Origin: Acidimicrobiia bacterium UBA4744
GTDB taxonomy: Bacteria > Actinomycetota > Acidimicrobiia > Spongiisociales > UBA4744
Length of the DNA stretch: 64,000 nt
Direction: 5' to 3'
NCBI GenBank assembly: GCA_002403855.1
Contig: DHIO01000006.1
Span: forward strand, 111,356-175,355
The notes beneath the pieces are model-generated. The model was not told the origin of the DNA and did not search any database. It worked only from the letters and a program-made list of their open reading frames with translations. This document shows, piece after piece, positions 1 to 64,000 of this stretch; the first letter of the stretch is position 1, and the number at the start of each line of letters is the position of its first letter. Made by a program: the position numbers and the translations under genes.

Positions 1-153
1 ATCATGCTGTTGAAGGAAGCCAAGGTCGCAGTCAGCCCCGGGATGGGCTTTGGTCCCCATGGAGAAGGGTTCGTGCGGTTTGCGCTCGTCGAGAACGAGC
101 ACCGCATAGGTCAGGCGGTGCGGGGAATACGCAACGCGTTGGACAAACTGTGA
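1..153 (+). CDS. 3' end of a class I/II PLP-dependent aminotransferase (partial, start lies outside the window)
   Basis: Frame 1 runs open from base 1 to the stop at 151-153. The C-terminal peptide ...[42 protein letters not shown] is a typical aminotransferase C-terminus. Confidence 0.6.
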
Positions 154-199
154 GCCTCGGGGAGGTCGACTCGACCTCCCGCCCCGAGCAGACCGCGCT

Positions 200-2335
200 C
201 TAGCCCCCCAACCGCTTCCCGAGCGGCACGTATGCCTCTTCGGCGTACTGTTTGACCATACGGTTGGTACTGAAACCGACGAGCGACGAGATCATGGCCT
301 CCTTCATCATGGCCACCCAGGCGCCGGGAGTGCCGGATTCGTCTCGCTCGTAGTAGAGCGGCACCACTTCGTCCTGCAACACCTTGTACAAGGCCAGGGC
401 ATCCTCGTTGTCCTGAGCCTGGTGGTTGCCGTCACCCCACTCCAGACCGAAAGCCCAACCGTTCCTTCCGTTGAATCCTTCCGCCCACCAGCCGTCGAGG
501 ATGGACAGGTTCAAACCACCGTTCATCGCCGCCTTCATCCCTGAGGTTCCGGATGCCTCCTGCGGGGGACGCGGGTTGTTGAGCCAGACATCAACGCCCT
601 GGGTGAGGAACCTGCCCATGCGGATGTCGTAGTCCTCTAAGACGTAGATGTGGCCGGCCAGCTCGGGGCTCTTCGATAGTTCGATGATCCGCCGAATGTA
701 CTCTTGACCCATCTTGTCGGCCGGGTGTGCCTTGCCGGCGAAGATCACCTGGGCGGGTCGGTCGGGGTTGGTGAGAATGGCCTGCAGCCAGGGGATGTTG
801 TGGAACATCAGAAGGGCTCGTTTGTACGTGGCGAACCGGCGGGCGAAACCGATCGTCAGCCGGTCCGGGGGAAGCAGGGTGTCGATGGCGCGGAGCTCAT
901 CCGGTGACGCCCCATGGCGGGCGTACTGGCGACGCAAGCGGCCCCGACTGAATCGCGTCAGCAACCTCTTTCTGGCGAGGTGATCCTCCCAGATCCGGGT
1001 GTCGGGAACCTGCCGTAGCTTTTCCGCCACGCTCGGGTCCTCGATGAGCTGGGTGAGCCACTCCGATGAGATGACCTCGGTGAGGAGGCGCTTGTTGCCT
1101 CGGCTCACCCAGGTTGGTGTGTGCACGCCGTTGGTGATGCCGTGCACGGCCTCACCACCGAGGAGGTGGCCCCAATCGCCGGTAGCGACGGCGGCGTGGC
1201 GCTGGCTCACACCGTTGACAAAAGAGGAGAGCCGGATGGCGAGCGCCCCTAGGTCGAAGTGTCCATTCTGTCCCTCTCGGCTGCTCCCCATGTGGGCGAG
1301 GTAGGCGATGTCACTGTCGACCCGCCGCGGCCAGTGGTTCAGGTATTTCTCCACCAACGGCATCTCGAAGACCTCGTTTCCGGCCGGGACGGGCGTGTGC
1401 AAGGTGAAGAGGGTGTTGGCCCGCACCGCCTTCTCGGCATCCTCCAGGGATGCCCCGGAACCAACCTCGTCGGCCAGTCGCTCGAGCAGGCTCATGGCGG
1501 CGTGACCTTCGTTGACGTGCCAAGTGGCCGGTCTGATTCCGAGAGCTTTGAGGGCCCGGACCGCGCCGATGCCCAGAATGTACTCCTGGGCAAAACGCAT
1601 CTCCCGCCCCCGCACATACAGCATGTGGGTGATGGGACGGTCGGCGTCTGCGTTGTCGGGGATGTCGGTGTCGAGGAGCAAGATGGGTACCCGGCCGGCC
1701 TGCATCTTCCATACGGCCGCCAGGACGGTCCGTCCCGGAAACTCGATCTCCACTTTGAGTTGTCCTCCCCGCCCTGCCACAGGCAGGACCGGCATCCTCG
1801 ACGTGTCGACTACCGGGTACATGTGCTGCTGGTCGCCGGACGCCTCGATCTCCTGGCGGAAGTAGCCGCGCCGATACAACAGTCCGACGGCCACAAACGG
1901 CACCCCCAGATCCGACGCCGACTTGGTGTGATCGCCGGCCAGCACACCCAGGCCGCCGGAATAGATCGGCATCGAGCTGTGAACCCCGTGTTCTGCGCAC
2001 AGGTAGGCGACGGGACCGTCGATGGCATCGGCGTAATGGCGATCCCACCAGGTGTCGTCGGCCGTCATGTAGTTGTCGAACCGGCGGACGGTGTCCGCGT
2101 ACTGATCCTGGAACACCTCGCTGTGGTCGAGTACCTTCCAGGTCGCCGGGTCGACCACCGACAGCATCTCAACCGGGTTGCGATATTGGGTCCACAATTC
2201 GGGGCTGATCGATCGCCACAACTGGTTCATGGCGTCCCAGGACCACCAGAGGTTGTAGGCAAGGTCGTAAAGCCGGGAGAACGTCTCAGGCACGCGAAGC
2301 TCGGCCCCGGGGAGAGTTGGGATGTCTACGCCCAT
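200..2335 (-). CDS. glgP: alpha-glucan (glycogen/maltodextrin) phosphorylase, GT35 family
   Basis: 711-aa ORF with the conserved N-terminal region [13 protein letters not shown]. The pyridoxal-phosphate lysine region [25 protein letters not shown] is present. Confidence 0.85.
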
Positions 2336-2479
2336 GAAGAAGATGATCCTTGTCGGGTGGCGAGCGCGAGATTACCTGTTCATCAACACATCATCCACAA
2401 TCCGGAGCCCCGGGAGCGCACCGGGGGATCGGCTCCGTTGAGTACCCTGGCGGGACGCCAGGCAGGAGTGACAGCGACT

Positions 2480-3523
2480 ATGGCCTTCGCAGACGGCACA
2501 GCCGACTTCCGATCAGACACGGTTACTCGGCCCACGCCCGAGATGCGCAGAGCTATGGCGGAAGCCGCCGTCGGAGACGATGTGTACGGCGAAGACCCGA
2601 CCGTCAATGCTCTCGAAGAGGAATCGGCGGCGGCCGTTGGCAAGCCGGCTGCAGTGTTCGTTCCCACCGGCAGTATGGGCAACCAGCTGGCTATCGGAAC
2701 CCTGACCCGGCCCGGGGACGAGGCCCTGTGCGTGGAGGCCGCCCACGTACGCAACTACGAGGTGGCGGCAGCCGCCGCGGTTTCGGGGGTGCAGTTCCGC
2801 ACTCTTCCCGGACCCGGCGGGCAGATGACGGCCGAAGAGGTGAAGACGGCCATCGATCAGTCGCACTACCACATGCCGCGCATCTCTCTGCTGGTGTGGG
2901 AGAACACCCACAACGTGTCCGGAGGGACTGTGGTGCCTTACGACATGATGTCGGCTTCCAGTGGGGTGGCTCGCGCCGGAGGTCTGGCGGTGCACATCGA
3001 CGGTGCTCGTATCTTCAACGCCGTGGCGGCAACGGGGACCCCGGCCGCAGATTTTGCGGGCCTGGCCGACACCATCCAGTTTTGCTTCTCGAAGGGTCTC
3101 GGGGCTCCGGTCGGATCTGTTCTGTGTGGTTCTGAGGAGGCAATGGCCGAGGCTCGCTATGTTCGCAAGCGGTTGGGCGGGGGGATGCGGCAGGTCGGTG
3201 TTGTCGCCGCCCCGGCCCGTATCGCTCTGCGGGATCGAGATCGTATTGCCGAGGATCACCGGGTTGCCCGGCTGCTTGCGGAAGGCTTGAGCGACCGCTA
3301 CCCGGCCGCAGTGGACCTTGCGCGAGTCGAGACCAACATGGTCATCGTCGACGGATCGGCCCTTCCGTTCGACGTGGCGGAGTTGGTGGACCGGTTCCAC
3401 CGGCGGGGCATCATCATCGGAACGTTGGGGCCGGACATGATCCGGCTGGTGACACATCGTGATGTGAACGCGGACGACGTAGCGCGATTGCTGGCCGTTC
3501 TCGATGAGTTGGAAAGGCATTGA
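2480..3523 (+). CDS. ltaE: low-specificity L-threonine aldolase (PLP-dependent)
   Basis: The internal ATG at 2480 of the long ORF gives [29 protein letters not shown]...[17 protein letters not shown], a typical threonine aldolase N-terminus, in a protein of about 347 aa. The upstream part of the ORF is Arg-rich and non-genic. Confidence 0.8.
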
Positions 3524-3580
3524 CCCTGCGGCGATGATCTCCCCGTAACCACCGGGTGCCCTCCCTAGTCTCACCACCCA

Positions 3581-4522
3581 ATGCGCTTTGCGGTTCTGTT
3601 TCCGGGACAGGGAAGCCAGCAGGTCGGGATGGGAGCGGAGCTCTTCGACGCTCGGCCGGATCTGCTGGGTTCGACGGTCGACGAGGTACTCGGCTGGTCG
3701 CTGCGCGACGTCTGCCTCACCGGCCCGGAATCGGATCTGACCAGGACCGATCGGGCTCAACCGGCGCTCTTCGCCGTCGCGTACGCACTATGGGAGGAGT
3801 TTTCCCGGATGCTGGGCGGGACCAGACCTGTGGCGGGTGCCGGTCACTCGTTGGGCGAGTACACGGCCCTGACCGCGGCAGGGACCTTCGATTACTCCAC
3901 GGGATTGAAGCTCGTGACCGACCGGGGACGGGCCATGGCCGACGCGGCCGCCCGCCAGCCGTCGGGGATGGCCGCATTGCTGGGCTGTGATGTGGGCACG
4001 GCAGAGAAGATCGCTGGGGTGCGCCGCGATGAAGGAGGACGGCTGTGGGTGGCGAACATCAACGCGCCCGGTCAGATCGTCGTAGCCGGCGCCGAGGCCG
4101 ACCTCGAATGGCTCGATTCTCACGGCAGAGAACATGGGGTCCGCCGGGTAGCCCGGCTGAACGTGGCGGGTGCCTTCCATTCGCCACTAATGGCATCCGC
4201 CACCGAGAAACTCAGGGAATCCCTCCATACCGTTGAACCTGCGCTACCGTCGTTTCCTGTGTGGGCGAACGTGACGGCTCGGGCCGGCACACCTTCTGAG
4301 GTATGCGACCTCCTGGCCCGCCAGGTGGAATCGCCGGTCCGGTTTGCCGAGAGCCTCGTCGATATGGCGGGGGCCGTCGACGCCTTCGTCCATGTTGGTC
4401 CGGGCGACGTGACAGCCGGAATGGCCAGGCGTTCGGCGTCGGGCCGCGAGGTGCTGGTCGTCAACGACCTGAGCTCGGCGGCTGCGGTTGCCGACCGGCT
4501 GGTCGATCGTGTGAGGGAGTGA
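3581..4522 (+). CDS. fabD: malonyl CoA-ACP transacylase
   Basis: N-terminal FPGQGSQ motif and active-site GHSLGEY motif. The stop overlaps the fabH start (TGATG). Confidence 0.9.
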   Translation: MRFAVLFPGQGSQQVGMGAELFDARPDLLGSTVDEVLGWSLRDVCLTGPESDLTRTDRAQPALFAVAYALWEEFSRMLGGTRPVAGAGHSLGEYTALTAAGTFDYSTGLKLVTDRGRAMADAAARQPSGMAALLGCDVGTAEKIAGVRRDEGGRLWVANINAPGQIVVAGAEADLEWLDSHGREHGVRRVARLNVAGAFHSPLMASATEKLRESLHTVEPALPSFPVWANVTARAGTPSEVCDLLARQVESPVRFAESLVDMAGAVDAFVHVGPGDVTAGMARRSASGREVLVVNDLSSAAAVADRLVDRVRE

Positions 4523-5610
4523 TGGTGCGGTACGCGGAAATCACCGGATGGGGCAAATGTGTCCCTCCCTCAGTTCTGTCCAACAGCGATCTCGAGGTTC
4601 TCACCGACACCAGTGACGACTGGATCACCACCCGCACCGGTATCAAGGAGCGTCGCATCTCCCATGTCAACGTGTCGGACATGGCGGTGGTGGCTTCGCT
4701 TCATGCCCTGGCGGCGGCCAATCTCGAACCCACCGACATCGATCTCATTCTGCTGGCTACCTGCACAGCCGACCTCGTTATTCCCAGCGCTGCCTCGCTC
4801 GTTCAGGCCAAGCTGGGCGCCACCAACGCCGCGGCACTCGACCTGAACGCGGCGTGCTCGGGATGGATCTACGCTCTCAACGTCGGGACTCAGATGGTGC
4901 GGAGCGGGGGGCACAACAGGGTTCTGGTGATCGGAGCGGAGAAGCTGTCGTTCCTCCTGGACTTCACCGACCGTTCGACGGCCGTGTTGTTCGGAGACGG
5001 GGCGGGCGCCGTGGTTCTCGAGGCGACCGAGGAACCGGTCGGTTTGCGGTCGGTGGAAATCGGGACGGATGGTTCGGTCGCCGACATTCTCTGCGTACCG
5101 GGCGTGGGTACCGCCGGCAATCGATACCAGGGCGATCCGAGTGACTATGCCGTCCATATGGACGGCCCAGAGGTCTTCCGGCGAGCGGTGACGGCGATGG
5201 GCGAGGCATCGAGCCGGGTGGTCGAGCAGGCCGGTCTGTCCGTTGATGAGGTAGACCTCCTGATACCTCACCAGGCCAACGTCCGGATCATCGATGCGAC
5301 CGCTCGCAAACTGAAGCTGGCTCCAGAGCAGGTGTTCGTGAATATCGCTTCCTACGGCAACACCTCGGCGGCCACCATCCCGATGGCGCTCACCGAAGCT
5401 CTCCAAGAAGGACGGGTAGAACCCGGCGCCAACATCGTCTTCGCGGCCTTCGGAGCGGGCCTGACATGGGCGGCGGCCGTGGTCCGGTGGGGCCGGAGGG
5501 TGGAACCCCTCGGCACGAGCGATGCTCATCTACCTCCGGTCGACAAGACGGCCGCCGAGCTGCTCGAGGCGAATGTGGCGTTCTACGGAGAGGGCAGGAG
5601 GTCCGAATGA
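4522..5610 (+). CDS. fabH: 3-oxoacyl-ACP synthase III
   Basis: Starts MVRYAEITGWGKCVP and carries the active-site Cys in ...LNAACSGWIYAL plus the HQANVRII motif. The ATG at 4522 overlaps the fabD stop, and the stop overlaps the fabG start (ATGA). Confidence 0.9.
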   Translation: MVRYAEITGWGKCVPPSVLSNSDLEVLTDTSDDWITTRTGIKERRISHVNVSDMAVVASLHALAAANLEPTDIDLILLATCTADLVIPSAASLVQAKLGATNAAALDLNAACSGWIYALNVGTQMVRSGGHNRVLVIGAEKLSFLLDFTDRSTAVLFGDGAGAVVLEATEEPVGLRSVEIGTDGSVADILCVPGVGTAGNRYQGDPSDYAVHMDGPEVFRRAVTAMGEASSRVVEQAGLSVDEVDLLIPHQANVRIIDATARKLKLAPEQVFVNIASYGNTSAATIPMALTEALQEGRVEPGANIVFAAFGAGLTWAAAVVRWGRRVEPLGTSDAHLPPVDKTAAELLEANVAFYGEGRRSE

Positions 5611-6344
5611 CGAAGGTGGCCCTCGTCACCGGTGGATCGGGCGGCATCGGCCGGGCGGTGGCTCTGGAGCTGGCGGCCCGCGGCAACCGGGTGGCCGTCA
5701 ACTACTACGTCGGCTTTGCCGAGGCGGCCGCCGAGGTGCTCGAGGAGATCGGCTCTGCCGGTGGTGAAGGCGTCACCGTCCAGGCCGACGTCAGCGACCC
5801 TCAGGACGTCGCGCAGATGTTCGCGACGGTGACCGAACAGCTCGGCCCGGTCGACATTCTCGTCAACAACGCCGGCATCACTCGGGACGGGTTGCTGCTG
5901 CGAATGGAAACCGACGACTGGGACGCCGTCCTGAGCACCAACCTTCGATCGGTCTACCTCTGCAGCAAGGCAGCGCTCCGCCCCATGGTGCGTTCCCGGT
6001 GGGGGAGGATCGTCAGCATCAGCTCTGTGGCCGGGCTCTCCGGCAACGTAGGGCAAGCCAACTACGCGGCCTCGAAGGCGGGTGTGGTGGGCTTCACCAA
6101 ATCGGTGGCGAAGGAAGTGGGGTCGAGAGGAGTCACGGTCAACGCAATCGCTCCCGGCTTCATCGATACGGATATGACGAGAAAGTTGCCCGATGAAGTA
6201 CGCGACGCGGCCTCCGGATCGATTGCGCTCGGGCGGTTCGGCCTCCCGCGTGAGGTCGCCTCGGCCGTGGGCTATCTTGCCTCGGAAGACGCCGCCTACA
6301 TCACCGGACAGGTCCTCGTTGTAGACGGAGGCATGGCACTCTAG
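5607..6344 (+). CDS. fabG: 3-oxoacyl-ACP reductase (SDR family)
   Basis: MTKVALVTGGSGGIGRAV Rossmann motif and a YAASKAG catalytic motif in a 245-aa protein. Confidence 0.9.
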   Translation: MTKVALVTGGSGGIGRAVALELAARGNRVAVNYYVGFAEAAAEVLEEIGSAGGEGVTVQADVSDPQDVAQMFATVTEQLGPVDILVNNAGITRDGLLLRMETDDWDAVLSTNLRSVYLCSKAALRPMVRSRWGRIVSISSVAGLSGNVGQANYAASKAGVVGFTKSVAKEVGSRGVTVNAIAPGFIDTDMTRKLPDEVRDAASGSIALGRFGLPREVASAVGYLASEDAAYITGQVLVVDGGMAL

Positions 6345-6353
6345 GGAGGAAAG

Positions 6354-6599
6354 ATGGATCGCTCGGAAATCGAGAACCGCATCAAGAACCTGCTCGTCAG
6401 CGAGCTTGGTTTGGACGAATCGAGAGTATCCGCGGAAGCCACGTTTGAGGAAGACCTCGAAGTGGACTCGCTGGGCGTGGTGGAACTGTTGATGGCCCTC
6501 GAAGACGAGTTCGGGGTCAAGATTCCCGACGAAGAAGCGGAAGAAATCGGCACGGTCGGCGAGGCCGTCGACGTAGTCGAAGCCAAGTTGGCCGGCTGA
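6354..6599 (+). CDS. acpP: acyl carrier protein
   Basis: 81-aa acidic protein with the phosphopantetheine attachment motif LEVDSLGVVEL. Confidence 0.95.
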   Translation: MDRSEIENRIKNLLVSELGLDESRVSAEATFEEDLEVDSLGVVELLMALEDEFGVKIPDEEAEEIGTVGEAVDVVEAKLAG

Positions 6600-6607
6600 G
6601 GCAACCG

Positions 6608-7864
6608 ATGCGTACGCGCGACCGGCGCGTCGTCGTAACCGGGCTGGGTGCCGTCACTCCGGTCGGGCTCACCGTCGACGATTTCTGGAAGGCATTACTC
6701 GCCGGGAAGTCCGGAATCGAGGAGATCGCTGCGTTTGACGCGGCGGGATTTGCCGTGCGCATAGCCGGCGAGCTCAAGGACTTCGATCCCGAGACGTACC
6801 TCAGTCGCCGTGAGGTCCGCACCATGGACCGGTACGCGCAACTGTTCTACATCGCGACTGCCCAGGCACTCCTTGATGCCGGAATTGACTACTCGGAGGA
6901 TCCGGAAGCGGGCCTTCGTTCGGGAGTAGTCATCGGTGGAGGAATCGGCGGCATCATCTCCGTGCAGGAATCGATGCAGATCATGTTCACCCGAGGCGGG
7001 GACCGGATGAACCCCTACACCATCACCCAGATCATTCCCAACATGGGAGCCGGGTACGTCTCCATCGCCTTCAACCTCCTGGGTCCGGTCAGTTGCACGG
7101 TCACCGCTTGCGCTGCCTCGGCCAACGCCATCGGCGACGCCGCCGAGCTGATCCGGAGAGGCGCCGCCGACGTCATGGTGGCGGGTGGCGCGGAAGCTCC
7201 CATTCGCGAGTACGCAATAGCCGGATTCGCTCAGGCGCGCGCCCTGTCAACCAGAAACGACGATCCTTCAGGAGCCTCGCGGCCCTTCGATGCCCATCGT
7301 GACGGCTTCGTCATGGCGGAAGGGGCGGCTTCGCTGATCCTCGAAGAGCGGGATCATGCCTTGGCTCGCGGAGCGCACATCTACGCGGAATTCGTGGGGT
7401 ACGGGATGTCATCGGACGCGTACCACATCACGCTTCCCAAACCTGGCGGTACGGGAGCCGCCCGGGCCATGACCGCCGCCATCGACGATGCCGGAATCGA
7501 ACCCGGGAAGATCGACTACATCAACGCCCACGGGACCTCGACCGCCGCCAACGACTCCACCGAGACCGCGGCCATCAAATTGGCTCTGGGCGAAGAGACC
7601 GCTCGAGGGGTGGCAATCTCATCCACCAAATCCATGACCGGCCACACCCTGGGAGGAGCCGGGGCCGTCGAAGCGGTGGCCAGCGTCCTCGCCATTCGCG
7701 ACGGGATGGTTCCCCCCACCATCAACTACACCACCCCGGATCCGGAGTGCGACCTGGACTATGTCCCCAACGACGCGCGAGCGATGGAAGTGGCGACGGT
7801 GATGAGCAACTCGTTCGGCTTCGGCGGTCACAACGTCTCCTTGATCTTCGAAAAGCACGAGTAG
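6608..7864 (+). CDS. fabF: 3-oxoacyl-ACP synthase II
   Basis: 418-aa KAS I/II fold. Contains TACAASANAIGDA with the active Cys, the HGTSTAAND motif, and SFGFGGHN at the C-terminus. Confidence 0.9.
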   Translation: MRTRDRRVVVTGLGAVTPVGLTVDDFWKALLAGKSGIEEIAAFDAAGFAVRIAGELKDFDPETYLSRREVRTMDRYAQLFYIATAQALLDAGIDYSEDPEAGLRSGVVIGGGIGGIISVQESMQIMFTRGGDRMNPYTITQIIPNMGAGYVSIAFNLLGPVSCTVTACAASANAIGDAAELIRRGAADVMVAGGAEAPIREYAIAGFAQARALSTRNDDPSGASRPFDAHRDGFVMAEGAASLILEERDHALARGAHIYAEFVGYGMSSDAYHITLPKPGGTGAARAMTAAIDDAGIEPGKIDYINAHGTSTAANDSTETAAIKLALGEETARGVAISSTKSMTGHTLGGAGAVEAVASVLAIRDGMVPPTINYTTPDPECDLDYVPNDARAMEVATVMSNSFGFGGHNVSLIFEKHE

Positions 7865-7926
7865 ACCAGGCCCGTTCCTGGTCCGGCGCCGTGGTGAGCT
7901 GGATCTTTGCCACCGCTGCCAAGCTG

Positions 7927-8586
7927 ATGATGCCGATCGGGGCGGTGTTGCTCCTCGCGACCCGGCGCATTCAGAACGACGATCTCGATCTACTGGCAGT
8001 GATCGCCCTGGTGATGGTGGTGGTCGGAGCGGTTCTCCTGTACCTCGTTCTTCGGTCACCGGAGCTGGCCGAACGCGTCGGCCGTGCCTTGGGCCGGTTT
8101 GTCCGCTGGGCAGCCGGTCTGTTCCGCAAGGAGGTGACCACGGACTTCGGTCGGCTGGTCTCCACGTTCAGGGAACAGTCCGCCGACGTGATAAGGAGCG
8201 GTTGGCTGGTCGGCATCAGCGCGAGCCTGACCGGTCAGCTCCTAGCCTTCCTACTGCTGTTGCTCTCACTTCGGTTTGTGGGCATCGGCGCGGATGCCCT
8301 CCATTGGCAGGTCGCCTTCGGGGCCGCTGCGGCGGTAGCGGCGGTGTCCGTCATTCCGATCTTCAATGTGCCCGGGATCGGCGAAGCCATCCTCATTATC
8401 GTCTTCAACGGCGCCGTCGGCCCCGAATCCTCAGATCAGGTCGCAGCGGCCGTCTTCGTGTTCCGGGTACTCAGTTGGCTCGCGCCTATTCCCTTTGGGG
8501 CTGTGATCTTCAGCCGATGGCGGCAGTGGGTCCGGGAGCATGGCCAGGCGGATCTGCTCGAAGCCTTCGACGAACCAGAGGACTGA
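7927..8586 (+). CDS. integral membrane protein, flippase-like/LPG-synthase-TM (UPF0104) type. The start is uncertain: GTG 7891 and 7894 or ATG 7927 are candidates, and the protein may be N-terminally truncated.
   Basis: Several hydrophobic helices (LLLATRR..., LVMVVVGAVLLYLVL, LLAFLLLLLSLRF, AAAVAAVSVIPIF). The open frame extends back to 7747, which would overlap the fabF 3' end by 118 nt. That is implausible, so a downstream start is preferred. Confidence 0.45.
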   Translation: MMPIGAVLLLATRRIQNDDLDLLAVIALVMVVVGAVLLYLVLRSPELAERVGRALGRFVRWAAGLFRKEVTTDFGRLVSTFREQSADVIRSGWLVGISASLTGQLLAFLLLLLSLRFVGIGADALHWQVAFGAAAAVAAVSVIPIFNVPGIGEAILIIVFNGAVGPESSDQVAAAVFVFRVLSWLAPIPFGAVIFSRWRQWVREHGQADLLEAFDEPED

Positions 8587-8767
8587 AAAGACTCTCTCCC
8601 GTCGGGCAGCTTCTCATGGGCCTCCTCCGTATGACCAGACAGGCCGCCCATGCTCCGCCCGCACGGGTCTTCGGGATAGCGGCTGCTCGCCACACCAATG
8701 TCTCCGACGACACTTGTGACGAGGTTGCCTGTGTGGGAGCAATCACCGTGAGAACCACAAGCCGGCG

Positions 8768-9325
8768 GTGAGATGGCGGCGACTGCAGAGCACCCGGGTT
8801 TTGGCTATTGTCGGGCTCGGCCAATCGATGAACTGGAGGTCGACGGTGACATATGACCCGAATAGGCAGGCGGCACTCGGCCAGGAGATCATGGATTCCA
8901 TCGAGGTTGTGGCCGGGCTCATCGAGGCCAACCGCGACGCCTCGCACGGCATTCGGATGATGGCCGAAATCCTCGAGGATCTGCCCATTTCTTCGGAGTT
9001 GCGGGAAAAGGCGGAGATCAGGGATGGATTCGCTTCCAAGCTGGCCGTGATGATGTCGAAGTACGGTGTGGCCGAGGACATTCCCGAGGGTGGATCCTTC
9101 AAGGGAAAGCGTTTTGGGTGGCGGCTTCACATCGCAACTTCGTTGAAGAAGGATGACCGGACCGCCGTTCTCAAGGTTGCCGCCAAGGGCAACGAGGAGA
9201 TGCAGAAGGACTATCGCGAAGCACTGGACGTTCAGCTGCCCGATGACGTTCGCAGGATCATCGTCAATCAACTACGGGAGATCGAGGCAACGGGCGACTG
9301 GATCCAGGCGAAGCTGGACGCCTGA
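8768..9325 (+). CDS. hypothetical cytoplasmic protein (no recognised domain). The true start may be the ATG at 8829 or 8891.
   Basis: Clean 185-codon frame with protein-like, charged and helical composition. Third-position GC is visibly lower than in neighbouring genes. No convincing RBS was found. Confidence 0.45.
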   Translation: MRWRRLQSTRVLAIVGLGQSMNWRSTVTYDPNRQAALGQEIMDSIEVVAGLIEANRDASHGIRMMAEILEDLPISSELREKAEIRDGFASKLAVMMSKYGVAEDIPEGGSFKGKRFGWRLHIATSLKKDDRTAVLKVAAKGNEEMQKDYREALDVQLPDDVRRIIVNQLREIEATGDWIQAKLDA

Positions 9326-9509
9326 GCCGGCACCGGCGGAAGACGGTTCAGCGGAGATCCTCACTACCGGCACGCAGCCGGCTTTCGTCCGGAACCCGTC
9401 TACCACCCGGCGACGAACGTGCCCGTCTTGGTGGTTCGGCCGGGGAGTGGATGTCACGTGTGCGAAATCTCCTGGTGCACGCAGACGACGAACCTCGAAA
9501 TCGGGTTGT

Positions 9510-9794
9510 CTACTCCCGATCGGGTTGCGGTACCTCGCAGCCGGGACCGGGAGGTTCCTCGCCCCTCCGGGAAGCCTGCTGCCACTCGTTGAGCGACCGC
9601 ACTACCAGTACTGCCACCACCAGGATTCCGGCAGCGACGACGAAGGCGGCCCCGAGGCCCACCAGGGCAGCCAGAGGGGCGCACCCGCCGGGCCGGCAGC
9701 CCACCGTCACAACGCTCCAGCCGATGACCCCACCGATCACAAACCCGATCATCACCGGGACCATCACCCACGGGTTGGGAAGGCGCCGCTTCAT
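9510..9794 (-). CDS. small membrane protein (two predicted TM helices), hypothetical
   Basis: The 94-aa ORF MKRRLPNPWVMVPVMIGFVIGGVIGWSVV...LVGLGAAFVVAAGILVVAVLVV is hydrophobic with a positive-inside pattern. It is tightly linked (4-nt overlap) to the upstream membrane gene. Confidence 0.4.
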   Translation of the reverse strand: MKRRLPNPWVMVPVMIGFVIGGVIGWSVVTVGCRPGGCAPLAALVGLGAAFVVAAGILVVAVLVVRSLNEWQQASRRGEEPPGPGCEVPQPDRE

Positions 9795-10571
9795 GCTTCT
9801 CCCTGCTGTCGGGGTCGTCCGTGGTCATCTAGTCCGGCTGCTTCCAGGACCTCCGGTGGAGCCAGTTCGGGAGGAATCGCCACCGGGTCAACTGCTGTCC
9901 GGGTCGTGGTCAGAGTGGCCCGTTGGACTTCCGGTGACCAGGCGAGGGCCGTGAGCATGGCGACGGCCGGCCCCAACACCAGAGCTTCCAGCCAGGGGAG
10001 GGGTGCCACGGCCGTCACGCCCAGCAACGGAAGACCCCCCCGCAGTGCCCACAGGGCAGGCAACCACCCCTGTGAGTACCCCCAGGCGCCGAGGATCGCC
10101 AACCCGCTGAGTAACCAGCCGCCCATAGTGACGCCTCCGGGAGCCGTGACTGCAACCAGCGCCGGGAGGCCCAGCAGCCCAAGACTGAGGATCACCGCCG
10201 GCGGGGGAGGTCCATCGGCACGGGGCAGCCTGCGCAACCAGCCGTCCAACCAGGGTCCGGCCAAACCGCCACATGAGACTGCCGTCGCTGCCACTGCGGC
10301 AATCCACCATCCGTCCGCTTCGTAGAAGATGCCGAGAACGGCCTGACCTCCGAGAAGAACGAACCCGGCCCATCGAGTCCAACGGCCCCGCGCAAGCACG
10401 ATCCCTACCGCGATCACCGTTCCCAGCAAGAGGAGGTCGACGGCCAGGAGCACGGCGGCAGAACCGGCCAGCGGTCCAGAACCGAATGCCAGAACCAGAG
10501 CCCAGCCCAAACAGGAGAGCACCATCAGAGCCGCAACCGTGAGGGGAGGACGTTGCATGCTGAGCATTATG
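9791..10571 (-). CDS. polytopic membrane protein, hypothetical
   Basis: The internal start MLSMQRPPLTVAALMVLSCLGWALVLAF... is followed by at least 6 hydrophobic segments and a Pro-rich tail. The upstream part of the ORF overlaps the NUDIX gene on the opposite strand. Confidence 0.45.
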
Positions 10572-10625
10572 CCCTTACCCGAGCAGCACCGGACATGCCG
10601 ATGAAGGCCGGGTACCCTGACCCGC

Positions 10626-11162
10626 ATGCATCAACACTGGCCGGGAGAATTCGTCTACTGCCCGCTGTGCGCCACACGGCTAGAGCAGCGGCGGGTTGGG
10701 GGGAAGCTGCGGCCGGTATGCCCATCGTGCGGCTACATCCATTTCAGGAATCCCGGCGTCGGTGTGGCGGCGCTGGTACAGAACGACGAGGGCCGCGTCC
10801 TCATGATCCGGCGCGGTCCTCAGGCCACGCAATCGGGACTGTGGGCGATACCCGCCGGATACGTCGACTACGGGGAGGATGTCCGGGAGGCGGCCGCCCG
10901 GGAGATGCTCGAGGAGACGGGACTCGAGGTCGCCATCGGCGAACCGATCTACGTCGCTTCCAATTTCCACGACCCTGCGAAGCTGACCGTCGGTATCTGG
11001 TTTCACGGGACCGTTACGGGTGGTCGCCTCGAGGCCGGCGATGATGCGGACGACGTGGGTTATTTCCCGCTGGAAGATCTCCCCCCGCTGGCGTTCGAAA
11101 CCGACGAGGCCCTCTTCGCCCGGCTTCGTTCTGAGCGGCGCGCCGGGGAGGCGATCGGCTAG
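10626..11162 (+). CDS. NUDIX hydrolase with N-terminal Cys4 zinc ribbon
   Basis: Contains a CPLC...CPSC zinc ribbon followed by the Nudix box GYVDYGEDVREAAAREMLEETGL. Confidence 0.8.
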   Translation: MHQHWPGEFVYCPLCATRLEQRRVGGKLRPVCPSCGYIHFRNPGVGVAALVQNDEGRVLMIRRGPQATQSGLWAIPAGYVDYGEDVREAAAREMLEETGLEVAIGEPIYVASNFHDPAKLTVGIWFHGTVTGGRLEAGDDADDVGYFPLEDLPPLAFETDEALFARLRSERRAGEAIG

Positions 11163-11803
11163 AGGTTCGACCTGCCTTCTCGCCGTGGCGGGAACGGCCC
11201 GCTTGTGAAAGGTGGTTCCCACCGGGCGATCTCCCGCCAGACCGCATTGGGTTCCATGGTGATCACCTCCGCGTGCTCCGGTTTGTCGTCTCCGAACGAA
11301 TAGATCGATCGGCCGGCCAGCGCCAGGCGGGCGGCCTGGACGGGATCCTGGTGCGATACCACGACCAGTTCTCCCTCAGGATGGACGGCATGCCAGCGGC
11401 GGATGGCGGTCACCATCCGGTCCGTCATCTCACCGAGGGACTCAGGGGAGAACGGTAGGTTCCAGGGGTGGGCCAGATAGGCGTCGATCTCTCCTGGGAA
11501 ACGGTCGTCCAGTTCCTCCCATCGAAACCCTCGCCAACGTCGCGAAAGGCCGTATTCCGTCAACTCCTCGACGAGGGTGACCTCGATTTCGTGGGGAGCG
11601 GCAATCACCTCCGCAGTCTGTAACGCCCGGGTGAGAGGGGACGAGTACACCGCCCCGATGGGACGACCGGACAGGAACATTCCGACGGCTCGGGCCTGGG
11701 CTCGTCCGGTTGCACTCAGGACGTACTCCTGGAGGTCCGCATAGACGACGTGGTTGGGGTTCTCAACCTCCCCATGCCGGACCAGGTGCACGTTCGATGC
11801 CAT
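11159..11803 (-). CDS. histidine phosphatase family protein (phosphoglycerate mutase-like)
   Basis: The internal start MASNVHLVRHGEV carries the RHG catalytic motif, and SSPLTRALQTAE follows. The upstream extension of the ORF is probably untranslated. Confidence 0.7.
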   Translation of the reverse strand: MASNVHLVRHGEVENPNHVVYADLQEYVLSATGRAQARAVGMFLSGRPIGAVYSSPLTRALQTAEVIAAPHEIEVTLVEELTEYGLSRRWRGFRWEELDDRFPGEIDAYLAHPWNLPFSPESLGEMTDRMVTAIRRWHAVHPEGELVVVSHQDPVQAARLALAGRSIYSFGDDKPEHAEVITMEPNAVWREIARWEPPFTSGPFPPRREGRSNL

Positions 11804-11851
11804 GGACCGGGAGTGTAGGAACGGGGCCGGTCTCTGAGCTACCTTGGGAAG

Positions 11852-13036
11852 ATGGAAGCCTTCACCGAATCCGTCCTGCACGTCGACATGGACGCGTTCT
11901 TCGTTGAGGTCGAACGCCGGGAGAGGGTGGATTTGCGAGGCCGTCCGGTCGTCGTCGGAGGAACCGGCCGCCGAGGTGTCGTTGCCGCGGCATCGTACGA
12001 AGCTCGCGCATACGGTATCTATTCAGCGATGCCAATGGTCCACGCCCGGCGGTTGTGCCCATCGGTCGTCGTCCTTCCTCCCGATCACCACAAGTACCGG
12101 GCCGCTTCCGAGCAGGTCTTCCGAATCCTCCGTTCGTTCACTCCCGTCGTCGAAAGCCTCTCGGTGGATGAGGCCTTTCTTGATGTAAGGGGCCTCCGTC
12201 GCCATTACTCGGATCCGGTGGGTGTCGGTATGGGAATCCGAGACCGGCTCCGCCAGGACCTCGAGCTTCCCGCTTCGGTCGGCATCGCCGTCAACAAGTT
12301 CCTCGCCAAGCTTGCCTCCGAGGCGGCCAAGCCGGACGGTCTTCGGCACGTACCTGCCAACGAATCACTCGCGTTTCTACATCCGCTTCCGGTGCGATTG
12401 CTGTGGGGCGTCGGCGAGGCGACGCACGCATCACTGGAACGGCTGGGCGTAGCCACCGTGGGAGACCTTGCCGAGGTCCCGGAAGCGACGCTCAAGAAGC
12501 ACCTCGGCGAAGCAGCGGGAGCCCATCTTCATGAGCTCTCGTGGGGCCGCGATTCCCGCTCCGTGGTCCCTGAATCGGTGGCGAAGTCGATCTCCGTCGA
12601 GGAAACGTACGAACATGATCTCCGTGGAAAGGAATCCGTTGAAGGGGAGTTGCTCCGGCATGCCAACCGGCTCTCGAGTCGATTGCGGACTGCCGGAGTC
12701 ACCGGGAGGGCGCTGACCTTGAAGATCCGCTACGCGGACTTCACCACGTTGACGCGTTCGGTCACGTTGGAGACTCCAACGGACGTGGCCCGCGATCTCT
12801 ACCGGGCAGCTCGGGACAACCTCCTCGGAAAATTCGCGCTCGACGCCAAGCCGATCCGGTTGATCGGAGTGAGCATGGCCCGGTTGACCTCGGCGAACGC
12901 TCCGCGCCAATTGGCCGTTGATCGGCCTGCCAAATGGGACGATCTTGCCGACGCCGTCGAACATGTTCGGCAGCGATACGGTTCGGGGTCGATCGGGCCG
13001 GCGAGGTTGGTCGGAGACCCCGAACGGGAAGAATGA
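11852..13036 (+). CDS. dinB: DNA polymerase IV (Y-family translesion polymerase)
   Basis: VLHVDMDAFFVEVERRE...SYEARAYGIYSAMPM is the canonical DinB N-terminus, in a protein of 394 aa. Confidence 0.9.
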   Translation: MEAFTESVLHVDMDAFFVEVERRERVDLRGRPVVVGGTGRRGVVAAASYEARAYGIYSAMPMVHARRLCPSVVVLPPDHHKYRAASEQVFRILRSFTPVVESLSVDEAFLDVRGLRRHYSDPVGVGMGIRDRLRQDLELPASVGIAVNKFLAKLASEAAKPDGLRHVPANESLAFLHPLPVRLLWGVGEATHASLERLGVATVGDLAEVPEATLKKHLGEAAGAHLHELSWGRDSRSVVPESVAKSISVEETYEHDLRGKESVEGELLRHANRLSSRLRTAGVTGRALTLKIRYADFTTLTRSVTLETPTDVARDLYRAARDNLLGKFALDAKPIRLIGVSMARLTSANAPRQLAVDRPAKWDDLADAVEHVRQRYGSGSIGPARLVGDPEREE

Positions 13037-13125
13037 CAGGATTCCCGTTTCCCCCCTTCCACAAACCTGTCGCATCGTATAATGTCGTCACGGTCGCGAT
13101 GGGAGCGACTCAACGGGAGATCCCG

Positions 13126-13479
13126 ATGCCATTGGACGAGCGAGAACAGCGCATACTCCAGGAGATCGAGCGGAGGTTCTACGAGGAGGACCCCGACCTG
13201 GCCCATACCGTGCGCAGCATCCAGAAGTCCGCCAGCTCGCGGCGCAGCCTTTACCTGGCCGTGGCCGGGCTCATAGTCGGTATCGGGCTCACCCTCGCTA
13301 CATTTGCCTTCAACCAGTGGCTGGCGCTGGCCGGCTTCGTCGTGATGGTTGTTTCCGGCACCGCCCTGGTTCAAGTGCTCAGGAGGCGCGCCGGAAAGGC
13401 TCCGATCGGCCTTTCCGCAGCCGGCTCGATGGGGGATTGGCTGAACAGAATCAAGGGGAAGGGACCATTTCGGCGCTGA
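13126..13479 (+). CDS. DUF3040 family small membrane protein
   Basis: The internal ATG gives MPLDEREQRILQEIERRFYEEDPDLAHTV, followed by two TM helices, which is the DUF3040 signature. The upstream part of the ORF is Arg-rich and non-genic. Confidence 0.65.
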   Translation: MPLDEREQRILQEIERRFYEEDPDLAHTVRSIQKSASSRRSLYLAVAGLIVGIGLTLATFAFNQWLALAGFVVMVVSGTALVQVLRRRAGKAPIGLSAAGSMGDWLNRIKGKGPFRR

Positions 13480-13629
13480 GCAATTCAGCGAGCTAGAGTG
13501 GCGCATTCAACGGTCTTGATCACCGACTCCGGGGGGCCCAGCGGGGGGTCGGGGACCGACCAGAAGGGCAGGACAGGCGGCTGACGATCACTCCCTGATG
13601 CCGCCGGGAAATACTGTGGGGAGTAAGGA

Positions 13630-14133
13630 TTGGACGACGGGTTCACCGCGCAGCAGGCATCACAATTGACCGGCTGCACTCAGCATCAACTCCGGTACTG
13701 GGACCGGGTCGATTTAGTCAGACCTTCAATTCAGGGAACGGGCGGCCGGCCCGGGGTGCGACGCCTGTACTCGTTTCGGGATCTTGTCGCACTGCGGGTC
13801 GTCCGGAGTCTCCTGGACAACGGGATGTCGGTTCAGCGCGTGCGCAGGGCGTGGGACTATCTACGGCGGAACGCCGATATGGATTCACACCTTTCCGAGG
13901 TGAAGCTGGTGACCGACGGCAAGACGATCTTTCGGGTTGCGTCAGATGACGATGAGCTGCTCGACGCTCTGCGGGAGGGACAACTTGCTTTCTTCATCGC
14001 CATCGACAGCATCACCAGGGCGGTCGAAGAGGACGTCACTCGCTTCGAGTTGGATCGGGACTCGTTTCTCGAGATTCTCCGACGGGTGGAAGACGACGTC
14101 GTCACCGAAGCAGCCGAAGCGGCGGGTGGCTAG
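13630..14133 (+). CDS. MerR-family transcriptional regulator
   Basis: N-terminal MerR HTH (FTAQQASQLTGCTQHQLRYWDRVDLVRP...YSFRDLVALRVVRSLLDNGMSVQRV). The C-terminus converges on the transglutaminase gene. Confidence 0.75.
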   Translation: MDDGFTAQQASQLTGCTQHQLRYWDRVDLVRPSIQGTGGRPGVRRLYSFRDLVALRVVRSLLDNGMSVQRVRRAWDYLRRNADMDSHLSEVKLVTDGKTIFRVASDDDELLDALREGQLAFFIAIDSITRAVEEDVTRFELDRDSFLEILRRVEDDVVTEAAEAAGG

Positions 14134-16508
14134 TCCCACCACTTGAGGGAATGCAACCGCAGCCACGACCTTGCTCGGTCGAAAGGCCGGTAGAGATCGC
14201 GGAGGTAATCCTCAGTCTGTTCGAATGATTCAATCGCCTGCCCGAGCTTGGCTGTTGGTAGCGACCCTTCCGGCCCAAAGACGGCCTCCGCCACGTTCCT
14301 GGACAGCGGGACCAGCGAACGATGAACGGACGAAGCCACTTCTGCGTGTGTTTGGTCCGGGGTGGGGGCACGCCCCAGGTCGGTGAGCCGGTCGACGATC
14401 TCGTCCCAGGCGGCCGTGATGTCTCCGTGCTTCAGCCTCCTCAATCTCCGGCGTCTTCTGATCCATTTGGCGAGCGGAATGGCTCCGACGATCAGTGCCA
14501 CCGCCAGGAGCATGGCCTGGAAGGGCGTGATACGGATCCGGTTGGAGGTTTCGAGCGGCAGTCCGTCGGGGCCCAGAGGGACGAGTTGATCCTCGAAATC
14601 CGGCACGTTCGGGTTGACCGGCTGTCCATCGCCCGCCGGCCCTTCGGTCGGGTCGATTGGTTCCTCCGGCTCGGGTACGAAGCTGCGAGCGTCGAAGCCG
14701 ACGCCGACGGCGTTGATATTGGTCGATGGGTTGGCCTGGTCGCCGCGCGGCGTCGGATCGAACCGGGTCCATCCTTGGCCGTTCATCCACAACTCCACCC
14801 AGGCATGGGCGTTCTTACCCCGGACGAGGATGCGGCCGTCCTCCAGTCTTTCACCGGGGGTGAATCCCAGGACTACCCGGCTGGGTATGGATAGCGAGCG
14901 AGCCATCGCCGCCATGGCGGTCGCGAACTGCTCGCAATAGCCGGTGCGATAGTTGGGACTGTCCTGGTCGAGGATCCAGTCGGCGAGGTTACGGGCCGAA
15001 TGGCCCGCGTCGATATCAATCGAATAGGTGAACTCCTCCGGATCGCGGAACCAGGCTTCCAGCAAGAGGGCTTTTTCGAATGCGGTCGCTCCGTCCTCGG
15101 TCAACTCAGTGGCCTTGGTTGCCAGCGCCGGGTCGAACTCGCCGGGAAGATCGAGGTATTGGTCGATGTCTTCGGGACGAACCAGGCTCTGACCGGTCGG
15201 AGCTCTGGGCTGCACTACGAAGACACCGCGGTCCGCCGCCTCCTGAAAAATCGGCGAGAGCCGATCACGTTGACCCGGCTGACTGGCAAGCACGCCGAGG
15301 TCCGGAACCGGCACATTGGACACCACCCGGTAGGTGAGCCCTTCCCACGTTCTGACATCGAGCGGAATCGACCCGTCGGCGCGGACCCGGAAACTCTGGT
15401 TGAGCAACACCTGGTCGGAGTTGATCCAGATTGCAGAATGCAGCGTCGGCAAGGCGTTTTGGGCAAGAGCGCCAATCGTGATGGTCTGAGTCACGGGCAC
15501 TGTGTCGCCCTTGAACGCGTGCTCAGGGTCCTCCCAGGGGTCGCCCTCCCGCGGCGTGCGAGCCGCCAGTCTGCCCGGGAACCAGTTCTCGCCGTCGAAC
15601 TCCTCCAGGGTGAAGAGCTTCCAATAGAGGTTGCCGGGGACTTGATCACCCTCGACTTCCGCAATGAACACGGGGTCTTCACTCCGTGAGACGAGGTCGG
15701 TCTGGGTGATGTTGGCGAACAAGTTGAAAGAAACACCGCCGAAGATTCCCCCGCCGAGTCCGGTCTGGGCTCGCCAGTCGAGGAAGCCGCTGATCGGCAC
15801 CAGACCGGCTGCGGCGCTCGATCCGACCACCGAGATGATCACCGCGATGGCCACGAACACGGTTGGGAAGAGGGGAGCGCTCATGGGGAGTCGACCGCTG
15901 GTGAAGCGGCGACGCAATCGCCCTGCGGTGGCGGCCCGTTCGTCGAGGGCGACCGCCGTCAGGGCAAGAGAAGCAATGGCCAGGAAAGCCGTCGTCCAAC
16001 CGACACTCGGCGGCACCCGGTCGATCGTGGCGATCTGCAAGTAGAACAAAAGGGGAGGAAGGAGGGCCACGGTGGGGTGGTTTGTCAGCAATCCCCAGGC
16101 CAGCAGCGTACCCAGAACCCAGAAGACCATTGTGAGAATGAGGATCAATCCGGCGGACGGGAAAACCGGTGCGGCCCCGAACCTGATGAGCTCGATGGCG
16201 AAACCCAGCTCGGTGTCGAGGGTCGAAAACGTATCGAGGGTTGGTACGAAACCGAACAGCAACGTATCGGAGGCACCCAGTCGGAATGCCGCCAGCAGCA
16301 GGCCGCCCAGGTTGAGCAGGACGGTCCCGGTGCGGCCCACCCGGTACGAAAGGGCGGTCCAAGTGATGACCGCTCCCAGCAACGCCCCGGCGAACAGGGC
16401 GAGTTGCCAGGGTGGGCCGCCTTCGATAGGCCGGAGCAGTCGCACCAGGCGCACGAGGGCGAGAACAATGGCCGCTCCGCCCGCTAGCCAGCTGAAGCGG
16501 TACGCCAT
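14130..16508 (-). CDS. transglutaminase-domain membrane protein (TgpA-like)
   Basis: 792 aa with N-terminal multi-TM region and a transglutaminase core with catalytic Cys (GYCEQFATAMAAMARSLSIPSRVVLGF...GKNAHAWVELWMNGQGWTRFDPTP). It is the last gene of the moxR-DUF58 triad. Confidence 0.85.
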   Translation of the reverse strand: MAYRFSWLAGGAAIVLALVRLVRLLRPIEGGPPWQLALFAGALLGAVITWTALSYRVGRTGTVLLNLGGLLLAAFRLGASDTLLFGFVPTLDTFSTLDTELGFAIELIRFGAAPVFPSAGLILILTMVFWVLGTLLAWGLLTNHPTVALLPPLLFYLQIATIDRVPPSVGWTTAFLAIASLALTAVALDERAATAGRLRRRFTSGRLPMSAPLFPTVFVAIAVIISVVGSSAAAGLVPISGFLDWRAQTGLGGGIFGGVSFNLFANITQTDLVSRSEDPVFIAEVEGDQVPGNLYWKLFTLEEFDGENWFPGRLAARTPREGDPWEDPEHAFKGDTVPVTQTITIGALAQNALPTLHSAIWINSDQVLLNQSFRVRADGSIPLDVRTWEGLTYRVVSNVPVPDLGVLASQPGQRDRLSPIFQEAADRGVFVVQPRAPTGQSLVRPEDIDQYLDLPGEFDPALATKATELTEDGATAFEKALLLEAWFRDPEEFTYSIDIDAGHSARNLADWILDQDSPNYRTGYCEQFATAMAAMARSLSIPSRVVLGFTPGERLEDGRILVRGKNAHAWVELWMNGQGWTRFDPTPRGDQANPSTNINAVGVGFDARSFVPEPEEPIDPTEGPAGDGQPVNPNVPDFEDQLVPLGPDGLPLETSNRIRITPFQAMLLAVALIVGAIPLAKWIRRRRRLRRLKHGDITAAWDEIVDRLTDLGRAPTPDQTHAEVASSVHRSLVPLSRNVAEAVFGPEGSLPTAKLGQAIESFEQTEDYLRDLYRPFDRARSWLRLHSLKWWD

Positions 16509-17668
16509 TGTGAACTCGTCGCATCGAGCCAGGCTGTGGCCCAGCTGCCTTCGGGCCGGATCGCCATTGTGAGAGTACCCGCCCGGCGGAAACTGGAAAG
16601 GGTGACCGACGTTTGTGGTGCCACAGACATGAGAACGGTCGAGGAGAAGTTGCGGGTGAGGAGGTGGTCGACGGCGAGCAGCTCGCCATCCGGAGTGCCG
16701 GTCACCAATACGAGGGCACCACCCCGACCGCCCCGCTGCAAACGGAGGGCGGCGGCGCGGAGGTCGAGTCCTTCCGCGGGTTGTACACCGGCCAGGGCCT
16801 CCATCGACCTGGCGTACGAGTCGGGCTCGTCACTGCTGATGGGTGCGCCACCCGTCCAGAGATCGGCGTCGAATCCGGATGTGAGTAGGTGACGGATGAC
16901 CGAGGCGGCACCGCTGACCGCCTTTTCGAAGGCCTCCATGCCGTCGTAGCTGTGACGGCGGCCGTCGAAGAAGACCAATGCCCGGGACTGCCACGGCGTC
17001 TCCAATTGGCGGATCATCAGTTCGTCGAGCTTCGCGGTGGACGGCCAGTGCACGCGTCTGAGATCATCGCCCGTCTGATATTCACGGAGGGTGTAGAAGT
17101 CCTCTCCGCCGTGATGGCTGAACTCGGGTTGGGACGCATACATCGAGGGGTCCAGGCCTCGCAAGACCGGCAGACCCGACAGTTGTTCTACCGACGGATA
17201 CACGATCAAGCGGTCTGATTCGCCGAGGAGTTGGCTGCGGTCGGCCAGGCGGAGAGGGTCGGTCACCGAAAGCCGAAGGGGTCCGACGTCGTAGATACCG
17301 CGCGGTTTGCACAGAATCTGGTATGTGGCGGTGACCGTCTCGTCCGGCGCAAGTCGCGCTGCCGCGAAACGAGCCGAACCCAGGCCGGCAACCTCATCCT
17401 CAGCGACCAGGTTCCAAACCCGCTGCGGTCCTACGTTGGTCAGGGATGCTTCGACGACGGTCTGCTCTCCCTCGTGAACGAGATTGGGGGAAAGGCGCCG
17501 GGTGACGGCCACCGTCGGGTTGGAGCGTCGGACGAACATGAAAGCCACCGTCGTGGCGACGGCCAACAGCAAACCGATACTCAAGAGCTCGGGTTCGCCC
17601 AGTGCTATCCAGAGAACGAACAGGGCCAGGCTGGCTCCGAGCGCCGCCCAACCCCTGTCCGTGAGCAT
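16484..17668 (-). CDS. DUF58 domain protein
   Basis: Two N-terminal TM helices followed by a DUF58 region (VHWPSTAKLDELMIRQ). Overlaps both neighbours in the operon. Confidence 0.8.
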   Translation of the reverse strand: MLTDRGWAALGASLALFVLWIALGEPELLSIGLLLAVATTVAFMFVRRSNPTVAVTRRLSPNLVHEGEQTVVEASLTNVGPQRVWNLVAEDEVAGLGSARFAAARLAPDETVTATYQILCKPRGIYDVGPLRLSVTDPLRLADRSQLLGESDRLIVYPSVEQLSGLPVLRGLDPSMYASQPEFSHHGGEDFYTLREYQTGDDLRRVHWPSTAKLDELMIRQLETPWQSRALVFFDGRRHSYDGMEAFEKAVSGAASVIRHLLTSGFDADLWTGGAPISSDEPDSYARSMEALAGVQPAEGLDLRAAALRLQRGGRGGALVLVTGTPDGELLAVDHLLTRNFSSTVLMSVAPQTSVTLSSFRRAGTLTMAIRPEGSWATAWLDATSSQWRTASAG

Positions 17669-18648
17669 CAGCCGGTCGCCCGAGTGCCCGGCACGCGCAA
17701 GTGGTGGAGCACCGAGTCGAGAACGTCGCTGATAGTTGTTCCGCGCATCTGGGCTTCCGGTCGCATCGCCATCCGATGCTCGAGCACCGTGCCCGCCACC
17801 GACTTGATGTCATCGGGCGTCACGTACTCGCGGCCGTCGACGGCCGCCCGAACCCGAGCCACTCGCTGAAGGTGCAACGCCGCACGTGGTGAAGCACCGA
17901 GCATGAGCTCACCATGGCGCCTACTCGCCTCGACGAGATCGACGATGTATCCCTGAATGGAGGGTGCCACATGCACATGGTTGGCAACCTCGGCCATTTC
18001 GAGGACCTGGTCACCGGTCACAACCGGCTTGAGGTCGTCGAACGTGGAGCGGATCCCGTGCGTCCGAAGGATCTCTAGCTCCTTGCTCCGGACCGGATAT
18101 CCGACCACCAGCTTCATCATGAACCGATCGAGTTGGGACTCCGGAAGGGGATACGTGCCCTCGTGCTCGAGCGGGTTCTGAGTTGCGCCGACCATGAACG
18201 GGCCACTAAGAGGGCGGGTTGAGCCGTCGACCGTCACCTGCCGTTCTTCCATTGCCTCGAGGAGCGCAGCCTGGGTCTTGGGGCTTGCCCGGTTGATCTC
18301 ATCGCCCAGGACGATGTTGGCGAAAATAGCGCCCGGTTTGAAGACAAATTCGCTCTTCTGCCGGTCCCAGATCGAAACGCCGGTTATGTCCGAGGGAAGG
18401 AGATCCGGGGTGAATTGAACCCGGTTGAAGCTGCAATCGATCGACCTTGCGAGCGACTTTGCCAGCAGCGTCTTGCCCACTCCCGGTACGTCCTCGATCA
18501 ATACGTGCCCCTGGGCTACCAGGCACATCGTCATCAGCTCGATCACTTCACGCTTTCCTTGAATGACCTCTTCAATGTTCGAAACGATCGCTTCGAAACG
18601 CTCCGCAAACCACTGGACACGGTCGGCCGTAGGGGTGACGTCACTCAA
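17668..18648 (-). CDS. moxR: MoxR-family AAA+ ATPase
   Basis: Walker A GVPGVGKT and Walker B VLGDEINRASPKTQAALLEAMEE. 326 aa. Confidence 0.9.
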   Translation of the reverse strand: MSDVTPTADRVQWFAERFEAIVSNIEEVIQGKREVIELMTMCLVAQGHVLIEDVPGVGKTLLAKSLARSIDCSFNRVQFTPDLLPSDITGVSIWDRQKSEFVFKPGAIFANIVLGDEINRASPKTQAALLEAMEERQVTVDGSTRPLSGPFMVGATQNPLEHEGTYPLPESQLDRFMMKLVVGYPVRSKELEILRTHGIRSTFDDLKPVVTGDQVLEMAEVANHVHVAPSIQGYIVDLVEASRRHGELMLGASPRAALHLQRVARVRAAVDGREYVTPDDIKSVAGTVLEHRMAMRPEAQMRGTTISDVLDSVLHHLRVPGTRATG

Positions 18649-18757
18649 GGGGTTCTGGTCTCCTCAACAGATTCGCCGGAAGCCTATCAGAGGTTCGCCT
18701 TTGCGCTCCGCCCTCGTCCCATATAATCAAGACAGCGTTTGGGGCGAGAGGAGGCAT

Positions 18758-18997
18758 GTGCGCTGGGCACTTGGGGCGGTCGCGCGGCATCCCAGGCTGT
18801 GGCCTGAGGCTGTTCGCACACTCGTGGCGCTGTCACCCGATGGGTGGTGGCGGAGTTTCCCGTTTGTTCCGCGCCTGGACCCCGGCCACGCCGCGTGGCG
18901 AATCGCGACTGCGTATGGAACGGAGACGGCAGCGTTGCCGGAGGATGACCTCATCCACTATCTCGCATGGCGGAGAAAACAGCGGAGCGTCGAGTGA
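18758..18997 (+). CDS. hypothetical protein (80 aa)
   Basis: The GTG at 18758 lies 3 nt after a GAGAGGAGG Shine-Dalgarno sequence. The frame reads VRWALGAVARHPRLWPEAVRTLVALSPDGWWRSF... and has a balanced composition. The alternative frame (MCAGHLG...) is Arg-rich junk. Confidence 0.4.
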   Translation: MRWALGAVARHPRLWPEAVRTLVALSPDGWWRSFPFVPRLDPGHAAWRIATAYGTETAALPEDDLIHYLAWRRKQRSVE

Positions 18998-19647
18998 ACG
19001 AGGATCTGCGCGAGGCGCTGTCGGCGATCGAAGGAGTCGAAAGGTCCGAAGTCGAATCGACCGACAACGGCCCTCTCGCCATCCGAGTCCGGCTCGAGCG
19101 TGGCGCCGACCGGATCGCGGTGGCGGAGGACGTGCAACGCCTGCTCGAGGCTCACGGTCTGCGGTCCAGGGTGGCTCCCGATCGACGGGAGCCCGGTCCC
19201 GACGTGCCCCCGCCCCCACCGGCGGAACCGCAACGACCGCCGTCACCGTCCCGGGCCCCCGCCCCGGGCCGGACCCGTGCCGCCCCCGAAGCGCCCAGCA
19301 CATCGAACCGATCGCCAACTTCACAGGGGGTGGAATCGGTAACGGTATCCGAGACGCTGGAAGCCTTTGTTGTAACGGTGGTTGCCGACCGAGGGCGATC
19401 CGCCACGCGTCGGGCGCGGCGCACCGAGCAAGCTCTCAGTGAAGCCATCGTTGCCGCTGTTGGAGAACTGGTCGACCCGGAGGCCCTCCCTTCCGGTCTG
19501 CGTGCCATCGAACATTCGGAAGGATTTCCGGCTATGACCGTCTATCTGGAAGGGCCGGATGGCGGGATCCAGGTAGGGGCCACTCTCATCGCCGCCGGCC
19601 GCCATTTCGCGCTTGCACAGGCAGTCTGGGCAGCCTTGCAGGCCTAG
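18994..19647 (+). CDS. hypothetical two-domain protein with a Pro-rich linker
   Basis: GTGA overlap with the preceding ORF suggests coupling (an alternative ATG lies at 18967). An N-domain of about 70 aa and a C-domain of about 90 aa are joined by PDRREPGPDVPPPPPAEPQRPPSPSRAPAPG. No recognised motif. Confidence 0.4.
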   Translation: MNEDLREALSAIEGVERSEVESTDNGPLAIRVRLERGADRIAVAEDVQRLLEAHGLRSRVAPDRREPGPDVPPPPPAEPQRPPSPSRAPAPGRTRAAPEAPSTSNRSPTSQGVESVTVSETLEAFVVTVVADRGRSATRRARRTEQALSEAIVAAVGELVDPEALPSGLRAIEHSEGFPAMTVYLEGPDGGIQVGATLIAAGRHFALAQAVWAALQA

Positions 19648-19668
19648 GGTTGGGCTCGCTTCGTCGGC

Positions 19669-20181
19669 TCAGGATGCTCGGGCCGAGGTCACTTCCTCCG
19701 CAAACGGAATCAGTTCGATCAGAACGTCGCGGTCGGAGACGTCCTCAGAGGTGGGCACGGCAACCTCTGAGAACTGGGTGCGATAGACATCTTGTTTCGT
19801 CAACACATCTCTGATCAACATCCGGCTCGGATCGGTTGCGGGCTCAGAGAGGGCGGGCAGGTCTCCTTCGTCGGTGCTGATCACGTTGACGCCGCGTACG
19901 CGAAGGTCGTGCAGCAGGACCTCCTGCACCATCAGGTCGGCGGACAAGACTGCCAAGTCGGGGATAAGGACCGTGTCGACGTGTCCCGCCGAGACTATCC
20001 CCAGTAGGGCGCGATATCCGTCGCGGCGGTCGATGGTGTCCCCGCTCAGCGTGTCCTGACACACCGCCACCAACTGACAACGATTGTGAGCTACCCAGCG
20101 CCGGATTCGCTCTGATTGGACGAACACGGGGTCGCCGCTGTCGGGCCCCGGGGCGTCGCGTACATACCCAATCACCCGCAT
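19669..20181 (-). CDS. resolvase-like (serine-recombinase catalytic-fold) domain protein lacking an HTH, probably catalytically inactive
   Basis: MRVIGYVR...QSERIRRWVAHNRCQLVAVCQDTLSGDTIDRRDGYRALLGIVSAGHVDTVLIPDLAVLSAD...VNVISTDEG follows the resolvase N-domain pattern. The VSTxxQ serine motif is replaced by DAPGPDSGD, and the DRLSR arginines are absent. An alternative GTG start lies at 20220. Confidence 0.55.
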   Translation of the reverse strand: MRVIGYVRDAPGPDSGDPVFVQSERIRRWVAHNRCQLVAVCQDTLSGDTIDRRDGYRALLGIVSAGHVDTVLIPDLAVLSADLMVQEVLLHDLRVRGVNVISTDEGDLPALSEPATDPSRMLIRDVLTKQDVYRTQFSEVAVPTSEDVSDRDVLIELIPFAEEVTSARAS

Positions 20182-20294
20182 GGGTTGAGTTTCGTTATGG
20201 CCACCGCCTGTGTCAAGCACCTCTACGCTGCGTGGCGACGGGAAGTGGATCTGCCACCGTTGAAACGGGTCCCCTAGTAGTGTGCGCTATCCGA

Positions 20295-20810
20295 ATGGGA
20301 GTTGAGCTGACGAGGGCGCTGGTGTTGAACACCACCTACGAGCCGCTTTCGATCGTGACGTCCCGAAGGGCGGTAGTGCTCGTCATCAGCGACAAAGCGG
20401 ATGTCGTTGAGGCCCAGGACGCGCTGTGGCACGCCGAGCGGCTCTCTATTCAGGTTCCATCGGTGGTCAGACTCCGTCGGTTTGTCCGTGTCCCCTACCT
20501 GCGGCGGGTGCCGTTGACGAGGACGGCCGTGTTTGCCAGAGATGGCAACCGTTGCCAGTACTGCGGCCTTGCTGCTGATTGCCTGGATCATGTGATTCCC
20601 CGTTCGAAAGGCGGGACCCATACTTGGGAGAACGTCGTGGCTTGCTGTCGGTCGTGCAACGTCCGCAAAGCCGATCACTTCCTTCGGGAAACGTCGATGC
20701 AGCTGACCAGAAAGCCCGAGGTGCCCCGTCGCCACGATTGGGTCTACGCCAGCATCGGCTTCCCGGTCGACCCGGCCTGGCATCCCTACCTGCTGGCCCA
20801 CTCTGCGTGA
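20295..20810 (+). CDS. HNH endonuclease (McrA-like, actinobacterial conserved family)
   Basis: HNH motif CQYCG...HVIPRSKGGTHTWENVVACCRSCNVRKA. The start is taken at MGVELTRALVLNTTYEPL, with an alternative GTG at 20232. Confidence 0.8.
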   Translation: MGVELTRALVLNTTYEPLSIVTSRRAVVLVISDKADVVEAQDALWHAERLSIQVPSVVRLRRFVRVPYLRRVPLTRTAVFARDGNRCQYCGLAADCLDHVIPRSKGGTHTWENVVACCRSCNVRKADHFLRETSMQLTRKPEVPRRHDWVYASIGFPVDPAWHPYLLAHSA

Positions 20811-20986
20811 GATCGAAGCCTCGAGCACTGGGTGTCGGGTTTCAAGTAGGCAGGTGCCAGGTTCTCAAGGCTGAGGTTCCAGACTCCAAGCCCGGGCTCG
20901 GAGCCGATCGGCACAAGAGAGCGCGTGTCAGAGCGCTTCTGAACCCGAAGCGTGCAACCTGCAACTGGAAGCCTGCAACTCGAGAC

Positions 20987-21499
20987 CTATCGAACCAGAA
21001 CCACCGAGCAGGGGGCAAGCCGTGCCAGCTTGGTGCCGGTCGAACCGAGCAAACCCTCGAAACGGCCCCGTCCGTGCGTGCCGATGAGGAGGAGGTCGGC
21101 ATTGGTCTCCTCGATCAGCCGCAGGACTGCGGTAGAGGGAGCGTCGCTTTCACGGGCTACGACGGTCGGTGTGATCCCCTTCGACTCCAGGGCCTGCTTC
21201 ACACGATCCGTTCGTTTGGTCGCCTGATCATCGACGTAGCGGGCGATCATCGCGTCATCGCCGGGCCACTGCGACGTCAAGGTTCCGGCAGTGGGCTGTC
21301 CCACATACTCACTGTCTTCGTCGATCCTCGCCTTCGGGGGAGGAGTTCGATAGAACGAACGCAGCTCTATCAACAGGGTGCGGGGTACCTCAATCGCAGT
21401 CATCAGAGTCACCGAGTCCCCCTCCGCCAGGAGGCGGGCGGTCAGGTCTGCTGCGGTCTCAGGGTCGAGGTCGCCGTCGGTGGCGATGATCATATGCAT
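20987..21499 (-). CDS. universal stress protein (UspA family)
   Basis: 170 aa. Contains MHMIIATDG...LLLIGTHGRGRFEGLLGSTGTKLARLAPCSVVLVR, including the characteristic GSV C-terminal ATP-binding motif. Confidence 0.8.
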   Translation of the reverse strand: MHMIIATDGDLDPETAADLTARLLAEGDSVTLMTAIEVPRTLLIELRSFYRTPPPKARIDEDSEYVGQPTAGTLTSQWPGDDAMIARYVDDQATKRTDRVKQALESKGITPTVVARESDAPSTAVLRLIEETNADLLLIGTHGRGRFEGLLGSTGTKLARLAPCSVVLVR

Positions 21500-21654
21500 C
21501 TTGGCTGCTCCTTCGCGTGGGGACGAGGTTAGTGGAGTGCCCGATTCATTTGCCCGGGTTGAAGCGGATGGGTCTCCCGTGACGTGGTTCTTCCGTCCTT
21601 CAGATGAATGGCCGGCAGAGGTGGTGGATCCCGTCGGGAGTCGCCGGTGATCTG

Positions 21655-22398
21655 CTAGCCGTGGAACAATCGCACGGCAGTGTCGGTGGTGGCGGCCGCC
21701 ACCTCGTCGCAGGTCATCTGCCAGACGAGGGCGAGCGCGGCTCCGACCAGTCCGATGTTGGCCGGATCATTGGGCTTCTCCCGGTGGTGAGATGGGCAGA
21801 GGTGCGGTGCGTCTGTTTCCACCATCGCCCGATCAGGTGGCACCAAGGCCGCTCCTCGACGGATCATGTCGTCGGTTCCGAAGAGTACGGGACCGGCGAA
21901 CGAGAAGGTCACCCCCAGATCGAGGAAGCGACGGGCCCAATGCGGACCACCCGACCAACAGTGCATGATCACCCGTTCGCCGGTTCCGGTGTGCTGGATG
22001 ATCTCGTGGACCTCCCGGAAAGCGTCCCGGCAGTGCACGATGACGGGCTTGTCGAACTCGATGGCCAGATCGAGCAAGTCCCGGAAGGCAGTCAACTGGA
22101 CGTGCCGAGGGGCAAGGTTTCGGTAGAAGTCCAGGCCGGTTTCACCCACGGCGATTGCCTGGGGAACCAGCTCAGCGATCCTGTTTCGTTCTTCCGGCCA
22201 CCGTTCAGCCTGGTCCGGGTGCAAACCGGCCGCTGCGAATACTCGACCGGCGAACCGCCTAGCCAGGGCCAAAGCGGCTTGTGACGACGTGGCGTCCACT
22301 CCCGGCACCACCAGCCAGGAAACCTGAGGCGCCCTTTCCAGCATCGTGTCCGGCGCTTCGTCGACCAACTGCAAGTGGCAGTGAGAGTCGACCCACAC
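21655..22398 (-). CDS. tatD: TatD-family metal-dependent hydrolase/DNase
   Basis: A GTG start gives VWVDSHCHLQ, followed by the ETGLDFY and VIVHCRDA motifs and DAP near the C-terminus. The upstream part of the long ORF is non-genic. Confidence 0.8.
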   Translation of the reverse strand: MWVDSHCHLQLVDEAPDTMLERAPQVSWLVVPGVDATSSQAALALARRFAGRVFAAAGLHPDQAERWPEERNRIAELVPQAIAVGETGLDFYRNLAPRHVQLTAFRDLLDLAIEFDKPVIVHCRDAFREVHEIIQHTGTGERVIMHCWSGGPHWARRFLDLGVTFSFAGPVLFGTDDMIRRGAALVPPDRAMVETDAPHLCPSHHREKPNDPANIGLVGAALALVWQMTCDEVAAATTDTAVRLFHG

Positions 22399-22460
22399 GC
22401 GTGCGAAACGATTGCCCGCCGGTTCTCCGGCGTTCTGCTCCGGCCAATCCGATTGCAGGT

Positions 22461-22763
22461 TCACACTCCGCGCAGTGTGGTCCTCACCAACAGCGCCGCT
22501 CCGTGAGCGGCTCGATGCACCGTCAGGATGATCAGTCCGAGCGCGGCGGCCAGCAGAACCACGACCCGGGAGAGGAAGACCAGCCCGAGCAGTCCGGCCG
22601 AGGCGCCGAGGAACACTTTCCATGCCGAGCTGCAGAATGCCCCGCCCCCGCACAGATCCGCGATAGCGATCACGCCCAGCAGTCCCAGCAGGGATACGGC
22701 GGCGACCATCGGCACTGCGAAGGTCAGTCGAAAAAACCAACCGTTGTTCGTACGTTGTCGCAT
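22461..22763 (-). CDS. small membrane protein (3 predicted TM helices), hypothetical
   Basis: 100-aa hydrophobic ORF preceded by AAAGGAG 7 nt upstream of the ATG. Lies immediately downstream of the hydrogenase operon. Confidence 0.55.
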   Translation of the reverse strand: MRQRTNNGWFFRLTFAVPMVAAVSLLGLLGVIAIADLCGGGAFCSSAWKVFLGASAGLLGLVFLSRVVVLLAAALGLIILTVHRAAHGAALLVRTTLRGV

Positions 22764-22966
22764 CAGCTACTCCTTTGCGACGCCGTACGATCGCACGATT
22801 CGTTTTCGTGCCGCCGATTGGCTTCATCACCATGATATCACCCGACCGGCTGTTGCCCTAGGGTCACCTGGCCTCTTTGGAAAGAGACAGAGGTCCAACT
22901 GGATACCTGTCGTGACATCGAGCGGACCCGGACGTTGACACGATCGACGGCGATTCCCATTTTCCG

Positions 22967-23476
22967 TCACCCTTTCGAAGGAGCCGTCCGGGTCCGCTCG
23001 AAACCGAGTTCTGAGCGGGCGATTTCCTCTGCCCAGGATTCCCATGCTTCTGCTACGGGGGGCGTGAAACTCTCTCCGAAGGTGCTGGTCTCATCCACCG
23101 CCAGACCATGGATCACCACCTCCTGCGGCATCGGGATACCCAGCCTCTCACCCATCTCGAGCACTGCGCGGAACGGGAGTGTGTGGAACGACCGGTAGCC
23201 AAATCCGTGGGGTAGGTCCTCCGGCGTAGCCCGCAGGGTGGTGCCCGGCGGGAGATCCGAGGAAACGAAAGCATCGATGATGACCACGCGGTCGTAACCG
23301 CTCATGAGTGAAAGCAGATCAACGGTCGCCACGCAGGCTTCGGCGAACTCGGCCCGATCGCCCGCCAACGCTTCAACACGACGTACCGTTCGCAGGCCCA
23401 CCCCATCGTCGGACAGGATGTCATTGCCGAGCCCAAGCACCAAGGTGCGGGGCAGGGCACCTTGGTGGTCACTCAT
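22967..23476 (-). CDS. [NiFe] hydrogenase maturation endopeptidase
   Basis: LVLGLGNDILSDDGVGLRTV is the HybD/HoxW family motif. 169 aa, immediately downstream of the large subunit. Confidence 0.85.
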   Translation of the reverse strand: MSDHQGALPRTLVLGLGNDILSDDGVGLRTVRRVEALAGDRAEFAEACVATVDLLSLMSGYDRVVIIDAFVSSDLPPGTTLRATPEDLPHGFGYRSFHTLPFRAVLEMGERLGIPMPQEVVIHGLAVDETSTFGESFTPPVAEAWESWAEEIARSELGFERTRTAPSKG

Positions 23477-23484
23477 CCGACGTC

Positions 23485-24948
23485 CTAGTCGCGTACCCGG
23501 TGGGCGATGATCTCACCTCGCGGGTCGCGAACGGTCACCTCCATCGGCATCTGACCGGGCAGGGAATGAGTAGCGCACGCCATGCAGGGGTCGTACGCCC
23601 GGAACGCCATCTCGATCATGTTGAGAACCCCGTCGGAGATCTCTGCCGTCTTCTCGAGAAGACCCTTGGCCGCTTTCTTGATCGAGAGGTTGATGGCAGC
23701 GTTGTTGTTGGTGGTCCCGACGATCAAGTTGACGGCGGTGAGGATCCCATCCTCATCGGTCTTGTAGTGATGGATGAGGGTCCCTCTGGGAGCCTCCACC
23801 ACCCCTACCCCTTCGTCGGGGGTCTCCGTTGGAAGGGTCCGAATGTCGGGGTTGGTGATCTCCGGATCGCGCGCCAGGGCGTAAGCGGTTTCGGCCGCGT
23901 TCACCAGCTCGATGACGCGAGCCCAGTGGTAGGCCAGTGTGAAATGGACGGGCCGTCCACCCAGGGTGTCCATCATCCGCTCGTACTGTTCCTGGGCAAG
24001 CGGCGTCGACATTCCGTCGGCGACGTTCAATCTCGCCAGGGGAGCAGCCCGATAGACCCCGCTATCTTGGCCGTCGGTCATTCCGCTCCAGCCGCGTGCC
24101 TTGAGGTATGGAACCTTGAGGTACGTCCAAGGCTCAACTCGCTCTTCGACGTGATCGAGGTATTCATTGGGTCGAAACCGGGCTATCTCGGCGCCTTCCG
24201 TATCCACGATTCGGATGTGACCGTCGTAGTAGTCGGGCTGGTTGTCCTCATTTACGAGGCCCATGTAGTGGGTTTCGTGCCGGAAGGTGTCGCCGGTGAT
24301 CAAGTCGACATACGCAGGATTCGCCAGGACGACGTCCTCCAGGATCTTCACCGTGAACTTGCCGAATTCCACCAACTCGGCGGTGATTTCCTCAGCCGTC
24401 TGCCGTTCGTCTTCGGATAAGCCGCGGGTGACGCCGCCGGGCAGGGAGGTCACCTGGTGAATGGAACGCCCCCCGAGCAGCTTGATGAGCTCCTGAGCGC
24501 GAGCGCGACTCTTGATAACCGTCTTACCGGTTTCGATGCCAACCTTCTGGATCAACCCGAAGATATTGCGTTCCGCCACTGGTGCGGTGGGACCCACCAC
24601 GAAGTCGGGACCACCGAGGATGTAGAAATGGACCGAGTGGTCGGCGACGAAGAACGTGTTGTAGAGCAGACGGCGGAGTTTCTTGGCGGTCTCCGGCGGA
24701 TCGACGTGGTAGACCGCGTCGGCTGCCTTGGCGCTGGCCATGTGGTGGGCCTCAGGGCATACCCCGCAGATGCGGGTCGTGATGCGCGGCAGCTCCTCCA
24801 CCGGCCGGCCGACGCAGAACTCCTCGAAGCCTCGCAGCTCGGGGATGCGCAGGTAGGCATTGTCCACGTGCCCGTCGTCGTCCATGAAGATATCGATCCG
24901 GCCGTGGCCCTCCAGGCGGGTGATCGGGTCGATGGAGATCGTCTTCAT
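23485..24948 (-). CDS. mvhA: [NiFe] hydrogenase large subunit, group 3 (MvhA-like)
   Basis: Start MKTISIDPITRLEGHG. The N-terminal Ni-binding motif is RICGVCPEAH and the C-terminal motif is DPCMACATH. About 487 aa, preceded by a GGGAGGG RBS. The long ORF extension above 24948 overlaps the small-subunit gene and is not coding. Confidence 0.9.
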   Translation of the reverse strand: MKTISIDPITRLEGHGRIDIFMDDDGHVDNAYLRIPELRGFEEFCVGRPVEELPRITTRICGVCPEAHHMASAKAADAVYHVDPPETAKKLRRLLYNTFFVADHSVHFYILGGPDFVVGPTAPVAERNIFGLIQKVGIETGKTVIKSRARAQELIKLLGGRSIHQVTSLPGGVTRGLSEDERQTAEEITAELVEFGKFTVKILEDVVLANPAYVDLITGDTFRHETHYMGLVNEDNQPDYYDGHIRIVDTEGAEIARFRPNEYLDHVEERVEPWTYLKVPYLKARGWSGMTDGQDSGVYRAAPLARLNVADGMSTPLAQEQYERMMDTLGGRPVHFTLAYHWARVIELVNAAETAYALARDPEITNPDIRTLPTETPDEGVGVVEAPRGTLIHHYKTDEDGILTAVNLIVGTTNNNAAINLSIKKAAKGLLEKTAEISDGVLNMIEMAFRAYDPCMACATHSLPGQMPMEVTVRDPRGEIIAHRVRD

Positions 24949-25934
24949 GGTTGAACCCTCCCGAAGGTGGAGTGCGGCAGGCTGAATCTGTGGAACGTTC
25001 CCACGGGATCGGCGATCTGGTCGAGAATCGCTTGGATTTCGGTCGCTTCGGTGGCGTCGACAACCGAGGCGAGAGCCGACATCATGTTGAGGCCTTGATC
25101 CCGCACGTTGGGAGGCGGGCCGTAGCAACCCCGGCAGGGGCTGCCGGCACCGACACAGAGCCCTCCGCAACCGGACCGGGTGGCGGGGCCCATGCACACG
25201 ATGCCCTGATCGAGCAGGCACAGCTCGGGATCGGCGATGATCTGATGGGGCCGGACGAACTCCTTGATCCGCTTCTCTTCCCGGGTGCGCAAACACTCCT
25301 CGCAGACTGTCTGGTCCCCGGCGCCGATCACGGCTCCCGGTGGCGGCAACGGCCCCCCCGAGACGATCAACTCGATGACCTCCCAAATGCGATGCGCCTC
25401 GGGTGGGCACCCCGGAATGAAGTAATCGACGTCGACCACCTGATCGAGAGTCTTGACCGACTCGAAGAATGTGGGAAGCGACACCTGCCCTTCCGGTAAG
25501 TCCCAAATGGTCTGGGGCTCGACTCGATCTGGATTCACAGTTGAAGGCGACGCGTGATATGCGGCGTTGAAGATCGCCTCCTTGGTAGTGGCGTTGGCCA
25601 GCCCGGGAATGCAGCCTTCCATGGCGCAGGACCCGAAGGCAACCAGAGTCTTGGACTTCTCCCTGAGGACCTGGGCCAGGTGCTCGTTCTCCGAGGTTCT
25701 GATGGCGCCGTTGAACAAGCACAAATCGATGCTGTCCGGTTCCATGCCTTCCACATCGGCGTACTTGACGTCCATGGCCACCGGCCAGAAGACCAGGTCG
25801 AAGTTGGCCGGTACCTCGAGCACCTTCTCATGGAGTTCGAGGATGGCGATCTCGCAGCCGCCACAGCTGGCCGCCCAGTACAGCGCCAGCTTGGGCTTGG
25901 TGGCCGTCTGCCCGGCGACGTCCTGCATGGTCAT
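24945..25934 (-). CDS. mvhG: [NiFe] hydrogenase small subunit, group 3 (MvhG-like)
   Basis: ALYWAASCGGCEIAIL proximal-cluster motif, CMGPATRSGCGGLCVGAGSPCRGCYGP distal-cluster motif, and a ferredoxin-like C-terminus. 329 aa. There is a 4-nt overlap with the large-subunit start. Confidence 0.85.
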   Translation of the reverse strand: MTMQDVAGQTATKPKLALYWAASCGGCEIAILELHEKVLEVPANFDLVFWPVAMDVKYADVEGMEPDSIDLCLFNGAIRTSENEHLAQVLREKSKTLVAFGSCAMEGCIPGLANATTKEAIFNAAYHASPSTVNPDRVEPQTIWDLPEGQVSLPTFFESVKTLDQVVDVDYFIPGCPPEAHRIWEVIELIVSGGPLPPPGAVIGAGDQTVCEECLRTREEKRIKEFVRPHQIIADPELCLLDQGIVCMGPATRSGCGGLCVGAGSPCRGCYGPPPNVRDQGLNMMSALASVVDATEATEIQAILDQIADPVGTFHRFSLPHSTFGRVQP

Positions 25935-25962
25935 GGCTTGCCCTTTCCTCTCGATCCGGGTG

Positions 25963-26379
25963 TCATTGCTTCAGCTCCAACGGTCCTAGCTCGCGGATCC
26001 TGTTCTCCATCTCCCAGCTCACCTTGCTGTACTTGTCGCCTTCAGATGCCGAGATCCATTCCAGCCGGAGACGTTCTTCGTCGATACCGAACCCACCGAG
26101 CAGCTTCTTCATCATCAGCGTTCGGCGCAGGCATAGGTAGTTGCCCTCTGAGTAGTGGCAATCGCCGGGGTGGCAGCCGGCCAGCAAGACACCGTCGGCG
26201 CCGGATTTGAGCGCGGTGAAGACGAAACCGGGGTCGATCCTCCCCGAGCACATAACCCGGATCGGGCGGAGGGTGGGCGACGACTGTATGCGCGATACAC
26301 CGGCCAGATCGGCACCCGAGTAGGCGCACCAATTGCACAAGAATCCAACGATCTTGGGATTGAATCCGTTCTCCGGCAT
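25963..26379 (-). CDS. mvhD: MvhD-like hydrogenase iron-sulfur subunit (Hdr/Mvh electron-transfer adaptor)
   Basis: The internal start MPENGFNPKIVGFLCNWCAYSGADLAG...RVMCSGRIDPGFV is the MvhD signature. A GGAGGA RBS lies upstream, and the gene begins 11 nt after the hdrA stop. Confidence 0.8.
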   Translation of the reverse strand: MPENGFNPKIVGFLCNWCAYSGADLAGVSRIQSSPTLRPIRVMCSGRIDPGFVFTALKSGADGVLLAGCHPGDCHYSEGNYLCLRRTLMMKKLLGGFGIDEERLRLEWISASEGDKYSKVSWEMENRIRELGPLELKQ

Positions 26380-26389
26380 AGGTTTCCTC

Positions 26390-29300
26390 CTAGACGGCCA
26401 GCAGGCCGCCGATCTCCGCGTAGATCTGTTGGTCGGTGAATCCTGCACCGACGATGGCCGAGGCCGGGCAAGCGGCCACACAGATGCCGCAGCCCTTGCA
26501 CAAGGCCTCTTCGACCCGAGCCACCTTCTTGTCCTCGACCCAGGAGATGGCGTTGTACGGGCAGAGGGCGTTGCACACCCGGCATCCGCCACACAACTCC
26601 TCCTGCACTTCGGCTTTGATCGGATCGATCGTCATCTCGCCCCGGGCCATCCATCCCAGCATCTTCGACGCCGCCGCCGAAGCTTGGGCGACGGTGTCGG
26701 GGATGTCCTTCGGTCCCTGGGCGCAGCCGGCTATGTAGATCCCGTCGCTGGCCGTGCCGATGGGGTCTAGTTTCGGGTGTCGCTCCAGGAGGAACCCGTC
26801 GGCGCTCTGGCTGAGGTGCAGCAGCTGGCGAAGCTCTTCGGAACCGTCGCTCGGCACCATGGCCGGGCAAAGGATCACCAGGTCGACCGGGACCTCGCGC
26901 CGTACTCCCAGCAGGGTGTCTTCGGCTTTCACCAGCAGTTTCCCCGGACTTCCCTCGGGAGCTTCGATCACCTCGGCCACCTTGCCGCGCACCATCGTGG
27001 TGCCCTCGTCCATGATGCGGGTGTAGAACTCTTCATAGCCTTTCCCGAAGGCCCGCATGTCGATGTAGAACTGGTAGACCTCGGCCTCGGTCCTCTCCCG
27101 CACGAGATGGGCGAATTTGAGTGCATACATGCAGCACACCCGGGAGCAGTAGCGGTTGTAGTTCTCGTCCCGGGAACCGACGCAGTGGAGGATCGCCACC
27201 GAGCGGGGTGCCTCCCCGTCGATCAAGACCTTGCCGTCCGTCGGTCCGGTAGAGGAGAGCATCCGTTCGAACTCGAGACCGGTTATCACGTTCTCCAAAC
27301 GCCCGTAGCCGTACTGAGGAATGACGCTCGGGTCGAACTGCTTGTAGCCGGTGGAGACCATGATCTGACCCACGTCGAGATGGTCCACCTCGTCCTTCAT
27401 GGAGTGATCAACGGCACCGGGCTTGCAGGCATCGACACACTGGTAGCAGTCGACGCATACTCCACAGTGCAGACAGCGCTGTGCCTCGGCCACGGCCTGC
27501 TCTTCGGTGAAACCGAGTTCGACCTCGTCCCAACCGCCGATTCTTGTTTCAGCCTCCAGCTTGGGCATCTGAGTGCGGGGCACTCTCTCGATCTCTTCAT
27601 ATGGTTTTGAGTACCGGTGCGGTCGGCCCTCGACCCGGGGAATCTCGGCCGGCACCTGATGCGTTTCGAAGCCCTCGAGAGGTTGTCCGCGTAGGTACTT
27701 GTCGATTGCCTCAGCGGCTCGTTTTCCGGCTCCCATAGCGGCGACGACAGTCGCCGGTCCCGATACGGCATCGCCGCCGGCGAAAACACCGGGGAGGTTG
27801 GTGGCAAAGGTCTCCGCGTCGACGTCCAACGTTCCCCACGGGGAAAGCTGCATCTCTCCGGCGCCGGGGTCGTCTTCGAGGTAGTCGAGATCGGCGCGCT
27901 GCCCAATGGAGGCAACCACCATGTCGAAGCCCAGGTCGTGCTCCGACCCCTCGATGGGGATCGGTCGGCGCCTGCCCGTATCGTCTGGTTCCCCGAGCTC
28001 CATCTCGATGACCCGGAGGCCGGTGACTTTGCCGTCCTTGCCGAGCACTTCGACCGGTGCCCGGAGGAACAGGAAGCGAATGCCCTCGGTCTCGGCATCG
28101 ATGGCTTCGTGCTCCTCGCAAGGCATTTCCACCCGGGTACGCCGGTAGACCACCGTGACCTCTTCGGCGCCTTCCCGCAAGATCGTGCGGGCCACGTCGA
28201 TTCCGCAGTTGCCGCCCCCGATCACCGCCACCTTCCGGCCCACAGGCTGCGATTCTCCTAGTGCTTTGTTGTGGAGGAACTGCACGGCGTCCACCACTCC
28301 GTCGAGGTCCTCGCCCGGCACGTGCATGGCGATACCGCGATGCGCCCCGGTAGCGACGAAGATCGCTCCGTACCCGGTTTCCCGGAGTTGCTCGAGCGTG
28401 ACGTCACGTCCGAAGGCGACGCCGGTTTGAAACTCGACACCCATGCGACGGATGAAGTCGATGTCCTGTTGCAGCTGCTCGCGAGGCAGGCGGTAGGCCG
28501 GGATGCCGAGGGCGAGCATACCTCCCAAGACTTCTTCCCGTTCGTAGACGGTGGACTGGTAGCCGCGTTGCGCCAGATTGTGGGCACAGGCCAGACCGGC
28601 CGGGCCACTTCCCACGATCGCGACTTTCTCGCTGTGGCGGACCGGCGGTTCGGGGACCTTGACCTCGCCGTTGTGCTGAGCCTCCCAGTCCAGGGCGAAC
28701 CGTTTGAGGTGCTGGATGGCGATCGGCTCTTCCACGAAGCCGCGGTTGCACTGTTCTTCGCACGGGTGGTAGCAGACCCGCCCGCATACCACGGGCAGCG
28801 GGTTGGATTTGCGGATCAGTTGGGCCGCCTCGGCGAATCGCCCGTCACCGATGAGAGCCACATATCCGGCTGCCTCTTGGCCGATCGGGCAGGCCGACCA
28901 ACAAGGTGGGCGTTCGTCCTTTTCGATGAGATAGCTGTTGGGGATCGCTTGTGGGAAGGTCTTGTGGATAGCTGTGCGCGACGCCATGCCCATGTCGAAG
29001 ATGCTGGGCACTGTGACCGGACACACTGCGATGCAGTCCTGGCACGAGGTGCACGCGTCGGTGACGTAACGGGCCCGCTTGCGTACTCGAACTCGGAAGT
29101 TGCCGGCATAGCCGGAGACCTCCTCGATGTCGGACATGGAGAGGATCTGAACATTCTCAGTTTGGGCAACCGAGACCATCTTGGGGGTCAGGATGCAGGA
29201 CGAGCAGTCCAGGGTTGGGAAGGTCTTGTCGAAACGAGCCATGTTGCCGCCGATGGTCGAGTCCCGCTCCACGAGGTAGACCTGGTTGCCCCCCTGGGCC

Positions 29301-29794
29301 AGGTCGAGAGCGGCCTGGATGCCGGCGATCCCGGCCCCGATGACCATCGTGTCCGGGTAGATGGGAGCCTCGGAGGCGAACAGAGGCTCCTGGTGAACGA
29401 CCCGCTCGATGGCGGCATTGCAGAGGGCTATCGCCTTGCCGGTTGCCGCCGCCGGATCGGAGTGGATCCACGCGCAGTGCTCCCGCACGTTGACCATCTG
29501 GAAGAGGTACGGGTTGAGTCCGGTGCGACCTACCGCCCCGCGGAAGGTGAGCTCATGCATCATGGGTGAGCAGGCGGCCACCACCACCCGATCGAGCCCC
29601 TGCTCACGAATGTCCTGCTCGATGAGATCTTGTCCGGGTTCCGAACACATGAACTGGTAGTTGCGGGACACAGACACGCCCGGCAGGCCGGATACGTAGT
29701 CGGAGACCTCGTCCACGTTCACCGTGCCGGCGATGTTCGTACCGCAGTGGCACACGTAGAAGCCGACCTTTGGTTTTCCTTCGTCACTCATCAC
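26390..29794 (-). CDS. hdrA: HdrA-like flavoprotein (CoB-CoM heterodisulfide reductase subunit A family) carrying an inserted GltD/NfnB/SudA-like NAD(P)H-binding module
   Basis: 1134 aa. N-terminus KVGFYVCHCGTNIAG and the FAD site MVIGAGIAGIQAALDLAQ match HdrA. Residues about 330-700 carry a GltD-like Fe-S region (VCGRVCYHPCEEQCNRG) plus two Rossmann folds (KVAIVGSGPAGLACAH, KVAVIGGGNCGIDVA). The C-terminal half contains several CxxCxxCxxxCP ferredoxin motifs, as in HdrA. Confidence 0.8.
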   Translation of the reverse strand: MMSDEGKPKVGFYVCHCGTNIAGTVNVDEVSDYVSGLPGVSVSRNYQFMCSEPGQDLIEQDIREQGLDRVVVAACSPMMHELTFRGAVGRTGLNPYLFQMVNVREHCAWIHSDPAAATGKAIALCNAAIERVVHQEPLFASEAPIYPDTMVIGAGIAGIQAALDLAQGGNQVYLVERDSTIGGNMARFDKTFPTLDCSSCILTPKMVSVAQTENVQILSMSDIEEVSGYAGNFRVRVRKRARYVTDACTSCQDCIAVCPVTVPSIFDMGMASRTAIHKTFPQAIPNSYLIEKDERPPCWSACPIGQEAAGYVALIGDGRFAEAAQLIRKSNPLPVVCGRVCYHPCEEQCNRGFVEEPIAIQHLKRFALDWEAQHNGEVKVPEPPVRHSEKVAIVGSGPAGLACAHNLAQRGYQSTVYEREEVLGGMLALGIPAYRLPREQLQQDIDFIRRMGVEFQTGVAFGRDVTLEQLRETGYGAIFVATGAHRGIAMHVPGEDLDGVVDAVQFLHNKALGESQPVGRKVAVIGGGNCGIDVARTILREGAEEVTVVYRRTRVEMPCEEHEAIDAETEGIRFLFLRAPVEVLGKDGKVTGLRVIEMELGEPDDTGRRRPIPIEGSEHDLGFDMVVASIGQRADLDYLEDDPGAGEMQLSPWGTLDVDAETFATNLPGVFAGGDAVSGPATVVAAMGAGKRAAEAIDKYLRGQPLEGFETHQVPAEIPRVEGRPHRYSKPYEEIERVPRTQMPKLEAETRIGGWDEVELGFTEEQAVAEAQRCLHCGVCVDCYQCVDACKPGAVDHSMKDEVDHLDVGQIMVSTGYKQFDPSVIPQYGYGRLENVITGLEFERMLSSTGPTDGKVLIDGEAPRSVAILHCVGSRDENYNRYCSRVCCMYALKFAHLVRERTEAEVYQFYIDMRAFGKGYEEFYTRIMDEGTTMVRGKVAEVIEAPEGSPGKLLVKAEDTLLGVRREVPVDLVILCPAMVPSDGSEELRQLLHLSQSADGFLLERHPKLDPIGTASDGIYIAGCAQGPKDIPDTVAQASAAASKMLGWMARGEMTIDPIKAEVQEELCGGCRVCNALCPYNAISWVEDKKVARVEEALCKGCGICVAACPASAIVGAGFTDQQIYAEIGGLLAV

Positions 29795-29955
29795 AGGCTC
29801 CAGTCAGTGTGTCGCTCGTTGTCGAAGGGGTCGATCATTGCGGGGAAGGGCGGGGGAGTGCCGATAGGGGAAGACAGCCGCTTCCGGCTGGTTGATGACG
29901 CTCCGGCGTGGTGCCGGCGCCGCGAAGATCCAAGCATCTCGCGTAGTGACTCCCT

Positions 29956-29971
29956 TGTGAATCCATTCACA
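29956..29971. promoter_or_regulatory. perfect CRP-type palindrome TGTGAatccatTCACA upstream of hdrA
   Basis: Exact match to the TGTGA-N6-TCACA consensus. It sits in the 242-bp intergenic gap between the etfD-like gene and hdrA, about 165 bp upstream of the hdrA start. Confidence 0.45.
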
Positions 29972-30036
29972 ATGATGGTGGTCGTCTCCCCGGCTTGCCA
30001 GGGCCAAAAGGCTCTCCCTGGGGACTTCAAGACCCA

Positions 30037-32031
30037 TCACAAGGCCTCGGCCACCAGTTCGATGAGGTCTTTGACGGCCAGACGATCCGCGTAGCCGCCG
30101 CTCTTGGCGGCGTCCTCGAACATCACCAGGTCCTTGGGGCAGGAGACGATCAGCATTTCCACCCCCTCCAAACCGGCGGCTTCTTCGACTCTCATGGCGG
30201 CCGGGCGTTGTTGGGTGTCTCCCTCTTCCATCCAGATGCGACCTCCTCCCGCTCCACAGCACATCGCCCGATCACCATGGCGGGGCATCTCGACGAGTGT
30301 GCATCCGGCTGCTTCGATGACCCTGCGCGGCGCGTCGTACACGCCGTTGTAGCGACCGAGGTAGCACGGGTCGTGGTACGTGACCCGGTATCCCAGCTCC
30401 CGGCCTAGTCGCAGACGGCCGTCGGCGATCAACTGATCCAGCAGCTCCGAGTAGTGCAGTACCGGTCGCCCGCCGTTGATCTCCGCCGGGTATTCGTTCT
30501 TGAGGGCGTTGTAGGTATGGGGATCGGTGGTGACGATGCTCCGGAATTCGCAGGCGTTCAGAGCCGCAGCGTTGTCCTCGGCGAGCATCTCGAACAAGCC
30601 CTCTTCCCCGACCCGCCGCACATCGTTGCCGGCATTGCGTTCCGCCTCGTAGAGCAGTCCAAAATCGAGATCGGCACGGCGAAAGACCTCTGCGGTCGTC
30701 TTGGTGGCACTGGCCAACGTGGCGCTGTATGCGGCATAGTCGCCCGTGAACCAGAGGTAGTCCACGGGTTCCCGCCGGGCATCCTTGATCTTCTCCGGCA
30801 GGCCTTTGGTCCATTTGGCACGCGCCCGCTCCGACTGGCCGAACGAATTGCCGTAACGACCCAGATTGGCCATCGCTTCCTGGAGCATCCCGTCCATCCG
30901 CCCTTCCATCACGAGGTGGCGCCGCATGTCGACGATCGGCGTAACGTGCTCGATGAAGAGCGGACACTCCTGATCGCAGGCGGAGCAGGTGACGCAGGCC
31001 CAGAGGATTTCTTCGGTGATGACGTCGCCGACGAGCTCGCTCTCGAGCACGGCCCCGTTCTGCTGTCCATCACGGAGCGCTACTCCCCGCTGAATCAGGT
31101 TGTCGCGGAGGGACATGATGAGCAGCTTGGGAGAAAGGGGCGACCCGCTGGCGTAGGCGGGACACACGTCCTGACACCGACCGCATTCGGTACAGGTGTA
31201 GAAGTCGAGCAACTGGCGCCGGCGGAACTGTTCTACTGCGTTCACGCCCACGTCGCCATTGAATTCCGGTGCCGGCGGCAAGCGGCCGGGCGGGTCCAGG
31301 TTTCGCAAGAAGACGGCGGGGATCGAGGTGACCACATGAAAGTGTTTGCCCCCCGGAAGCTCGGTGAGGAAGGCGAGCACCACGATCAGGTGGATCCAGT
31401 AGGCGGCCTCTTCGACCACTTCCAACGTCGGGTCGCTGAGGCCCGACAGCACGGCACCCACGGCCGAGGCCACCGGTCGCCAGTCGGCCAGAGGATCCTC
31501 GCCGAGTTCGATGCGGATCCCATTGATCACCAGCAGGCTCACCACGATGGTCAAGATGAACGACAGGACCATCACCGCCTGGGCCCGGTGGCTTCCCTCG
31601 TAGCGGGGCGGATTGACGACCAGGCGAAGGTAGAGGGCGTACACGACGGCGATCCCTACGAGAGCAGCAAACAGATCTTGGAGGAGAGCCAACGGACCGA
31701 ATTCGCCGATCACCGGGATCACGAACCCGGGGTCGGCGAAGGCCACGAGTCCTTCGATGATCGCCTGCAAGATCGTCAGGATCAGGATGACGAAGCCCCA
31801 GAAGACGAAGAAGTGGGCGATACCCGGCGCCAGGAAGCGGAACAGGCGCAGTTGGCCTCCCACATACACGACCAGCCCCTTGATTCGCTCGATCCACCGG
31901 CCGTAAGGCGGTCCCGGTCGACCGCGTTGTAGGTTCACCCACAAGAGTTGATAGACCCGCAGGCCGAAGACGGCGAAGGAAACCACCAGGAGAAGGACGA
32001 CGACGATGGACTTGACCGCTTCGTACTCCAT
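30037..32031 (-). CDS. membrane-anchored Fe-S oxidoreductase: NarI-like di-heme cytochrome b domain fused to an HdrD-like 4Fe-4S/CCG domain (EtfD / DsrMK-HdrED-like)
   Basis: 664 aa. The N-terminus has five hydrophobic helices with conserved His (HFFVFWGF, YWIHLIV, HFHVV). Then come CTECGRCQDVCP and CVTCSACDQECP, and C-terminal CCG motifs (PCYLGR, MCCGAGGG). Confidence 0.8.
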   Translation of the reverse strand: MEYEAVKSIVVVLLLVVSFAVFGLRVYQLLWVNLQRGRPGPPYGRWIERIKGLVVYVGGQLRLFRFLAPGIAHFFVFWGFVILILTILQAIIEGLVAFADPGFVIPVIGEFGPLALLQDLFAALVGIAVVYALYLRLVVNPPRYEGSHRAQAVMVLSFILTIVVSLLVINGIRIELGEDPLADWRPVASAVGAVLSGLSDPTLEVVEEAAYWIHLIVVLAFLTELPGGKHFHVVTSIPAVFLRNLDPPGRLPPAPEFNGDVGVNAVEQFRRRQLLDFYTCTECGRCQDVCPAYASGSPLSPKLLIMSLRDNLIQRGVALRDGQQNGAVLESELVGDVITEEILWACVTCSACDQECPLFIEHVTPIVDMRRHLVMEGRMDGMLQEAMANLGRYGNSFGQSERARAKWTKGLPEKIKDARREPVDYLWFTGDYAAYSATLASATKTTAEVFRRADLDFGLLYEAERNAGNDVRRVGEEGLFEMLAEDNAAALNACEFRSIVTTDPHTYNALKNEYPAEINGGRPVLHYSELLDQLIADGRLRLGRELGYRVTYHDPCYLGRYNGVYDAPRRVIEAAGCTLVEMPRHGDRAMCCGAGGGRIWMEEGDTQQRPAAMRVEEAAGLEGVEMLIVSCPKDLVMFEDAAKSGGYADRLAVKDLIELVAEAL

Positions 32032-32047
32032 CTCGGCTGCCTGTTCC

Positions 32048-33022
32048 CTACCCTCCTTTGGCTGCTCGCACCCGTTCGATCAGCACCGGCAGAAGGTCGA
32101 GCAAGTCGACTTCCGATCCGTACTGGGCGACGTCGAAGATCGGCGCTTCCGGGTCGGTATTGACGGCGATCGTCAAATCACTGTCGCTCATCCCCTCGAC
32201 GTGCTCAGGGGCTCCGCTGATACCCAGGGCCAGATAGACGTCGGGTTTGACCCGCTTCCCGGACTTGCCGACCATGCGCGTGGTGGGGAGCCAGCCTTGA
32301 TCTACGACCGGGCGGGACGCACAGACTGCGCCACCAAGCGTCTCGGCTAGTTCCTCGGCTAGCTCCACGTTGTCTTCGTTGGCTATGCCACGTCCGATCG
32401 CCACCAGGATGGGAGTGGTGGAGATGTCGATGTCCTCCGCCTTGGGCTCTTGATACCCCGCAAAGGCGACCCGTCCGCTTCCCAGCGGCGAAACGGAGGT
32501 TCTGGTCACCTCCGGCGCGGTTTCCCCCCTTCCTTGTTCCGGCTTGTAGCCGCCCGGCACCATGGTGATCAGGGCGTTTGGTTCGGGAATGTCGCCTTCG
32601 ACGAGGATCTTCCCACCGCAGATCTGGCTGATGAATCGCAGCCTGCCGTTCGCCGCGTCGACACTCCGACACCGGCTCACCAGCGGCATGCTCAGGCGGG
32701 CGGACAGAACCCCGGCTACCTCGGCTCCCATCGATGTGTCGCCGAAGAGCACGCAGCGGGGCGGATCGCCTCCGATCAAATCCGCCAGGATGACGTTGTA
32801 GTGCTCCGGGTTGAAGTCGGCAAGGGCGGGGTCGTCGATGTACACAACTCGATCTGCCGCCAGATCACCGGCCAGGGTCTCGCCGTCATGACCGAGCAAC
32901 ACGGCCGCGACGCCACCACCGGTTCCGGTAGCCAGCCGGCGGGCGGCGGCCACTGCCACGTAGGTGATGTCCGCGACTTGCCCCCGCAGGTGCTCGACGA
33001 TGACGTGTATGTCTTGGCTCAT
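32048..33022 (-). CDS. etfA: electron transfer flavoprotein alpha subunit
   Basis: 324 aa. Contains the C-terminal FAD-binding region PDVYLALGISGAPEHVEGM (ALGISGA...H) typical of EtfA/FixB. Confidence 0.85.
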   Translation of the reverse strand: MSQDIHVIVEHLRGQVADITYVAVAAARRLATGTGGGVAAVLLGHDGETLAGDLAADRVVYIDDPALADFNPEHYNVILADLIGGDPPRCVLFGDTSMGAEVAGVLSARLSMPLVSRCRSVDAANGRLRFISQICGGKILVEGDIPEPNALITMVPGGYKPEQGRGETAPEVTRTSVSPLGSGRVAFAGYQEPKAEDIDISTTPILVAIGRGIANEDNVELAEELAETLGGAVCASRPVVDQGWLPTTRMVGKSGKRVKPDVYLALGISGAPEHVEGMSDSDLTIAVNTDPEAPIFDVAQYGSEVDLLDLLPVLIERVRAAKGG

Positions 33023-33031
33023 CGTTCCCCC

Positions 33032-33799
33032 TCACGCCTTCCCCAGCTCTCGGAGGAGATCGACGATCCTCCCCGCGACCTCATCCTCATCGCCGGTGAT
33101 CATGGTCGCCCGTTCGGCGGTCTCCGGCTTGAACATCGAATCGACCATCGGTCCTCCGGTGGTATCAAGATCCGGTGCCGCCTGCTCGTCGACGGCGGCC
33201 GTCTTCATCGCCTGACGGATTCGGCTGATGGCGACGTAGCGGGGTGGCGATTCCGCTGCTTGAACCCCGAGCACTGCCGGCATCTCGACGTCCATCTCGG
33301 CGATCAGACCGCCCGGGTATTCCTTGCGGACCCGGCATCGACCGTTGATAGGAGCGATCCCCGACACGTAACCCACGTAGGGCATACCGACGTATTCGGC
33401 GAGCAGCGGACCCAGTGACCCATCCAGATCGTTGTGGGCCTGTACACCTACCAGCACCAGATCTGGCTCGAGGATTCGAACGGTGGTGGCGTAGAACCGC
33501 GCCATGGCATGATTGTTGACATTGACCCCGTAGTCGACTCCGGTCAGCTTGATGAGCCGGTCGACCCCTTTGGCCGATGAGGCAAACAGGACATCATCGA
33601 CTCCCTCGCCGTCCAGGCTGATAACCGATACCGTCCCGGAGAGGCTCTCCTTGAGTAGGAGAGCCTGTTCGAGGGCGTGCTCATCGACCTCGTTGAGAAT
33701 GAATCGGAGCCAGGTCGTGTCGAGGGCCGTCCCGCCGTCATCGATCTCCAGTTCTTCAACCAGGTCGGGAACGAGCTTGACCGGTACCACGATGTTCAT
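33032..33799 (-). CDS. etfB: electron transfer flavoprotein beta subunit
   Basis: MNIVVPVKLVPD N-terminus typical of EtfB/FixA, in a 255-aa protein. Confidence 0.85.
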   Translation of the reverse strand: MNIVVPVKLVPDLVEELEIDDGGTALDTTWLRFILNEVDEHALEQALLLKESLSGTVSVISLDGEGVDDVLFASSAKGVDRLIKLTGVDYGVNVNNHAMARFYATTVRILEPDLVLVGVQAHNDLDGSLGPLLAEYVGMPYVGYVSGIAPINGRCRVRKEYPGGLIAEMDVEMPAVLGVQAAESPPRYVAISRIRQAMKTAAVDEQAAPDLDTTGGPMVDSMFKPETAERATMITGDEDEVAGRIVDLLRELGKA

Positions 33800-33803
33800 G
33801 ACT

Positions 33804-35024
33804 TCACCCCTGCTCGATCAATGAATCCACCAACAACTCGGCAATGTCCTTGACCACGAGGTGCTTGGCCCCTGTCACCGTCTTGGTGGCATCCTCGAAA
33901 CGAGGCATCTCGTAAGGACAGGTCACGGCCAGGATGTCGGCCCGGACGTCGATGGCTTCCTGCACTCGAATCTCGGACAACCGGAAGTGAGCCTTCTCCC
34001 ACCGGAAACCGTCGAGCCACATCCCACCCCCCCCTCCACCGCAGCAGATGCTGGTTTCCCGGGTGTGCAACATTTCTACCAATTCGACTCCGGGAACAGC
34101 GGTCAGCAACCGCCGGGGATCCTCGTAGATGCCGTTGGCCCGTCCCAGATAGCAGGGATCGTGGAAAGCCACCCGGGCCGGGATCTCTCGAGTGAGCAAG
34201 GGTTGGAGCCGATCGAGCCGCCCTGCCAGGAATTGGCTGTAGTGGGCCACCGGGTAGGAGATACCCAACGCCGGGTACTCGTTCTTGAGAGCGTTGAACG
34301 CGTGAGGATCGGTGGTCAGGATTTCTTCGAATTCGTACTTGCCGAATGCCCTGGCGTTCTTCTCGGCCAGCATCTCGAACAGCCCCGTCTCACCCGCCAG
34401 GCGTTGAGAATCCCCGTCGCTGTTCTCTTCAGGGCCGAGTATGCCGTAGTCGACGTCGAGGCGGTTGAGAACCCTGGCCAGCGCTTGTGAAGCTTGGCGG
34501 CCGCGCGGATGGTACGAGGCGTAGTCGCCCACGAACCAAAGGACTTCCACCGGGCGCTTGATCTTGCTGAGGATGGGGACCGCGGGTTCGATGTCCATCG
34601 CCCAATCGGCGCGCCGCCGCGGTGGCTCACCGAGGGCGTTTCCATAGCGCTGCGAGTTCTCGAGGGCTTCCTGGAGTTCGGCGGGGATGCTGCCGGTCAA
34701 CAGCATTTCCTCCTTGGCCCGGGTCATCAGGCCGTTGGTGAGGGGGATCTGCGCCGGACAAATCTGTGCACAGGCGTAGCAGGAAACACAGAGCCAGAGC
34801 GAGTCGACTCCCATCACCTTTTCGAACATCCCCGCTCGCATGGCGGAGATCATCTTGTGGGGAGGGAAATCCATCAAGTAGCCAAACGGACAGATGCCGC
34901 TACACGCGGCACACTGCAGGCAAGCGCGAATTCGCCGGCCCTCTTCCACTTCTTCCAGGCTGAGACTGAATGAATCCGTGAAGCCGGCCGCGTCGGCGGC
35001 CTCCATCGCCGGTGCTGCCATCAT
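33804..35024 (-). CDS. soluble HdrD/GlcF-like Fe-S oxidoreductase (two 4Fe-4S motifs plus two CCG domains)
   Basis: CLQCAACSGICP, CVSCYACAQICP, PCYLGR and ICCGGGGGG motifs. The start is taken at the ATGATG at 35024, 5 nt after GAAAGGTG. The ORF extends to 35048 with a TTG. Confidence 0.75.
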   Translation of the reverse strand: MMAAPAMEAADAAGFTDSFSLSLEEVEEGRRIRACLQCAACSGICPFGYLMDFPPHKMISAMRAGMFEKVMGVDSLWLCVSCYACAQICPAQIPLTNGLMTRAKEEMLLTGSIPAELQEALENSQRYGNALGEPPRRRADWAMDIEPAVPILSKIKRPVEVLWFVGDYASYHPRGRQASQALARVLNRLDVDYGILGPEENSDGDSQRLAGETGLFEMLAEKNARAFGKYEFEEILTTDPHAFNALKNEYPALGISYPVAHYSQFLAGRLDRLQPLLTREIPARVAFHDPCYLGRANGIYEDPRRLLTAVPGVELVEMLHTRETSICCGGGGGGMWLDGFRWEKAHFRLSEIRVQEAIDVRADILAVTCPYEMPRFEDATKTVTGAKHLVVKDIAELLVDSLIEQG

Positions 35025-35192
35025 TCGCACCTTTCTGTCGATAGTCAATCCGTCCTATGTCGCGCCTCGCCACCCTCGAGTTCTGTGACGGTCAGGGATG
35101 GCCTCATGGACGTAAGTGTCTTGCGTGACGGGGCGGTATCCAACCTCTCCACAACGACTCCAGGACCTTCCTTCGGAGTATGCGGTCGTTCT

Positions 35193-35216
35193 TGTGAATT
35201 CTTTCACTAGAGTGAA
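35193..35216. promoter_or_regulatory. CRP/FNR-type operator candidate in the divergent promoter region: TGTGAattcttTCAC overlapping the perfect palindrome TTCACtagaGTGAA
   Basis: Read directly from the sequence. 14 of 16 positions match TGTGA-N6-TCACA. Centred about 160 bp from both divergent start codons (35024 and 35358). Confidence 0.4.
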
Positions 35217-35357
35217 CGGGGTGGCTAGGGTCAAAAGACTCAACCTGCCGGAGGTCGAGGCCGGCAGCTACGCAAGACCTCACCACGGTGACGGCCCTGT
35301 GGGGCGCGCAGCACGGGCGTTGCGACCGGCCCACGCCGGCCTGAGGTCGGGATCGGT

Positions 35358-37082
35358 GTGAACCACGAGCCCCTCACCATCATGTGTGCTGCCGCAGTTT
35401 GTGCCGACCTGCTCCGGTTGCGCGACACCCTCGAGAAGCTCTACGGAGAGTCGGCTCGCGTGGAGGCTCACCACAGTGGGGAAGGCTTGTGCCACGCGTT
35501 AGAGGCCCATCTCGCCTGTGGAGATCTCGTTCCCGTGGTGGTCGTCGACTGCCGGCTGGCCGACGGTACGGGAGCCGACGCCCTCGTTGATCTCGCCGAT
35601 CGCGATGCCAGCGGTGCCACCCGCAAGGTCCTCATTCTCGCTGATGATGAGACCGCCGAGACGGATCGAATCCTGGCGAAAGTGGCGCTCGATGGTGTCC
35701 TCACCCGGCCATGGACCATCCACGAGTTGCGGACTACCGTCGAGCGACTCGTCGATGAATACCTCAGAGAGGTAGACCCCGAGGCGGATAGAAGATTCGC
35801 TGCGTTCACTATGGGTCCCACCGGTTCCACCGAGCGTGACGCGCAACGCACTGGGGGAGACCTCCTGCAACGTTTCGATGAGCAGGTTCGGCGCGACCGA
35901 GCCAAACAACGAAGCTTCCTCGAGGATCGCGATCTCAGAGACAACGAAGTCGAACAGGCAATGATCGATGAGATGGAGCGGGTCCTCGGGTATCCCCCGC
36001 GGAAACGACTGCCGGCCGGAAGCCTGATCCTGACTGAAGGCGAATCGATCGATGGAATCACTGTGGTTTTGGACGGCGAGGTTCGCTTGTTCCGGGAGGT
36101 GGACGGCCGGGAGATCGTGTTTCACCATCTCACCGCCGGGCGAATTATCGGGTTGATGTCGCTAGCTCAATCACGCCCGGCAGTTTTCAATGTCGAGGCC
36201 GAAACAGAAGTCACCGTGATGCCGGTCACGCTGGAGCAACTCGATTCGGCGTTGCGAGCCAGTCCCAGCCTGTCCGCACACTTCGTGTCTGTCTTGGTGA
36301 GATCATTGGCGCGACGCAATCTGCGCAGCATCGAACAACAGCTGCAAATCCGAGAGTTCGCCACGAGCCGGATCAAGGAATCGGAGCGGCTGGCGGTGGT
36401 GGGTCAACTAGCTGCCGGAGTGGCTCACGAGTTGAACAACCCTTTGCAGGGAATCGTCGCCTATTCCCACTTGCTGTTGGAGAAGCACGCCGAAGACGGA
36501 CGCCACCGATCATCTCTGGAGAAGATCGTCGCCCAGGCCGATCGATGTATCGCCATCGTGAGGGCTCTGCTCGATTTCTCGCGTCCGACCGCGCCGAAGA
36601 AGCAATCCTCTGACGTGAACTCGCTGCTGACCGACTGCATAGAGCTGGTCGAGGAACAAGCTCTCTTTCTCAACATCGCGATCGACCGGGACTTGGAACC
36701 GACCTTGCCGCTGGTCATGGTCGATCCATCGCAGATACAGCAGGTGTTCGTCAACTTGATCATCAATGCGGCCGAAGCGATGGACGGCGACGGACGCCTG
36801 GAGATAACCACTCGCCATATGGATAGCGAGGTCGAGATCGAGTTCACGGACAGTGGACCGGGGATCAACCCCGAAGACTTGGACCGGGTGTTCGACCCAT
36901 TCTTCTCGACCAAGGAGGCAGGCCATGGGACGGGTTTGGGCCTGGCGATCAGTTACGGGATAGTCCGCGAGCACGGAGGTCGCATCACTGCGGCGAGCGA
37001 GGAAGTAGCGGGAGCAACATTTGTCGTTCGGCTCCCGATTACGGTCGATCGGCCCTGGAGCAACAACATGGAGCAGGAGTAG
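35358..37082 (+). CDS. cytoplasmic sensor histidine kinase with N-terminal receiver-like domain and a cyclic-nucleotide-binding (CAP-effector) domain
   Basis: 574 aa with no TM segments. Contains a cNMP-binding-like region (LILTEGESIDGITVVLDGEVRLFREVDGREIVFHHLTAGRIIGLMSL), a HisKA H-box (AAGVAHELNNPLQGIV), and HATPase N/G boxes (NLIINAAEA, DSGPGI, GTGLGLAIS). Confidence 0.8.
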   Translation: MNHEPLTIMCAAAVCADLLRLRDTLEKLYGESARVEAHHSGEGLCHALEAHLACGDLVPVVVVDCRLADGTGADALVDLADRDASGATRKVLILADDETAETDRILAKVALDGVLTRPWTIHELRTTVERLVDEYLREVDPEADRRFAAFTMGPTGSTERDAQRTGGDLLQRFDEQVRRDRAKQRSFLEDRDLRDNEVEQAMIDEMERVLGYPPRKRLPAGSLILTEGESIDGITVVLDGEVRLFREVDGREIVFHHLTAGRIIGLMSLAQSRPAVFNVEAETEVTVMPVTLEQLDSALRASPSLSAHFVSVLVRSLARRNLRSIEQQLQIREFATSRIKESERLAVVGQLAAGVAHELNNPLQGIVAYSHLLLEKHAEDGRHRSSLEKIVAQADRCIAIVRALLDFSRPTAPKKQSSDVNSLLTDCIELVEEQALFLNIAIDRDLEPTLPLVMVDPSQIQQVFVNLIINAAEAMDGDGRLEITTRHMDSEVEIEFTDSGPGINPEDLDRVFDPFFSTKEAGHGTGLGLAISYGIVREHGGRITAASEEVAGATFVVRLPITVDRPWSNNMEQE

Positions 37083-37086
37083 CTTG

Positions 37087-38232
37087 ATGGCTATGGCACT
37101 CGAGGATGGTCGCTCGAGGATCCTCATCATCGACGATGAGCAGGTGGTGCTCGAATCCTGCATAGAGATCTTGCTCGACCAGCCCTACGACGTCGCCACC
37201 GCGTCCAGCGGCGCTCGCGGTCTGGAATTCATGGAGGAATTCCGGCCCGATCTGGTGTTCGTGGACTTGAAGATGCCCGGCCTCTCCGGCCTGGAAGTCC
37301 TCGAAGCTATCAACCGGGATGACCCGACAGTCGTGACGGTGGTCATCACCGGGTACGCCACCGTGGACTCGGCGATCGAGGCCATGAAGCTAGGAGCGTA
37401 CGATTTCATCCCCAAGCCGTTTACGCCCGACCAGTTCCGGGTGATCACCGCACGCAGTCTGGAAAAGCGCAAGCTCGTTCTCGAGACGATCGCGCTACGC
37501 CGTGAAAAGGAGATGCTTCGGGAGAACTTCGCCGCGATCGTTAGCCATGAGCTGAAATCACCGCTGAGTGCCGTTCAGCAGAATCTCTTCGTCTTGGCAC
37601 ATCAACTCTCTCCCGTCACTACCGAGGACCAGCGAGTGCAACTCGAGCGCATGAAGTCACGGATCGGTGATCTTCTGGACCTAGTGGATCGATGGTTGCG
37701 CAGCGTCTCGGTCGACCTGGACGGCATCCGAGAACGATTCGAGACCCTGCCTCTCTCTGTTCCGATCACCAAGGCAGTCGAGTCCGTGCAACCCCAAGCC
37801 GTTCGCAAAGACGTCGAGATCGTCGTACAAGAACGCGCCGGGAGTGTCTACGGCCACGAAGGGGTTCTTACCGAAGCCCTGACCAACATCATCGGCAATG
37901 CGGTGAAGTACTCGTATGAGGGCGGCACCGTCACCATCACGACGAAGCAACTCGACGACCGAGTCAGGGTCGATGTGACGGATACCGGAGTGGGTATTTC
38001 GGAAGACGACCGAGTTCACATCTTCGATGACTTCTACCGAGGGGACGTCGGCATGAGCCGCCAGAGCGGCGCCGGACTCGGGCTGGCCATCAGTCGGAGG
38101 ATCATTGAGGCCCACAACGGATCCGTGTCGGTCGAGAGCGAGTTGGGGAGAGGCACCACCTTCACCATCCTCCTTCCCACCGAGGCCCCTGAGCCTCCCG
38201 TTTCACGTTTACCTGAGAGGAGCGAGATCTAA
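37087..38232 (+). CDS. hybrid response regulator-histidine kinase (N-terminal receiver, then HisKA and HATPase)
   Basis: Receiver domain (RILIIDDEQ...LVFVDLKMPGLSG...AYDFIPKPF), H-box IVSHELKSPL, and HATPase (NIIGNAVKYS, DTGVGI, GAGLGLAISRRI). The start is 5 nt after the upstream kinase stop. Confidence 0.8.
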   Translation: MAMALEDGRSRILIIDDEQVVLESCIEILLDQPYDVATASSGARGLEFMEEFRPDLVFVDLKMPGLSGLEVLEAINRDDPTVVTVVITGYATVDSAIEAMKLGAYDFIPKPFTPDQFRVITARSLEKRKLVLETIALRREKEMLRENFAAIVSHELKSPLSAVQQNLFVLAHQLSPVTTEDQRVQLERMKSRIGDLLDLVDRWLRSVSVDLDGIRERFETLPLSVPITKAVESVQPQAVRKDVEIVVQERAGSVYGHEGVLTEALTNIIGNAVKYSYEGGTVTITTKQLDDRVRVDVTDTGVGISEDDRVHIFDDFYRGDVGMSRQSGAGLGLAISRRIIEAHNGSVSVESELGRGTTFTILLPTEAPEPPVSRLPERSEI

Positions 38233-38248
38233 TGCAGGGAGGAATCCC

Positions 38249-38674
38249 ATGAACCCGACGAAACGGCTACTCATCGTCGACGACGATCCAGACTTCGCCG
38301 GTGCGATCAGCGAGATCCTCGAATCGGCCGGCTACGAGACGGACATAACGCACAACCCCAAGGAGGGATGGGCGGCGCTCAAGACGAACAAGTACGACCT
38401 TCTCCTGCTGGACATCATGATGGGTCGGGGCGCCGAGGGTGTGATGATGGCCCGTAAGATCCGCAAGGATGAATCGTTGCGCGAGATGCCGGTGCTCATC
38501 ATCACCGGTTTGCGCGAGCAGATTGCTTTTCTCTTCCCGGGCCAAGCCATCCATCCGGGATTCGTGCCGGTCGACGAATTGGTCGAGAAGCCGGTGGAGC
38601 CTGAACTTCTTCTCGACCGGGTTGGTGCGCTGATCGAAGCCTCCGAGGCGCGATCGCCGGGGGGTGATGAGTAA
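38249..38674 (+). CDS. single-domain response regulator (CheY-like receiver)
   Basis: MNPTKRLLIVDDDPDF...YDLLLLDIMMGRG...KIRK, 141 aa, with a GCAGGGAGG RBS upstream. Confidence 0.8.
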   Translation: MNPTKRLLIVDDDPDFAGAISEILESAGYETDITHNPKEGWAALKTNKYDLLLLDIMMGRGAEGVMMARKIRKDESLREMPVLIITGLREQIAFLFPGQAIHPGFVPVDELVEKPVEPELLLDRVGALIEASEARSPGGDE

Positions 38675-39247
38675 GTGTTTCCTGCCACGACTTCACCCCA
38701 ATTCAGCATGGAAGTCATGAACCTTCTCTACGCAGGCGACGGGAAACCGCCGAACCTCTGCGTGCATTGTTCGGTCTGCTCGGCTACCTGCCCGGCTGTG
38801 GAGTTCATGGACCACTCCCCGCGCATGCTCTTGGCCATGATCAACGCCGGGATGAAGGACGAGGTGCTTGCCAGCAACACGTTCTGGACTTGTGCCTCGT
38901 GCTTTGCCTGCTCGGAGCGGTGTCCCCAAGGGATACACGTAGCCCAGATCATGTATGCACTGAAGCGTTACTCGCTGTGGCACAACCGGTACCCGGAAGG
39001 GTTGGTTGGGCCCGATTTCTCACGGCGTTTCGTGAAGACCATCCTTGCCAACGGAAAGTCGTACGAGCCCGGCTACGCCCCTGCCTTTATCTGGGAGGGG
39101 GGGCTTCCGGGGCTTCTGTACGAGATGCTGGGAGCCGTCAAGCTATTGCGGCGCGGGCGACTCCAGTTGATTCCCAAGAAGATCAAACGCGTGGACAACT
39201 TCCGCCAGATGATCGGGCGGATCATACCCCTGGAGGGTATCTCGTGA
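38675..39247 (+). CDS. hdrC: heterodisulfide reductase subunit C-like (two 4Fe-4S motifs)
   Basis: CVHCSVCSATCP and CASCFACSERCP motifs in a protein of about 190 aa. The GTG start lies directly after the response-regulator stop, preceded by GGGGTGATGAG. Confidence 0.75.
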   Translation: MFPATTSPQFSMEVMNLLYAGDGKPPNLCVHCSVCSATCPAVEFMDHSPRMLLAMINAGMKDEVLASNTFWTCASCFACSERCPQGIHVAQIMYALKRYSLWHNRYPEGLVGPDFSRRFVKTILANGKSYEPGYAPAFIWEGGLPGLLYEMLGAVKLLRRGRLQLIPKKIKRVDNFRQMIGRIIPLEGIS

Positions 39248-40149
39248 AGACGTACGCCTACTACCCCGGTTGTTCCCTCGAGTCGATGGCGGTCAGCTAC
39301 CACGTGTCCGCCGTGGAGGTTGCTCATCTTCTCGGCGTGACGCTGGTGGAGATCGAGGATTGGAACTGTTGTGGTGCCACCGCATATTCCCACGTGGACG
39401 AGCTGCTGGCACAGGTCTTGAGTGCCCGCAACCTCGCCCTGGCCGAGAAAGAGCAACGGCCGGATCTGGTCGCTCCGTGCAGCGGTTGTTTCAAGAACCT
39501 CTATTTCGCCAATGAGCACATGCTCGAAGACGCCGATCTGATGGACCACATGAACTTCGCCCTGGAGGCTGATGATCTCAGTTATTCCGGCGGTGTCACC
39601 GTCCATCACCTGATGGATTTGTTCGTGAGGGAGGTCGGCCTCGATGCGATCCGCGAAAAGGTGGAAGATCCGCTCGAAGGCCTGCGCGTTGCCCCGTACT
39701 ACGGGTGTCAGATGACCCGCCCGAGGAAGCCGGGGGAGGGTCTGGAGGATGTGGAAGGGCCGCGGTTCTTCGAGGAGTTGGTCGGGGCGCTCGGGGCGAT
39801 ACCGGTCGACTATCCCTATCGGATGCGCTGCTGTGGGGCCTCGTTGATAGCGACCAGCCGGCAGGCGGCCCTCTCCATGCTGCGGGACTTGCTGCAGAGT
39901 GCCATGGACGCCGGCGCGGACGTGATTGCCACGTCATGCCCGCTGTGCCAGATCAACCTGGAGGTCTACCAGTCCGAGGTCAACCGGGAACTCGGCACGG
40001 AGTTCTCCATGCCGATCATGTACTTCACCCAGTTGATGGGCCTCGCACTGGGGATCAAGCCGAAGCAGTTGGGGATCGGTAGCGAGGTCGTCCCGGTCGC
40101 TCCGGTCTTGGCCTGTCGCCAGAGCCAGCGGACTGCAGTGGCCGGCTGA
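39244..40149 (+). CDS. hdrB: heterodisulfide reductase subunit B-like (two CCG domains)
   Basis: VKTYAYYPGCSLE N-terminus with the CCG motifs NCCGATAY and RCCGASL. 301 aa. The GTG start overlaps the hdrC stop (GTGA). Confidence 0.8.
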   Translation: MKTYAYYPGCSLESMAVSYHVSAVEVAHLLGVTLVEIEDWNCCGATAYSHVDELLAQVLSARNLALAEKEQRPDLVAPCSGCFKNLYFANEHMLEDADLMDHMNFALEADDLSYSGGVTVHHLMDLFVREVGLDAIREKVEDPLEGLRVAPYYGCQMTRPRKPGEGLEDVEGPRFFEELVGALGAIPVDYPYRMRCCGASLIATSRQAALSMLRDLLQSAMDAGADVIATSCPLCQINLEVYQSEVNRELGTEFSMPIMYFTQLMGLALGIKPKQLGIGSEVVPVAPVLACRQSQRTAVAG

Positions 40150-40427
40150 CGGGAGACAACCGACCTCGAGGTCGCCGGCCGGGCGGGCCGCACCTGCGGC
40201 CGCCCTTGTCGCGGAGTACCTCGCCGGCATCCCCTCTCGGTGGTCGAACGCACCAACCGCGCCCGACCACTCTGCGCCTCTGAGAGCGGCCGATGCCTGG
40301 GTCGGCCACCGGCGCCCATCCCCGGATCGATGGGAGGAAAGGGGGCCAATAGGTTGACATGTGGTGCGGAATGGGGCATAGTGGCACGCAGTGGAGGACT
40401 ACGGATGCCGGACAGGGTGCAGGAATC

Positions 40428-40859
40428 ATGTTCCTCGGTGAGTACCAACACACGCTCGACCCGAAAGGGAGAGTCGTGTTGCCCGCCAAATTCCGCGAAC
40501 GATTGGCGGAGGGGTGCGTCATCACCAAGGGGCAGGAGCGATGCCTCTACGTCTTCGCGCTCGATCGGTGGGAGACGGAGGTAGAACGAGTGAACACCCT
40601 TCCCCGCACCGACGCCCGGGCTCGCAAGCTGGCCCGGTCGTTCTTCGCCGGAGCCGACCAGCAGATTCCCGACAAGCAGGGGAGAGTGCAGGTCCCCACC
40701 AATCTCCGCAACTATGCGGATCTCAGCAAAGACCTGACCGTGGTCGGCGTCGCCGACCGAGTCGAGATCTGGGACACGGCGACTTGGGATCGCATGTCCG
40801 CAGAAGCAGACGAGTACTACGCCGACATAGAGGAGGCCCTCGGCGAACACGGAATCTGA
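40428..40859 (+). CDS. mraZ: transcriptional regulator MraZ
   Basis: MFLGEYQHTLDPKGRVVLPAKFRE...QGRVQVPTNLR shows the duplicated MraZ motif, in a 143-aa protein. Confidence 0.9.
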   Translation: MFLGEYQHTLDPKGRVVLPAKFRERLAEGCVITKGQERCLYVFALDRWETEVERVNTLPRTDARARKLARSFFAGADQQIPDKQGRVQVPTNLRNYADLSKDLTVVGVADRVEIWDTATWDRMSAEADEYYADIEEALGEHGI

Positions 40860-40959
40860 CAAGGCAATCGAGGACTGGTTCATCGCCAGCCCCCCGGAAC
40901 CAACGGAAGGCCCCCTACTCCGCCCGCTTCCTTTGGTGCCAGCGCCCGGGGGGCTGGCA

Positions 40960-41916
40960 ATGGATCAGACACCCGAGAGCCGTGAGTTTCACGAAGCGGT
41001 TATGGCAGAGGAGGTGGTCGAACTGTTCCGTCCGTTGCAGAAAGGGCTGGTCCTGGACGCGACTTTCGGCGGCGGCGGCCACAGCCGACGCCTCCTGGAT
41101 GCCCTCGGCAGCAACGTGCGGGTCCTCGCTTTCGACCGGGATCCGGATGCAATCCGCGAGGCGGAAGCGTTGCGGGCTGAAACCGGCATCGGAGAGCGAC
41201 TGCAGATCGTCAACCGCAACTACAGGGGTTTGGAAGAAGTGTTGATCGAACGGAGCATCGACAGTATTGACGGCGCCCTCTTCGACCTGGGGGTCTCCGG
41301 TCACCAGGTCGAGGAGGGTACCCGAGGTTTCTCGTACCGGTCGGCCGGGCCACTCGACATGCGGATGGGTCCCGATGCTCCCCACACGGCCGCCGAACTG
41401 GTCAACGACTGGCCGGAATCCGATCTGGCCCGGGTACTCCGTTCTTACGGCGAAGAGAGATTCGCCGGCCGCATCGCCCGGGCGATCGTGGCCGCCCGTC
41501 CGGTCTCAGACACTGCCCAACTAGCCGAAGTTGTTCGTGCGGCAATTCCGGCTGCTACTCGCCGGACCGGGGGACATCCCGCCCGCAGGACCTTCCAGGC
41601 GTTGCGGATCGCCGTCAATGATGAACTCGGCGACCTCGAGGAGGGTCTCGAATCGGCGCTGCGCCGTCTACGCGCCGGCGGCCGGTGTGTCGTCATTTCC
41701 TACCACTCGCTCGAAGACCGCATCGTCAAACGCCGCTTCGCGCAGGGTGCGGGCGGTTGTACGTGTCCACCCGACTTCCCGGTTTGTGTGTGCGAGGACA
41801 CCACGGAACTCCGCCTGCTCGTCCGCAAGCCACTTCGGCCCACCGAGGAGGAGGTGGTGACCAACCCGCGGGCCCGTAGCGCCCGACTGCGGGCGATCGA
41901 GAAGGTTGCCGCGTGA
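40960..41916 (+). CDS. rsmH: 16S rRNA (cytosine1402-N4)-methyltransferase
   Basis: HEAVMAEEVVELF...DATFGGGGHS SAM-binding motif, in a 318-aa protein. Confidence 0.9.
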   Translation: MDQTPESREFHEAVMAEEVVELFRPLQKGLVLDATFGGGGHSRRLLDALGSNVRVLAFDRDPDAIREAEALRAETGIGERLQIVNRNYRGLEEVLIERSIDSIDGALFDLGVSGHQVEEGTRGFSYRSAGPLDMRMGPDAPHTAAELVNDWPESDLARVLRSYGEERFAGRIARAIVAARPVSDTAQLAEVVRAAIPAATRRTGGHPARRTFQALRIAVNDELGDLEEGLESALRRLRAGGRCVVISYHSLEDRIVKRRFAQGAGGCTCPPDFPVCVCEDTTELRLLVRKPLRPTEEEVVTNPRARSARLRAIEKVAA

Positions 41917-42317
41917 CTGCTCACCCGGCGCCGGTTCGGCAGAAACGCCCCCATATCCGGGTCCTACCCGGGCGGGGATTTCAGCCGCTGCGGATGGCTC
42001 CGTGGTTCCTCTTCACAGCCCTGGTGATCTTCGTCTTCTTCGCGCTCATCTACTCGCGGACCACTCTGAGCGACTCCGCTTTCCGGCTCAAGGAAGTCGA
42101 AGCGCAGATCGCCCAGGAAGAATCGACCTATCAGCAGCTGCGGCTGGAGGTGGCGCGTCTCCAATCACCGGAGCGAGTCGTTCCGCTGGCCGAGCAGATC
42201 GGCCTGGTTCTCCCCGAACAGGTACGGACCGTCGAGGCGTTCGGGGTCACCGGCACCGAAGGGGGCGCGGAGGAACGTTGGGCGGAAGTGAAGTCGATCT
42301 TGACCGCATCGCCATGA
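41913..42317 (+). CDS. ftsL: cell division protein FtsL-like
   Basis: Small bitopic protein with one TM helix (WFLFTALVIFVFFALIY) followed by a coiled coil. It occupies the FtsL position in the dcw cluster. Confidence 0.65.
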   Translation: MTAHPAPVRQKRPHIRVLPGRGFQPLRMAPWFLFTALVIFVFFALIYSRTTLSDSAFRLKEVEAQIAQEESTYQQLRLEVARLQSPERVVPLAEQIGLVLPEQVRTVEAFGVTGTEGGAEERWAEVKSILTASP

Positions 42318-42413
42318 GGACGACCGGACCATGCGCTGGCGACCGGAGCCCGAAGGGTCACCAAGAACCCGTACACAAAGGCTCGCCCGCCGGGGTCCCC
42401 CCGGAGGTATAGC

Positions 42414-44147
42414 GTGGGGGGGCGGCAGACAAGCCGCCGCTCGCGGGCAACCGACTACCGGCTGATTGCCGTTGCCGTCGGGCTCATCCTGGCCTGGGCG
42501 GCCGTCGGGATCCGGCTCTTCCAAGTGCAGGTCGTCAAGGCAGACGAACTGGCCGCGATGGGGCTCGATCAGCGCCTCACCGTAAAAGAACTGGCAGCCG
42601 ACCGCGGCAACATCTTCGACCGGGAAGGTCGCGAGCTCGCCATCACGGTGGATGCCACAACGATCTACGCCAACCCTCGGCAGGTGACGACACCGGAGGT
42701 CACGGCGTCGGTCCTGGCAGCCGCTCTGGGGCTCGATACCGCCGCGGTGCTCGACAAACTCACTTCCGATAGGAGTTTCGTGTTCATTGCTCGCCAGGTT
42801 GAATGGGAACAGGCGGAGCCGGTCACCGCTCTGGGGCATCCCGGAATCCACTGGTACACCGAGCCCAAACGCGTCTATCCGGCGGGACGCATGGCTGCCC
42901 AGGTCATCGGCTTCGTCAACATCGACAATCAGGGCATCGAGGGACTCGAGTTCGGTTACGACGAAGAGCTGAGCGGGTCGCCGGGCCGGCTCGAAGCCGA
43001 GCAGGACCCCGAAGGCCGCCTCATCACGTTCGGCGAATACGACGTTGTCCCGGCCGTGCCGGGAAGCGATCTCATCACGACGATCGATCGGGAGATCCAG
43101 TTCATTGCGGAAGAGGTGTGCGAGGACACCATCGTTCGCACTGGTGCACAGCGTTGCTCCGTTGTTGTTCTCGACCCAGACTCGGGAGAGGTGCTGGCCA
43201 TGGTGACGCTGCCCAGCTTTGACCCCGGTGATCGGGCCGGTATCGATTCCGACCGGTACCGGAACTGGGCGGCGCTGTCGGTTTTCGAGCCGGGCTCCAC
43301 TCAGAAGCTCGTCACGGTGGCGGCGGCGCTGGAGGAGAAAGCGGTCAGTGCGGCGACCACCTTCGAAGTGCCGGATCAGATCGAAATCGTCCCCGGCGCC
43401 TGTCCGGACAATGAGGATGTCTATGGGTGTTTCACCGACAACACTCCGCATGAGCCTCGCATCATGAGCGTCACGGACATCGTCACCCGCTCGTCGAACG
43501 TGGGCACCATTCTGATCGGGCAGGAACTGGGCGAAGAGAAGCTGGCCGACTACCTGGGCGCGTTCAACTACGGGTCTCACACCGGCATCGATTTTCCCGG
43601 GGAAGCTGCCGGGGAGATCAACCTTGCCGCCGGATGTCAGTCGTGCCCTGCGTCGGCGGCGATCGGCTACAGCGTGTCGGTCACCGAACTCCAAATGGCC
43701 GCGGTGTATGCCACCATTGCCAACGATGGCGTGTGGGTACAACCGCACTTGGTCAAGGAGATCGTCGATGGCATCGGCGTCCGCAGTCCGATGGACCCCG
43801 AACACCGGCGGGTCGTCTCGGAGGACTCTGCCCGTATCATGCGTCTCCTTCTGCAAAACGTCGTTGAAAGCGAAGACGGAACCGGCCAACAAGCCCGGGT
43901 GAGCGGATACACCGTTGGAGGCAAGACGGGGACCACCCGCCGCTTCGAGGAAGGTGAGGGATACACGGACGATTTCGTGGCGAGTTTCATCGGGATGGCT
44001 CCCGTCGATGAACCCGAGATCGTCGTCGCGGTCGTTGTCGACGCCCCGCTGTCGGACAACACCGGCGGTCGCGCCGCCGCCCCGGCGTTTGCCGAAATCG
44101 TCGAGCGGACTCTGCATCAAATGGGGGTGGCACCCGATGCCTCCTGA
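42414..44147 (+). CDS. ftsI: penicillin-binding protein (FtsI-type transpeptidase)
   Basis: 577 aa with an N-terminal TM helix, an STQK-like active-site motif (GSTQKLVT), and KTGTT. Confidence 0.85.
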   Translation: MGGRQTSRRSRATDYRLIAVAVGLILAWAAVGIRLFQVQVVKADELAAMGLDQRLTVKELAADRGNIFDREGRELAITVDATTIYANPRQVTTPEVTASVLAAALGLDTAAVLDKLTSDRSFVFIARQVEWEQAEPVTALGHPGIHWYTEPKRVYPAGRMAAQVIGFVNIDNQGIEGLEFGYDEELSGSPGRLEAEQDPEGRLITFGEYDVVPAVPGSDLITTIDREIQFIAEEVCEDTIVRTGAQRCSVVVLDPDSGEVLAMVTLPSFDPGDRAGIDSDRYRNWAALSVFEPGSTQKLVTVAAALEEKAVSAATTFEVPDQIEIVPGACPDNEDVYGCFTDNTPHEPRIMSVTDIVTRSSNVGTILIGQELGEEKLADYLGAFNYGSHTGIDFPGEAAGEINLAAGCQSCPASAAIGYSVSVTELQMAAVYATIANDGVWVQPHLVKEIVDGIGVRSPMDPEHRRVVSEDSARIMRLLLQNVVESEDGTGQQARVSGYTVGGKTGTTRRFEEGEGYTDDFVASFIGMAPVDEPEIVVAVVVDAPLSDNTGGRAAAPAFAEIVERTLHQMGVAPDAS

Positions 44148-45600
44148 GACCCTGCTGTCTGATCTGGCTGCCGTCGTCGGGGGACGGGTGATCGGCTCCG
44201 ACCAGGTACCGATTCGCGATGTGACCCACGACAGTCGGAGGGCTGCTCCGGGCGTGCTCTTCGTCGCCGTCCGCGGTTTTACTACCGACGGGCACGACTA
44301 TGTCGCCCAGGCGGTCGCCGGCGGGGCGGCTGCCGTATGCGTCGAACAGAGCCAGGACCTCGCCGTTCCCCAGCTGATCGTCACGGATGGGCGAGCCGCA
44401 CTTCCCGCTCTGGCCGCCACCGTTCATCATCATCCCTCGCGCCGTCTCCGGGTGGTAGGCGTCACCGGCACCAACGGCAAGACGACCGTCGCCTACCTCG
44501 TCGAGTCGATCGCCATTGCGGCGGGACTCACCGGTGCACTCGTCGGCACCGTTGGAGCACGTATCGCCGGTCGGCCGCTGCCGGCCGGGAGGACGACTCC
44601 GGAAGCAACCGATCTCCAGCGCCTGCTCGCCGAGATGGTCGACCAGCATGTCGATGTTGCCGCTATCGAGGTCTCCTCACATGCACTTGCGCTGCATCGC
44701 GTCGACGAGGTCGCATTCAGTGTCGCAGCCTTCACCAACCTCAGCCAGGATCACCTGGACTTCCACAAGGACATGGAGGACTACTTCGAAGCGAAAGCAA
44801 CCTTGTTCGAGGCCGGACGTGCCGCCCACGCGGTCATCTGGGTCGACGATCCTTACGGAGCTCGACTCGCCGATCGGGTGGATATCCCGGTGACCCGGGT
44901 CGGGCTCGGCTCCGACGCCGATGTGAGGGCCACCTCGATTGCTGTGACGGCGACCGGTTCGACGTTCGATCTGGTCGTCCGGGATCAGGCACGGCTGGTG
45001 CAGTTGCCTCTCGGCGGAGCCTTCAATATCGAGAATGCCCTGGTAGCCGCCGCCTGCGCTTCGGCGCTCGACGTAGGACTCGAAGACATCGACGCCGGAA
45101 TCCGGAACGTATCGCAGATCCCCGGTCGCTTTGAGAAAATCGACGCCGGCCAATCTTTCGCCGTGATCGTCGACTACGCCCACACGCCCGAGGGCATCGG
45201 GTCGGTGGTGGCCGCGGCGCGCCGAGTCTCCGCCGGGACGGTGTATGTCGTGGTCGGAGCGGGAGGGGATCGGGACCGTCTCAAGCGGCCCGCCATGGGG
45301 GCGGCCGCGGCGGAAGCCGATGTTGCCATCATCACGTCGGACAACCCACGGTCGGAAGACCCCCTGGCGATCATCACCGAAGTGGTTTCCGGGGCGGAGG
45401 AGGGACGTGCCGAACTGCACGTGGTGCCGGATCGGCGATCTGCCATTCGCACGGCAGTTCAAGGGGCTGCGGCCGGAGACGTGGTGTTGATCCTGGGCAA
45501 GGGCCACGAACCAGGGCAGGAGGTACGCGGGCGGGTCGAGCCCTTCGATGATCGGGTGGTGGCGAGCGAAGAGTTGGCCGGACTCGAGGTGCCCCGATGA
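44137..45600 (+). CDS. murE: UDP-N-acetylmuramoyl-L-alanyl-D-glutamate--2,6-diaminopimelate ligase
   Basis: GVTGTNGKTT P-loop, DNPR motif, and a typical MurE C-terminus. The start MPPETLL overlaps the ftsI stop. Confidence 0.85.
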   Translation: MPPETLLSDLAAVVGGRVIGSDQVPIRDVTHDSRRAAPGVLFVAVRGFTTDGHDYVAQAVAGGAAAVCVEQSQDLAVPQLIVTDGRAALPALAATVHHHPSRRLRVVGVTGTNGKTTVAYLVESIAIAAGLTGALVGTVGARIAGRPLPAGRTTPEATDLQRLLAEMVDQHVDVAAIEVSSHALALHRVDEVAFSVAAFTNLSQDHLDFHKDMEDYFEAKATLFEAGRAAHAVIWVDDPYGARLADRVDIPVTRVGLGSDADVRATSIAVTATGSTFDLVVRDQARLVQLPLGGAFNIENALVAAACASALDVGLEDIDAGIRNVSQIPGRFEKIDAGQSFAVIVDYAHTPEGIGSVVAAARRVSAGTVYVVVGAGGDRDRLKRPAMGAAAAEADVAIITSDNPRSEDPLAIITEVVSGAEEGRAELHVVPDRRSAIRTAVQGAAAGDVVLILGKGHEPGQEVRGRVEPFDDRVVASEELAGLEVPR

Positions 45601-46661
45601 TCGCCATGCTCGTGTCGGCAGCCGTTGCCTTTCTCCTCGCCATTCTCCTGACCCCATCCGTCATCCGCTTCCTGCGGAAACGCAATGTCGGTCAGTTCAT
45701 ACAGGAAGAGGTCGAAGGGCACTCCCACAAACACGGGACTCCCACCATGGGCGGTGTCGTGATTCTCATCGCAGTACTCGCCGGTTACTTTCTCTCGCAC
45801 ATCAGGGTCTGGAGCCCCACGGAGGGTTTCGACTTCACGTTCCGCAGTTTCTCCGGGGGCGGTCTACTCGTGGTGGGGGCCGCCGTCGGGATGGGGTTGA
45901 TCGGGCTGCTCGACGACTACCTGAAGGTGACCCGAGAGCGAAACCTGGGGTTGAACAAGCGGGCCAAGCTGGCCGGGCAGATCGCCATAGCTGCTCTGTT
46001 TGCCTGGGGAGCCGCCACCCTGGGTGTGTCGACCGAGATCGGCTTCGCTCGTTCACTCGGAATCGACCTGGGACCTTTCTATCCGCTCTGGGTGTTGCTG
46101 ATGCTCACGGCGACGGCCAATGCCGTCAACATCACCGACGGCCTCGACGGGCTGGCCGCCGGATCGAGTTCCCTCGTCTACGGCGCCTTCATGATCATGT
46201 TGTTCTGGATCTTTCGAAACCGCGACTTCTATGGAGATTTCACTTCGCAGACCCTGGGCGCCGACGAGCTGGCCGTCGTGGCTGCCGCGTTTCTTGGAGC
46301 CGCGCTCGGTTTCTTGTGGTGGAACGCCGCCCCGGCCAAGGTGTTCATGGGCGACGTAGGATCGCAAGCTCTCGGCGGCGGCATGGCCGCCCTGGCCCTC
46401 CTGTCCAAGACCGATCTGCTGTTGATCGTGCTTGGAGGTCTGTACGTTGTGGAAACCACAGCCGTCATCCTGCAGATCGTCGGCTTCCGGGTCTTCGGTA
46501 AGCGGGTATTCCGGATGGCCCCGATTCACCACCACTTCGAGCTGCTCGGCTGGCAAGAGACCACCATCGTCATTCGCTTCTTCATACTGGCCGGCATTGG
46601 TGTCGCGCTCGGCTTGGGCTTGTTCTACGGTGACTTCATCGCCGGGGGAGGTTTGCAGTGA
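45597..46661 (+). CDS. mraY: phospho-N-acetylmuramoyl-pentapeptide transferase
   Basis: 354-aa polytopic membrane protein containing TPTMGG and NAVNITDGLDGLA. Confidence 0.9.
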   Translation: MIAMLVSAAVAFLLAILLTPSVIRFLRKRNVGQFIQEEVEGHSHKHGTPTMGGVVILIAVLAGYFLSHIRVWSPTEGFDFTFRSFSGGGLLVVGAAVGMGLIGLLDDYLKVTRERNLGLNKRAKLAGQIAIAALFAWGAATLGVSTEIGFARSLGIDLGPFYPLWVLLMLTATANAVNITDGLDGLAAGSSSLVYGAFMIMLFWIFRNRDFYGDFTSQTLGADELAVVAAAFLGAALGFLWWNAAPAKVFMGDVGSQALGGGMAALALLSKTDLLLIVLGGLYVVETTAVILQIVGFRVFGKRVFRMAPIHHHFELLGWQETTIVIRFFILAGIGVALGLGLFYGDFIAGGGLQ

Positions 46662-47950
46662 AGACTCTGGTGCTCGGTGGTGCCGTCTCAGGAAGAGCTG
46701 CTGCTCTTCTTGCCAGGCGGCTCGACCATGAAGTGTCGGTCTTCGACCGGGATCCGGCGGTGTTGGCCAACCTGCGCAACGATCGGCTCTTCGTGACCAC
46801 CGGGACCTGGACGCCCTCGCTGCTCGACGGTGTCGAACTGGTCGTCGCGAGTCCGGGGTTCGCCGAGACATCCGAACCGATCCGCGACACCGAAGCGGCG
46901 GGTATTCCCTTGTGGAGTGAGTTGGAGTTCTCCTCGCGGCAGCTCACTGCCCCCATCGTCGCCGTGACCGGCACCAACGGCAAGACCACCGTTACCGGCC
47001 TGGTCGCCGACATGCTGGCGGCCAGCGGACTCGAAGCCGTCGCGGCCGGTAACATCGGCACGCCTCTGGCCACGGTCGTCGGCGAACCCCTCGACGTGGC
47101 CGTTGCCGAGACATCCAGTTTCCAGCTTCGGTTCATCGACGAGTTTCATCCCGCCACGGCCGTGATCCTGAATGTCGCTCCCGACCACCTGGATTGGCAC
47201 GGATCCTACGAGGCGTATCTGGCCGCCAAAGCGATGATCCACCGCAACCAAACGAGGAACGACGTCCTCGTGTTCGACGCCGACGACGCGGGGGCAGTTG
47301 CAGCCGTTCGAACGGCGCAATCCCGAGCCATACCGGTGAGTGGACGGCGGCGGCCCGAAGGCGGGGCCGGCGTGATCGCCGACAAGCTCGACTTGGGTGA
47401 CGTTGTAGTTCCGCTCGCCCGGGTCCCCGTGGCCGACCCTGCGTTCCTCGTGGATCTGGCTGCGGCCGGCGTGGCGGCACTTGCCCATGGTGCTCGATCC
47501 GAGGCGGTCGAGCAGGTCATCACGGCATTCCATCCGGGTCCGCATCGCCGAACCCTCATCGGTAGCTGGGACGACGTGGACTGGGTGGACGACTCGAAAG
47601 CGACCAATCCCCATGCAGCTTCGGCGTCGGCATCGGCATATGCGTCGGTGGTCCTGATAGCCGGGGGGAGAAACAAGGGTCTCGATCTCGCCGATCTCAT
47701 GGCCGTGCCCACTATCAAACATGTGGTGGCGATTGGTGAGGCGGCCGCGGAACTCGAGACCATGGCCCGTTCTCCGGTTGAGCGCGCCGCAACGATGCAG
47801 GAGGCGGTTGAGGTTGCGGATCGAATTGCCCAAGCGGGCGACACGGTGCTGCTGGCACCCGGCTGTGCCAGCTTCGACATGTTTCGCTCGTACGCCGCTC
47901 GCGGAGACAGCTTCGCGGACGAGATCTGCAGGAGGAAGGAGAGAGGATGA
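46658..47950 (+). CDS. murD: UDP-N-acetylmuramoylalanine--D-glutamate ligase
   Basis: 430 aa with the VTGTNGKTT P-loop. Confidence 0.85.
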   Translation: MKTLVLGGAVSGRAAALLARRLDHEVSVFDRDPAVLANLRNDRLFVTTGTWTPSLLDGVELVVASPGFAETSEPIRDTEAAGIPLWSELEFSSRQLTAPIVAVTGTNGKTTVTGLVADMLAASGLEAVAAGNIGTPLATVVGEPLDVAVAETSSFQLRFIDEFHPATAVILNVAPDHLDWHGSYEAYLAAKAMIHRNQTRNDVLVFDADDAGAVAAVRTAQSRAIPVSGRRRPEGGAGVIADKLDLGDVVVPLARVPVADPAFLVDLAAAGVAALAHGARSEAVEQVITAFHPGPHRRTLIGSWDDVDWVDDSKATNPHAASASASAYASVVLIAGGRNKGLDLADLMAVPTIKHVVAIGEAAAELETMARSPVERAATMQEAVEVADRIAQAGDTVLLAPGCASFDMFRSYAARGDSFADEICRRKERG

Positions 47951-49119
47951 CGGCGGGCGTAACGTCGATAACCCGGGCCCGTGCGGCGGCGCGGAGCAAG
48001 ACGGAGCAGCGGACCACCAATGCCCGTATCGCCACGCTGCTCCTGGTGCCCATTGCCATCCTCACGGTCATCGGATTGGGCGCCACGATGTCGGCTTCGG
48101 CGATCATCGGCAAAGAGACCTACGACGACAAGTTCTACTTCTTCACCAGTCAGCTCATCTGGGTTGGTCTCGGAATCGTCGTGCTGGTCTTGGCCACCAG
48201 AATCCCTTACCAGTGGTACCGGCGCCTGGCCTTTCCGCTCTTTCTCCTTTCACTCGTAGGCCTTGTCGCCGTCTTGCAGATCGGTGTGGTCCGGGGCGGC
48301 AGCCGCCGCTGGATTGAACTCGGATCGTTTGGCAGCCTTCAGCCATCGGAATTCGCCAAGTTCGGTGTCATCGCCTTCCTGGCAATGGTGATGGAGAAGA
48401 AGGAGAACCTGCTCACGGACTTCTGGCATTTCTTCGTTCCGGTGGCAGCCTCACTCGGCCTGGTGGGAGTCCTGATGCTGAAGCAACCCGACCTCGGAAC
48501 GACGTTGGTCATCTTCGGAGCCGCCGTCGTAGTGCTGATGGTCTCGGCCGCCCCCATTCGCCACGTGTTCGTGACCACCGTGGCAGGAATCGGGATTGGT
48601 GCTCTGATGGCAGTTGCCGAGCCGTATCGACGGGAGCGAGTGCTGTCCTTCCTCGACCCGTTCAACGACAAACTCGGAACCGGGTGGCAGGTCGTGCAGA
48701 GCCAGCTGGCGTTGGGCACCGGCGGTGTGTTCGGTGTCGGTTTGGGCGCCAGTCGCGCCCGGTGGTCGTTCCTCCCCAACGCCCACACGGACTTCATCTT
48801 CGCCATCATCGGCGAAGAGACCGGATTCGCCGGAGGCCTCATCGTGCTGGTTCTCTTTGCATGGCTGACGGTGGTCGGGGTTGCGATTTCCTACCGGGCT
48901 CCCGATCGATTTGGCCGGCTCCTTGCCGCCGGTTTGGTTGCATGGCTGTCCCTTCAGGCGCTGGTCAACATCGGTGCAGTGGTCGGGGCGGTCCCCGTTA
49001 CGGGGATGCCTCTCCCCTTCGTCTCCTACGGCGGCAGTGCCCTGTTGACGGTGATGGGTGCCGCCGGAATCCTCGTCAACGTCGCCCGTCAGGGCACCTC
49101 GCAGGCCCGCCGGCGATGA
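47947..49119 (+). CDS. ftsW: cell division protein FtsW (SEDS family)
   Basis: 390 aa with 10 predicted TM helices, at the FtsW position between murD and murG. Confidence 0.85.
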   Translation: MTAGVTSITRARAAARSKTEQRTTNARIATLLLVPIAILTVIGLGATMSASAIIGKETYDDKFYFFTSQLIWVGLGIVVLVLATRIPYQWYRRLAFPLFLLSLVGLVAVLQIGVVRGGSRRWIELGSFGSLQPSEFAKFGVIAFLAMVMEKKENLLTDFWHFFVPVAASLGLVGVLMLKQPDLGTTLVIFGAAVVVLMVSAAPIRHVFVTTVAGIGIGALMAVAEPYRRERVLSFLDPFNDKLGTGWQVVQSQLALGTGGVFGVGLGASRARWSFLPNAHTDFIFAIIGEETGFAGGLIVLVLFAWLTVVGVAISYRAPDRFGRLLAAGLVAWLSLQALVNIGAVVGAVPVTGMPLPFVSYGGSALLTVMGAAGILVNVARQGTSQARRR

Positions 49120-50192
49120 GCTATGTGATTGCCGCGGCCGGGACGGGCGGGCACATCTATCCGGGCCTGGCGGTCGCCGAGGCGCTCCTGGAGCGCGGCG
49201 TGGAGAAATCCGACATCGTCTTCATGGGTGGTGACCGGCTCGAGGCGACGGTCTACCCGGCGGAGGGTTTTCCCTTCGTTCAGCTCGAACTCCAGGGCCT
49301 GCAGAGGAGCATCACTCCGCGCAACCTCATGCTCCCCGGGGCGGTGGCACGAGCAGCCCGCCGGGCCCGACGGGAGATGACCGACCGGGAAATCAGGGCG
49401 GTACTGGGCATGGGCAGCTATGTGACGGTGCCGGTGGGCTGGGCGGCTCGGCAAGCCAAGATTCCCCTTCTTCTCCACGAGCAGAACGCCGAAGCGGGGT
49501 TGGCCAACCGCTTGATGTCGAGGGTGGCCACGAAGGCCTTTGTCTCATTCGCCGACACGCGTGGATTAGGCCGGCAAGTACTAGTCGGCAACCCGGTCCG
49601 CGCCGACCTGGTCGGTTTTGCCAGACCGGATCTGCGGCATGAGGCGATGGGTCGGTACGGATTGTCACCGGGGCCGGTGGTAGTCGGCGTCTTCGGTGGA
49701 AGCCTCGGAGCGGGTGCCATCAACGAAGCGGTCACCTCCTTGGCGCGAGAGTGGAGCGGACCGCCTATCCAGCTTCTGCATCTCGCGGGTCGAGTGCACG
49801 AAGACGACATGCGCGAGCTTTCTCGGCAGGCGGCTGTACCGTGGGTCGTTCTGGGATTCGAGGAAGAGATGCGATATTTCTACGCAGCCTGTGACATCGT
49901 GATTGCCCGGGCCGGGGGAGCCGTCGCCGAGATCGCCGTCACCGGAACCCCGGCCGTACTCGTGCCGGGCAGTTTCGGCGGCGGGCACCAGGCGGCCAAC
50001 GCAGCCCGGTTTGAGGAAGCCGGGGCGGCGGTGGTGGTGGAGGAAGACCGGCTGGGAGCGCTGGCGGACAGCCTGGAGCCACTGGTGGAGGACCCCCAGC
50101 TCCGGAGGCAAATGGCCGGGGGTCTCAGGGAGCTTTCGCACCCGCACGCGGCAACCGACCTGGCAATCGAGCTCGAACAAGCTCATGGTTGA
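49116..50192 (+). CDS. murG: UDP-GlcNAc:undecaprenyl-PP-MurNAc-pentapeptide GlcNAc transferase
   Basis: Start MSYVIAAAGTGGHIYPGLAVAEAL, overlapping the ftsW stop (ATGA). Confidence 0.9.
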   Translation: MSYVIAAAGTGGHIYPGLAVAEALLERGVEKSDIVFMGGDRLEATVYPAEGFPFVQLELQGLQRSITPRNLMLPGAVARAARRARREMTDREIRAVLGMGSYVTVPVGWAARQAKIPLLLHEQNAEAGLANRLMSRVATKAFVSFADTRGLGRQVLVGNPVRADLVGFARPDLRHEAMGRYGLSPGPVVVGVFGGSLGAGAINEAVTSLAREWSGPPIQLLHLAGRVHEDDMRELSRQAAVPWVVLGFEEEMRYFYAACDIVIARAGGAVAEIAVTGTPAVLVPGSFGGGHQAANAARFEEAGAAVVVEEDRLGALADSLEPLVEDPQLRRQMAGGLRELSHPHAATDLAIELEQAHG

Positions 50193-51555
50193 TCTCGGCT
50201 CGTTTCGCAGGGTTCATGTGGTCGGTGCCGGCGGTTCGGGGATGAGTGGACTTGCCAAGCTGCTCTCCCAGATGGGACACGCTGTGACCGGGTCGGATCT
50301 GAAGATGAGTACGACCCTGGCCTACCTGGCCGACCTGGGGATCGAAGTCTGGGAGGGGAGCCGTCCCCAGGCGATGGCGGGAGTGGATCTGCTGGTCGCT
50401 TCGTCGGCGATTCCGGATTCCGACCCGGAAGTGGCTGCCGCCCGGGAGATGGGAACCGAAGTATGGGAGCGTCCCCGCCTGCTGGCAGAGCTGACGGCTC
50501 GGATGTCGACGATAGGGGCTACCGGAACCCACGGGAAGACGACCAGTACCGCCATGCTCATCGCGGCGCTGCGCGCCGCCGGGTTGGATCCCTCTTTCGT
50601 AGTGGGAGGCGAACTGACCGATCTGAGAACAAATGCCTCGCTCGGCGGGGACGACTTCCTGGTGCTGGAGGTCGACGAGGCGTTCGGTACCTTCCTCGAC
50701 TTGCACATCAAGGGTCTGATGGTCACGAATGTCGAACCCGACCATCTCGACTACTACCACAGTCTTGACCGGCTCGAAGATGCCTTCGTCGACGTCGTAC
50801 GTTCGGTAGACGGGCCGGTAGTCGTCGGAATCGATGACCCGGGCGGGCGGCGTCTGGCCGAAAGGACCAGGGTATCGACGTACGGAACCGCCGAGGAAGC
50901 GGATTGGCGCATCGTCGACGTTGCCCACGGCGCGGCCGCGACGGAGTTCTGTCTGGTCGGCTCCGCACGCGCTCTTCCGGTTGTGGTCGGACGACCCGGA
51001 CTGCACATCGCCAGGGACGCGGGAGGGGTCCTCGCCCTGCTCGGCGAGCTCGGACATGACCTGGAGGCCGCCGCCGAGGGATTGAGTTCCTTTGCCGGGG
51101 TCAGGCGCCGGTTCGAGATTCGGGGCCGCGTCTCCGGAATCACGATGATCGACGACTACGCTCATCACCCCACGGAGATCGCTGCCACGCTTCAGGCGGT
51201 GCAGCAGGGTTCGTGGAACCGGGTCTGGGCCGTATTCCAGCCGCATCGGTACTCCCGGACGCTGGAGCTCCACCGGGAGTTCGGCGGTGCGTTCAACGGA
51301 GCGGATCAGGTAGTGGTCACCGATGTGTACGCAGCCGGTGAACAACCCGAACCGGGAGTAACCGGCGCCTTGGTGGCCGATGCGGTGGCGGCCCGCACGG
51401 AGGCCAGCGTGCATTACGTGCACCACCGCGCCGACCTGGCGAACTATCTGGCGGAGCGAGTAGAAGCGGGGGACCTGGTCCTGAGCCTCGGTGCGGGAGA
51501 CATCACGAGCCTGGCCGGTGAATTGGCCGCCCTGCTGGAGGGATCCGGCCCGTGA
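50185..51555 (+). CDS. murC: UDP-N-acetylmuramate--L-alanine ligase
   Basis: The internal start MVDLGSFRRVHVVGAGGSGMSGLA is followed by GATGTHGKTTST. The upstream part of the ORF overlaps murG. Confidence 0.85.
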   Translation: MVDLGSFRRVHVVGAGGSGMSGLAKLLSQMGHAVTGSDLKMSTTLAYLADLGIEVWEGSRPQAMAGVDLLVASSAIPDSDPEVAAAREMGTEVWERPRLLAELTARMSTIGATGTHGKTTSTAMLIAALRAAGLDPSFVVGGELTDLRTNASLGGDDFLVLEVDEAFGTFLDLHIKGLMVTNVEPDHLDYYHSLDRLEDAFVDVVRSVDGPVVVGIDDPGGRRLAERTRVSTYGTAEEADWRIVDVAHGAAATEFCLVGSARALPVVVGRPGLHIARDAGGVLALLGELGHDLEAAAEGLSSFAGVRRRFEIRGRVSGITMIDDYAHHPTEIAATLQAVQQGSWNRVWAVFQPHRYSRTLELHREFGGAFNGADQVVVTDVYAAGEQPEPGVTGALVADAVAARTEASVHYVHHRADLANYLAERVEAGDLVLSLGAGDITSLAGELAALLEGSGP

Positions 51556-52472
51556 CCACTCTCGACGACCTCGTGGCATCCGGCACACTGGGATCGATGG
51601 TCCCCATTGCCGGATTGACCACGTACAAGCTCGGTGGTCCGGCGCGCTATTACCTCGAGGCCGAAAACGAAGGACAGCTGGTATCGATCGGGGAGGCGCT
51701 TCGAGACGAACCGGTGCTGGTTCTGGGTCGAGGGAGCAACCTGATCATCAGCGATGCCGGATTTCCGGGCCTGGTGATTCATCTGGGCGCCGGTTTCGCC
51801 CAAATCGAGTTCGGGGAAGGCGGGACGGTCACAGCCGGGGCGGCGACCCCGATGCCGACGCTGGCTCGGGCCTGCGCCGGCGCAGTTCGAAGCGGCCTCG
51901 AGTTCTGCGTGGGAATACCGGGGTCGGTTGGTGGAGGTGTGCGGATGAACGCCGGATGCCACGGCTCCGAAATCAAGGACCGGCTCGGGTCGGTCCGGGT
52001 CGTGAACCTCCGCCTCGGTCGGTTGGACGAGCGCAAACCCGACGAGCTGGATCTGGAGTACCGTCACTCCAATTTGCAGCCGGACGAGATTGTCACCTTC
52101 GCCACCTTCGCCACCGAACCCGGGGATGAGGAAGCGATCGCAGCGACGATGCGTGACATCATCCGCTGGCGGCGTGATCATCAGCCGGGAGGGACCCTCA
52201 ACGCAGGGAGCGTGTTCAAGAACCCGCCGGGCGACTCGGCGGGACGAATCATCGACAGCTTGGATCTGAAAGGCACCCGTATCGGCGGGGCGCACGTTTC
52301 TACCAAACACGCCAACTTCTTCGTTGCCGACGAAGGCGTCAAGGCGCAAGAAGTGTACGACCTGGTGTGGGAGATCCGTCGCCGGGTCGGTGCCGAACTC
52401 GGAGTCTGGCTGCAGCCCGAGGTCGAGTTTGCCGGTCCTTTCCGCGCTTCCCCCCACAAGGAGGATCGATGA
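51552..52472 (+). CDS. murB: UDP-N-acetylenolpyruvoylglucosamine reductase
   Basis: 306 aa, FAD-binding, with LGRGSNLII. Confidence 0.85.
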   Translation: MTTLDDLVASGTLGSMVPIAGLTTYKLGGPARYYLEAENEGQLVSIGEALRDEPVLVLGRGSNLIISDAGFPGLVIHLGAGFAQIEFGEGGTVTAGAATPMPTLARACAGAVRSGLEFCVGIPGSVGGGVRMNAGCHGSEIKDRLGSVRVVNLRLGRLDERKPDELDLEYRHSNLQPDEIVTFATFATEPGDEEAIAATMRDIIRWRRDHQPGGTLNAGSVFKNPPGDSAGRIIDSLDLKGTRIGGAHVSTKHANFFVADEGVKAQEVYDLVWEIRRRVGAELGVWLQPEVEFAGPFRASPHKEDR

Positions 52473-53218
52473 CGACACGAGTTGACCCTCGCCTGGCGGA
52501 GCGGCGGCGCGCCGTGGCCGAGGGCAACGCTCGCAAGAGGTTGCGCAGGATCTTCTGGGTTCTGGTGGTCGTCACCTTCGCCGGCGCCACGGCGTGGGTC
52601 GCTCAATCGCCGTGGTTTTCGATTGCCCATGTCGCAGTGTCGGGCGTCGGTGGCAGCGATACGTATCGGATCCTCGAAGCCTCGGATGTCGTGGACGGAA
52701 CTCCGCTCATCACCGTTTCGCCTCGGCGGGTAGAGGAATCGCTGGAGGCTGATCCTTGGGTGATCGAGGCGACCGTGCGCCGGGTCATCCCCGATTCCGT
52801 CGAAGTGGTGGTCGACGAGCGAACGCCGTTTGCCTGGGTGCGCACCGGAACCCGTTGGGCGGTCATCGCCGAGGACTCCACCGTGCTTCGCTATGACCCG
52901 CAGCCGGACGGGCCGCCCATGGTGTTCGACGGTGTTACACCCGGCCGGGGCGAAGGAGTCGTTGACCCCCGGGTGGCCGGGGGAGTGGCGTTTCTTGCCC
53001 GACTGCCGGTCGCACTACGGGACCAGATTTCCCTGATTGAGCAAGACGGAGAGTTGCGGGCGATCATCGAGGGCACGGTGGTGCGTCTCGGGCTTCCCAC
53101 CGAAATGACGGAGAAGGCGGCAGCACTGCAGGCCATCCTCGAGGAAGGGCTACCGCCGGGATCGATGGTCAATCTCGTGGCACCGGCCCGCCCGGCGGTG
53201 GTCGAAGCCGGGGCATGA
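52469..53218 (+). CDS. ftsQ: cell division protein FtsQ
   Basis: Start MTTRVDPRLAERRR, with a single TM helix and a POTRA-like region. Lies immediately upstream of ftsZ. Confidence 0.75.
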   Translation: MTTRVDPRLAERRRAVAEGNARKRLRRIFWVLVVVTFAGATAWVAQSPWFSIAHVAVSGVGGSDTYRILEASDVVDGTPLITVSPRRVEESLEADPWVIEATVRRVIPDSVEVVVDERTPFAWVRTGTRWAVIAEDSTVLRYDPQPDGPPMVFDGVTPGRGEGVVDPRVAGGVAFLARLPVALRDQISLIEQDGELRAIIEGTVVRLGLPTEMTEKAAALQAILEEGLPPGSMVNLVAPARPAVVEAGA

Positions 53219-53334
53219 GGCGGCGGTAGCTCATTAACCATTCACTTGAACCTTAGACTTTTGCCCTTTCCTTGGCCGGTCATCAAGCGTAAAGTTCAAG
53301 TCAAACCTCAGTTTGTTTTGGAAAGGGCTGCACT

Positions 53335-54393
53335 ATGGCGACATCTCGAGGAGGCTCAACGACGCAGAGCTACTTGGCCGTGATCAAGGTGGTCGGTGTC
53401 GGGGGAGGAGGCGTCAACGCCATCAACCGGATGATCGACGCGGGTGTGCGCGGCGTCGAGTTCGTCGCCATCAACACGGATGCGCAGGCACTGCTGATGT
53501 CGGACGCCGACATCAAACTCGACCTGGGCCGAGACATAACCCGAGGCTTGGGGGCCGGAGCCGATCCCGAAGTGGGAAGGGCCGCCGCCGAAGGCCACAA
53601 GGAAGAGCTCGAAGAGGTCCTCAAAGGGGCCGACATGGTGTTCGTGACCGCCGGCGAAGGGGGCGGTACCGGCACCGGCGGAGCACCGATTGTCGCCGAT
53701 GTCGCCCGGGGCCTGGGAGCGTTGACTGTGGGAGTGGTGACACGACCTTTCGGCTTCGAGGGCCGGCGCCGCTCGGTCCAAGCCGAGCAAGGTATTCAGG
53801 ATTTGCGAGACTCCGTCGATACGCTCATCGTCATCCCCAACGATCGGTTGCTGGAACTCGCCGATGATCGCACCCCGATCATCGAGGCCTTCCAAATGGC
53901 GGACGAGGTCCTGATGGGCGGGGTGGCCGGCATCACGGATCTCATCACGACCCCGGGGTTGATCAACGTCGACTTCGCGGACGTGCGGACGATCCTCTCC
54001 GGCGCCGGCACGGCGGTGATGGGCATTGGTCGAGCGTCCGGAGAAGACCGGGCCGAGCAAGCCGCCCAGCGGGCGATTTCGAGTGCCTTGCTGGAGACCT
54101 CGATGGAGGGTGCCCGCGGGGTGCTGTTGACGATTGCCGGGCCCTCGGCCATGACCCTGCATGAGGTCAACGAGGCCGCCACGGTGGTCGCCGAACACTG
54201 CGACGCGGAAGCCGACATCATCTTCGGCGCAGTCGTCGACGACGATCTGGCCGAAGAGCTCATGGTGACGGTCATAGCCGCCGGATTCGACCGGGGCCGT
54301 CGGAGTGGCACTCGGGGGATTGCCTCGGGTACGGTCGGCCGGCCTTCCGGCGACGGCGACGACCTCGAGATCCCGAGCTTCGTACAGGGATGA
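53335..54393 (+). CDS. ftsZ: cell division GTPase FtsZ
   Basis: Tubulin signature GGGTGTG in ...[18 protein letters not shown]. 352 aa. Confidence 0.95.
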
Positions 54394-55013
54394 TCAAACC
54401 ACCCGGTTTTCGGGGGGTGGCGTTCACAACTGCCCGGGAGGGTGATCTGCGCCACGAATCCGCCGGCCGCCGCTTGGTGGCCTCCCGACTCGGCATCTCC
54501 GATGCCTGGGCGACGGTCGACCAGCAGCACGGTGGAGTCGTGGCGGAAGCCCGGGGGGCCGGATCGCTGGGCGCAGCCGACGGCATCTACACCGATCGGC
54601 TCGGGCTGCCCGTTGCCGTCTTCACGGCCGACTGCCTCGCGGTGGCGGTCGAGGCCGACCGTGGGGTCGGAATCGTTCACGCCGGCTGGCGCGGGGTAGC
54701 AGCCGGAGTCGTAGAGAACCTGCTCACCGGTATGGAAGGAATGGGGTGGAAACTGCAGCAGGCTGCCATTGGACCCGGCATCGGGCCTTGTTGCTTTGAA
54801 GTGGGGCCGGAGGTAGCCGCTCATTTCGCAGCCAATGCGTCGACGACGAGCTGGGGGACGGCGAGCGTTGATCTGCCTGCTGCAGCCGCCGCCCGGTTGA
54901 GCGGTCTGGACGTCTGGCAATCGGGAAGCTGCACCCGTTGCAGCGACGAGTTCCTCTCCTATCGGCGCAATGGGACGACCGACCGGATGGCCGGAATCGC
55001 GTGGATGCCGTGA
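54390..55013 (+). CDS. pgeF: YfiH/PgeF (DUF152) family purine-nucleoside phosphorylase/laccase-like protein
   Basis: [12 protein letters not shown] and HAGWRG motifs, in the conserved post-ftsZ position. Confidence 0.75.
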
Positions 55014-55669
55014 GCCTCGAGTCTGTGTTCGAGCGGATGGCCGCAGCGGCCGGCCGCAGCGGCCGCAGCGTAGACCAGATCACTCTCATAGCGGTGGGCA
55101 AGACCCAGCCCATTGAAGTGCTGATGGAGGCCTACGAAGCCGGCCATCGTGACTTCGGCGAGAACCGGGCCGCGGAGCTGGCGACGAAAGCGGCCGCCAT
55201 GCCCGCGGATGTTCGCTGGCACTTCGTCGGTCCTCTCCAGAGCAACAAGGTGAGGCTCGTGCGACCGGTGGTGAGTCTGCTTCATTCGATGGACCGGTTG
55301 AAACTGGGAGCCGCCTGGCTCAAAGGACCCGGAGCCGCGCCGCCGGCGCTGCTGGAAGTGAACCTCGGCGACGAGCCCCAGAAGGCGGGGGTCACCGTCG
55401 ACGAGGCACCCATGATGACGCAGCAACTCCTCGATTTGGGTGTTGACCTGCGCGGGGTCATGGCCATACCGCCGCAGGTCGCCGATCCCGAGGAGTCCCG
55501 CTCCGATTTCCGGCGGCTCGCTCAGCTGCGGGACGAATTGGGTTCGTCGTTTTCGCCCATGCGGGAACTGTCGATGGGCATGACCGATGACTTCGAGGTG
55601 GCCGTCGAAGAAGGAGCCACGATGATTCGCGTAGGACGGGCTATCTTTGGACCGAGAATCGAGCAATAA
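55010..55669 (+). CDS. yggS: YggS-family PLP homeostasis protein
   Basis: The GTG start overlaps the pgeF stop (GTGA). Contains AVGKTQP (Lys-PLP), and GENR and HFVG motifs. Confidence 0.8.
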   Translation: MSLESVFERMAAAAGRSGRSVDQITLIAVGKTQPIEVLMEAYEAGHRDFGENRAAELATKAAAMPADVRWHFVGPLQSNKVRLVRPVVSLLHSMDRLKLGAAWLKGPGAAPPALLEVNLGDEPQKAGVTVDEAPMMTQQLLDLGVDLRGVMAIPPQVADPEESRSDFRRLAQLRDELGSSFSPMRELSMGMTDDFEVAVEEGATMIRVGRAIFGPRIEQ

Positions 55670-55681
55670 CCAAGGGATCAC

Positions 55682-56224
55682 ATGAGTACGTTGTGGCATA
55701 AGGCGCTTCTCTATCTGGGGCTCGTCGACGAGGAAGCCATCGAGGAAGAGTCGGCCGTCCCGGTCGAGACGGCTCAGGTTCAGTCTCAGGTCCGCACCGT
55801 TGCCGATTCGTCGGAGGGAGTGGTCGGACGTCGGGTGGAACCGCCTTCCGGTCGGGCCCCGGCGGTGGGCACCGACCGGACCATCGTGTCGACGGGAGCG
55901 GCGACGGGCGGCGTGCGACAGATCAAGTCGGCAGATGCACACTGCGAAGTCGTGGAGGCTGCGGGTTTCTCCGATGCCAAGTTGCTGGCCGACCGCATCG
56001 GCGAGCGAGTGCCGGTAGTGCTGAACCTGCGGGCCACAGACCCGGACATGGTGCGCCGCCTGGTCGACTTCGCCAGTGGTTTGACCTACGCGCTCGACGG
56101 CACGATGCGCAAGATATCCGAAGGCGTTATCTTGGTCCTGCCTCCCCGCGTTTCACTGGGGCGCGAGGAGAAACAGCGACTGGCCGACCTGGGGTTGTAC
56201 TCAACGGCCGAAGACGGCGAATAG
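55682..56224 (+). CDS. sepF: cell division protein SepF
   Basis: 180 aa with MSTLWHKALLYLGLVDEE at the N-terminus and a DUF552 core. Confidence 0.8.
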   Translation: MSTLWHKALLYLGLVDEEAIEEESAVPVETAQVQSQVRTVADSSEGVVGRRVEPPSGRAPAVGTDRTIVSTGAATGGVRQIKSADAHCEVVEAAGFSDAKLLADRIGERVPVVLNLRATDPDMVRRLVDFASGLTYALDGTMRKISEGVILVLPPRVSLGREEKQRLADLGLYSTAEDGE

Positions 56225-56231
56225 GTCTTTC

Positions 56232-56483
56232 GTGAGGATCATCTGCACCCTGATCCAGCTATACATCCTCGTGGTGTTTGCCCGGATTCTGCTCGAGTGG
56301 ATCCGCGTCCCCGGCGACCATCCGGTCGGAAGAATCCGGTCGGCACTGGCGGTTATCGTCGACCCGGTCCTCAGTCCCCTGCGCCGGATCATCCCACCGG
56401 TCCGCTTGAGTGGGGCGGCCCTCGATCTCTCGCCTCTGGTGCTCCTCATCGGATTGTCTATCCTGCAGAGGGCAATCTGCTAG
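56232..56483 (+). CDS. yggT: YggT-family membrane protein
   Basis: 83 aa with two TM helices and the LLEWIRVPGDHP motif. Confidence 0.75.
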   Translation: MRIICTLIQLYILVVFARILLEWIRVPGDHPVGRIRSALAVIVDPVLSPLRRIIPPVRLSGAALDLSPLVLLIGLSILQRAIC

Positions 56484-56584
56484 CGGACCGGCGGCAGATC
56501 GAGTCGATTCATCTCCGAGAAACCTTCCACCGGCCGGTCGGGGAGAGCTATGCTCCGCACAAGCACTCTCGAGGTGGTTGAAGC

Positions 56585-57256
56585 ATGACGATGAGTCCAA
56601 TTGATATCGAGCAGAAGACTTTCCGCGTAGCGTTGCGCGGATACGCAGAGGAAGAGGTCGACCAGTTCCTCGATGAGATCGTTGTCGCGATTCGGGAATA
56701 CGAGCGGCAGCTTCGAGATGCCAACGAGCGAGTGGCCGTACTGGAAGAACAGCTCGAAGCGAATCGTGAGACCGAGGAGCGGATCAAGAAGACTCTCCTG
56801 ATCGCCCAGCGCACCGCCGACCAGGTCGTGCAGGAGGCCCGCGGGGAAGCCCAGCAGGTGTTGGCCGAGGCGCGCTCCAAGGCTTCCGAAGTAGAAGTCG
56901 AGCAGATCCAGGAACGCGAGAACCTCGTCGCCGACCTGGACCGGATGCGCGGGTCGGTGGCGAGCCTCAAAGATCGCATTATGGGGTTGGCCGACGAGAC
57001 CATGGGGAAGCTCGAGGCGATCGAAGGGGACATCGTCACCGCCCGGCCCGAACCCAAAGAGCATGGGGCGTCGACCCGTGACCTCGGCGAAACCGACGAC
57101 CGTGCCGACTTTGGTGCGCACGAAGAGGTGTGGCGCGAGGATGTCGATCTGAGCGCGGAAACGGGAGAGGAACACGACCAGCCGGAGGAGAGCGCCGGCC
57201 AGGTCGTTCTCGGTTCGGGTCTTCGCCCCTGGGACAGGGACGACTCCGACGCTTAG
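56585..57256 (+). CDS. divIVA: DivIVA-domain protein (Wag31-like)
   Basis: MTMSPIDIEQKTFRVALRGYAEEEVDQFLDEIV is the canonical DivIVA N-domain, followed by coiled coils. Confidence 0.85.
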   Translation: MTMSPIDIEQKTFRVALRGYAEEEVDQFLDEIVVAIREYERQLRDANERVAVLEEQLEANRETEERIKKTLLIAQRTADQVVQEARGEAQQVLAEARSKASEVEVEQIQERENLVADLDRMRGSVASLKDRIMGLADETMGKLEAIEGDIVTARPEPKEHGASTRDLGETDDRADFGAHEEVWREDVDLSAETGEEHDQPEESAGQVVLGSGLRPWDRDDSDA

Positions 57257-60200
57257 AGGACTTCCTGCTCGACCCGAGCGATGGCGATTGATAGAGGCGT
57301 CCCGTCCAGATCGATTTGAATCCCTGTGATCTTGGGTTCTCGGGTAATCGCCCCCGCCAGCACTTCTGCGGCGATGACCTGCTCGTGCGTCGCGAAGGCC
57401 ACAGCGATCTGCTCGGACTCGCTCGACCACTTCACCCGAATGCGATCGGTCACCTCGAATCCACCATCGCGACGAAGCTGTTGAATACGGTTGATCAGCT
57501 CACGAGCTATTCCTTCGATTTCGAGCGCCCGAGTGACTGCGGTGTCGATGGCAACCGAAAACGGTCCTTGGGTGGCCACGACTACGCCCTTCTTCGGGAC
57601 TCGCCGCACGATGACGTCCTCGGAGGTTATCTCGTGACCGGCTACTTCGGTGGCGGCGCCCGCCAGCAACGCCTGTATCGACTCCCCGTCTAGCCGCTCG
57701 AGGGCGGTGGCCACCGTTTTCACGTCCGCGCCCAGGCGTGGGCCCAACCTCTTGAAGTCGGCCTTGATCTTCAGATCGACCAATTCGGTCTCGTCCCGAC
57801 CTACCCGCACCTCCTTCACGTTCAGTTCTTCCGCGATCAACCACGCGTGTGACGAAACCGATTCGGCGAGTCCTTCGTCGCGCGTCAACACGGTCAGCGA
57901 CGGCAACGGCTGTCGAACCTTCAGCCCATGAGTGACTCGCAAGGATCGTCCGAGGGCAACGACCTGTCTCACCCAACGCATGTCCGTCTCCAACTCCGCA
58001 GAGATGAGTTCGGGGCGAGGCTCGGGATAGTCGGTGTGGTGCACGCTCAGCGGACCACCGGCACCGGCCGGGCGGTGGTCGATGACCATCCGCTGATACA
58101 GCTCCTCGGTGACGAACGGAAGCACCGGGGCGATGACTTTGGAGAACGTGACCAACACCTCGTACAGGGTGGCAAACGCTGCGATCTTGTCGGTGTCGTC
58201 GCCGCTACGGGTACGCCAGAAACGACGCCGCGAGCGCCGGATATACCAATTGGTCAGATGGTCGATGAATTCGATCATCGGCGGAACGACCGAGTAGAGG
58301 TAGTAACCCTCCATCTGCTGGTTGACGGTGGCGATCAGGCTCTGCAGGACGGAGAGGACCCACCGGTCCAGCTCGGACCGGTCGGCGGCCTTCGGAGCCT
58401 TTTCCAGGTCGTCCATGGTGATGCCGTCTGCTTCCGCGTAGGTGGTGAAGAACGAAAAGGCGTTCCACAGCGGAAGAATGACGGTCCGGGTTACCTCGCG
58501 TACTCCGGCCTCGGAGAAGCGGAGGGGCTCGGCCCGCAATAGCGGAGAGTTGATCAAGTACGCTCGAAGGGGATCTGCCCCGTACGAAGAGAGGATGTCC
58601 ATGGGGTCGGGGTAGTTCTTCAGACTCTTCGACATCTTTCGCCCGTCCTCGGAAAGGATCAGGCCGTTCACCACGCAGTTGCGGAAAGGGACGTCGTCGA
58701 AGACGGCTGCGGCTAGAACGAGCAGCGTGTAGAACCATCCGCGCGTTTGGTCGAGGCCCTCCGCAATGAAGTCGGCGGGGAACTTCCGCTCGAACGTCTC
58801 GGAACCTTCAAAGGGATAGTGATGCTGGGCGTAGGGCATAGAACCCGAATCGAACCAAACGTCCAGCACCTCCGGAACGCGAGACATGAGCCGACCGCAC
58901 TCGGGGCACGGGAAGGTGACTTCATCGACGATGTGCTTGTGCAGGTCTTCGAGCCTGACGCCCGACAGCTGTTCGAGTTCATCCACCGATCCAACGCAGA
59001 CGGCGTGTTTCGTCTCTCCGCACTCCCACACGGGAATGCAGCTGCCCCAGTACCGGTTTCGGGAGATGGCCCAATCGCGGGCATTCTCCAGCCAGTTCCC
59101 GAATCGCTTCGTCCCCACGTAGTCGGGCACCCAGTGGATGGTTTCGTTGAGCGCCACCATGCGGTCCTTGAACCGTTCGACCCGAACGAACCAGGTGGGG
59201 ATTGCCTTGTAGATGAGCGGGGTCCCGGTTCGATAGCAGAAGGGATAGGAGTGATGAATCTGCTCGCGGCGGAGGAGGAGACCGCGCCGCTTGAGAAGGT
59301 CCATGAGCAGTGGATCGGCATCCTTCACGTACATGCCGGCCACGTCGGGTACGTCGTCCGTGAAGCGCGCCTCCAAATCCACCGGGTCGAGCATGAGCCC
59401 GATGCCGTTTTCCTGAAGGGCGTAGAAGTCGGCTTCACCGTAAGCGGGTGCCATGTGTACCAGCCCGGTGCCCTCGTCGGTTGTGACGTCGGGGCTGGAT
59501 ATGACCCGGAATGCGCCCTGGTCGCGCAACTCCTCGAAGTAGTCGAAAGGCGGGTCGTAGTGGACGCCGAGCAAATCCCGACCCGCTGTTGCCGCAACCT
59601 GATCGGCTCCCGGCCAGACTTGATCGGCCAGTTCGGCGGCCACCCAGTACCGGTGGTCGTCGACCTTGACCGCGACGTACGGTATGTCTTCGCCGACTGC
59701 GACGGCCAGGTTGCCGGGCAGCGTCCAGGGTGTGGTCGTCCAGATGGTCAGGTAGTCACCTTCCCGGACGGGTCCGTGGCTCTTGAGCACGCGGAGCCGG
59801 ACCGTGATGGCCGGGTCGTCGACATCCCGATAGTCGAGGTTCGCCTCGAAGTTGGACAGGGGAGTCGACGCGCCCCATGAGTACGGAAGCACCTTGAAGT
59901 CCTTGTACACGAGGTCCCTGGCCCACAGTTGTTTGAATACCCACCACACACTCTCCATGAACTCGATGTCCATGGTCTTGTAGTCGTCCTCGAAGTCGAC
60001 CCATCGGCCGATCCGTCGGGTGATGCGCTCCCAGGTCTCGGTGTTGGTCTCGACCTGAGCCCGGCAGGCTTCGTTGAATCGATCGATTCCGTACTCAGCG
60101 ACATCCCGAGGGCCGTTCAAGCCCAGCTTCTGCTGAACTTCCATTTCGATCGGGAGACCATGGGTGTCCCATCCGAAACGGCGCACCACCCGGTGGCCGC

Positions 60201-60435
60201 GCATGGTCCAGTAGCGGGGTACGACGTCCTTGATGACCCCGGCGAGGAGATTTCCGTAGTGGGGACTGCCGGTAGGGAAGGGGGGACCGTCGTAGAAGGT
60301 GTATTCCGATTCGGCGGGTCGCAGCCCTACCGAAACGGGGAACGCGTCGATCTCATCCCACAAGTCCAACACGCGCTCCTCGAGCGCGGGGAACGACACG
60401 TTCGGAGGAATCCGCTTGAACGCCCTTCCGGTCAT
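57253..60435 (-). CDS. ileS: isoleucine--tRNA ligase, type 2
   Basis: 1060 aa with a HIGH-region motif (PFPTGSPHYGNLLAG), KMSKS, and the type-2 C-terminal extension. Confidence 0.95.
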   Translation of the reverse strand: MTGRAFKRIPPNVSFPALEERVLDLWDEIDAFPVSVGLRPAESEYTFYDGPPFPTGSPHYGNLLAGVIKDVVPRYWTMRGHRVVRRFGWDTHGLPIEMEVQQKLGLNGPRDVAEYGIDRFNEACRAQVETNTETWERITRRIGRWVDFEDDYKTMDIEFMESVWWVFKQLWARDLVYKDFKVLPYSWGASTPLSNFEANLDYRDVDDPAITVRLRVLKSHGPVREGDYLTIWTTTPWTLPGNLAVAVGEDIPYVAVKVDDHRYWVAAELADQVWPGADQVAATAGRDLLGVHYDPPFDYFEELRDQGAFRVISSPDVTTDEGTGLVHMAPAYGEADFYALQENGIGLMLDPVDLEARFTDDVPDVAGMYVKDADPLLMDLLKRRGLLLRREQIHHSYPFCYRTGTPLIYKAIPTWFVRVERFKDRMVALNETIHWVPDYVGTKRFGNWLENARDWAISRNRYWGSCIPVWECGETKHAVCVGSVDELEQLSGVRLEDLHKHIVDEVTFPCPECGRLMSRVPEVLDVWFDSGSMPYAQHHYPFEGSETFERKFPADFIAEGLDQTRGWFYTLLVLAAAVFDDVPFRNCVVNGLILSEDGRKMSKSLKNYPDPMDILSSYGADPLRAYLINSPLLRAEPLRFSEAGVREVTRTVILPLWNAFSFFTTYAEADGITMDDLEKAPKAADRSELDRWVLSVLQSLIATVNQQMEGYYLYSVVPPMIEFIDHLTNWYIRRSRRRFWRTRSGDDTDKIAAFATLYEVLVTFSKVIAPVLPFVTEELYQRMVIDHRPAGAGGPLSVHHTDYPEPRPELISAELETDMRWVRQVVALGRSLRVTHGLKVRQPLPSLTVLTRDEGLAESVSSHAWLIAEELNVKEVRVGRDETELVDLKIKADFKRLGPRLGADVKTVATALERLDGESIQALLAGAATEVAGHEITSEDVIVRRVPKKGVVVATQGPFSVAIDTAVTRALEIEGIARELINRIQQLRRDGGFEVTDRIRVKWSSESEQIAVAFATHEQVIAAEVLAGAITREPKITGIQIDLDGTPLSIAIARVEQEVL

Positions 60436-60760
60436 CAGTCCGCTCCTCGCCGGCGTTCTCCGGCACCTTGCCGGAGAGGTTCCGGGACGGGCGTGCTATC
60501 GCCCGCGGTACCACCCGGCTTGCCAAAGAGCCCGGAGGCGCTTCGACCGCTCGATTGCCCATTTCGAAGGGGAGATCGGCAGGTTCTACCTCCGGCGTCC
60601 TGCACCGGCTTCTTCCTGCAGCTCCAGGGTGATGTCGATCGGGCGTCGGAACACCGGCCTCTCACCATCTGCCGGCTCGCTGGGTTCGACCTATCCGACC
60701 GCGCGTCCCTATCAGCGCCAATACCCGGGCATCGTAATCGGGCCGGGTCCCCAGGCCAAC
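60436..60760 (-). ncRNA. T-box riboswitch leader of ileS (likely a translational, SD-sequestering type)
   Basis: The minus strand carries the T-box consensus GGGTGGTACCGCGGG (plus-strand 60504-60516 reads CGCGGTACCACCC), followed by the CGGGCGatagcaCGCCCG hairpin and a GAGGAG SD immediately before the ileS ATG. The boundaries are approximate. Confidence 0.6.
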
Positions 60761-60779
60761 CATGTACGCTGGGATTCCG

Positions 60780-61100
60780 ATGGAGACCCGTGAGCCGGAA
60801 GGACCGGATTTCGCGTGCGCGGTCTCGAGCCGCGACGGTGGGACCGTTGTCGAAGTCTGGGCCGTCCCCGGCGCCTCGAAGACCGAGATCTCGGGTGTCC
60901 ACGGCGGTGCGGTGCGAATCAGGGTATCCGCTCCCCCCGAGGGCGGCCGCGCCAACCGGGCGCTGGTGGATCTCCTGGAGACCATCACCGGAGGCGAGGT
61001 GCAGATGATCGGGGGGCGAAGCTCCCGCCGAAAACGGTTCTTCGTTCGGGAGATGAGTTCAACCGAATTGATGCGTCGGTTTGCAGAGCAAACCGGATGA
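60780..61100 (+). CDS. DUF167 (YggU) family protein
   Basis: METREPEGPDFACAVSSRDGGTVVEVWAVPGASKTEISGVHGGAVRIRVSAPPEGGRANRALVDLL matches the YggU pattern. Confidence 0.65.
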   Translation: METREPEGPDFACAVSSRDGGTVVEVWAVPGASKTEISGVHGGAVRIRVSAPPEGGRANRALVDLLETITGGEVQMIGGRSSRRKRFFVREMSSTELMRRFAEQTG

Positions 61101-61138
61101 CTCTGCTAGGTTCCTGCGCTCAGAGAAGAAGAGGTGAA

Positions 61139-61510
61139 ATGTCGAGGCAACTGGCTCAATCGACCCTTGACAAGTTCCGGACGGTCCTCGAGGAAGAGCG
61201 GGCCCGCTTACGTGCGCTTCTCGAAGAGCACGAAATCGAGAGGGAGAACGCCAGATTGGCCGAAACCGCCGCCGAGCGTAGCCCCGACCCGACGAGCGCC
61301 GAGGGTGGCTCCATGGTTTTCGAGTACGAGAAGGACTTGTCGGTCGACGCCAACACCGAAGACCTCCTTCGTAAAGCCGAGAATGCGCTGGAGCGATTGG
61401 ACAAGGGTGAGTACGGCATCTGCGAGTCATGTGGGACCGCTATTCCGGTTGCTCGCCTTTCGGTGCTGCCCTACACGACCTTGTGCGTAGAGTGCGCACA
61501 ACGTCACTGA
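61139..61510 (+). CDS. DksA/TraR-family C4 zinc-finger protein
   Basis: Coiled-coil N-terminus followed by CESCGTAI...CVECAQ. An AGAGGTG RBS lies upstream. Confidence 0.75.
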   Translation: MSRQLAQSTLDKFRTVLEEERARLRALLEEHEIERENARLAETAAERSPDPTSAEGGSMVFEYEKDLSVDANTEDLLRKAENALERLDKGEYGICESCGTAIPVARLSVLPYTTLCVECAQRH

Positions 61511-61962
61511 AGACTTCCCGGCTCACCGCCGCCGGCATTGCTGCCGCCGTCGTCCTCGTCGATCAACTCACCAAGGCGTGGGCGCGGTCCGCTCTCGAAG
61601 GCTCGGTAATCGACATCATCCCGGGTTTCTTGCGTCTGGCGCTGGCCGAGAATCCGGGGGCGGCGTTCGGGCTCTTCCAGGGCGGCGGACAAATCATCGC
61701 CGTTCTCGCGGTGGTGGTAGTTGGAGTGATCTTCATTGCCTTCAGGTCGGTCGACCGATGGTGGGACTTGATCGGACTCGGGTTGGTGCTGGGGGGCGCC
61801 GTCGGCAACCTGATCGACCGGGTGACTCGGGGCGATGGACTGTTGGACGGAAAGGTCACCGACTGGATCGATCTTTGGTTCATCCCCAACTTCAACGTTG
61901 CCGACGCCGCGATCTCGATCGGCGTCGCCCTACTGCTGCTGGGGGCGCTGCGGAAACCATGA
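61492..61962 (+). CDS. lspA: lipoprotein signal peptidase II
   Basis: Four TM helices, with the conserved NxGAAFG (NPGAAFGL) and FNVAD motifs. GTG start. Confidence 0.8.
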   Translation: MRTTSLKTSRLTAAGIAAAVVLVDQLTKAWARSALEGSVIDIIPGFLRLALAENPGAAFGLFQGGGQIIAVLAVVVVGVIFIAFRSVDRWWDLIGLGLVLGGAVGNLIDRVTRGDGLLDGKVTDWIDLWFIPNFNVADAAISIGVALLLLGALRKP

Positions 61963-62867
61963 AGGTCCTCGTACCTGGTGAGCTGGCCGGAGAACGGGCG
62001 GACAGAATCGTCGCCGTCGCCGCCGGTCTCAGCCGTTCAACCGCCCGCAACCTGATCGATGAGGGACTGGTGCTGTTCCAGGGCCGGCCATTGGACCCCA
62101 GGCAAAGGCTGGCCGAGGGGGTTGAACTGTCGATAGAAATGCCGCCCGAACCTCGGCTGGAGCCCGAGGACATCCCGTTGGTCGTCCGCTATGAGGACGA
62201 CGATGTGGCTGTGGTCGACAAACCGACCGGAATGGTGGTCCATCCGGGCGCCGGACGAGCGACGGGTACGCTCGCCGCAGGCCTGCTGGCCCGGTGGCCG
62301 GGATTGGAAGGGGTCGGCGAGAAAGACCGGTGGGGCATCGTCCATCGCCTGGACCGGGATGTGTCGGGGTTGCTGGTCGTCGCCTTGACCTCCCGCGCCC
62401 ACGAGGTGCTGGTCGAGGCGCTCGCCTCACGTCTGGTCACCCGCGACTACCTTGCCCTGGTCTGGGGAGTCTTCGATGCGGCCACGGGCACCATCGACGC
62501 TCCGATCGGGCGGGATCCGCGGGCGCCGACCCGCATGACGATTCAGGCGGAGGGGCGTGCCTCCCGGACCCACTATCGCCGGACGGCTTCCTGGTCCTTA
62601 CCGGACCTCTCGAGACTGGAAGTGAGCCTGGAAACCGGTCGGACCCATCAGATCCGCGTCCATCTCGCCTCGATAGGCCATCCCGTGGTGGGTGATCGGG
62701 CTTACGGCCGACCCGGTCCTCCCGGAATCGACCCGCGACGAGTGTGGCTCCATGCGGTCCACGTGGAGTTCGATCATCCGGCCGGTCGAAAAAGGAGGAT
62801 CTCCGTGACCTCTCCGCTGCCCGCAGATCTCCAAACGTCGCTGGACCGGCTCGGACCTCCTGACTAG
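61958..62867 (+). CDS. rluD: RluA-family 23S rRNA pseudouridine synthase (RluD-like) with S4 domain
   Basis: S4-like N-terminus, the HRLDRDVSGLLVVA catalytic motif, and TGRTHQIRVH. The ATG overlaps the lspA stop. Confidence 0.85.
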
Positions 62868-62915
62868 GCCGTCGACGATCAGTCGGCGGGCCCGGGCGGT
62901 AGCTGCTACGGGTGG

Positions 62916-63956
62916 TTACCCGAAGAAGGTCTGGGCCACGTCGTAGGTGGCTTCGTCGACGCCCCTGATGTCGGCACACGCTTCCTCGAGTGGTACGGGA
63001 ACGATATCCGAACCCCGCACGGCGACCATGACACCCGCGGCTCCTGAAACCGCCAGATCGGCGGCTCCCACACCGAGCCTGGTGCCCAGAACCCGGTCGA
63101 AGGCGGTAGGAGTCCCGCCTCTTTGCAGGTGGCCCAATACCGTCACCCGGGTCTCAAACCCGGTGCGCTCCTCGAGCACCGGGGCGATTTGATATGCCAC
63201 TCCTCCCAGTCGCTCGAACCCGAACGCGTCCACCTCCGTTTGCGGTCGCGCGACGTCCGGCGGCGGCTCGATCCCTTCGGCTACCACCACCACCGAGTAA
63301 GAGTGTCCGCGGCGGTGACGGGATCGGATGACGTCGGCGACTTCGGTCAAGTCGTAGGGGATCTCCGGAATCAGCACCGCGTCGGCGCCGCCGGCGATAC
63401 CGGCGTAGGTGGCAATCCAACCCTTGGTTCTCCCCATCACCTCGACCAGCATGATCCGGTTGTGGGACTCGGCCGTCGTGGTGATTCGATCGATCGCTTC
63501 CGTGGCGATTTCCAGTGCAGTGTCGAACCCGAACGTCCAGTCGGTCGCCGCGATGTCGTTGTCGATGGTCTTGGGTACTCCCACGACTTTCAGGCCTTCT
63601 TGGGAGAGCTTCAGCGCCGACAGAAGGGTTCCGTCGCCTCCAACCACCACCAGAGAATCGATGCCGTTGCGCTCGAGGGTCTTCCTGACGCTTTCGTATC
63701 CATCTCCGTGGACGTAGGGGTCCATGCGCGAAGTGCCCAGGATGGTCCCTCCTCGGGCGAGAATGCCGCGAACGGCATCCCGGTCGAGCGACCTGGTCCG
63801 CCCGTGCATCAGCCCTTCCCATCCGTTGAGAATGCCTACGACTTCGGCTCCGTGACGTTCCGTAGCCCTGGTCACCACGGCGCGGATCACTGCGTTGAGT
63901 CCGGGACAGTCGCCGCCGGCGGTGAGGACACCGATTACTTTGCTCATTGGGGACAC
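62916..63956 (-). CDS. pfkA: 6-phosphofructokinase
   Basis: GVLTAGGDCPGLNAVIR, VVGGDGT and GVPKTIDNDI motifs. Confidence 0.9.
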   Translation of the reverse strand: MSPMSKVIGVLTAGGDCPGLNAVIRAVVTRATERHGAEVVGILNGWEGLMHGRTRSLDRDAVRGILARGGTILGTSRMDPYVHGDGYESVRKTLERNGIDSLVVVGGDGTLLSALKLSQEGLKVVGVPKTIDNDIAATDWTFGFDTALEIATEAIDRITTTAESHNRIMLVEVMGRTKGWIATYAGIAGGADAVLIPEIPYDLTEVADVIRSRHRRGHSYSVVVVAEGIEPPPDVARPQTEVDAFGFERLGGVAYQIAPVLEERTGFETRVTVLGHLQRGGTPTAFDRVLGTRLGVGAADLAVSGAAGVMVAVRGSDIVPVPLEEACADIRGVDEATYDVAQTFFG

Positions 63957-64000
63957 CTTCGCGGTGTTCGGGTTCCTAGTACAGGAACATTGGTTTGCCG

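Follow-up and report, generated by a model that had tools for sequence, protein, structure and literature searches.

Several described redox systems resemble the locus analyzed here. The MvhADG-HdrABC complex of hydrogenotrophic methanogens is known from structures (PDB 5ODC, 8RVU). In the type II sHdr systems of sulfur oxidisers (shdrC1B1AHB3-etfAB-emo), sHdrB3 has been proposed to replace HdrC2B2 in the Hdr complex, and EtfAB and EMO to route electrons to menaquinone (PMC11094781). HdrL of Desulfobacterium autotrophicum and Syntrophobacter and type III HdrA of ANME-1 and Bathyarchaeota carry an inserted GltD/NfnB-like module (PMC2702500, PMC9012536, PMC12054007), which has been read as an NAD(P)H site (PMC12054007); in Bathyarchaeota, mvhADG is present as well. 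Furthermore, gene clusters with group 3c hydrogenase, HdrABC and ETF were noted in Anaerolineae (West-Roberts et al., 2021 preprint, bioRxiv 10.1101/2021.08.23.457424).

Here, we describe an Acidimicrobiia gene island at positions 22967-40149 of a 64-kb stretch of DNA (the window, to which all coordinates refer). All 14 genes are intact ORFs with family-level matches, which bears out the gene inventory of the initial annotation, made from the sequence alone. The actinobacterial host claimed there was also confirmed, as the same 90% protein cluster has members named 'Acidimicrobiia bacterium'; the island is flanked by a dcw cluster including SepF and DivIVA. By spacing, the genes form three tight blocks with internal gaps of at most 28 bp, separated by a 242-bp gap between the EMO gene and hdrA and by a 309-bp divergent region. 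Every module of the island was previously known. The initial annotation knew of no characterisation of this exact assembly, which needs amending, since group 3c hydrogenase with HdrABC and ETF is already in the 2021 preprint and the modules have been described separately.

A predicted group 3c hydrogenase with an HdrL-type HdrA

The first block comprises five genes:

22967..23476, minus strand, HycI-type hydrogenase maturation endopeptidase (Pfam HycI, 8e-12)
23485..24948, minus strand, [NiFe]-hydrogenase large subunit, MvhA-type (group 3c; NCBIfam and PDB matches)
24945..25934, minus strand, [NiFe]-hydrogenase small subunit, MvhG-type, three-cluster form (alignment to 5odc_E)
25963..26379, minus strand, MvhD/FlpD, [2Fe-2S] adaptor between hydrogenase and HdrA (Pfam FlpD over its full length, 1e-49)
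26390..29791, minus strand, HdrA of the HdrL/type III kind, 1133 aa (collinear with methanogen HdrA, plus an insert)

The top matches of the large subunit were VhuA in NCBIfam (384 bits) and MvhA in the PDB (5odc_F, 405 bits, 3.4e-120). It has the L1 (Cys61/64) and L2 (Cys455/458) ligands and, beyond them, a C-terminal extension for cleavage, and the gene for the HycI-type protease is the last of the hdrA-mvhDGA block, a position kept in relatives. The small subunit, with 14 cysteines, aligned with MvhG (5odc_E) over its full length (residues 15-322, 217 bits) and scored 89 bits against A. mobile HydS; a group 3d type was rejected, as the short HoxY reached 57 bits compared with the 217 bits of MvhG. 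MvhD also matched NCBIfam VhuD and the C-terminal region of HdrA2. Because the large subunit is closest to MvhA, the small subunit is MvhG-type over its full length, and mvhD and hdrA are adjacent, the hydrogenase is assigned by sequence to group 3c. Hence, the complete Mvh-type hydrogenase with HdrA, HdrB and HdrC described in the initial annotation holds.

The initial annotation identified HdrA correctly and overlooked an insertion that makes it an HdrL/type III form. Residues 7-293 and 779-1130 are collinear with residues 11-299 and 300-651 of methanogen HdrA (8rvu_a, 698 bits), and the 485 residues between them (294-778, approximately 27461-28915) match NfnB (4ylf_B, 333 bits) and NfnA of NfnABC (9n5u, 409 bits). 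This NfnB/GltD-like FAD/NAD(P)H and 2x[4Fe-4S] module lies exactly within the inserted-ferredoxin domain of HdrA, and the Pfam domains of the protein include Fer4_20 and Pyr_redox_2. The likely partner set of HdrA therefore widens to NAD(P)H. Its family consists of bacterial proteins of about 1130 aa, with 57 to 70% identity across Acidobacteriota, Ignavibacteriota, Bacteroidota, Aminicenantes, and others.

HdrC and HdrB behind three signalling genes

The block on the plus strand contains the following:

35358..37082, plus strand, histidine kinase with an N-terminal receiver-like region and a cNMP-binding domain (Pfam cNMP_binding, HisKA, HATPase_c)
37087..38232, plus strand, hybrid REC-histidine kinase (Pfam Response_reg, HisKA, HATPase_c)
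38249..38674, plus strand, REC-only response regulator (Pfam Response_reg only), directly 5' of hdrC
38675..39247, plus strand, HdrC, 2x[4Fe-4S] (best family match TIGR03290/HdrC)
39244..40149, plus strand, HdrB with both CCG motifs intact (TIGR03288, 217 bits)

HdrC has eight cysteines in two CxxCxxCxxxC motifs and is 48 to 54% identical to HdrC of the Anaerolineae arrays described below. In HdrB, 10 of 10 ligand cysteines are present; the top PDB match was a methanogen HdrB (7bkb_B, 7.8e-54), and solved subunits scored 167 to 186 bits. The two-component module reported upstream of hdrCB is indeed on the plus strand, and it comprises three genes. The adjacency of response regulator, hdrC and hdrB is kept across three phyla, and orthologs of the REC-histidine kinase occur in Anaerolineae arrays (54 to 60% identity) and beside hdrAL in L005-L011 (39 to 45%). 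At the position of the cNMP-binding kinase, Anaerolineae have an sCache_3-HAMP kinase. The orthologs of the window HdrCB are partners of a short HdrA (50 to 63% identity, versus 36 to 42% to HdrCB of hdrAL operons), so its fit to an HdrL-type HdrA is only presumed, a point against reading the island as one coupled system.

An HdrB3-EtfAB-EMO exit module

Between these blocks lie four genes:

30037..32031, minus strand, EMO/EtfD-like membrane ETF:menaquinone oxidoreductase (Fer4 and CCG; Mycobacterium smegmatis EtfD 9ojn_A, 2.7e-101)
32048..33022, minus strand, EtfA, large ETF subunit (Pfam ETF and ETF_alpha)
33032..33799, minus strand, EtfB, small ETF subunit (Pfam ETF)
33804..35048, minus strand, HdrB3-like soluble protein (Pfam Fer4_8 and one CCG domain), likely start at 35021-35024

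EMO is predicted to contain about five TM helices, heme b, two cubane clusters and one CCG cluster. It shares with EtfD the heme histidines, Phe85/230, Arg306 and eight cubane cysteines; every CCG1 ligand is substituted, and at CCG2 four cysteines and a histidine remain. HdrB3 joins an HdrC-like 2x[4Fe-4S] part to an HdrB-like domain that has one CCG cluster, and 29 orthologs have the same ligand pattern (D,S,D,D,H,A / C,C,C,C,E). An HdrD-type identity, as initially annotated for both Fer4 and CCG proteins, was rejected, as their first CCG motif is devoid of cysteines, which leaves one CCG site. The soluble and the membrane gene are thus both present as reported, and by sequence comparison they correspond to sHdrB3 and EMO/EtfD, forming with EtfAB the exit module of type II sHdr. 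A bifurcating ETF was ruled against, as a motif check found no RPxFGG in EtfA and neither RxGV nor GxxSPTxV in EtfB, whose top PDB match is the non-bifurcating ETF beta of M. methylotrophus.

HdrB3 is about 50% identical to sHdrB3 of type II sHdr clusters (e.g., L141). Such clusters, frequent in Actinobacteriota and Chloroflexota, are where the HdrB3-EtfAB-EMO module is otherwise known, which would fit a sulfur-oxidising system of the sHdr type, in which the substrate of HdrB and HdrB3 is lipoamide or sulfane sulfur bound to protein, with the hydrogenase in an accessory role. Nevertheless, we consider this highly improbable: no shdrH, shdrB1, dsrE/tusA, lbpA or lipoate ligase gene was found within the 64-kb window, HdrA is of the full-length methanogen type with MvhD and not a 340- to 360-aa sHdrA, and HdrB is best matched by methanogen HdrB.

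Conserved linkage of the ETF and Hdr/Mvh modules

In Anaerolineae, the gene set was recovered as a one-strand 13-gene array (hdrB3-etfB-etfA-emo-HK-HK-RR-hdrC-hdrB-hdrA-mvhD-mvhG-mvhA) in 10 complete and 6 contig-truncated loci. These arrays contain the short form of HdrA; in L128, gaps are at most 62 bp. Compared with these arrays, the window has the cluster as a rearranged mosaic. In nine further loci, hdrB3-etfBA-emo is followed directly by hdrA-mvhDGA, and among Acidimicrobiia relatives (L087, L088, L089) the ETF block is still beside hdrAL, in L088 within a different chromosomal flank. Downstream of EMO homologs with at least 60% identity and at least 6 kb of downstream flank, hdrA and mvhD were found in 14 of 15 cases (0 of 11 below 55% identity). 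More distant HdrB3-EtfBA-EMO blocks sit in canonical type II sHdr clusters beside sHdrA.

These data could also be explained by two independent neighbours, EtfAB-EMO (with HdrB3) draining acyl-CoA or other flavin dehydrogenases to menaquinone, and Mvh-Hdr coupling H2 to NAD(P)/ferredoxin and a disulfide, with proximity and a shared operator reflecting use under the same condition, such as low oxygen or carbon limitation. As a stand-alone route of beta-oxidation, EMO/EtfD with EtfAB is well established (PMC13083937), and the absence of bifurcating motifs from this ETF agrees with it, as do the 242-bp gap before hdrA and distant emo-etfBA loci without any Hdr. The modules also occur apart, which equally weighs against a single system: L083 has hdrAL-mvhDGA alone, ETF-free hdrCB-hdrAL-mvhDGA is widespread (L085, L086 and about 80 genomes of other phyla), and in L120, no Hdr/Mvh gene lies within 8.4 kb of the ETF block. 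However, the 14-of-15 linkage, the tightly spaced one-strand arrays with the two-component genes and hdrCB between emo and hdrA, and an adjacency that survives at least three different rearrangements argue against independence. Likewise, HdrB3-type proteins adjoin an HdrA-type flavoprotein in all loci with enough flank except L119-L121. We therefore regard two independent systems as possible rather than probable.

Shared CRP/FNR-type sites

Two putative operator sites lie in the island (no strand assigned):

29956..29971, CRP/FNR-type palindrome TGTGAATCCATTCACA, perfect, 162 bp upstream of hdrA
35193..35208, CRP/FNR-type site TGTGAATTCTTTCACT, divergent promoter region between hdrB3 and the first histidine kinase gene

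They are the only two matches to TGTGA-N6-TCACA (at most one mismatch) in the window, and both fall in the two intergenic regions of the island. Perfect sites likewise occur at the first position in L087, L088, L089 and L083 and at the second in L087 and L088; in at least 15 Anaerolineae loci, such sites lie 140 to 330 bp upstream of hdrB3. Across 628 kb of related loci, 22 of 36 matches fall in the 400 bp preceding hdrB3 or hdrA, which account for 3.75% of the sequence, an enrichment inflated because these loci are not phylogenetically independent. A CRP/FNR-family regulator binding this motif probably sets the expression of both arms, and the island is apparently co-regulated. The kinase-kinase-REC phosphorelay of the same cluster has no DNA-binding output.

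Overall, the one-strand Anaerolineae arrays, the near-obligate linkage of EMO with hdrA and mvhD, and the shared operator give real comparative support to a functional linkage of the ETF/quinone module with Hdr/Mvh. Of the supercomplex proposed in the initial annotation, this functional belonging stands, and a physical supercomplex is not supported.

A possible coupled redox system

We give about an even chance to the island being one functionally linked, co-regulated redox system assembled from three known modules: the group 3c hydrogenase (MvhA, MvhG, MvhD and protease), a flavin-based bifurcating HdrA of the HdrL/type III form with HdrC and HdrB, and HdrB3-EtfAB-EMO, thought in type II sHdr to carry electrons from the Hdr-like core to menaquinone. 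The 242-bp gap and the location of hdrCB on the other strand weigh against it. The parts are identified by the matches above, and from them we infer the electron path. H2 would be oxidised at MvhA, and MvhG and MvhD would relay the electrons to the HdrA flavin. From there, the high-potential electron may travel through HdrB3, ETF and EMO to menaquinone and/or through HdrC-HdrB to a thiol/disulfide; to our knowledge, CoM-S-S-CoB is not expected in this host. The low-potential electron would exit via the clusters of the HdrA ferredoxin domain, which would feed the inserted NfnB-like module, with NAD(P)+, possibly ferredoxin, as the acceptor.

The same machine might run in reverse, confurcating and H2 evolving, with reduced ETF/menaquinol, supplied by substrate dehydrogenases, and NAD(P)H/reduced ferredoxin merging at HdrA. 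Fermentative or syntrophic cells would then gain a soluble disposal of high-potential electrons. The array is commonest in Anaerolineae, most of which are fermenters (PMC3971608), an ADP-forming acetyl-CoA synthetase is encoded near the L128 array, bidirectionality has been described for group 3 hydrogenases (PMC5037454), and NADH-driven H2 production has been proposed for type III HdrA with mvhADG (PMC12054007). Nevertheless, the only characterised homolog, MvhADG-HdrABC, runs in the H2-oxidising direction (PMC5861303), the island encodes no acyl-CoA dehydrogenase or other ETF donor, and H2 formation from ETF-level electrons would presumably be feasible only at very low H2 pressure. Reverse operation thus appears unlikely.

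Comparison with known systems

All six subunit families of methanogen MvhADG-HdrABC are found in the island with cofactor ligands kept, together with the MvhD adaptor and a dedicated protease. The island differs in the 485-aa insertion of HdrA, in the placement of hdrCB, on the other strand and downstream of three signalling genes, and in the attached HdrB3-ETF-EMO module. It shares with type II sHdr an exit module of four genes in identical order (B3, etfB, etfA, emo; about 40 to 50% identical, e.g., L141), including a B3 with a single CCG site; however, its core is full-length HdrA and Mvh instead of sHdrA/sHdrH/sHdrC1B1, and genes for sulfur transferases, LbpA or lipoate ligases are absent nearby. 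Like HdrL and type III HdrA, the island HdrA has the GltD/NfnB-like module in the ferredoxin domain and is followed by mvhD, whereas it belongs to the bacterial family of about 1130 aa and is combined with ETF-EMO.

The island EMO has in common with mycobacterial EtfD and Syntrophus EMO (PDB 9OJN) the five TM helices, heme b histidines, menaquinone-pocket Phe, two cubane clusters, CCG2 cluster and location beside etfBA. In contrast to EtfD, none of the four ligands of the linear [3Fe-4S] cluster (CCG1) is retained, Cys712 is Asp, the disordered tail of about 260 residues is absent, and the protein is linked to Hdr/Mvh and not stand-alone. EtfABCX/FixABCX (NADH to ferredoxin and menaquinone) is a functional analogy only, in that menaquinone is the high-potential acceptor of a flavin bifurcation via an ETF-linked membrane protein (PMC10734219); the bifurcating-site proteins are unrelated (ETF Bf-FAD versus HdrA FAD), and the island ETF is without Bf-FAD motifs. 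The clusters of West-Roberts et al. have the gene families and order of the 13-gene arrays, to whose proteins those of the island are 50 to 70% identical; the island differs in being actinobacterial, in its HdrL-type HdrA, in the two-component-hdrCB segment inverted upstream, and in having a cNMP-binding kinase where those arrays have an sCache kinase.

Organization of the island and its flanks

The island spans 17.2 kb and comprises 14 intact genes, which are arranged in three tight blocks.

Genes of the island (window positions, strand, block, product)
22967-23476, minus, block C, HycI-type protease
23485-24948, minus, block C, mvhA
24945-25934, minus, block C, mvhG (329 aa)
25963-26379, minus, block C, mvhD
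26390-29791, minus, block C, hdrA
30037-32031, minus, block A, membrane Fer4+CCG protein (EMO)
32048-33022, minus, block A, etfA
33032-33799, minus, block A, etfB
33804-35024/35048, minus, block A, soluble Fer4+CCG protein (HdrB3)
35358-37082, plus, block B, cNMP-binding histidine kinase
37087-38232, plus, block B, REC-histidine kinase
38249-38674, plus, block B, REC-only regulator
38675-39247, plus, block B, hdrC
39244-40149, plus, block B, hdrB

Gaps inside the blocks do not exceed 28 bp in block C and 16 bp in blocks A and B, while blocks A and C are separated by 242 bp and blocks A and B by a divergent region of 309 bp. These coordinates confirm the strand arrangement proposed in the initial annotation, with the hydrogenase subunits, MvhD, HdrA, and the protease on the minus strand and HdrC and HdrB on the plus strand, behind the signaling genes.

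The flanks are ordinary chromosome. The left flank carries fab genes, DinB, a MerR regulator, TgpA-DUF58-MoxR, a resolvase fragment, HNH, Usp, and TatD, and the right flank carries the dcw cluster from mraZ to ftsZ, sepF, divIVA, and then ileS. The fabD-fabH-fabG-fabF fatty-acid synthesis cluster (3581-7864) is ordinary housekeeping. Within the dcw cluster (43915-46661), the mraY start (45597) is overlapped by the murE stop (45600), and murF is absent between these genes, in contrast to the usual murE-murF-mraY order. At the left border of the island (19669-22763) lie a short resolvase-domain ORF, an HNH endonuclease, Usp, TatD, and a 100-aa ORF (22461-22763, minus) with no family match; since this set is also kept in L085 and L087, two related Acidimicrobiia loci, it is a stable flank and not a recent insertion scar.

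The host had been taken to be actinobacterial, and this assignment holds, as members of the same 90% protein cluster are named "Acidimicrobiia bacterium" and relatives at 76-94% also carry Acidimicrobiia names. The flanking dcw/SepF/DivIVA cluster is actinobacterial in style. The closest genome-collection match of HdrA is a Vicinamibacteria MAG (Acidobacteriota, 70%); an Acidobacteriota host is ruled out by the names of the cluster members and relatives and by the style of the flank. No hyp genes, CRP-family regulator, or acyl-CoA dehydrogenase were found among the window ORFs scanned, no methanogenesis genes are present in the window, and Rfam and tRNA scans over the window returned no RNA genes.

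Assignment of the hydrogenase to group 3c

The nickel-ligand cysteines of MvhA, Cys61/64 in the L1 motif (RxCGxC) and Cys455/458 in the L2 motif (DPCxxCxxH), are both in place, and VhuA is its top NCBIfam match. Against solved structures, MvhA 5odc_F scored highest (405 bits), followed by A. mobile HydL (393 bits) and the group 3d HoxH (351 bits); since these scores are close to that of MvhA, the large subunit alone leaves the group unsettled. Residues 15-322 of the small subunit align with MvhG residues 3-292 (217 bits), and the short HoxY (57 bits) and HydS (89 bits) match only its N-terminal half. Judged by sequence, this subunit is of the long, three-cluster MvhG type and not of the HoxY type, and it settles the hydrogenase as group 3c. 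The genes hdrA-mvhD-mvhG-mvhA-hycI are contiguous, and this arrangement is shared by over 15 loci spanning several phyla. Overall, the group 3c (Mvh/Vhu) identity given in the initial annotation is supported by the nickel ligands, the top matches, the full-length MvhG alignment, and the adjoining mvhD and hdrA; homologous clusters have been assigned to the same group (PMC5317091; bioRxiv 10.1101/2021.08.23.457424).

HdrA, HdrB, and HdrC

HdrA residues 7-293 and 779-1130 are collinear with residues 11-299 and 300-651 of methanogen HdrA (698 bits), with N-terminal, thioredoxin-reductase-like FAD, inserted ferredoxin, and C-terminal ferredoxin domains, and the cluster cysteines are invariant in our alignment (A1). 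The only break is a clean insertion (residues 294-778) in the inserted-ferredoxin domain, between methanogen HdrA positions 299 and 300. This insertion contains Fer4_20 and Pyr_redox_2 domains and two GxGxxG motifs, the second followed by YRR, and matches NfnB 4ylf_B at 333 bits, as well as related modules of NfnABC and of formate dehydrogenase complexes. We assign the window HdrA to the HdrL or type III form, the insertion being a predicted GltD/NfnB-like FAD-NAD(P)H module. The same architecture of approximately 1130 aa is found at 57-70% identity in Acidobacteriota, Ignavibacteriota, Bacteroidota, Calditrichota, Aminicenantes, Zixibacteria, and others. HdrA proteins of this architecture are already known as HdrL (PMC2702500, PMC5947623), as ANME-1 HdrA9-11 (PMC9012536), and as "type III HdrA," described with a Bathyarchaeota cluster that includes mvhADG and with NAD(H) proposed as a partner (PMC12054007). 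At L005 (2799-7246 and 8022-14631; also L006-L011), the hydrogenase that accompanies an HdrL-type HdrA is not Mvh but a four-subunit, sulfhydrogenase-like enzyme of group 3b; there, a response regulator gene, hdrC, and hdrB lie 5' of the HdrL-type hdrA, a kinase lies downstream, and mvhD is absent.

HdrB keeps all ten CCG cysteines, with both motifs complete, and methanogen HdrB is its top-scoring match; HdrC has 8 Cys in two [4Fe-4S] motifs. The hdrCB pair is not adjacent to hdrA in the window; it is encoded on the other strand, at distances of 8.9 kb from the start codon of hdrA and 5.6 kb from the start of hdrB3. The three genes are side by side in L085, in the related locus L086, and in the Anaerolineae arrays described below. 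Thus, as initially annotated, the HdrA/HdrB/HdrC set is complete but split.

The soluble and membrane CCG proteins and the ETF

Block A had been described as carrying two extra "HdrD-type" modules. This identification failed, as neither protein has paired CCG motifs, and we recognize them instead as HdrB3 (soluble) and EMO (membrane). All CCG1 cysteines are replaced (by D, S, D, A in the soluble protein and by D, N, D, T in the membrane protein), and so is the last CCG2 cysteine (by Glu and Asp, respectively), a degenerate pattern conserved in 29 soluble and approximately 60 membrane orthologs. With the CCG1 cysteines lost, both proteins lack the pair of noncubane clusters by which HdrB/HdrD are defined.

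The membrane protein matches M. smegmatis EtfD (9OJN, chain 9ojn_A; 2.7e-101). As seen in a residue-by-residue alignment with the EtfD ligands listed in PMC13083937, EMO keeps both heme b histidines (His73/His232), the quinone-pocket phenylalanines, Arg306, and the eight cubane cysteines. In its second CCG site, four Cys and the His remain and the fifth Cys has become Asp, and the positions that ligate the linear [3Fe-4S] cluster D1 (M. smegmatis Cys503, 538, 581, and 584) are non-Cys, likewise in approximately 60 orthologs. We therefore classify it by its predicted features as an EMO/EtfD-type protein, with a five-TM heme b domain, two cubanes, and a CCG2 site, encoded with etfAB.

Orthology of the soluble protein to the HdrD-like gene located directly 5' of hdrAL (the gene for the long HdrA) in Desulfobacterota, Dehalococcoidia, and Acetothermia was considered and rejected. 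Those proteins keep most or all CCG1 Cys (CCCSHC, one CCSSHS), whereas the window protein keeps none. A bifurcating (group 2) ETF was also rejected, as EtfB, the small subunit, has neither RxGV nor GxxSPTxV and EtfA, the large subunit, has no RPxFGG (Bf-FAD motifs marking group 2 ETFs from PMC10734219); EtfB finds its top match in the non-bifurcating M. methylotrophus ETF.

Conserved linkage and mosaic origin of the locus

Scanning the EMO protein against metagenome contigs yielded 80 loci, which were searched with all window proteins by tblastn. The one-strand order B3-etfB-etfA-emo-HK-HK-RR-hdrC-hdrB-hdrA-mvhD-mvhG-mvhA was present in ten complete loci and in six truncated by contig ends. 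HdrA in these 13-gene arrays is the short canonical form, and all gaps in one of them (L128) are 62 bp or less. At nine loci, B3-etfBA-emo is followed directly by hdrA-mvhDGA(-hycI), and hdrCB is absent. Among EMO homologs at least 60% identical and with at least 6 kb of downstream sequence, hdrA and mvhD lie downstream in 14 of 15, compared with 0 of 11 homologs below 55% identity, which belong to type II sHdr clusters or plain emo-etfBA loci. The homologs with names, at 66-68% identity, are Anaerolineales/Anaerolineae. Hence, the Mvh-Hdr-ETF-EMO grouping pointed out in the initial annotation recurs in a synteny search, both as Anaerolineae arrays and around close EMO homologs. This distribution speaks against the alternative that the locus holds two independent systems that are mere neighbors, a reading we regard as possible but doubtful.

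The arrangement varies among the Acidimicrobiia relatives. L087 (94% HdrA identity to the window) has the same arrangement, flanks included; L088 (78%) has B3-etfBA-emo-hdrAL-mvhDGA with a different flank; L089 (80%) has emo upstream of hdrAL; and L083 (77%) has only hdrAL-mvhDGA. L085 (73%), with the left flank of the window, and L086 (70%) both carry rubrerythrin-hdrC-hdrB-hdrAL-mvhDGA. For the window HdrC and HdrB, identity is 50-63% to their counterparts in the Anaerolineae arrays and only 36-42% to those in L085 and L086. Since HdrCB is nearer to the Anaerolineae arrays and the arrangements vary, we interpret the window as a mosaic, in which a widespread bacterial hdrAL-mvhDGA core would be joined to two parts of an Anaerolineae-type cluster, the ETF block and the TCS-hdrCB segment, the latter segment apparently moved upstream and inverted. 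The GC content is 0.603 in the TCS-hdrCB segment, 0.628 in the other blocks, and 0.64 in the flanks, with similar GC3 values, so that base composition gives a weak hint of mosaic history or recent transfer. These observations suggest that Hdr cores and exit modules (HdrB3-EtfAB-EMO) have been swapped as cassettes between Chloroflexota and Actinomycetota.

Several neighboring genes were also observed. A UbiA-family prenyltransferase gene, divergent upstream of the 13-gene array at six Anaerolineae loci (e.g., L095 5156-6184), was the only gene to recur when the flanks were searched for hints of a substrate, and it may indicate a link to menaquinone or another prenylquinone. The rubrerythrin gene ahead of hdrC-hdrB-hdrAL-mvhDGA (L085 487-1005, L086 7890-8423) is absent from the window and suggests oxidative-stress protection of the system. 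In L118-L121, L127, and L133 (e.g., L119 2966-5317), the frame of an HTH-WYL-WCX regulator runs into the hdrB3 ORF, the regulator being either fused to or abutting HdrB3; L120, from this subgroup, is the sole block without Hdr/Mvh within 8.4 kb.

A shared putative operator and the signaling genes

The perfect palindrome TGTGAATCCATTCACA is located at 29956-29971, in the gap upstream of hdrA, and TGTGAATTCTTTCACT at 35193-35208, in the divergent region between blocks A and B. Nowhere else does the 64-kb window match TGTGA-N6-TCACA with at most 1 mismatch, and both sites fall in the 551 bp of island intergenic DNA; with 1.36 matches expected by chance, the count is unremarkable, and it is the placement that stands out. 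This motif is the consensus for CRP-type and some FNR-type regulators. A perfect site occurs at the same positions in L087, L088, L089, and L083, also 5' of the L085 operon, and at least 15 Anaerolineae loci have a site 140-330 bp upstream of hdrB3. Of 36 matches across 628 kb, 22 fall in the 400-bp stretches preceding hdrB3 or hdrA, which account for 3.75% of the sequence (binomial P of approximately 1e-22, a value inflated by the relatedness of the loci). The shared putative operator is the best available proxy for co-expression. Scans for consensus promoters and terminators were uninformative, with 6 sites versus 3.8 expected and 13 versus 10.5 expected.

A REC-only regulator gene stands immediately 5' of hdrC in the window (38249-38674), in L128 (15196-15609), and in L005-L011 (e.g., L005 8022-8426). 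This adjacency spans Acidimicrobiia, Anaerolineae, and MAGs of Aminicenantes and "Eubacteriales," and a REC-histidine kinase is usually encoded close by. Since a DNA-binding output domain is missing from all these signaling components, they hint at protein-level control of the Hdr complex.

Proposed electron path and comparison with known systems

The identities of the parts, their cofactor sites, the conserved linkage, and the shared operator are established, and they can be read together as one electron path. By analogy with the solved methanogen complex, MvhAG would oxidize H2 and MvhD would hand the electrons to the HdrA flavin. The high-potential electron would then move from HdrB3 through ETF and EMO to menaquinone, as proposed for type II sHdr, and HdrCB may offer an alternative or additional exit to a disulfide. 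The low-potential electron would pass along the ferredoxin-domain clusters of HdrA to the inserted NfnB-like module and on to NAD(P)+, possibly ferredoxin. Functional coupling of Mvh-Hdr with ETF-EMO in either direction seems to us fairly probable, and for coupling mainly in the H2-oxidizing version we hold the chances to be about even. The reverse, H2-evolving direction of the coupled system is unlikely. The judgments on the H2-oxidizing version, the reverse direction, and two independent systems are separate and not shares of one total, and the reverse direction presumes coupling.

More tentatively, the high-potential acceptor of Mvh-Hdr may not be a heterodisulfide, with HdrB3 docking on HdrA, either alongside HdrBC or as its substitute, and feeding ETF-EMO-menaquinone. 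If so, H2 oxidation would drive quinone and NAD(P)+/ferredoxin reduction together, which would represent a heterodisulfide-free, respiration-linked Hdr and give a concrete answer for the role of HdrABC-MvhADG outside methanogens. Group 3c hydrogenase-Hdr gene sets are common among non-methanogenic bacteria, and we know of no such set for which the physiological acceptor has been shown. By gene order and the shared operator, this locus and its Anaerolineae relatives tie Mvh-Hdr to HdrB3-EtfAB-EMO, which makes the candidate path from H2 via HdrA to ETF/quinone and NAD(P)/ferredoxin specific and testable. Real coupling would change the inference of H2 metabolism for the many sediment and groundwater MAGs with these genes; without coupling, the locus is two known systems that are chance neighbors.

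The initial annotation knew of no characterization of this exact assembly. Biochemically, this stands, as our literature search for a characterized Mvh-Hdr-ETF-EMO complex returned nothing beyond a genomic remark; that remark qualifies the claim, since a 2021 preprint noted Anaerolineae group 3c hydrogenases preceded by HdrABC and sometimes ETF, with bifurcation potential (bioRxiv 10.1101/2021.08.23.457424). Every module is already known, and bacterial assemblies of them are without biochemical characterization. As far as we can tell, what is new is the HdrL-type variant in an actinobacterium, together with its mosaic origin, the identification of the "HdrD" genes as the type II sHdr exit module (HdrB3/EMO), the near-obligate linkage inside one EMO clade, and the shared operator.

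A further comparison is with the type II sHdr of sulfur oxidizers, defined by the sHdrB3-etfAB-emo arrangement, in which sHdrB3 is an HdrC2/HdrB2 fusion that binds one noncubane cluster only and menaquinone is the proposed destination of electrons via EtfAB and EMO (PMC11094781). Distant copies of the four-gene block (36-50% identity; L140, L141, L145, L146, L150, and L153) lie in canonical type II sHdr clusters, in the order dsrE-shdrC1-shdrB1-shdrA-shdrH-B3-etfB-etfA-emo, with lplA nearby. In the window, tblastn with the L141 core proteins found no sHdrH, sHdrB1, or DsrE, and Pfam scans found no sHdr core, sulfur transferase, or LbpA genes in the flanks; since the sHdr core and sulfur-transferase genes are absent, membership in an sHdr system was rejected. 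Unlike the type II sHdr core, the window HdrA is full length, whereas the B3-etfBA-emo order and the B3 ligand pattern are identical in both, so that the two systems have the exit module alone in common.

Follow-up and report, generated by a model that had tools for sequence, protein, structure and literature searches.

The window analysed here, a stretch of 64,000 nucleotides from Acidimicrobiia bacterium UBA4744, carries on its minus strand the gene hdrL (26390..29791), which encodes 1133 aa followed by a stop codon: a well-conserved fusion in which HdrA is joined to an NAD(P)H module of the glutamate synthase type, beside a [NiFe] hydrogenase. The open reading frame at 26390..29794 reported in the earlier note was recovered on this strand in the ORF check. 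Its GTG at 29794 is an alternative start directly before the ATG at 29791, upstream of which lies GGAG, and the public gene calls start at this ATG, which gives the length stated above. Downstream of hdrL and on the same strand follow mvhD, mvhG, mvhA and hycI, in this order. The first, mvhD (25963..26379, 138 aa), starts 10 nt past the hdrL stop and encodes the [2Fe-2S] adaptor also known as FlpD (PF02662, E 1e-49). The [NiFe]-hydrogenase small subunit of the MvhG type (24945..25934, 329 aa, PF01058) and the large subunit of the MvhA type (23485..24948, 487 aa) have VhuG and VhuA (384 bits) as their best NCBIfam matches, both under the equivalog cutoffs, and the large subunit contains the [NiFe]-binding motifs RICGVCP and DPCMACATH. 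A hydrogenase maturation protease of the HycI type (22967..23476, PF01750) completes this part of the locus. Upstream of hdrL, likewise on the minus strand, are genes for a soluble HdrD-like Fe-S/CCG protein (33804-35021), etfB (33032-33799), etfA (32048-33022) and a 664-aa Fe-S/CCG protein with a membrane anchor (30037-32031), which together resemble the etfBA-DUF224 cluster of S. wolfei (PMC3582634). A pair of hdrC-like and hdrB-like genes (38717..40149) lies 9 kb away on the plus strand, opposite to hdrL and directly behind two-component system genes.

Without its insert, HdrL aligns end to end with the solved HdrAs of 650 aa. In the comparison with solved structures, residues 6-292 correspond to 5ODC_A 3-291 and residues 778-1130 to 5ODC_A 293-649 (E 9e-201). 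The N-terminal part (residues 1-292, 28916..29791, minus strand), which also aligns to 8RVU 11-299, contains the N-terminal Cys-cluster domain and the first half of the thioredoxin-reductase-like FAD domain with GAGIAG, and it carries C196/C199 together with the first Cys motif (C247, C250, C253, C257) of the inserted ferredoxin domain. The C-terminal part (residues 778-1133, 26393..27460, minus strand) begins with the second Cys motif of the same domain (C779, C782, C785, C789), continues with the remaining FAD domain, including K892 and the cluster site C870/C882/C886/C887, and ends in the C-terminal 2x[4Fe-4S] ferredoxin domain. NCBIfam recognises both HdrA2 (E 1e-242) and HdrA (E 1e-190), but the equivalog cutoffs are missed (806.7 bits as opposed to 1100, and 632.8 as opposed to 1400). 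The insert breaks the match up, so that the protein is not a methanogen-type equivalog.

The residues expected to serve the cofactors were followed through an alignment of 28 homologues, which includes P0005, the protein of locus L083. K892, which aligns with the FAD N5 partner K409 of 5ODC, is invariant, as are C199, the equivalent of the ligand C197 that is donated to the partner protomer, the FAD-adjacent cluster site CVGSRD...YCSRVCC (C870/C882/C886/C887), and the four CxxCxxCxxxC motifs at residues 247-257, 779-789, 1067-1077 and 1098-1108. HdrL is a complete HdrA, probably dimeric, and predicted to be competent as a bifurcating flavoprotein.

The insert comprises residues 293-777 (27461..28915, minus strand) and has no counterpart in canonical HdrA. 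The earlier note had described an HdrA interrupted by a GltD/NfnB-like region of about 370 aa; the likeness holds, whereas the insert measures 485 aa and cleanly interrupts just one domain at a single point, namely the inserted ferredoxin domain, between the Cys motifs 247-257 and 779-789. Pfam finds, apart from the HdrA-type FAD and ferredoxin domains, the main part of a Fer4_20 Fe-S domain at residues 294-373 (28673..28912, minus strand; profile positions 29-111 of 113) and Pyr_redox_2 at residues 389-689 (E 6e-45). The FAD and NAD(P)H Rossmann folds span residues 389-703 according to Pfam, the alignments and the structural model (27683..28627, minus strand), and contain GSGPAG (394-399), R434, GGGN (525-528), YRR (549-551) and EMP (555-557). 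Both dinucleotide-binding motifs named in the earlier note are found here, GSGPAGLACAH (394-404) and GGGNCGIDVA (525-534); its Cys pattern CxxxCxxC has to be corrected to CxxxC ... CxxxCxxxCxxxC with a C-terminal CxxC. GSGPAG, R434, GGGN, YRR and EMP as well as the eight cysteines of the insert (C297, C301, C336, C340, C344 and C348 in the main part of Fer4_20, C773 and C776 further on) are invariant in the 28 homologues. That the middle region might be the thioredoxin-reductase domain of HdrA counted twice is ruled out, as the insert has its own independent Fe-S domain and two Rossmann folds.

Several comparisons assign the insert to a family. The GltD-type family PRK12771 of NCBIfam is matched with 550 bits at a cutoff of 516, residues 295-703 match NfnB of T. 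maritima (E 3e-98), and the insert matches the NfnB structure 4YLF_B at E 1e-99 and 9BOV_A, 9N5U_A and 8OH5_C at E 1e-125 to 1e-103; such values put chance resemblance out of question. In the AlphaFold model, in which the region 300-700 has a high confidence, with a pLDDT of about 85-95 for the Rossmann folds, at a moderate pTM of 0.60 for the whole model, Foldseek superposes the insert on NfnL, NfnB and GltD at a TM of 0.77-0.79, with 0.78-0.79 for NfnL and GltD, and the region outside the insert superposes on HdrA. Judged by its sequence, the insert is an NfnB/GltD-type unit with two predicted [4Fe-4S] sites, a FAD fold and an NADPH-type fold.

However, the order of the segments in NfnB and GltD is not kept. 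Residues 739-777 (27461..27577, minus strand), which carry C773 and C776, give a separate match to NfnB residues 5-43 (EAxRCLxC), so that the equivalent of this segment comes after the Rossmann folds and the insert is circularly permuted relative to NfnB. Alone, the permuted piece matches Fer4_20 positions 4-36; re-joined to residues 293-373, it yields a single Fer4_20 match over positions 4-109 with 107.8 bits. Directly after it comes the Cys motif 779-789 of the inserted ferredoxin domain. As a result of the permuted topology, C776 lies three residues from C779 of the HdrA motif, which would place the Fe-S domain of the insert at the exit clusters of HdrA.

A long reading frame of this kind could also arise as an assembly chimera, a frame fusion of hdrA and gltD, or a pseudogene. 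We regard the probability of such an artefact as negligible; nothing was found in its favour, and it is refuted by the conservation data. The HdrA alignment picks up again exactly at the break point, a second, independent public contig encodes the identical protein, and the cofactor residues are invariant. Moreover, homologous fusions are widespread: at least 120 full-length homologues and also 53 genome loci were obtained, spread over many phyla of bacteria and archaea, and they share the junction without exception. A query with the junction was matched by representatives of 268 clusters at 50% identity (E <= 1e-10), and most of the 150 listed span the junction. Among the homologues are loci of Bathyarchaeia at 46-47% identity. 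The HdrL family has a much broader distribution than the consulted literature would indicate.

The gene neighbourhood is also partly conserved among the relatives. In 27 of 49 loci, mvhD lies directly downstream of hdrL, and 29 of the 31 loci with long flanks encode a CCG protein within 10 kb of hdrL. The order hdrC-hdrB-hdrL-mvhD-mvhG-mvhA is found in loci L002, L012, L023, L082 and L085, and in L082 hdrCB overlaps the start of hdrL. The Acidimicrobiia window is without this operon-linked hdrCB and has the etfBA/membrane Fe-S cluster in that place; no orthologous hdrBC adjoins hdrL in the window or in the relative L083, which is 77% identical. HdrL and MvhDGA are 72-85% identical between the window and the syntenic L082. 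The hdrCB pair of the window shares no more than 37% and 42% identity with its operon-linked counterpart in L082 and is a distant paralogue attached to the two-component system, which makes its role as the CCG partner of HdrL possible but doubtful.

The pyridine-nucleotide site on the HdrA flavoprotein that the earlier note proposed is supported by the sequence and fold of the insert, which adds it to a fully equipped HdrA encoded ahead of mvhDGA. In canonical complexes, the low-potential path runs from FAD via HA3, HA5 and HA6 to the polyferredoxin and the high-potential path from FAD via HA4 and HdrC to HdrB (PMC13580544, PMC9012536). In HdrL, the module is spliced into the very ferredoxin domain that normally passes the low-potential electrons to free ferredoxin. 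From this position of the insertion we derive the putative wiring of a bifurcating Hdr-Mvh complex with three ports, in which a non-bifurcating NAD(P)(H) port would take the place of free ferredoxin; we consider this reading somewhat more probable than not. Electrons would be exchanged between H2/H+ and the HdrA FAD via MvhA and MvhG, the group-3c-type [NiFe] hydrogenase, and MvhD. A second route would lead from this FAD via HA3, HA5 and HA6 to the two [4Fe-4S] clusters of the insert, its FAD and NAD(P)+, and a third from the cluster beside the HdrA FAD (HA4) to a CCG-type partner, which is HdrBC or HdrD in most relatives and of which none is encoded beside hdrL in the window. The insert would then act like GltD or StnC, as a two-electron-to-one-electron port for NAD(P)(H) and not as a second bifurcating flavin. 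The likeliest direction at low H2 pressure would be that H2 is the donor, a disulfide-type high-potential acceptor exerts the pull, and NADP+ is the low-potential acceptor, with the reaction being reversible. Both this direction and the third partner are inferred. As to the nucleotide, NADPH appears more likely than NADH because of the motifs: the NADPH-using NfnB, NfnL, StnC and Bfu-type NfnA share the YRRxxxEMP stretch with the insert, whereas NADH has been argued for from the GxGxxG motif (PMC12054007).

The same parts could work in another direction, with NAD(P)H as a mid-potential donor that enters through the GltD module and the HdrA FAD bifurcating to a disulfide at high potential and, via MvhD and MvhAG, to protons at low potential, so that H2 is made. 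By established redox values, the potential of NAD(P)H does lie between those of the disulfide and H+/H2 when H2 pressure is high or when the couple is NADH/NAD+, and many of the hosts live by fermentation or syntrophy and have to get rid of NAD(P)H. Such a scheme was proposed for archaeal type III HdrA on the basis of the hdrA-mvhADG cluster of Bathyarchaeota (PMC12054007). However, it requires that the low-potential exit of every solved Hdr becomes an input and that the MvhD branch becomes the low-potential exit, and the NADPH-type YRR is more in keeping with a pool of biosynthetic reductant than with the catabolic disposal of NADH. We therefore consider it unlikely, although a reading to be reckoned with.

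For the lineage of the window, the missing hdrCB raises the question of whether a third partner is needed at all. The window and L083 both have hdrL-mvhDGA-hycI without adjacent orthologous hdrCB, and the paralogous nature of the hdrCB pair in the window points the same way, namely to a [NiFe] hydrogenase that simply reduces NAD(P)+ without bifurcation, in which HdrA would be a mere conduit between MvhD and the GltD module. The invariance of K892 and the FAD-adjacent cluster ligands, which extends to P0005 from L083 itself, argues against this, as do the CCG proteins within reach of hdrL in nearly all long-flank loci and the overlap of hdrCB with hdrL in the syntenic L082; a partner may also be encoded elsewhere in the genome. 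On the whole, a hydrogenase of this simple kind seems distinctly improbable. The three-port complex could also have found its partner upstream. In this proposal, the Acidimicrobiia HdrL-Mvh would have lost HdrBC and come to lie directly behind the hdrD-like, etfB, etfA and membrane CCG genes, and the nine-gene string would encode a membrane-associated assembly, in which the membrane CCG protein serves the third port of HdrA and the quinone pool or ETF replaces a soluble disulfide as the high-potential acceptor. It is a speculative proposal with a small probability, kept alive by the recurrence of etfBA and hdrD-type genes beside HdrL-like genes in Syntrophobacterales, Syntrophorhabdus, Anaerolineae and Bathyarchaeia.

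Finally, the NfnB-like FAD of the insert might bifurcate as well, which would give the protein two bifurcation sites, a possibility raised for the HdrA-NfnB fusions of ANME-1 (PMC9012536). The N5 arginine of the bifurcating FAD in NfnB is indeed conserved in the insert as R434. However, StnC keeps the same arginine although its flavin was shown not to bifurcate (PMC10482914), and the insert is closer to the modules of StnC and Bfu-type NfnA. In addition, Pfam finds no NfnA-like gene (PyrK-like, [2Fe-2S] and a second FAD) among all genes at 22967-35021, which leaves the insert flavin with a single visible electron exit. Two bifurcation sites are thus very improbable, and the insert is read as a plain port because the closest solved modules, those of StnC, do not bifurcate. 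Of the NfnAB-like connection suggested in the earlier note, the NAD(P)H module on HdrA remains, whereas the operon lacks NfnA, the module is permuted and its nearest relatives are StnC and Bfu-type NfnA.

If the three-port reading is right, a covalent NAD(P)H port on the bifurcating flavoprotein replaces the diffusible ferredoxin in HdrL-type proteins, which would directly link H2, or other MvhD-coupled donors, with thiol/disulfide chemistry and the pyridine-nucleotide pool. A membrane assembly, if true, would bring H2, NADP(H) and electrons from fatty acids together in a single machine that bifurcates or confurcates. The value of the window lies in a well-preserved HdrL with a complete hydrogenase and a natural case without the HdrBC partner.

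Contrary to what the earlier note had implied, the fusion is not new: it was named HdrL in Desulfobacterium autotrophicum in 2009 (PMC2702500), described as "HdrA-NfnB fusion" in ANME-1 in 2022 (PMC9012536) and named "type III HdrA" in 2025 (PMC12054007). The protein of the window is a further member of this known family and not a new kind of enzyme; we found no report in the literature of any purified HdrL-type protein. In the sulfate reducers Desulfobacterium autotrophicum HRM2 (HdrL1-3) and Syntrophobacter fumaroxidans (Sfum_0824), HdrL is described as a fusion of heterodisulfide reductase and glutamate synthase that has an NAD(P)H site, and mvhD follows every copy (PMC2702500, PMC5947623). 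Like the window, the loci of Desulfobacterales and Syntrophobacterales show HdrA-N, GltD and HdrA-C in frame, with the same junction and mvhD downstream. They are usually without mvhGA and continue instead with the gene of an Fe-S protein, additional hdrA-like genes and hdrCB, and some copies are selenoproteins or larger, whereas in the window hdrL precedes a complete [NiFe] hydrogenase, and this in Acidimicrobiia. The type III HdrA, or HdrA9-11, of ANME-1 and Bathyarchaeota has an NfnB/GltD-like insertion of ~500 aa in the inserted ferredoxin domain (PMC9012536, PMC12054007), and the Bathyarchaeota cluster contains mvhADG (PMC12054007). It was treated as rare, with nine sequences, and archaeal, with NADH as nucleotide and two independent insertion events proposed (PMC9012536, PMC12054007); the protein of the window, in contrast, comes from a bacterium, is one of a very large family and has an NADPH-type motif.

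Compared with the canonical HdrABC-MvhAGD of methanogens (5ODC, 8RVU), the HdrA core is alike over its full length with all cofactor ligands, and mvhD, mvhG and mvhA are common to both, but in the window the ferredoxin exit domain holds the NAD(P)H module of 485 aa and hdrBC is not adjacent. NfnB and NfnL (4YLF_B, 5JCA_L) share with the insert the fold, the two [4Fe-4S] sites, the FAD and NADPH folds and the N5 arginine; the insert differs in being circularly permuted, in lacking an NfnA partner and in being embedded in another protein. The best sequence matches are the GltD modules in StnC and in the NfnA of Bfu-type NfnABC (8OH5_C, 9BOV_A, 9N5U_A), which are colinear with the insert throughout, and this extends to the linker and the terminal RCLxCG piece. 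These modules are likewise domain insertions, acting as ports through which NADPH supplies an Fe-S chain (PMC10482914, PMC11829005). In StnC, the first Cys of the CGRVC motif is replaced by lysine, whereas the protein of the window retains it (C336), and the host of these modules is a NuoG/formate-dehydrogenase-like subunit of FMN-based Bfu enzymes, whereas here it is HdrA.

The gene hdrL was located by an ORF scan on the minus strand at positions 26390..29794, read from a GTG at 29794. An ATG preceded by GGAG follows directly at 29791 and is the start used in public gene calls, which gives a protein of 1133 aa. Translation, Pfam and NCBIfam confirmed what the earlier note had described, an ORF with HdrA and GltD-type domains and both dinucleotide-binding motifs, GSGPAGLACAH at residues 394-404 and GGGNCGIDVA at residues 525-534. 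Pfam places Fer4_20 (294-373) and Pyr_redox_2 (389-689, E 6e-45) in the insert and HdrA domains around it, namely a separate FAD_oxidored/GIDA-type start at 147-185 and a C-terminal 2x[4Fe-4S] domain at 1060-1113. Among the NCBIfam models, HdrA2/HdrA matched with E-values of 1e-242 and 1e-190, both short of the equivalog cutoffs, and PRK12771, a GltD-type family, exceeded its own (550 bits vs 516). In a phmmer search of all PDB chains, residues 6-292 of HdrL corresponded to 3-291 of the HdrA from Methanothermococcus (5ODC_A) and 779-1130 to 293-649, with the same pattern against the HdrA of M. marburgensis and M. hungatei. No part of the HdrA core is missing or duplicated; according to the PDB alignments, a single block of 485 residues (293-777), instead of the previously estimated 370 or so, is inserted between the Cys motifs C247/250/253/257 and C779/782/785/789 of the “inserted ferredoxin domain” of HdrA.

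In an alignment of HdrL with 27 full-length homologues (57-94% identity), all key HdrA residues are present and invariant, including K892 (K409 at the FAD N5), C199 (C197, the ligand donated to the cluster of the partner protomer), the CVGSRD...YCSRVCC cluster site and the C-terminal ferredoxin motifs. A chimera or a pseudogene is ruled out by the conservation of the fusion among its homologues. The possibility that a thioredoxin-reductase domain had been counted twice was also rejected, as a Fer4_20 domain belongs to the insert itself, its matches to GltD/NfnB reach an E-value of 1e-99 or better, and the intact HdrA FAD domain around it contradicts such a reading.

Residues 295-703 match NfnB of T. 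maritima, NfnL of P. furiosus, Xfn, GltD and dihydropyrimidine dehydrogenase. The insert is matched best by the GltD-type modules of StnC (8OH5_C) and of the Bfu-type NfnABC large subunit (9BOV_A, 9N5U_A), which are colinear with it across residues 292-785 (E-values of 1e-103 to 1e-125). In relation to NfnB, the insert is circularly permuted: its last 39 residues (739-777, ...EEQAVAEAQRCLHCG) align to NfnB 5-43 (...LEEALEEAQRCLQC), and this piece by itself gives a Pfam match to Fer4_20 at profile positions 4-36. When 739-777 was artificially re-joined to 293-373, a single Fer4_20 match covering positions 4-109 of 113 was obtained with 107.8 bits, compared with positions 29-111 and 79.7 bits in the native segment order. 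The chain thus passes into the module halfway along the first cluster motif, traverses the two Rossmann folds and comes back to provide the missing CxxC (C773, C776), three residues after which the HdrA motif resumes (C779...). The likeness to NfnAB proposed in the earlier note is imprecise: the fold is NfnB-like, but the topology is permuted, and the closest sequences are the StnC and Bfu-type NfnA modules.

An AlphaFold2 model of HdrL built on the 28-sequence alignment reached a mean pLDDT of 75 and a pTM of 0.60, and the insert is its best-predicted part (pLDDT about 85-95 for residues 300-700). Foldseek against the PDB returned a first set of HdrA chains, whose alignments extend over the full query and leave the insert as a gap, and a second set consisting of NfnL, NfnB and GltD (TM 0.77-0.79, rmsd 2.5-3.0 A). 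Because of the high pLDDT and these matches, the insert is predicted to fold as an autonomous NfnB-like unit. The eight cysteines of the insert, GSGPAG, R434, GGGN and YRR...EMP are invariant in the 28 sequences, with R434 corresponding to the N5 arginine of NfnB and to R239 of StnC. Since the alignments show YRRxxxEMP to be common to the insert and the NADPH-dependent NfnB, NfnL, StnC and NfnA, NADP(H) is more likely to be the nucleotide than NADH. Within residues 525-558 (nt about 28118-28219), the HdrL of the window reads GGGNCGID and EMPC, as opposed to GGGNTA(I/M)D and EMPA in the family consensus, NfnB and StnC, which places two additional cysteines close to the NAD(P)H site.

In the solved Hdr complexes, the high-potential electron passes from the FAD through the HA4 cluster to HdrC and HdrB, and the low-potential electron from HA3 through HA5/HA6 of the ferredoxin-like domain to a polyferredoxin or ferredoxin (PMC13580544, PMC9012536). 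The insertion in HdrL sits exactly in this low-potential exit domain and, owing to the circular permutation, its Fe-S domain is joined to the HA-cluster motif within three residues. In the most economical interpretation, both [4Fe-4S] clusters of the insert would extend the low-potential wire to the GltD-type FAD, which would exchange hydride with NAD(P)+, NAD(P)(H) replacing free ferredoxin at this exit. StnC, among the closest solved modules, works in the same mode, with no bifurcation (PMC10482914). The proposal of an NAD(P)H site integrated into a bifurcating HdrA beside Mvh is right in substance. The standard potentials are -414 mV for H+/H2, -320 mV for NAD(P)+ and about -140 mV for the heterodisulfide. 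Under environmental H2 pressures and given a reduced NADPH pool, the potential of H2 lies between those of the disulfide and NADP+, so that each of the three ports would retain its canonical role with H2 as the donor and NADP+ reduced uphill. The reverse assignment, in which NAD(P)H is the donor and H2 is evolved, would use identical wiring (PMC12054007); we regard it as less likely.

Four genes follow 3' of hdrL on the minus strand, either overlapping or spaced by 10 to 30 nt: mvhD (FlpD, E 1e-49), an MvhG/VhuG-type small subunit, an MvhA/VhuA-type large subunit containing RICGVCP and DPCMACATH, and hycI. Upstream of hdrL, 245 nt away, lie four genes in the same orientation (30037-35021, minus strand), which encode a protein of 664 aa that combines a membrane domain at its N-terminus with two [4Fe-4S] motifs and a CCG domain, then EtfA, EtfB, and an HdrD-like soluble Fe-S/CCG protein. 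The triad of etfB, etfA and the membrane CCG gene resembles the EtfAB:quinone oxidoreductase cluster Swol_0696-0698 of Syntrophomonas wolfei (PMC3582634), and etfBA and hdrD-type genes also adjoin HdrL-like genes at four other genome loci (L036, L044, L049, L065). Promoter and terminator scans of 22-36 kb found sites no more numerous than in shuffled sequence and are uninformative on the operon limits. The window flanks contain housekeeping genes, including fab genes, dinB, the dcw cluster and ileS. The host is probably a member of the Acidimicrobiia; the MoxR protein encoded in the window falls into one 90% cluster with proteins named Acidimicrobiia bacterium. Positions 19669-22833, past the hydrogenase cluster, contain a 100-aa ORF (22461-22763) without a Pfam match and TatD-like, universal stress protein, HNH endonuclease and resolvase-like genes, a string also found 3' of the cluster in the related locus L082. 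The HNH and resolvase-like genes may be traces of past mobility, but the GC content of this region shows no difference from the flanks.

The third partner, a CCG acceptor of the HdrA FAD via HA4, is the weak point for the window complex, because no orthologous hdrBC adjoins hdrL. An hdrC-like and hdrB-like pair (38717-40149, plus strand) lies 9 kb from hdrL at the end of a string (35358-40149) in which it follows, without a gap, two-component genes for a cNMP-binding histidine kinase, a hybrid response-regulator/kinase and a response regulator. In L082, whose HdrL is 73% identical, the region downstream of the hydrogenase is syntenic with the window (hycI, 100-aa ORF, TatD, Usp, HNH, resolvase, MoxR, DUF58, transglutaminase). 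However, unlike in the window, rubrerythrin-like, hdrC and hdrB genes precede hdrL and overlap its start. The window pair shares only 37% and 42% identity with this operon-linked hdrCB, in contrast to 72-85% for HdrL, MvhD, MvhG and MvhA; it was therefore dropped as a simple displaced partner of HdrL and looks like a separate paralogue set, and the operon-linked hdrCB has been lost or replaced in the window. Locus L083 (77% identity) likewise lacks operon-linked hdrCB. A rubrerythrin/ferritin-like gene stands before hdrC-hdrB-hdrL-mvhDGA in three of the closest relatives (L082 487-1005; L085 7890-8423; L002 about 1757-2263; 56-59% mutual identity), and no match to it was found anywhere in the 64-kb window. 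Besides the bifurcating arrangement with H2 as the donor, two alternatives are live: the window complex may be a plain NADP-reducing hydrogenase, or it may use the neighbouring membrane CCG protein as the third partner.

A search of 5.8 billion proteins yielded, among the best 120 matches considered, nearly exclusively proteins of 1120-1163 aa with full query coverage and 57-94% identity, from sources including Zixibacteria, Ignavibacteria (with the cultured Rosettibacter firmus), Calditrichae, Aminicenantes and Latescibacteria. On contigs representing one genome per species, 53 of the best 80 loci have the in-frame order HdrA-N/GltD/HdrA-C, so the fusion does occur in other taxa. The bacterial hosts are Vicinamibacteria (best, 70%), Aminicenantes, Dehalococcoidia, Anaerolineae, a Firmicutes MAG, Desulfobacterales, Syntrophobacterales, Acetothermia and an Actinomycetes MAG, and the archaeal hosts Bathyarchaeia, Hadarchaeota, Hydrothermarchaeales and Thermoplasmata. 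A 123-residue query over the C-terminal junction found 268 representatives at 50% identity (E <= 1e-10), and most of the 150 listed span the junction, with total lengths that reach about 1500 aa. The junction lies at the same residues in the eleven loci, drawn from several phyla, that were compared in detail, which favours one origin plus transfer for the fusion; for archaea, two fusion events have been argued (PMC12054007).

The gene mvhD is located immediately 3' of the fusion gene in 27/49 loci, and hdrB (16/45) or an HdrD-type CCG protein (9/45) immediately 5'. Among the 31 long-flank loci, 29 have a CCG protein within 10 kb and 11 a [NiFe] large subunit inside the flanks. Recurring layouts are hdrC-hdrB-hdrL-mvhD-mvhG-mvhA, hdrL-mvhD-...-hdrA-like-hdrC-hdrB (the Sfum_0819-0824 type of S. 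fumaroxidans), hdrD-hdrL-mvhD, and hdrL-mvhDGA-hycI alone. Eight homologous proteins of about 1400-1530 aa (P0181, P0203, P0216, P0224, P0230, P0239, P0288, P0293) share the GltD-to-HdrA junction, which lies at residues ~545-690. The family thus includes fusions that are larger still, possibly equivalent to the HdrL3-type, for which extra domains have been described. At nine loci (L039, L044, L047, L049, L051, L053, L056, L060, L065), the HdrA-N/GltD/HdrA-C match extends over ~2.6 kb vs 3.4 kb, which suggests shorter fusion variants, and some of these adjoin etfBA and hdrD.

The novelty implied in the earlier note was not borne out. A 2025 survey has named the fusion type III HdrA and modelled it, pointing out that ferredoxin would be denied access by the GltD domain and finding mvhADG adjacent in Bathyarchaeota (PMC12054007), and HdrABC/HdrL of S. 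fumaroxidans is abundant in sulfate-grown cells (PMC5947623). A survey of HdrA evolution covers only proteins of 640-775 aa (10.1101/2024.09.26.615249), and no report of a purified HdrL-type enzyme was found in the literature. The HdrL of the window is a further member of a known, named and widespread family. To this, the present analysis adds a motif of the NADPH type, the wide bacterial distribution, the conservation of the junction, the loss or replacement of hdrCB in the window lineage, and the circular permutation of the insert together with its kinship to the inserted GltD modules of the Bfu enzymes.

Follow-up and report, generated by a model that had tools for sequence, protein, structure and literature searches.

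Two predicted Rex-type operators flank a heterodisulfide reductase, [NiFe] hydrogenase and Etf gene module in an uncultured member of the Acidimicrobiia

Which regulator recognizes the perfect palindrome that precedes hdrA in the heterodisulfide reductase/hydrogenase cluster of an uncultured Acidimicrobiia bacterium, and does the site mark a promoter inside what otherwise looks like one long run of genes? The palindrome lies within the window, by which we mean the whole 64-kb stretch of DNA analyzed here (G+C content 63%). A first-pass annotation had taken it for a CRP site in the only sizeable gap of the arm, and had proposed from it an internal, regulated promoter for hdrA and cAMP/CRP-family control of the hydrogenase genes. 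We conclude, on the basis of sequence comparison, that this site and a second one at the far end of the upstream genes are probably Rex operators that place an NAD(P)H-linked Hdr-Mvh-Etf module under the control of the NADH/NAD+ ratio, and that the site at hdrA marks a retained internal promoter.

Genes were assigned using Pfam together with gene calls from a public contig encoding an identical protein (Logan SRR5325130), and their coordinates are collected in Table 1. On the minus strand the arm runs from an hdrD-like gene through etfB, etfA and a gene for a membrane EtfD/HdrD-like protein to the gap, and continues with an HdrA fusion, mvhD, mvhG, mvhA and a protease gene. Spacers in this order, from the hdrD-like gene to the protease gene, measure 4, 9, 16, 245, 10, 28, −4, and 8 bp. 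The first-pass annotation was thus correct that the only sizeable gap of the arm precedes hdrA, the other spacers ranging from −4 to 28 bp; the gap measures 242 bp if hdrA begins at the GTG at 29794 and 245 bp if it begins at the ATG at 29791. Directly behind the proximal operator comes the gene for the HdrA fusion. Full-length homologues of this fusion protein (∼1130 aa) occur in many phyla, its nearest genomic relatives being found in Acidimicrobiia/Actinomycetota MAGs at 73–91% identity. At the other end of the arm, the hdrD-like/etf operon shares its regulatory region with a divergent operon that opens with a histidine kinase gene.

Table 1. Features of the Hdr-Mvh-Etf locus, with positions in the window; operators, promoter and untranslated region are predicted.
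Feature	Position	Strand	Basis or remark
HycI-type maturation protease	22967-23476	-	Pfam and gene calls
mvhA, [NiFe] large subunit	23485-24948	-	Pfam and gene calls
mvhG	24945-25934	-	Pfam and gene calls
mvhD	25963-26379	-	Pfam and gene calls; tightly packed after hdrA
HdrA fused to GltD/NfnB-like NAD(P)-binding module, 1133 aa	26390-29791	-	Pfam Fer4_20, Pyr_redox_2, FAD_oxidored, Fer4
Shine-Dalgarno GGAG for hdrA	29798-29801	-	
Non-coding gap EtfD-like/hdrA: putative internal promoter and 5' UTR of ~160 nt	29792-30036	-	
Proximal Rex-type operator TTGTGAATCCATTCACAA	29955-29972	.	0 mismatches to TTGTGAANNNNTTCACAA; predicted
Companion motif GAGCCTTTTGGCCCTG	29999-30014	-	Ends 26 nt upstream of proximal box
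Membrane EtfD/HdrD-like protein	30037-32031	-	Pfam and gene calls; last of upstream operon 30037-35021
etfA	32048-33022	-	Pfam and gene calls; upstream operon
etfB	33032-33799	-	Pfam and gene calls; upstream operon
hdrD-like	33804-35021	-	Pfam and gene calls; upstream operon, predicted to be under distal operator
Distal Rex-type operator TTGTGAATTCTTTCACTA	35192-35209	.	1 mismatch to TTGTGAANNNNTTCACAA; predicted
Companion motif, second copy GAGTCTTTTGACCCTA	35226-35241	-	Ends 16 nt upstream of distal box
Divergent operon: cNMP-domain histidine kinase, hybrid kinase/receiver, receiver-only response regulator, hdrC, hdrB	35358-40149	+	

The exact core TGTGA-N6-TCACA described earlier, represented by TGTGAATCCATTCACA at 29956–29971, is confirmed, and it occurs only once within the 64-kb window, against a mean of 0.01 per window in dinucleotide shuffles. 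The full palindrome is a perfect 18-mer, TTGTGAATCCATTCACAA. Searching the window for the 18-bp consensus TTGTGAANNNNTTCACAA at up to one mismatch returned exactly two sites, whereas none of 100 shuffles contained any. The proximal box is intergenic and lies about 160–180 nt 5′ of the hdrA ATG, with its center at ∼172 nt. The distal box, TTGTGAATTCTTTCACTA, sits where the hdrD-like gene on the minus strand and the histidine kinase gene on the plus strand diverge, and corresponds to the second near-consensus site noticed earlier, which is real and differs from the Rex 18-mer at one position. Both boxes are therefore intergenic, and they flank a single gene module at a distance of 5.2 kb.

The 18-bp sequence is well documented. 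TTGTGAANNNNTTCACAA is the Rex operator of the actinobacterium Streptomyces avermitilis, as determined by EMSA and footprinting (PMC5355995), and PMC5317091 quotes it from Ravcheev et al. 2012 as the generalized, cross-phylum Rex consensus. According to the cited Rex literature, Rex is a dimer that combines a winged-helix DNA-binding domain with a Rossmann fold, binds TTGTGAA-N4-TTCACAA when NADH/NAD+ is low and releases it as NADH accumulates. The sites at our locus share with Rex operators the 18-bp inverted repeat, the conservation of the arms around a free spacer, and NAD(H)-linked targets; the predicted targets comprise EtfAB, an Mvh hydrogenase and an HdrA that carries a GltD/NfnB-like NAD(P)-binding module, and they fit a Rex regulon.

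Comparison with relatives shows how closely the boxes are tied to these genes. The same gene order is present in four other Actinomycetota loci, L162 (94% protein identity), L058 (91%), L001 (78%), and L163 (78%), and in each of them both boxes are found at orthologous positions, perfect or with one mismatch, the distal box being perfect in all four. The proximal box, with zero or one mismatch, is also orthologously placed in L015, L168, L164/L165, and L166. In L164, L165, and L166 (75–77% identity) the etf genes are missing and the operon opens with hdrA, next to a divergent ECF-sigma/Ada pair, yet a perfect box is kept ∼135–160 nt 5′ of the hdrA ATG, which assigns the box to the promoter region of hdrA itself. 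For the lineage of the window, this supports retention of that region downstream of an etf operon, whether inserted or simply adjacent, and so favors an internal promoter.

The pattern of conservation within the box is equally informative. We compiled a count matrix from 16 orthologous or paralogous sites in GC-rich Acidimicrobiia/Actinomycetota relatives, in which the left arm reads T16 T15 G16 T16 G16 A16 A14 and the right arm T16 T16 C16 A16 C16 A15 A16. The same 16 sites have 13 different N4 spacers and variable flanks, and the intergenic DNA around the boxes aligns at only ∼60% identity. Since the arms are nearly invariant while spacer and flanks vary, selection acts on exactly the 7-bp Rex arms. 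Part of the site set was collected with the Rex 18-mer, an ascertainment bias that a search with the CRP core alone mitigates but does not remove. This core-only search of 1.38 Mb, in which intergenic and coding DNA were not separated, found 11 perfect cores, all of them 0.1–6 kb upstream of an HdrA-fusion gene, and nearly all of these carry the extra Rex-specific bases. The same pattern was found in a further 0.9 Mb of metagenome loci, mostly from relatives at 56–60% identity. Most of 160 more distant hdrA-fusion loci had no box, and the link between box and operon is therefore lineage-specific.

Boxes of this type also occur outside the immediate relatives. An operon of the order rubrerythrin-hdrC-hdrB-hdrA-mvhDGA-protease is present in two additional Actinomycetota loci (L002 and L069), and the same rubrerythrin-hdr-mvh operon is found in three loci of other phyla: L057 from Zixibacteria RBG-1, L006 from an Ignavibacteria MAG, and L018 from a Latescibacterota MAG. 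All five have a Rex-type box ahead of the first gene of the operon, and the box thus recurs before homologous hdr-mvh operons in four phyla. The three FCB-group loci (L057, L006, and L018) have recognizable sigma-70 promoters, TTGACG-17-TATATT, TTGACA-18-TATATT, and TTGACA-17-CATATT, that match the consensus at 10–11 of 12 positions, and the box begins 3–5 nt past the −10 hexamer. Lying over the predicted start-site region, the box is in a repressor-type position in these loci, and not in the position of a CRP class I or class II activator. CRP activator positions are centered near −41.5, −61.5, and so on.

Returning to the window, the proposal of an internal regulated promoter for hdrA stands as far as the regulatory region is concerned, with boxes conserved in relatives at 75–94% identity; the promoter itself is most likely present, with a start site predicted to lie in the gap. 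Sequence scans of the gap found no sigma-70 consensus promoter and no terminator or T-tract, the gap matched no Rfam family, and its predicted RNA fold was unremarkable (z = −0.77). By eye, a TGGCAA-17-CATCAT sequence abuts the box in the window, and −10-like hexamers (CATCCT and CATACT) are visible in L058 and L015; all are too weak for a promoter claim. We also considered whether the gap encodes a small protein. A 79-aa ORF at 29791–30030, gene-called on a related contig, was rejected as unconserved, sharing 55% identity where HdrA shares 94% and being absent in other relatives.

If a member of the Crp/Fnr family encoded at another locus of the genome, for example a Crp/GlxR-type protein sensing cAMP, bound the box, the hydrogenase arm would be under cyclic-nucleotide control. 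We regard this as unlikely, although several observations speak for it. The proximal box has a perfect TGTGA-N6-TCACA core, these 16 bp fit the CRP family just as well, and a CRP/FNR protein with a preference for TTGTGAA arms would fit the sites; Crp/GlxR regulators with the same core exist in Actinobacteria (PMC4254451). Domains that bind cyclic nucleotides recur at the operon as well. In the window, the kinase (35358–37082) contains one (PF00027, E = 3e-15), as the first-pass annotation had recognized, while stand-alone cNMP-domain proteins of 155–164 aa are encoded beside the protease gene of L162 and of L167, as well as in at least 10 other hdrA-mvh loci. However, no local cNMP-domain protein has an HTH, no gene in the window joins a cNMP-binding domain to a DNA-binding domain, and tblastn with E. 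coli CRP detected no Crp-like gene in the window or in ∼170 related loci. The local two-component system was likewise rejected as the DNA-binding factor, as its three proteins all lack a DNA-binding domain; nor was such a domain found in the other proteins of the divergent operon, HdrC and HdrB. The sites themselves resemble those of E. coli CRP and of Corynebacterium glutamicum GlxR (TGTGANNTANNTCACA) in their TGTGA/TCACA half-sites separated by 6 bp, but depart from them in the conserved T before and A after TGTGA, the missing central TA and, in relatives, the operator-type position. In E. coli CRP sites the consensus places A in front of TGTGA and T behind it, the opposite of what we find, with T before in 16/16 sites and A after in 14/16. 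A CRP-type consensus leaves free both the base after TGTGA and the base before TCACA, here A in 14 and T in all 16 sites, and the central TA of the GlxR consensus (PMC4254451) is present in only 2 of the 16. A box right behind the −10 hexamer, as seen in three phyla, would also be atypical for CRP activation. With a conserved unit, TTGTGAA-N4-TTCACAA, that is the Rex consensus, a repressor position in three phyla, and a local cNMP domain that lacks an HTH, the attribution to cAMP and CRP is most likely wrong.

The box could also be read by some other dimeric regulator that shares the TTGTGAA-N4-TTCACAA specificity, maybe acting together with the factor that recognizes the second motif described below. 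Our searches for Rex lend this some weight. Taking a rex gene to be one encoding PF06971 plus PF02629, and using queries validated by Pfam and against PDB entries 1xcb and 3ikt, we found no rex gene in the window or in ∼170 related loci by tblastn with B. subtilis Rex; the best 120 matches listed in a database search with Thermus Rex were all from Deinococcota and none from Acidimicrobiia; and literature searches on Rex in Acidimicrobiia found none. The second motif beside every Actinomycetota box also indicates that regulation is not fully explained by Rex. Set against this, the site is identical to a well-documented, cross-phylum Rex consensus, the FCB-group loci have the box without the second motif, and Rex is the simpler explanation, so we give a different regulator with the same specificity little credence. 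A chance palindrome, or a structural feature (hairpin, terminator, or repeat) with no protein partner, seems to us very improbable. A perfect 18-bp palindrome can indeed form a hairpin, and the gap offers no recognizable sigma-70 promoter. But the expected count of such sites is close to zero, the arms are conserved while the loop or spacer varies without compensatory changes, the only two copies in the window are both orthologously placed in relatives, and the gap shows no T-tract terminator, no Rfam match, and an ordinary folding energy.

We therefore return to Rex as the preferred reading of both boxes, from which we infer which protein binds them, in which direction it regulates, where within the gap transcription starts, and what the complex does in the cell. 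At low NADH/NAD+, Rex would repress the hdrD′-etfB-etfA-etfD′ operon through the distal operator, which might also act on the opposing operon from the kinase gene to hdrC-hdrB, and at the proximal operator it would repress hdrA(NfnB-fusion)-mvhD-mvhG-mvhA-protease at the retained promoter. A rise in NADH, e.g., under electron-acceptor limitation, would lead to binding of NADH by Rex, release of Rex from the DNA and derepression of both units, and the derepressed module would supply an Hdr/[NiFe]-hydrogenase/Etf complex, linked to NAD(P)H, with which the cell restores the balance of its reducing equivalents.

The closest precedent for the operator sequence is that of the ROPs of Streptomyces coelicolor and S. 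avermitilis (targets cydABCD, nuoA-N, rex-hemACD, and atp), which have the identical 18-bp TTGTGAANNNNTTCACAA, matched here with 0 and 1 mismatch. The two situations have in common that the hosts are Actinomycetota, that the boxes lie within 350 bp upstream of their targets, and that the targets serve NAD(H)-linked energy metabolism. They differ in that the targets here are of anaerobic type (Hdr, an Mvh group-3c-like [NiFe] hydrogenase, and Etf) and not part of the aerobic respiratory chain, and in that the host is an uncultured member of the Acidimicrobiia with operators predicted from sequence. We know of no description of a companion motif beside the box for the Streptomyces ROPs.

With regard to targets, there are reports or predictions that Rex regulates bifurcating hydrogenases and etf/nfn operons (PMC6405883, PMC10084766, PMC5317091). 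Organisms with reported or predicted Rex control of such operons include Caldithrix, Solidesulfovibrio, Ruminococcus, and Clostridium kluyveri. As in Cabys_3675-3679 of Caldithrix abyssi, Hnd of Solidesulfovibrio, and rex-crt-bcd-etf-hbd-nfn of C. kluyveri, where a sensor of NADH/NAD+ gates enzymes of NAD(P)H, ferredoxin, and H2 (PMC5317091, PMC10084766, PMC6405883), the box at our locus lies in the promoter region of an operon, the promoter here being a predicted one. Those systems involve [FeFe] hydrogenases or Bcd-Etf, whereas the present one involves an [NiFe] hydrogenase of the MvhADG type and an HdrA-NfnB fusion, and, unlike in the bifurcating-hydrogenase and etf-nfn cases, no rex gene adjoins the operon here. 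As far as limited literature searches showed, a Rex-type operator has not been described before in this lineage or on this target.

Bacterial HdrA-MvhADG (group 3c-type) clusters are widespread, and their function has been described as unknown (PMC5317091). The conserved Rex-type operator, found from Acidimicrobiia to Zixibacteria, Ignavibacteria, and Latescibacterota, together with the NfnB/GltD-like insertion in HdrA, suggests that the complex takes part in NADH/NAD+ homeostasis. Our hypothesis is that a rise in NADH derepresses the operon, and that the enzyme couples NAD(P)H to H2 and to either a disulfide or ferredoxin. The main value of the locus lies in this testable hint on the function of the bacterial group-3c-type Hdr-Mvh complex and in the companion motif. 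It also holds a lesson for annotation, namely that in GC-rich Gram-positive genomes a "perfect CRP site" should be compared with the Rex consensus before control by cAMP is assumed.

The companion motif is a 16-bp element (family consensus GGGTCTTTTGGCCCTG) that precedes each box of the Actinomycetota loci. When the 85-nt stretches ahead of 14 boxes were searched de novo, it was recovered in 14/14, at 16.4 bits compared with ≤9.8 bits in shuffled controls, and its distance to the box is 16, 26, or 39–44 nt. Exact matches to its core, CTTTNGNCCCTR, are nearly confined to sites upstream of boxes. In a weight-matrix scan of the window, only the two copies listed in Table 1 exceed 13 bits; the first has the orientation of hdrA and the second that of the hdrD-like/etf operon. 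The FCB-group loci lack the motif. It may serve as a −35 region, as an activator site, or as both. It is possible, if somewhat doubtful, that the Acidimicrobiia Hdr-Mvh-Etf module is governed by a fixed two-element promoter, in which a Rex-type operator is combined with the companion motif 16–44 nt upstream in the same orientation. If so, the bacterial NAD(P)H-linked heterodisulfide-reductase/hydrogenase would be subject to a two-input gate responding to NADH and to a second signal. The motif may bind an activator that has not been described, e.g., a sensor of hypoxia or of H2, or a protein connected with the recurring cNMP-domain proteins.

Known families do not explain the companion motif, and its sequence matches no established promoter element. 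Its nearest likeness is to the DosR/DevR box (consensus TTSGGGACTWWAGTCCCSAA; PMC2275270), with which it shares a GGGnC-N4-GnCCC layout, an AT-rich center, and a location upstream of a promoter for hypoxia-type genes. We take this likeness as no more than a lead, because the resemblance is not statistically convincing: the cores match at 8–12 of 14 positions, and the 20-mer scores of 12–14 of 20 are reached in 1–17% of random 72-nt windows. The window encodes no regulator of the NarL/LuxR type. In contrast to the DosR/DevR box, the left arm of the companion motif is often GAG.

In the Actinomycetota loci, every Rex-type box is preceded, 16–44 nt upstream, by a conserved 16-bp motif with the consensus GGGTCTTTTGGCCCTG, which always lies in the orientation of hdrA. 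Besides the two copies in the window (see table), the motif was found upstream of each box in the related hdrA-mvh loci L058, L162 (the relative at 94% identity), L001, L163, L164, L166, L168, L002, and L069. It bears a loose likeness to the DosR/DevR box. Another DosR-like 20-mer runs across the end of the EtfD-like gene, including its stop codon, a short way upstream of one motif copy; it could be either a tandem site or a chance match. One metagenome locus (L092, 4593–4643) has tandem Rex-type boxes (TTGTGAATTAGTTCACTA and TTGTGATTTTAATCACAA, spaced 14 nt apart) downstream of a promoter with the hexamer TTGACA.

Domains of the cNMP-binding type recur around the operon. In L162 and L167, the neighbor of the hydrogenase protease gene encodes a stand-alone protein of 155–164 aa that consists of such a domain and lacks an HTH; at least 10 other hdrA-mvh loci (L130, L030, L007, L152, L133, L036, L108, L110, L032, and L037) have homologues of it. 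The window lacks a stand-alone version; there, a cNMP domain forms part of the adjacent histidine kinase as a fusion. Taken together, the separate protein and the kinase fusion show that a link between this domain type and the hdrA-mvh operon recurs, by a route other than a CRP-like DNA binder.

The HdrA fusion architecture, with its GltD/NfnB-like module, is shared by Ignavibacteria, Zixibacteria, Calditrichia, Aminicenantes, Latescibacterota, Chloroflexota, and Actinomycetota. In the window, hdrC-hdrB lies apart from hdrA, with mraZ and the dcw cluster as neighbors, whereas the gene order in other lineages (L002, L069, L057, L006, and L018) is rubrerythrin-hdrC-hdrB-hdrA, an operon that likewise adjoins mraZ in L002 and L069. 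The arrangement in the window suggests that the etf-hdrD genes and the two-component system arrived through a local rearrangement, either an inversion or an insertion.

The divergent gene also differs: in the window it is the cNMP-kinase two-component system, whereas in relatives at 75–78% identity an ECF sigma factor with a paired Ada-like methyltransferase is divergent from the predicted Rex-controlled operon. Downstream of the hydrogenase operon, just past the Usp gene, lie two genes, one small and encoding a resolvase domain, the other encoding an HNH endonuclease; the pair may be a mobile-element remnant.

Coordinates of features in the window and in related hdrA-mvh loci
Feature	Locus	Coordinates	Strand	Remark
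16-bp motif GGGTCTTTTGGCCCTG	window	29999-30014; 35226-35241	-	
DosR-like 20-mer atgGGTCTTGAAGTCCCcag	window	30018-30037	-	14/20 match to DosR consensus
HdrA fusion	window	26390-29791	-	~1133 aa; Fer4_20 + Pyr_redox_2 NAD(P)-binding module
hdrC-hdrB	window	38717-40149	+	3' end of divergent kinase/receiver operon
Stand-alone cNMP-binding-domain gene	L162	14097-14591		
Stand-alone cNMP-binding-domain gene	L167	210-674		
Divergent ECF sigma factor gene	L163	921-1496		
Divergent ECF sigma factor gene	L164	6156-6719		
Divergent ECF sigma factor gene	L166	5102-5671		
Resolvase-domain + HNH endonuclease genes	window	19669-20810		shared with L162
Resolvase-domain + HNH endonuclease genes	L162	15509-16654		shared with window
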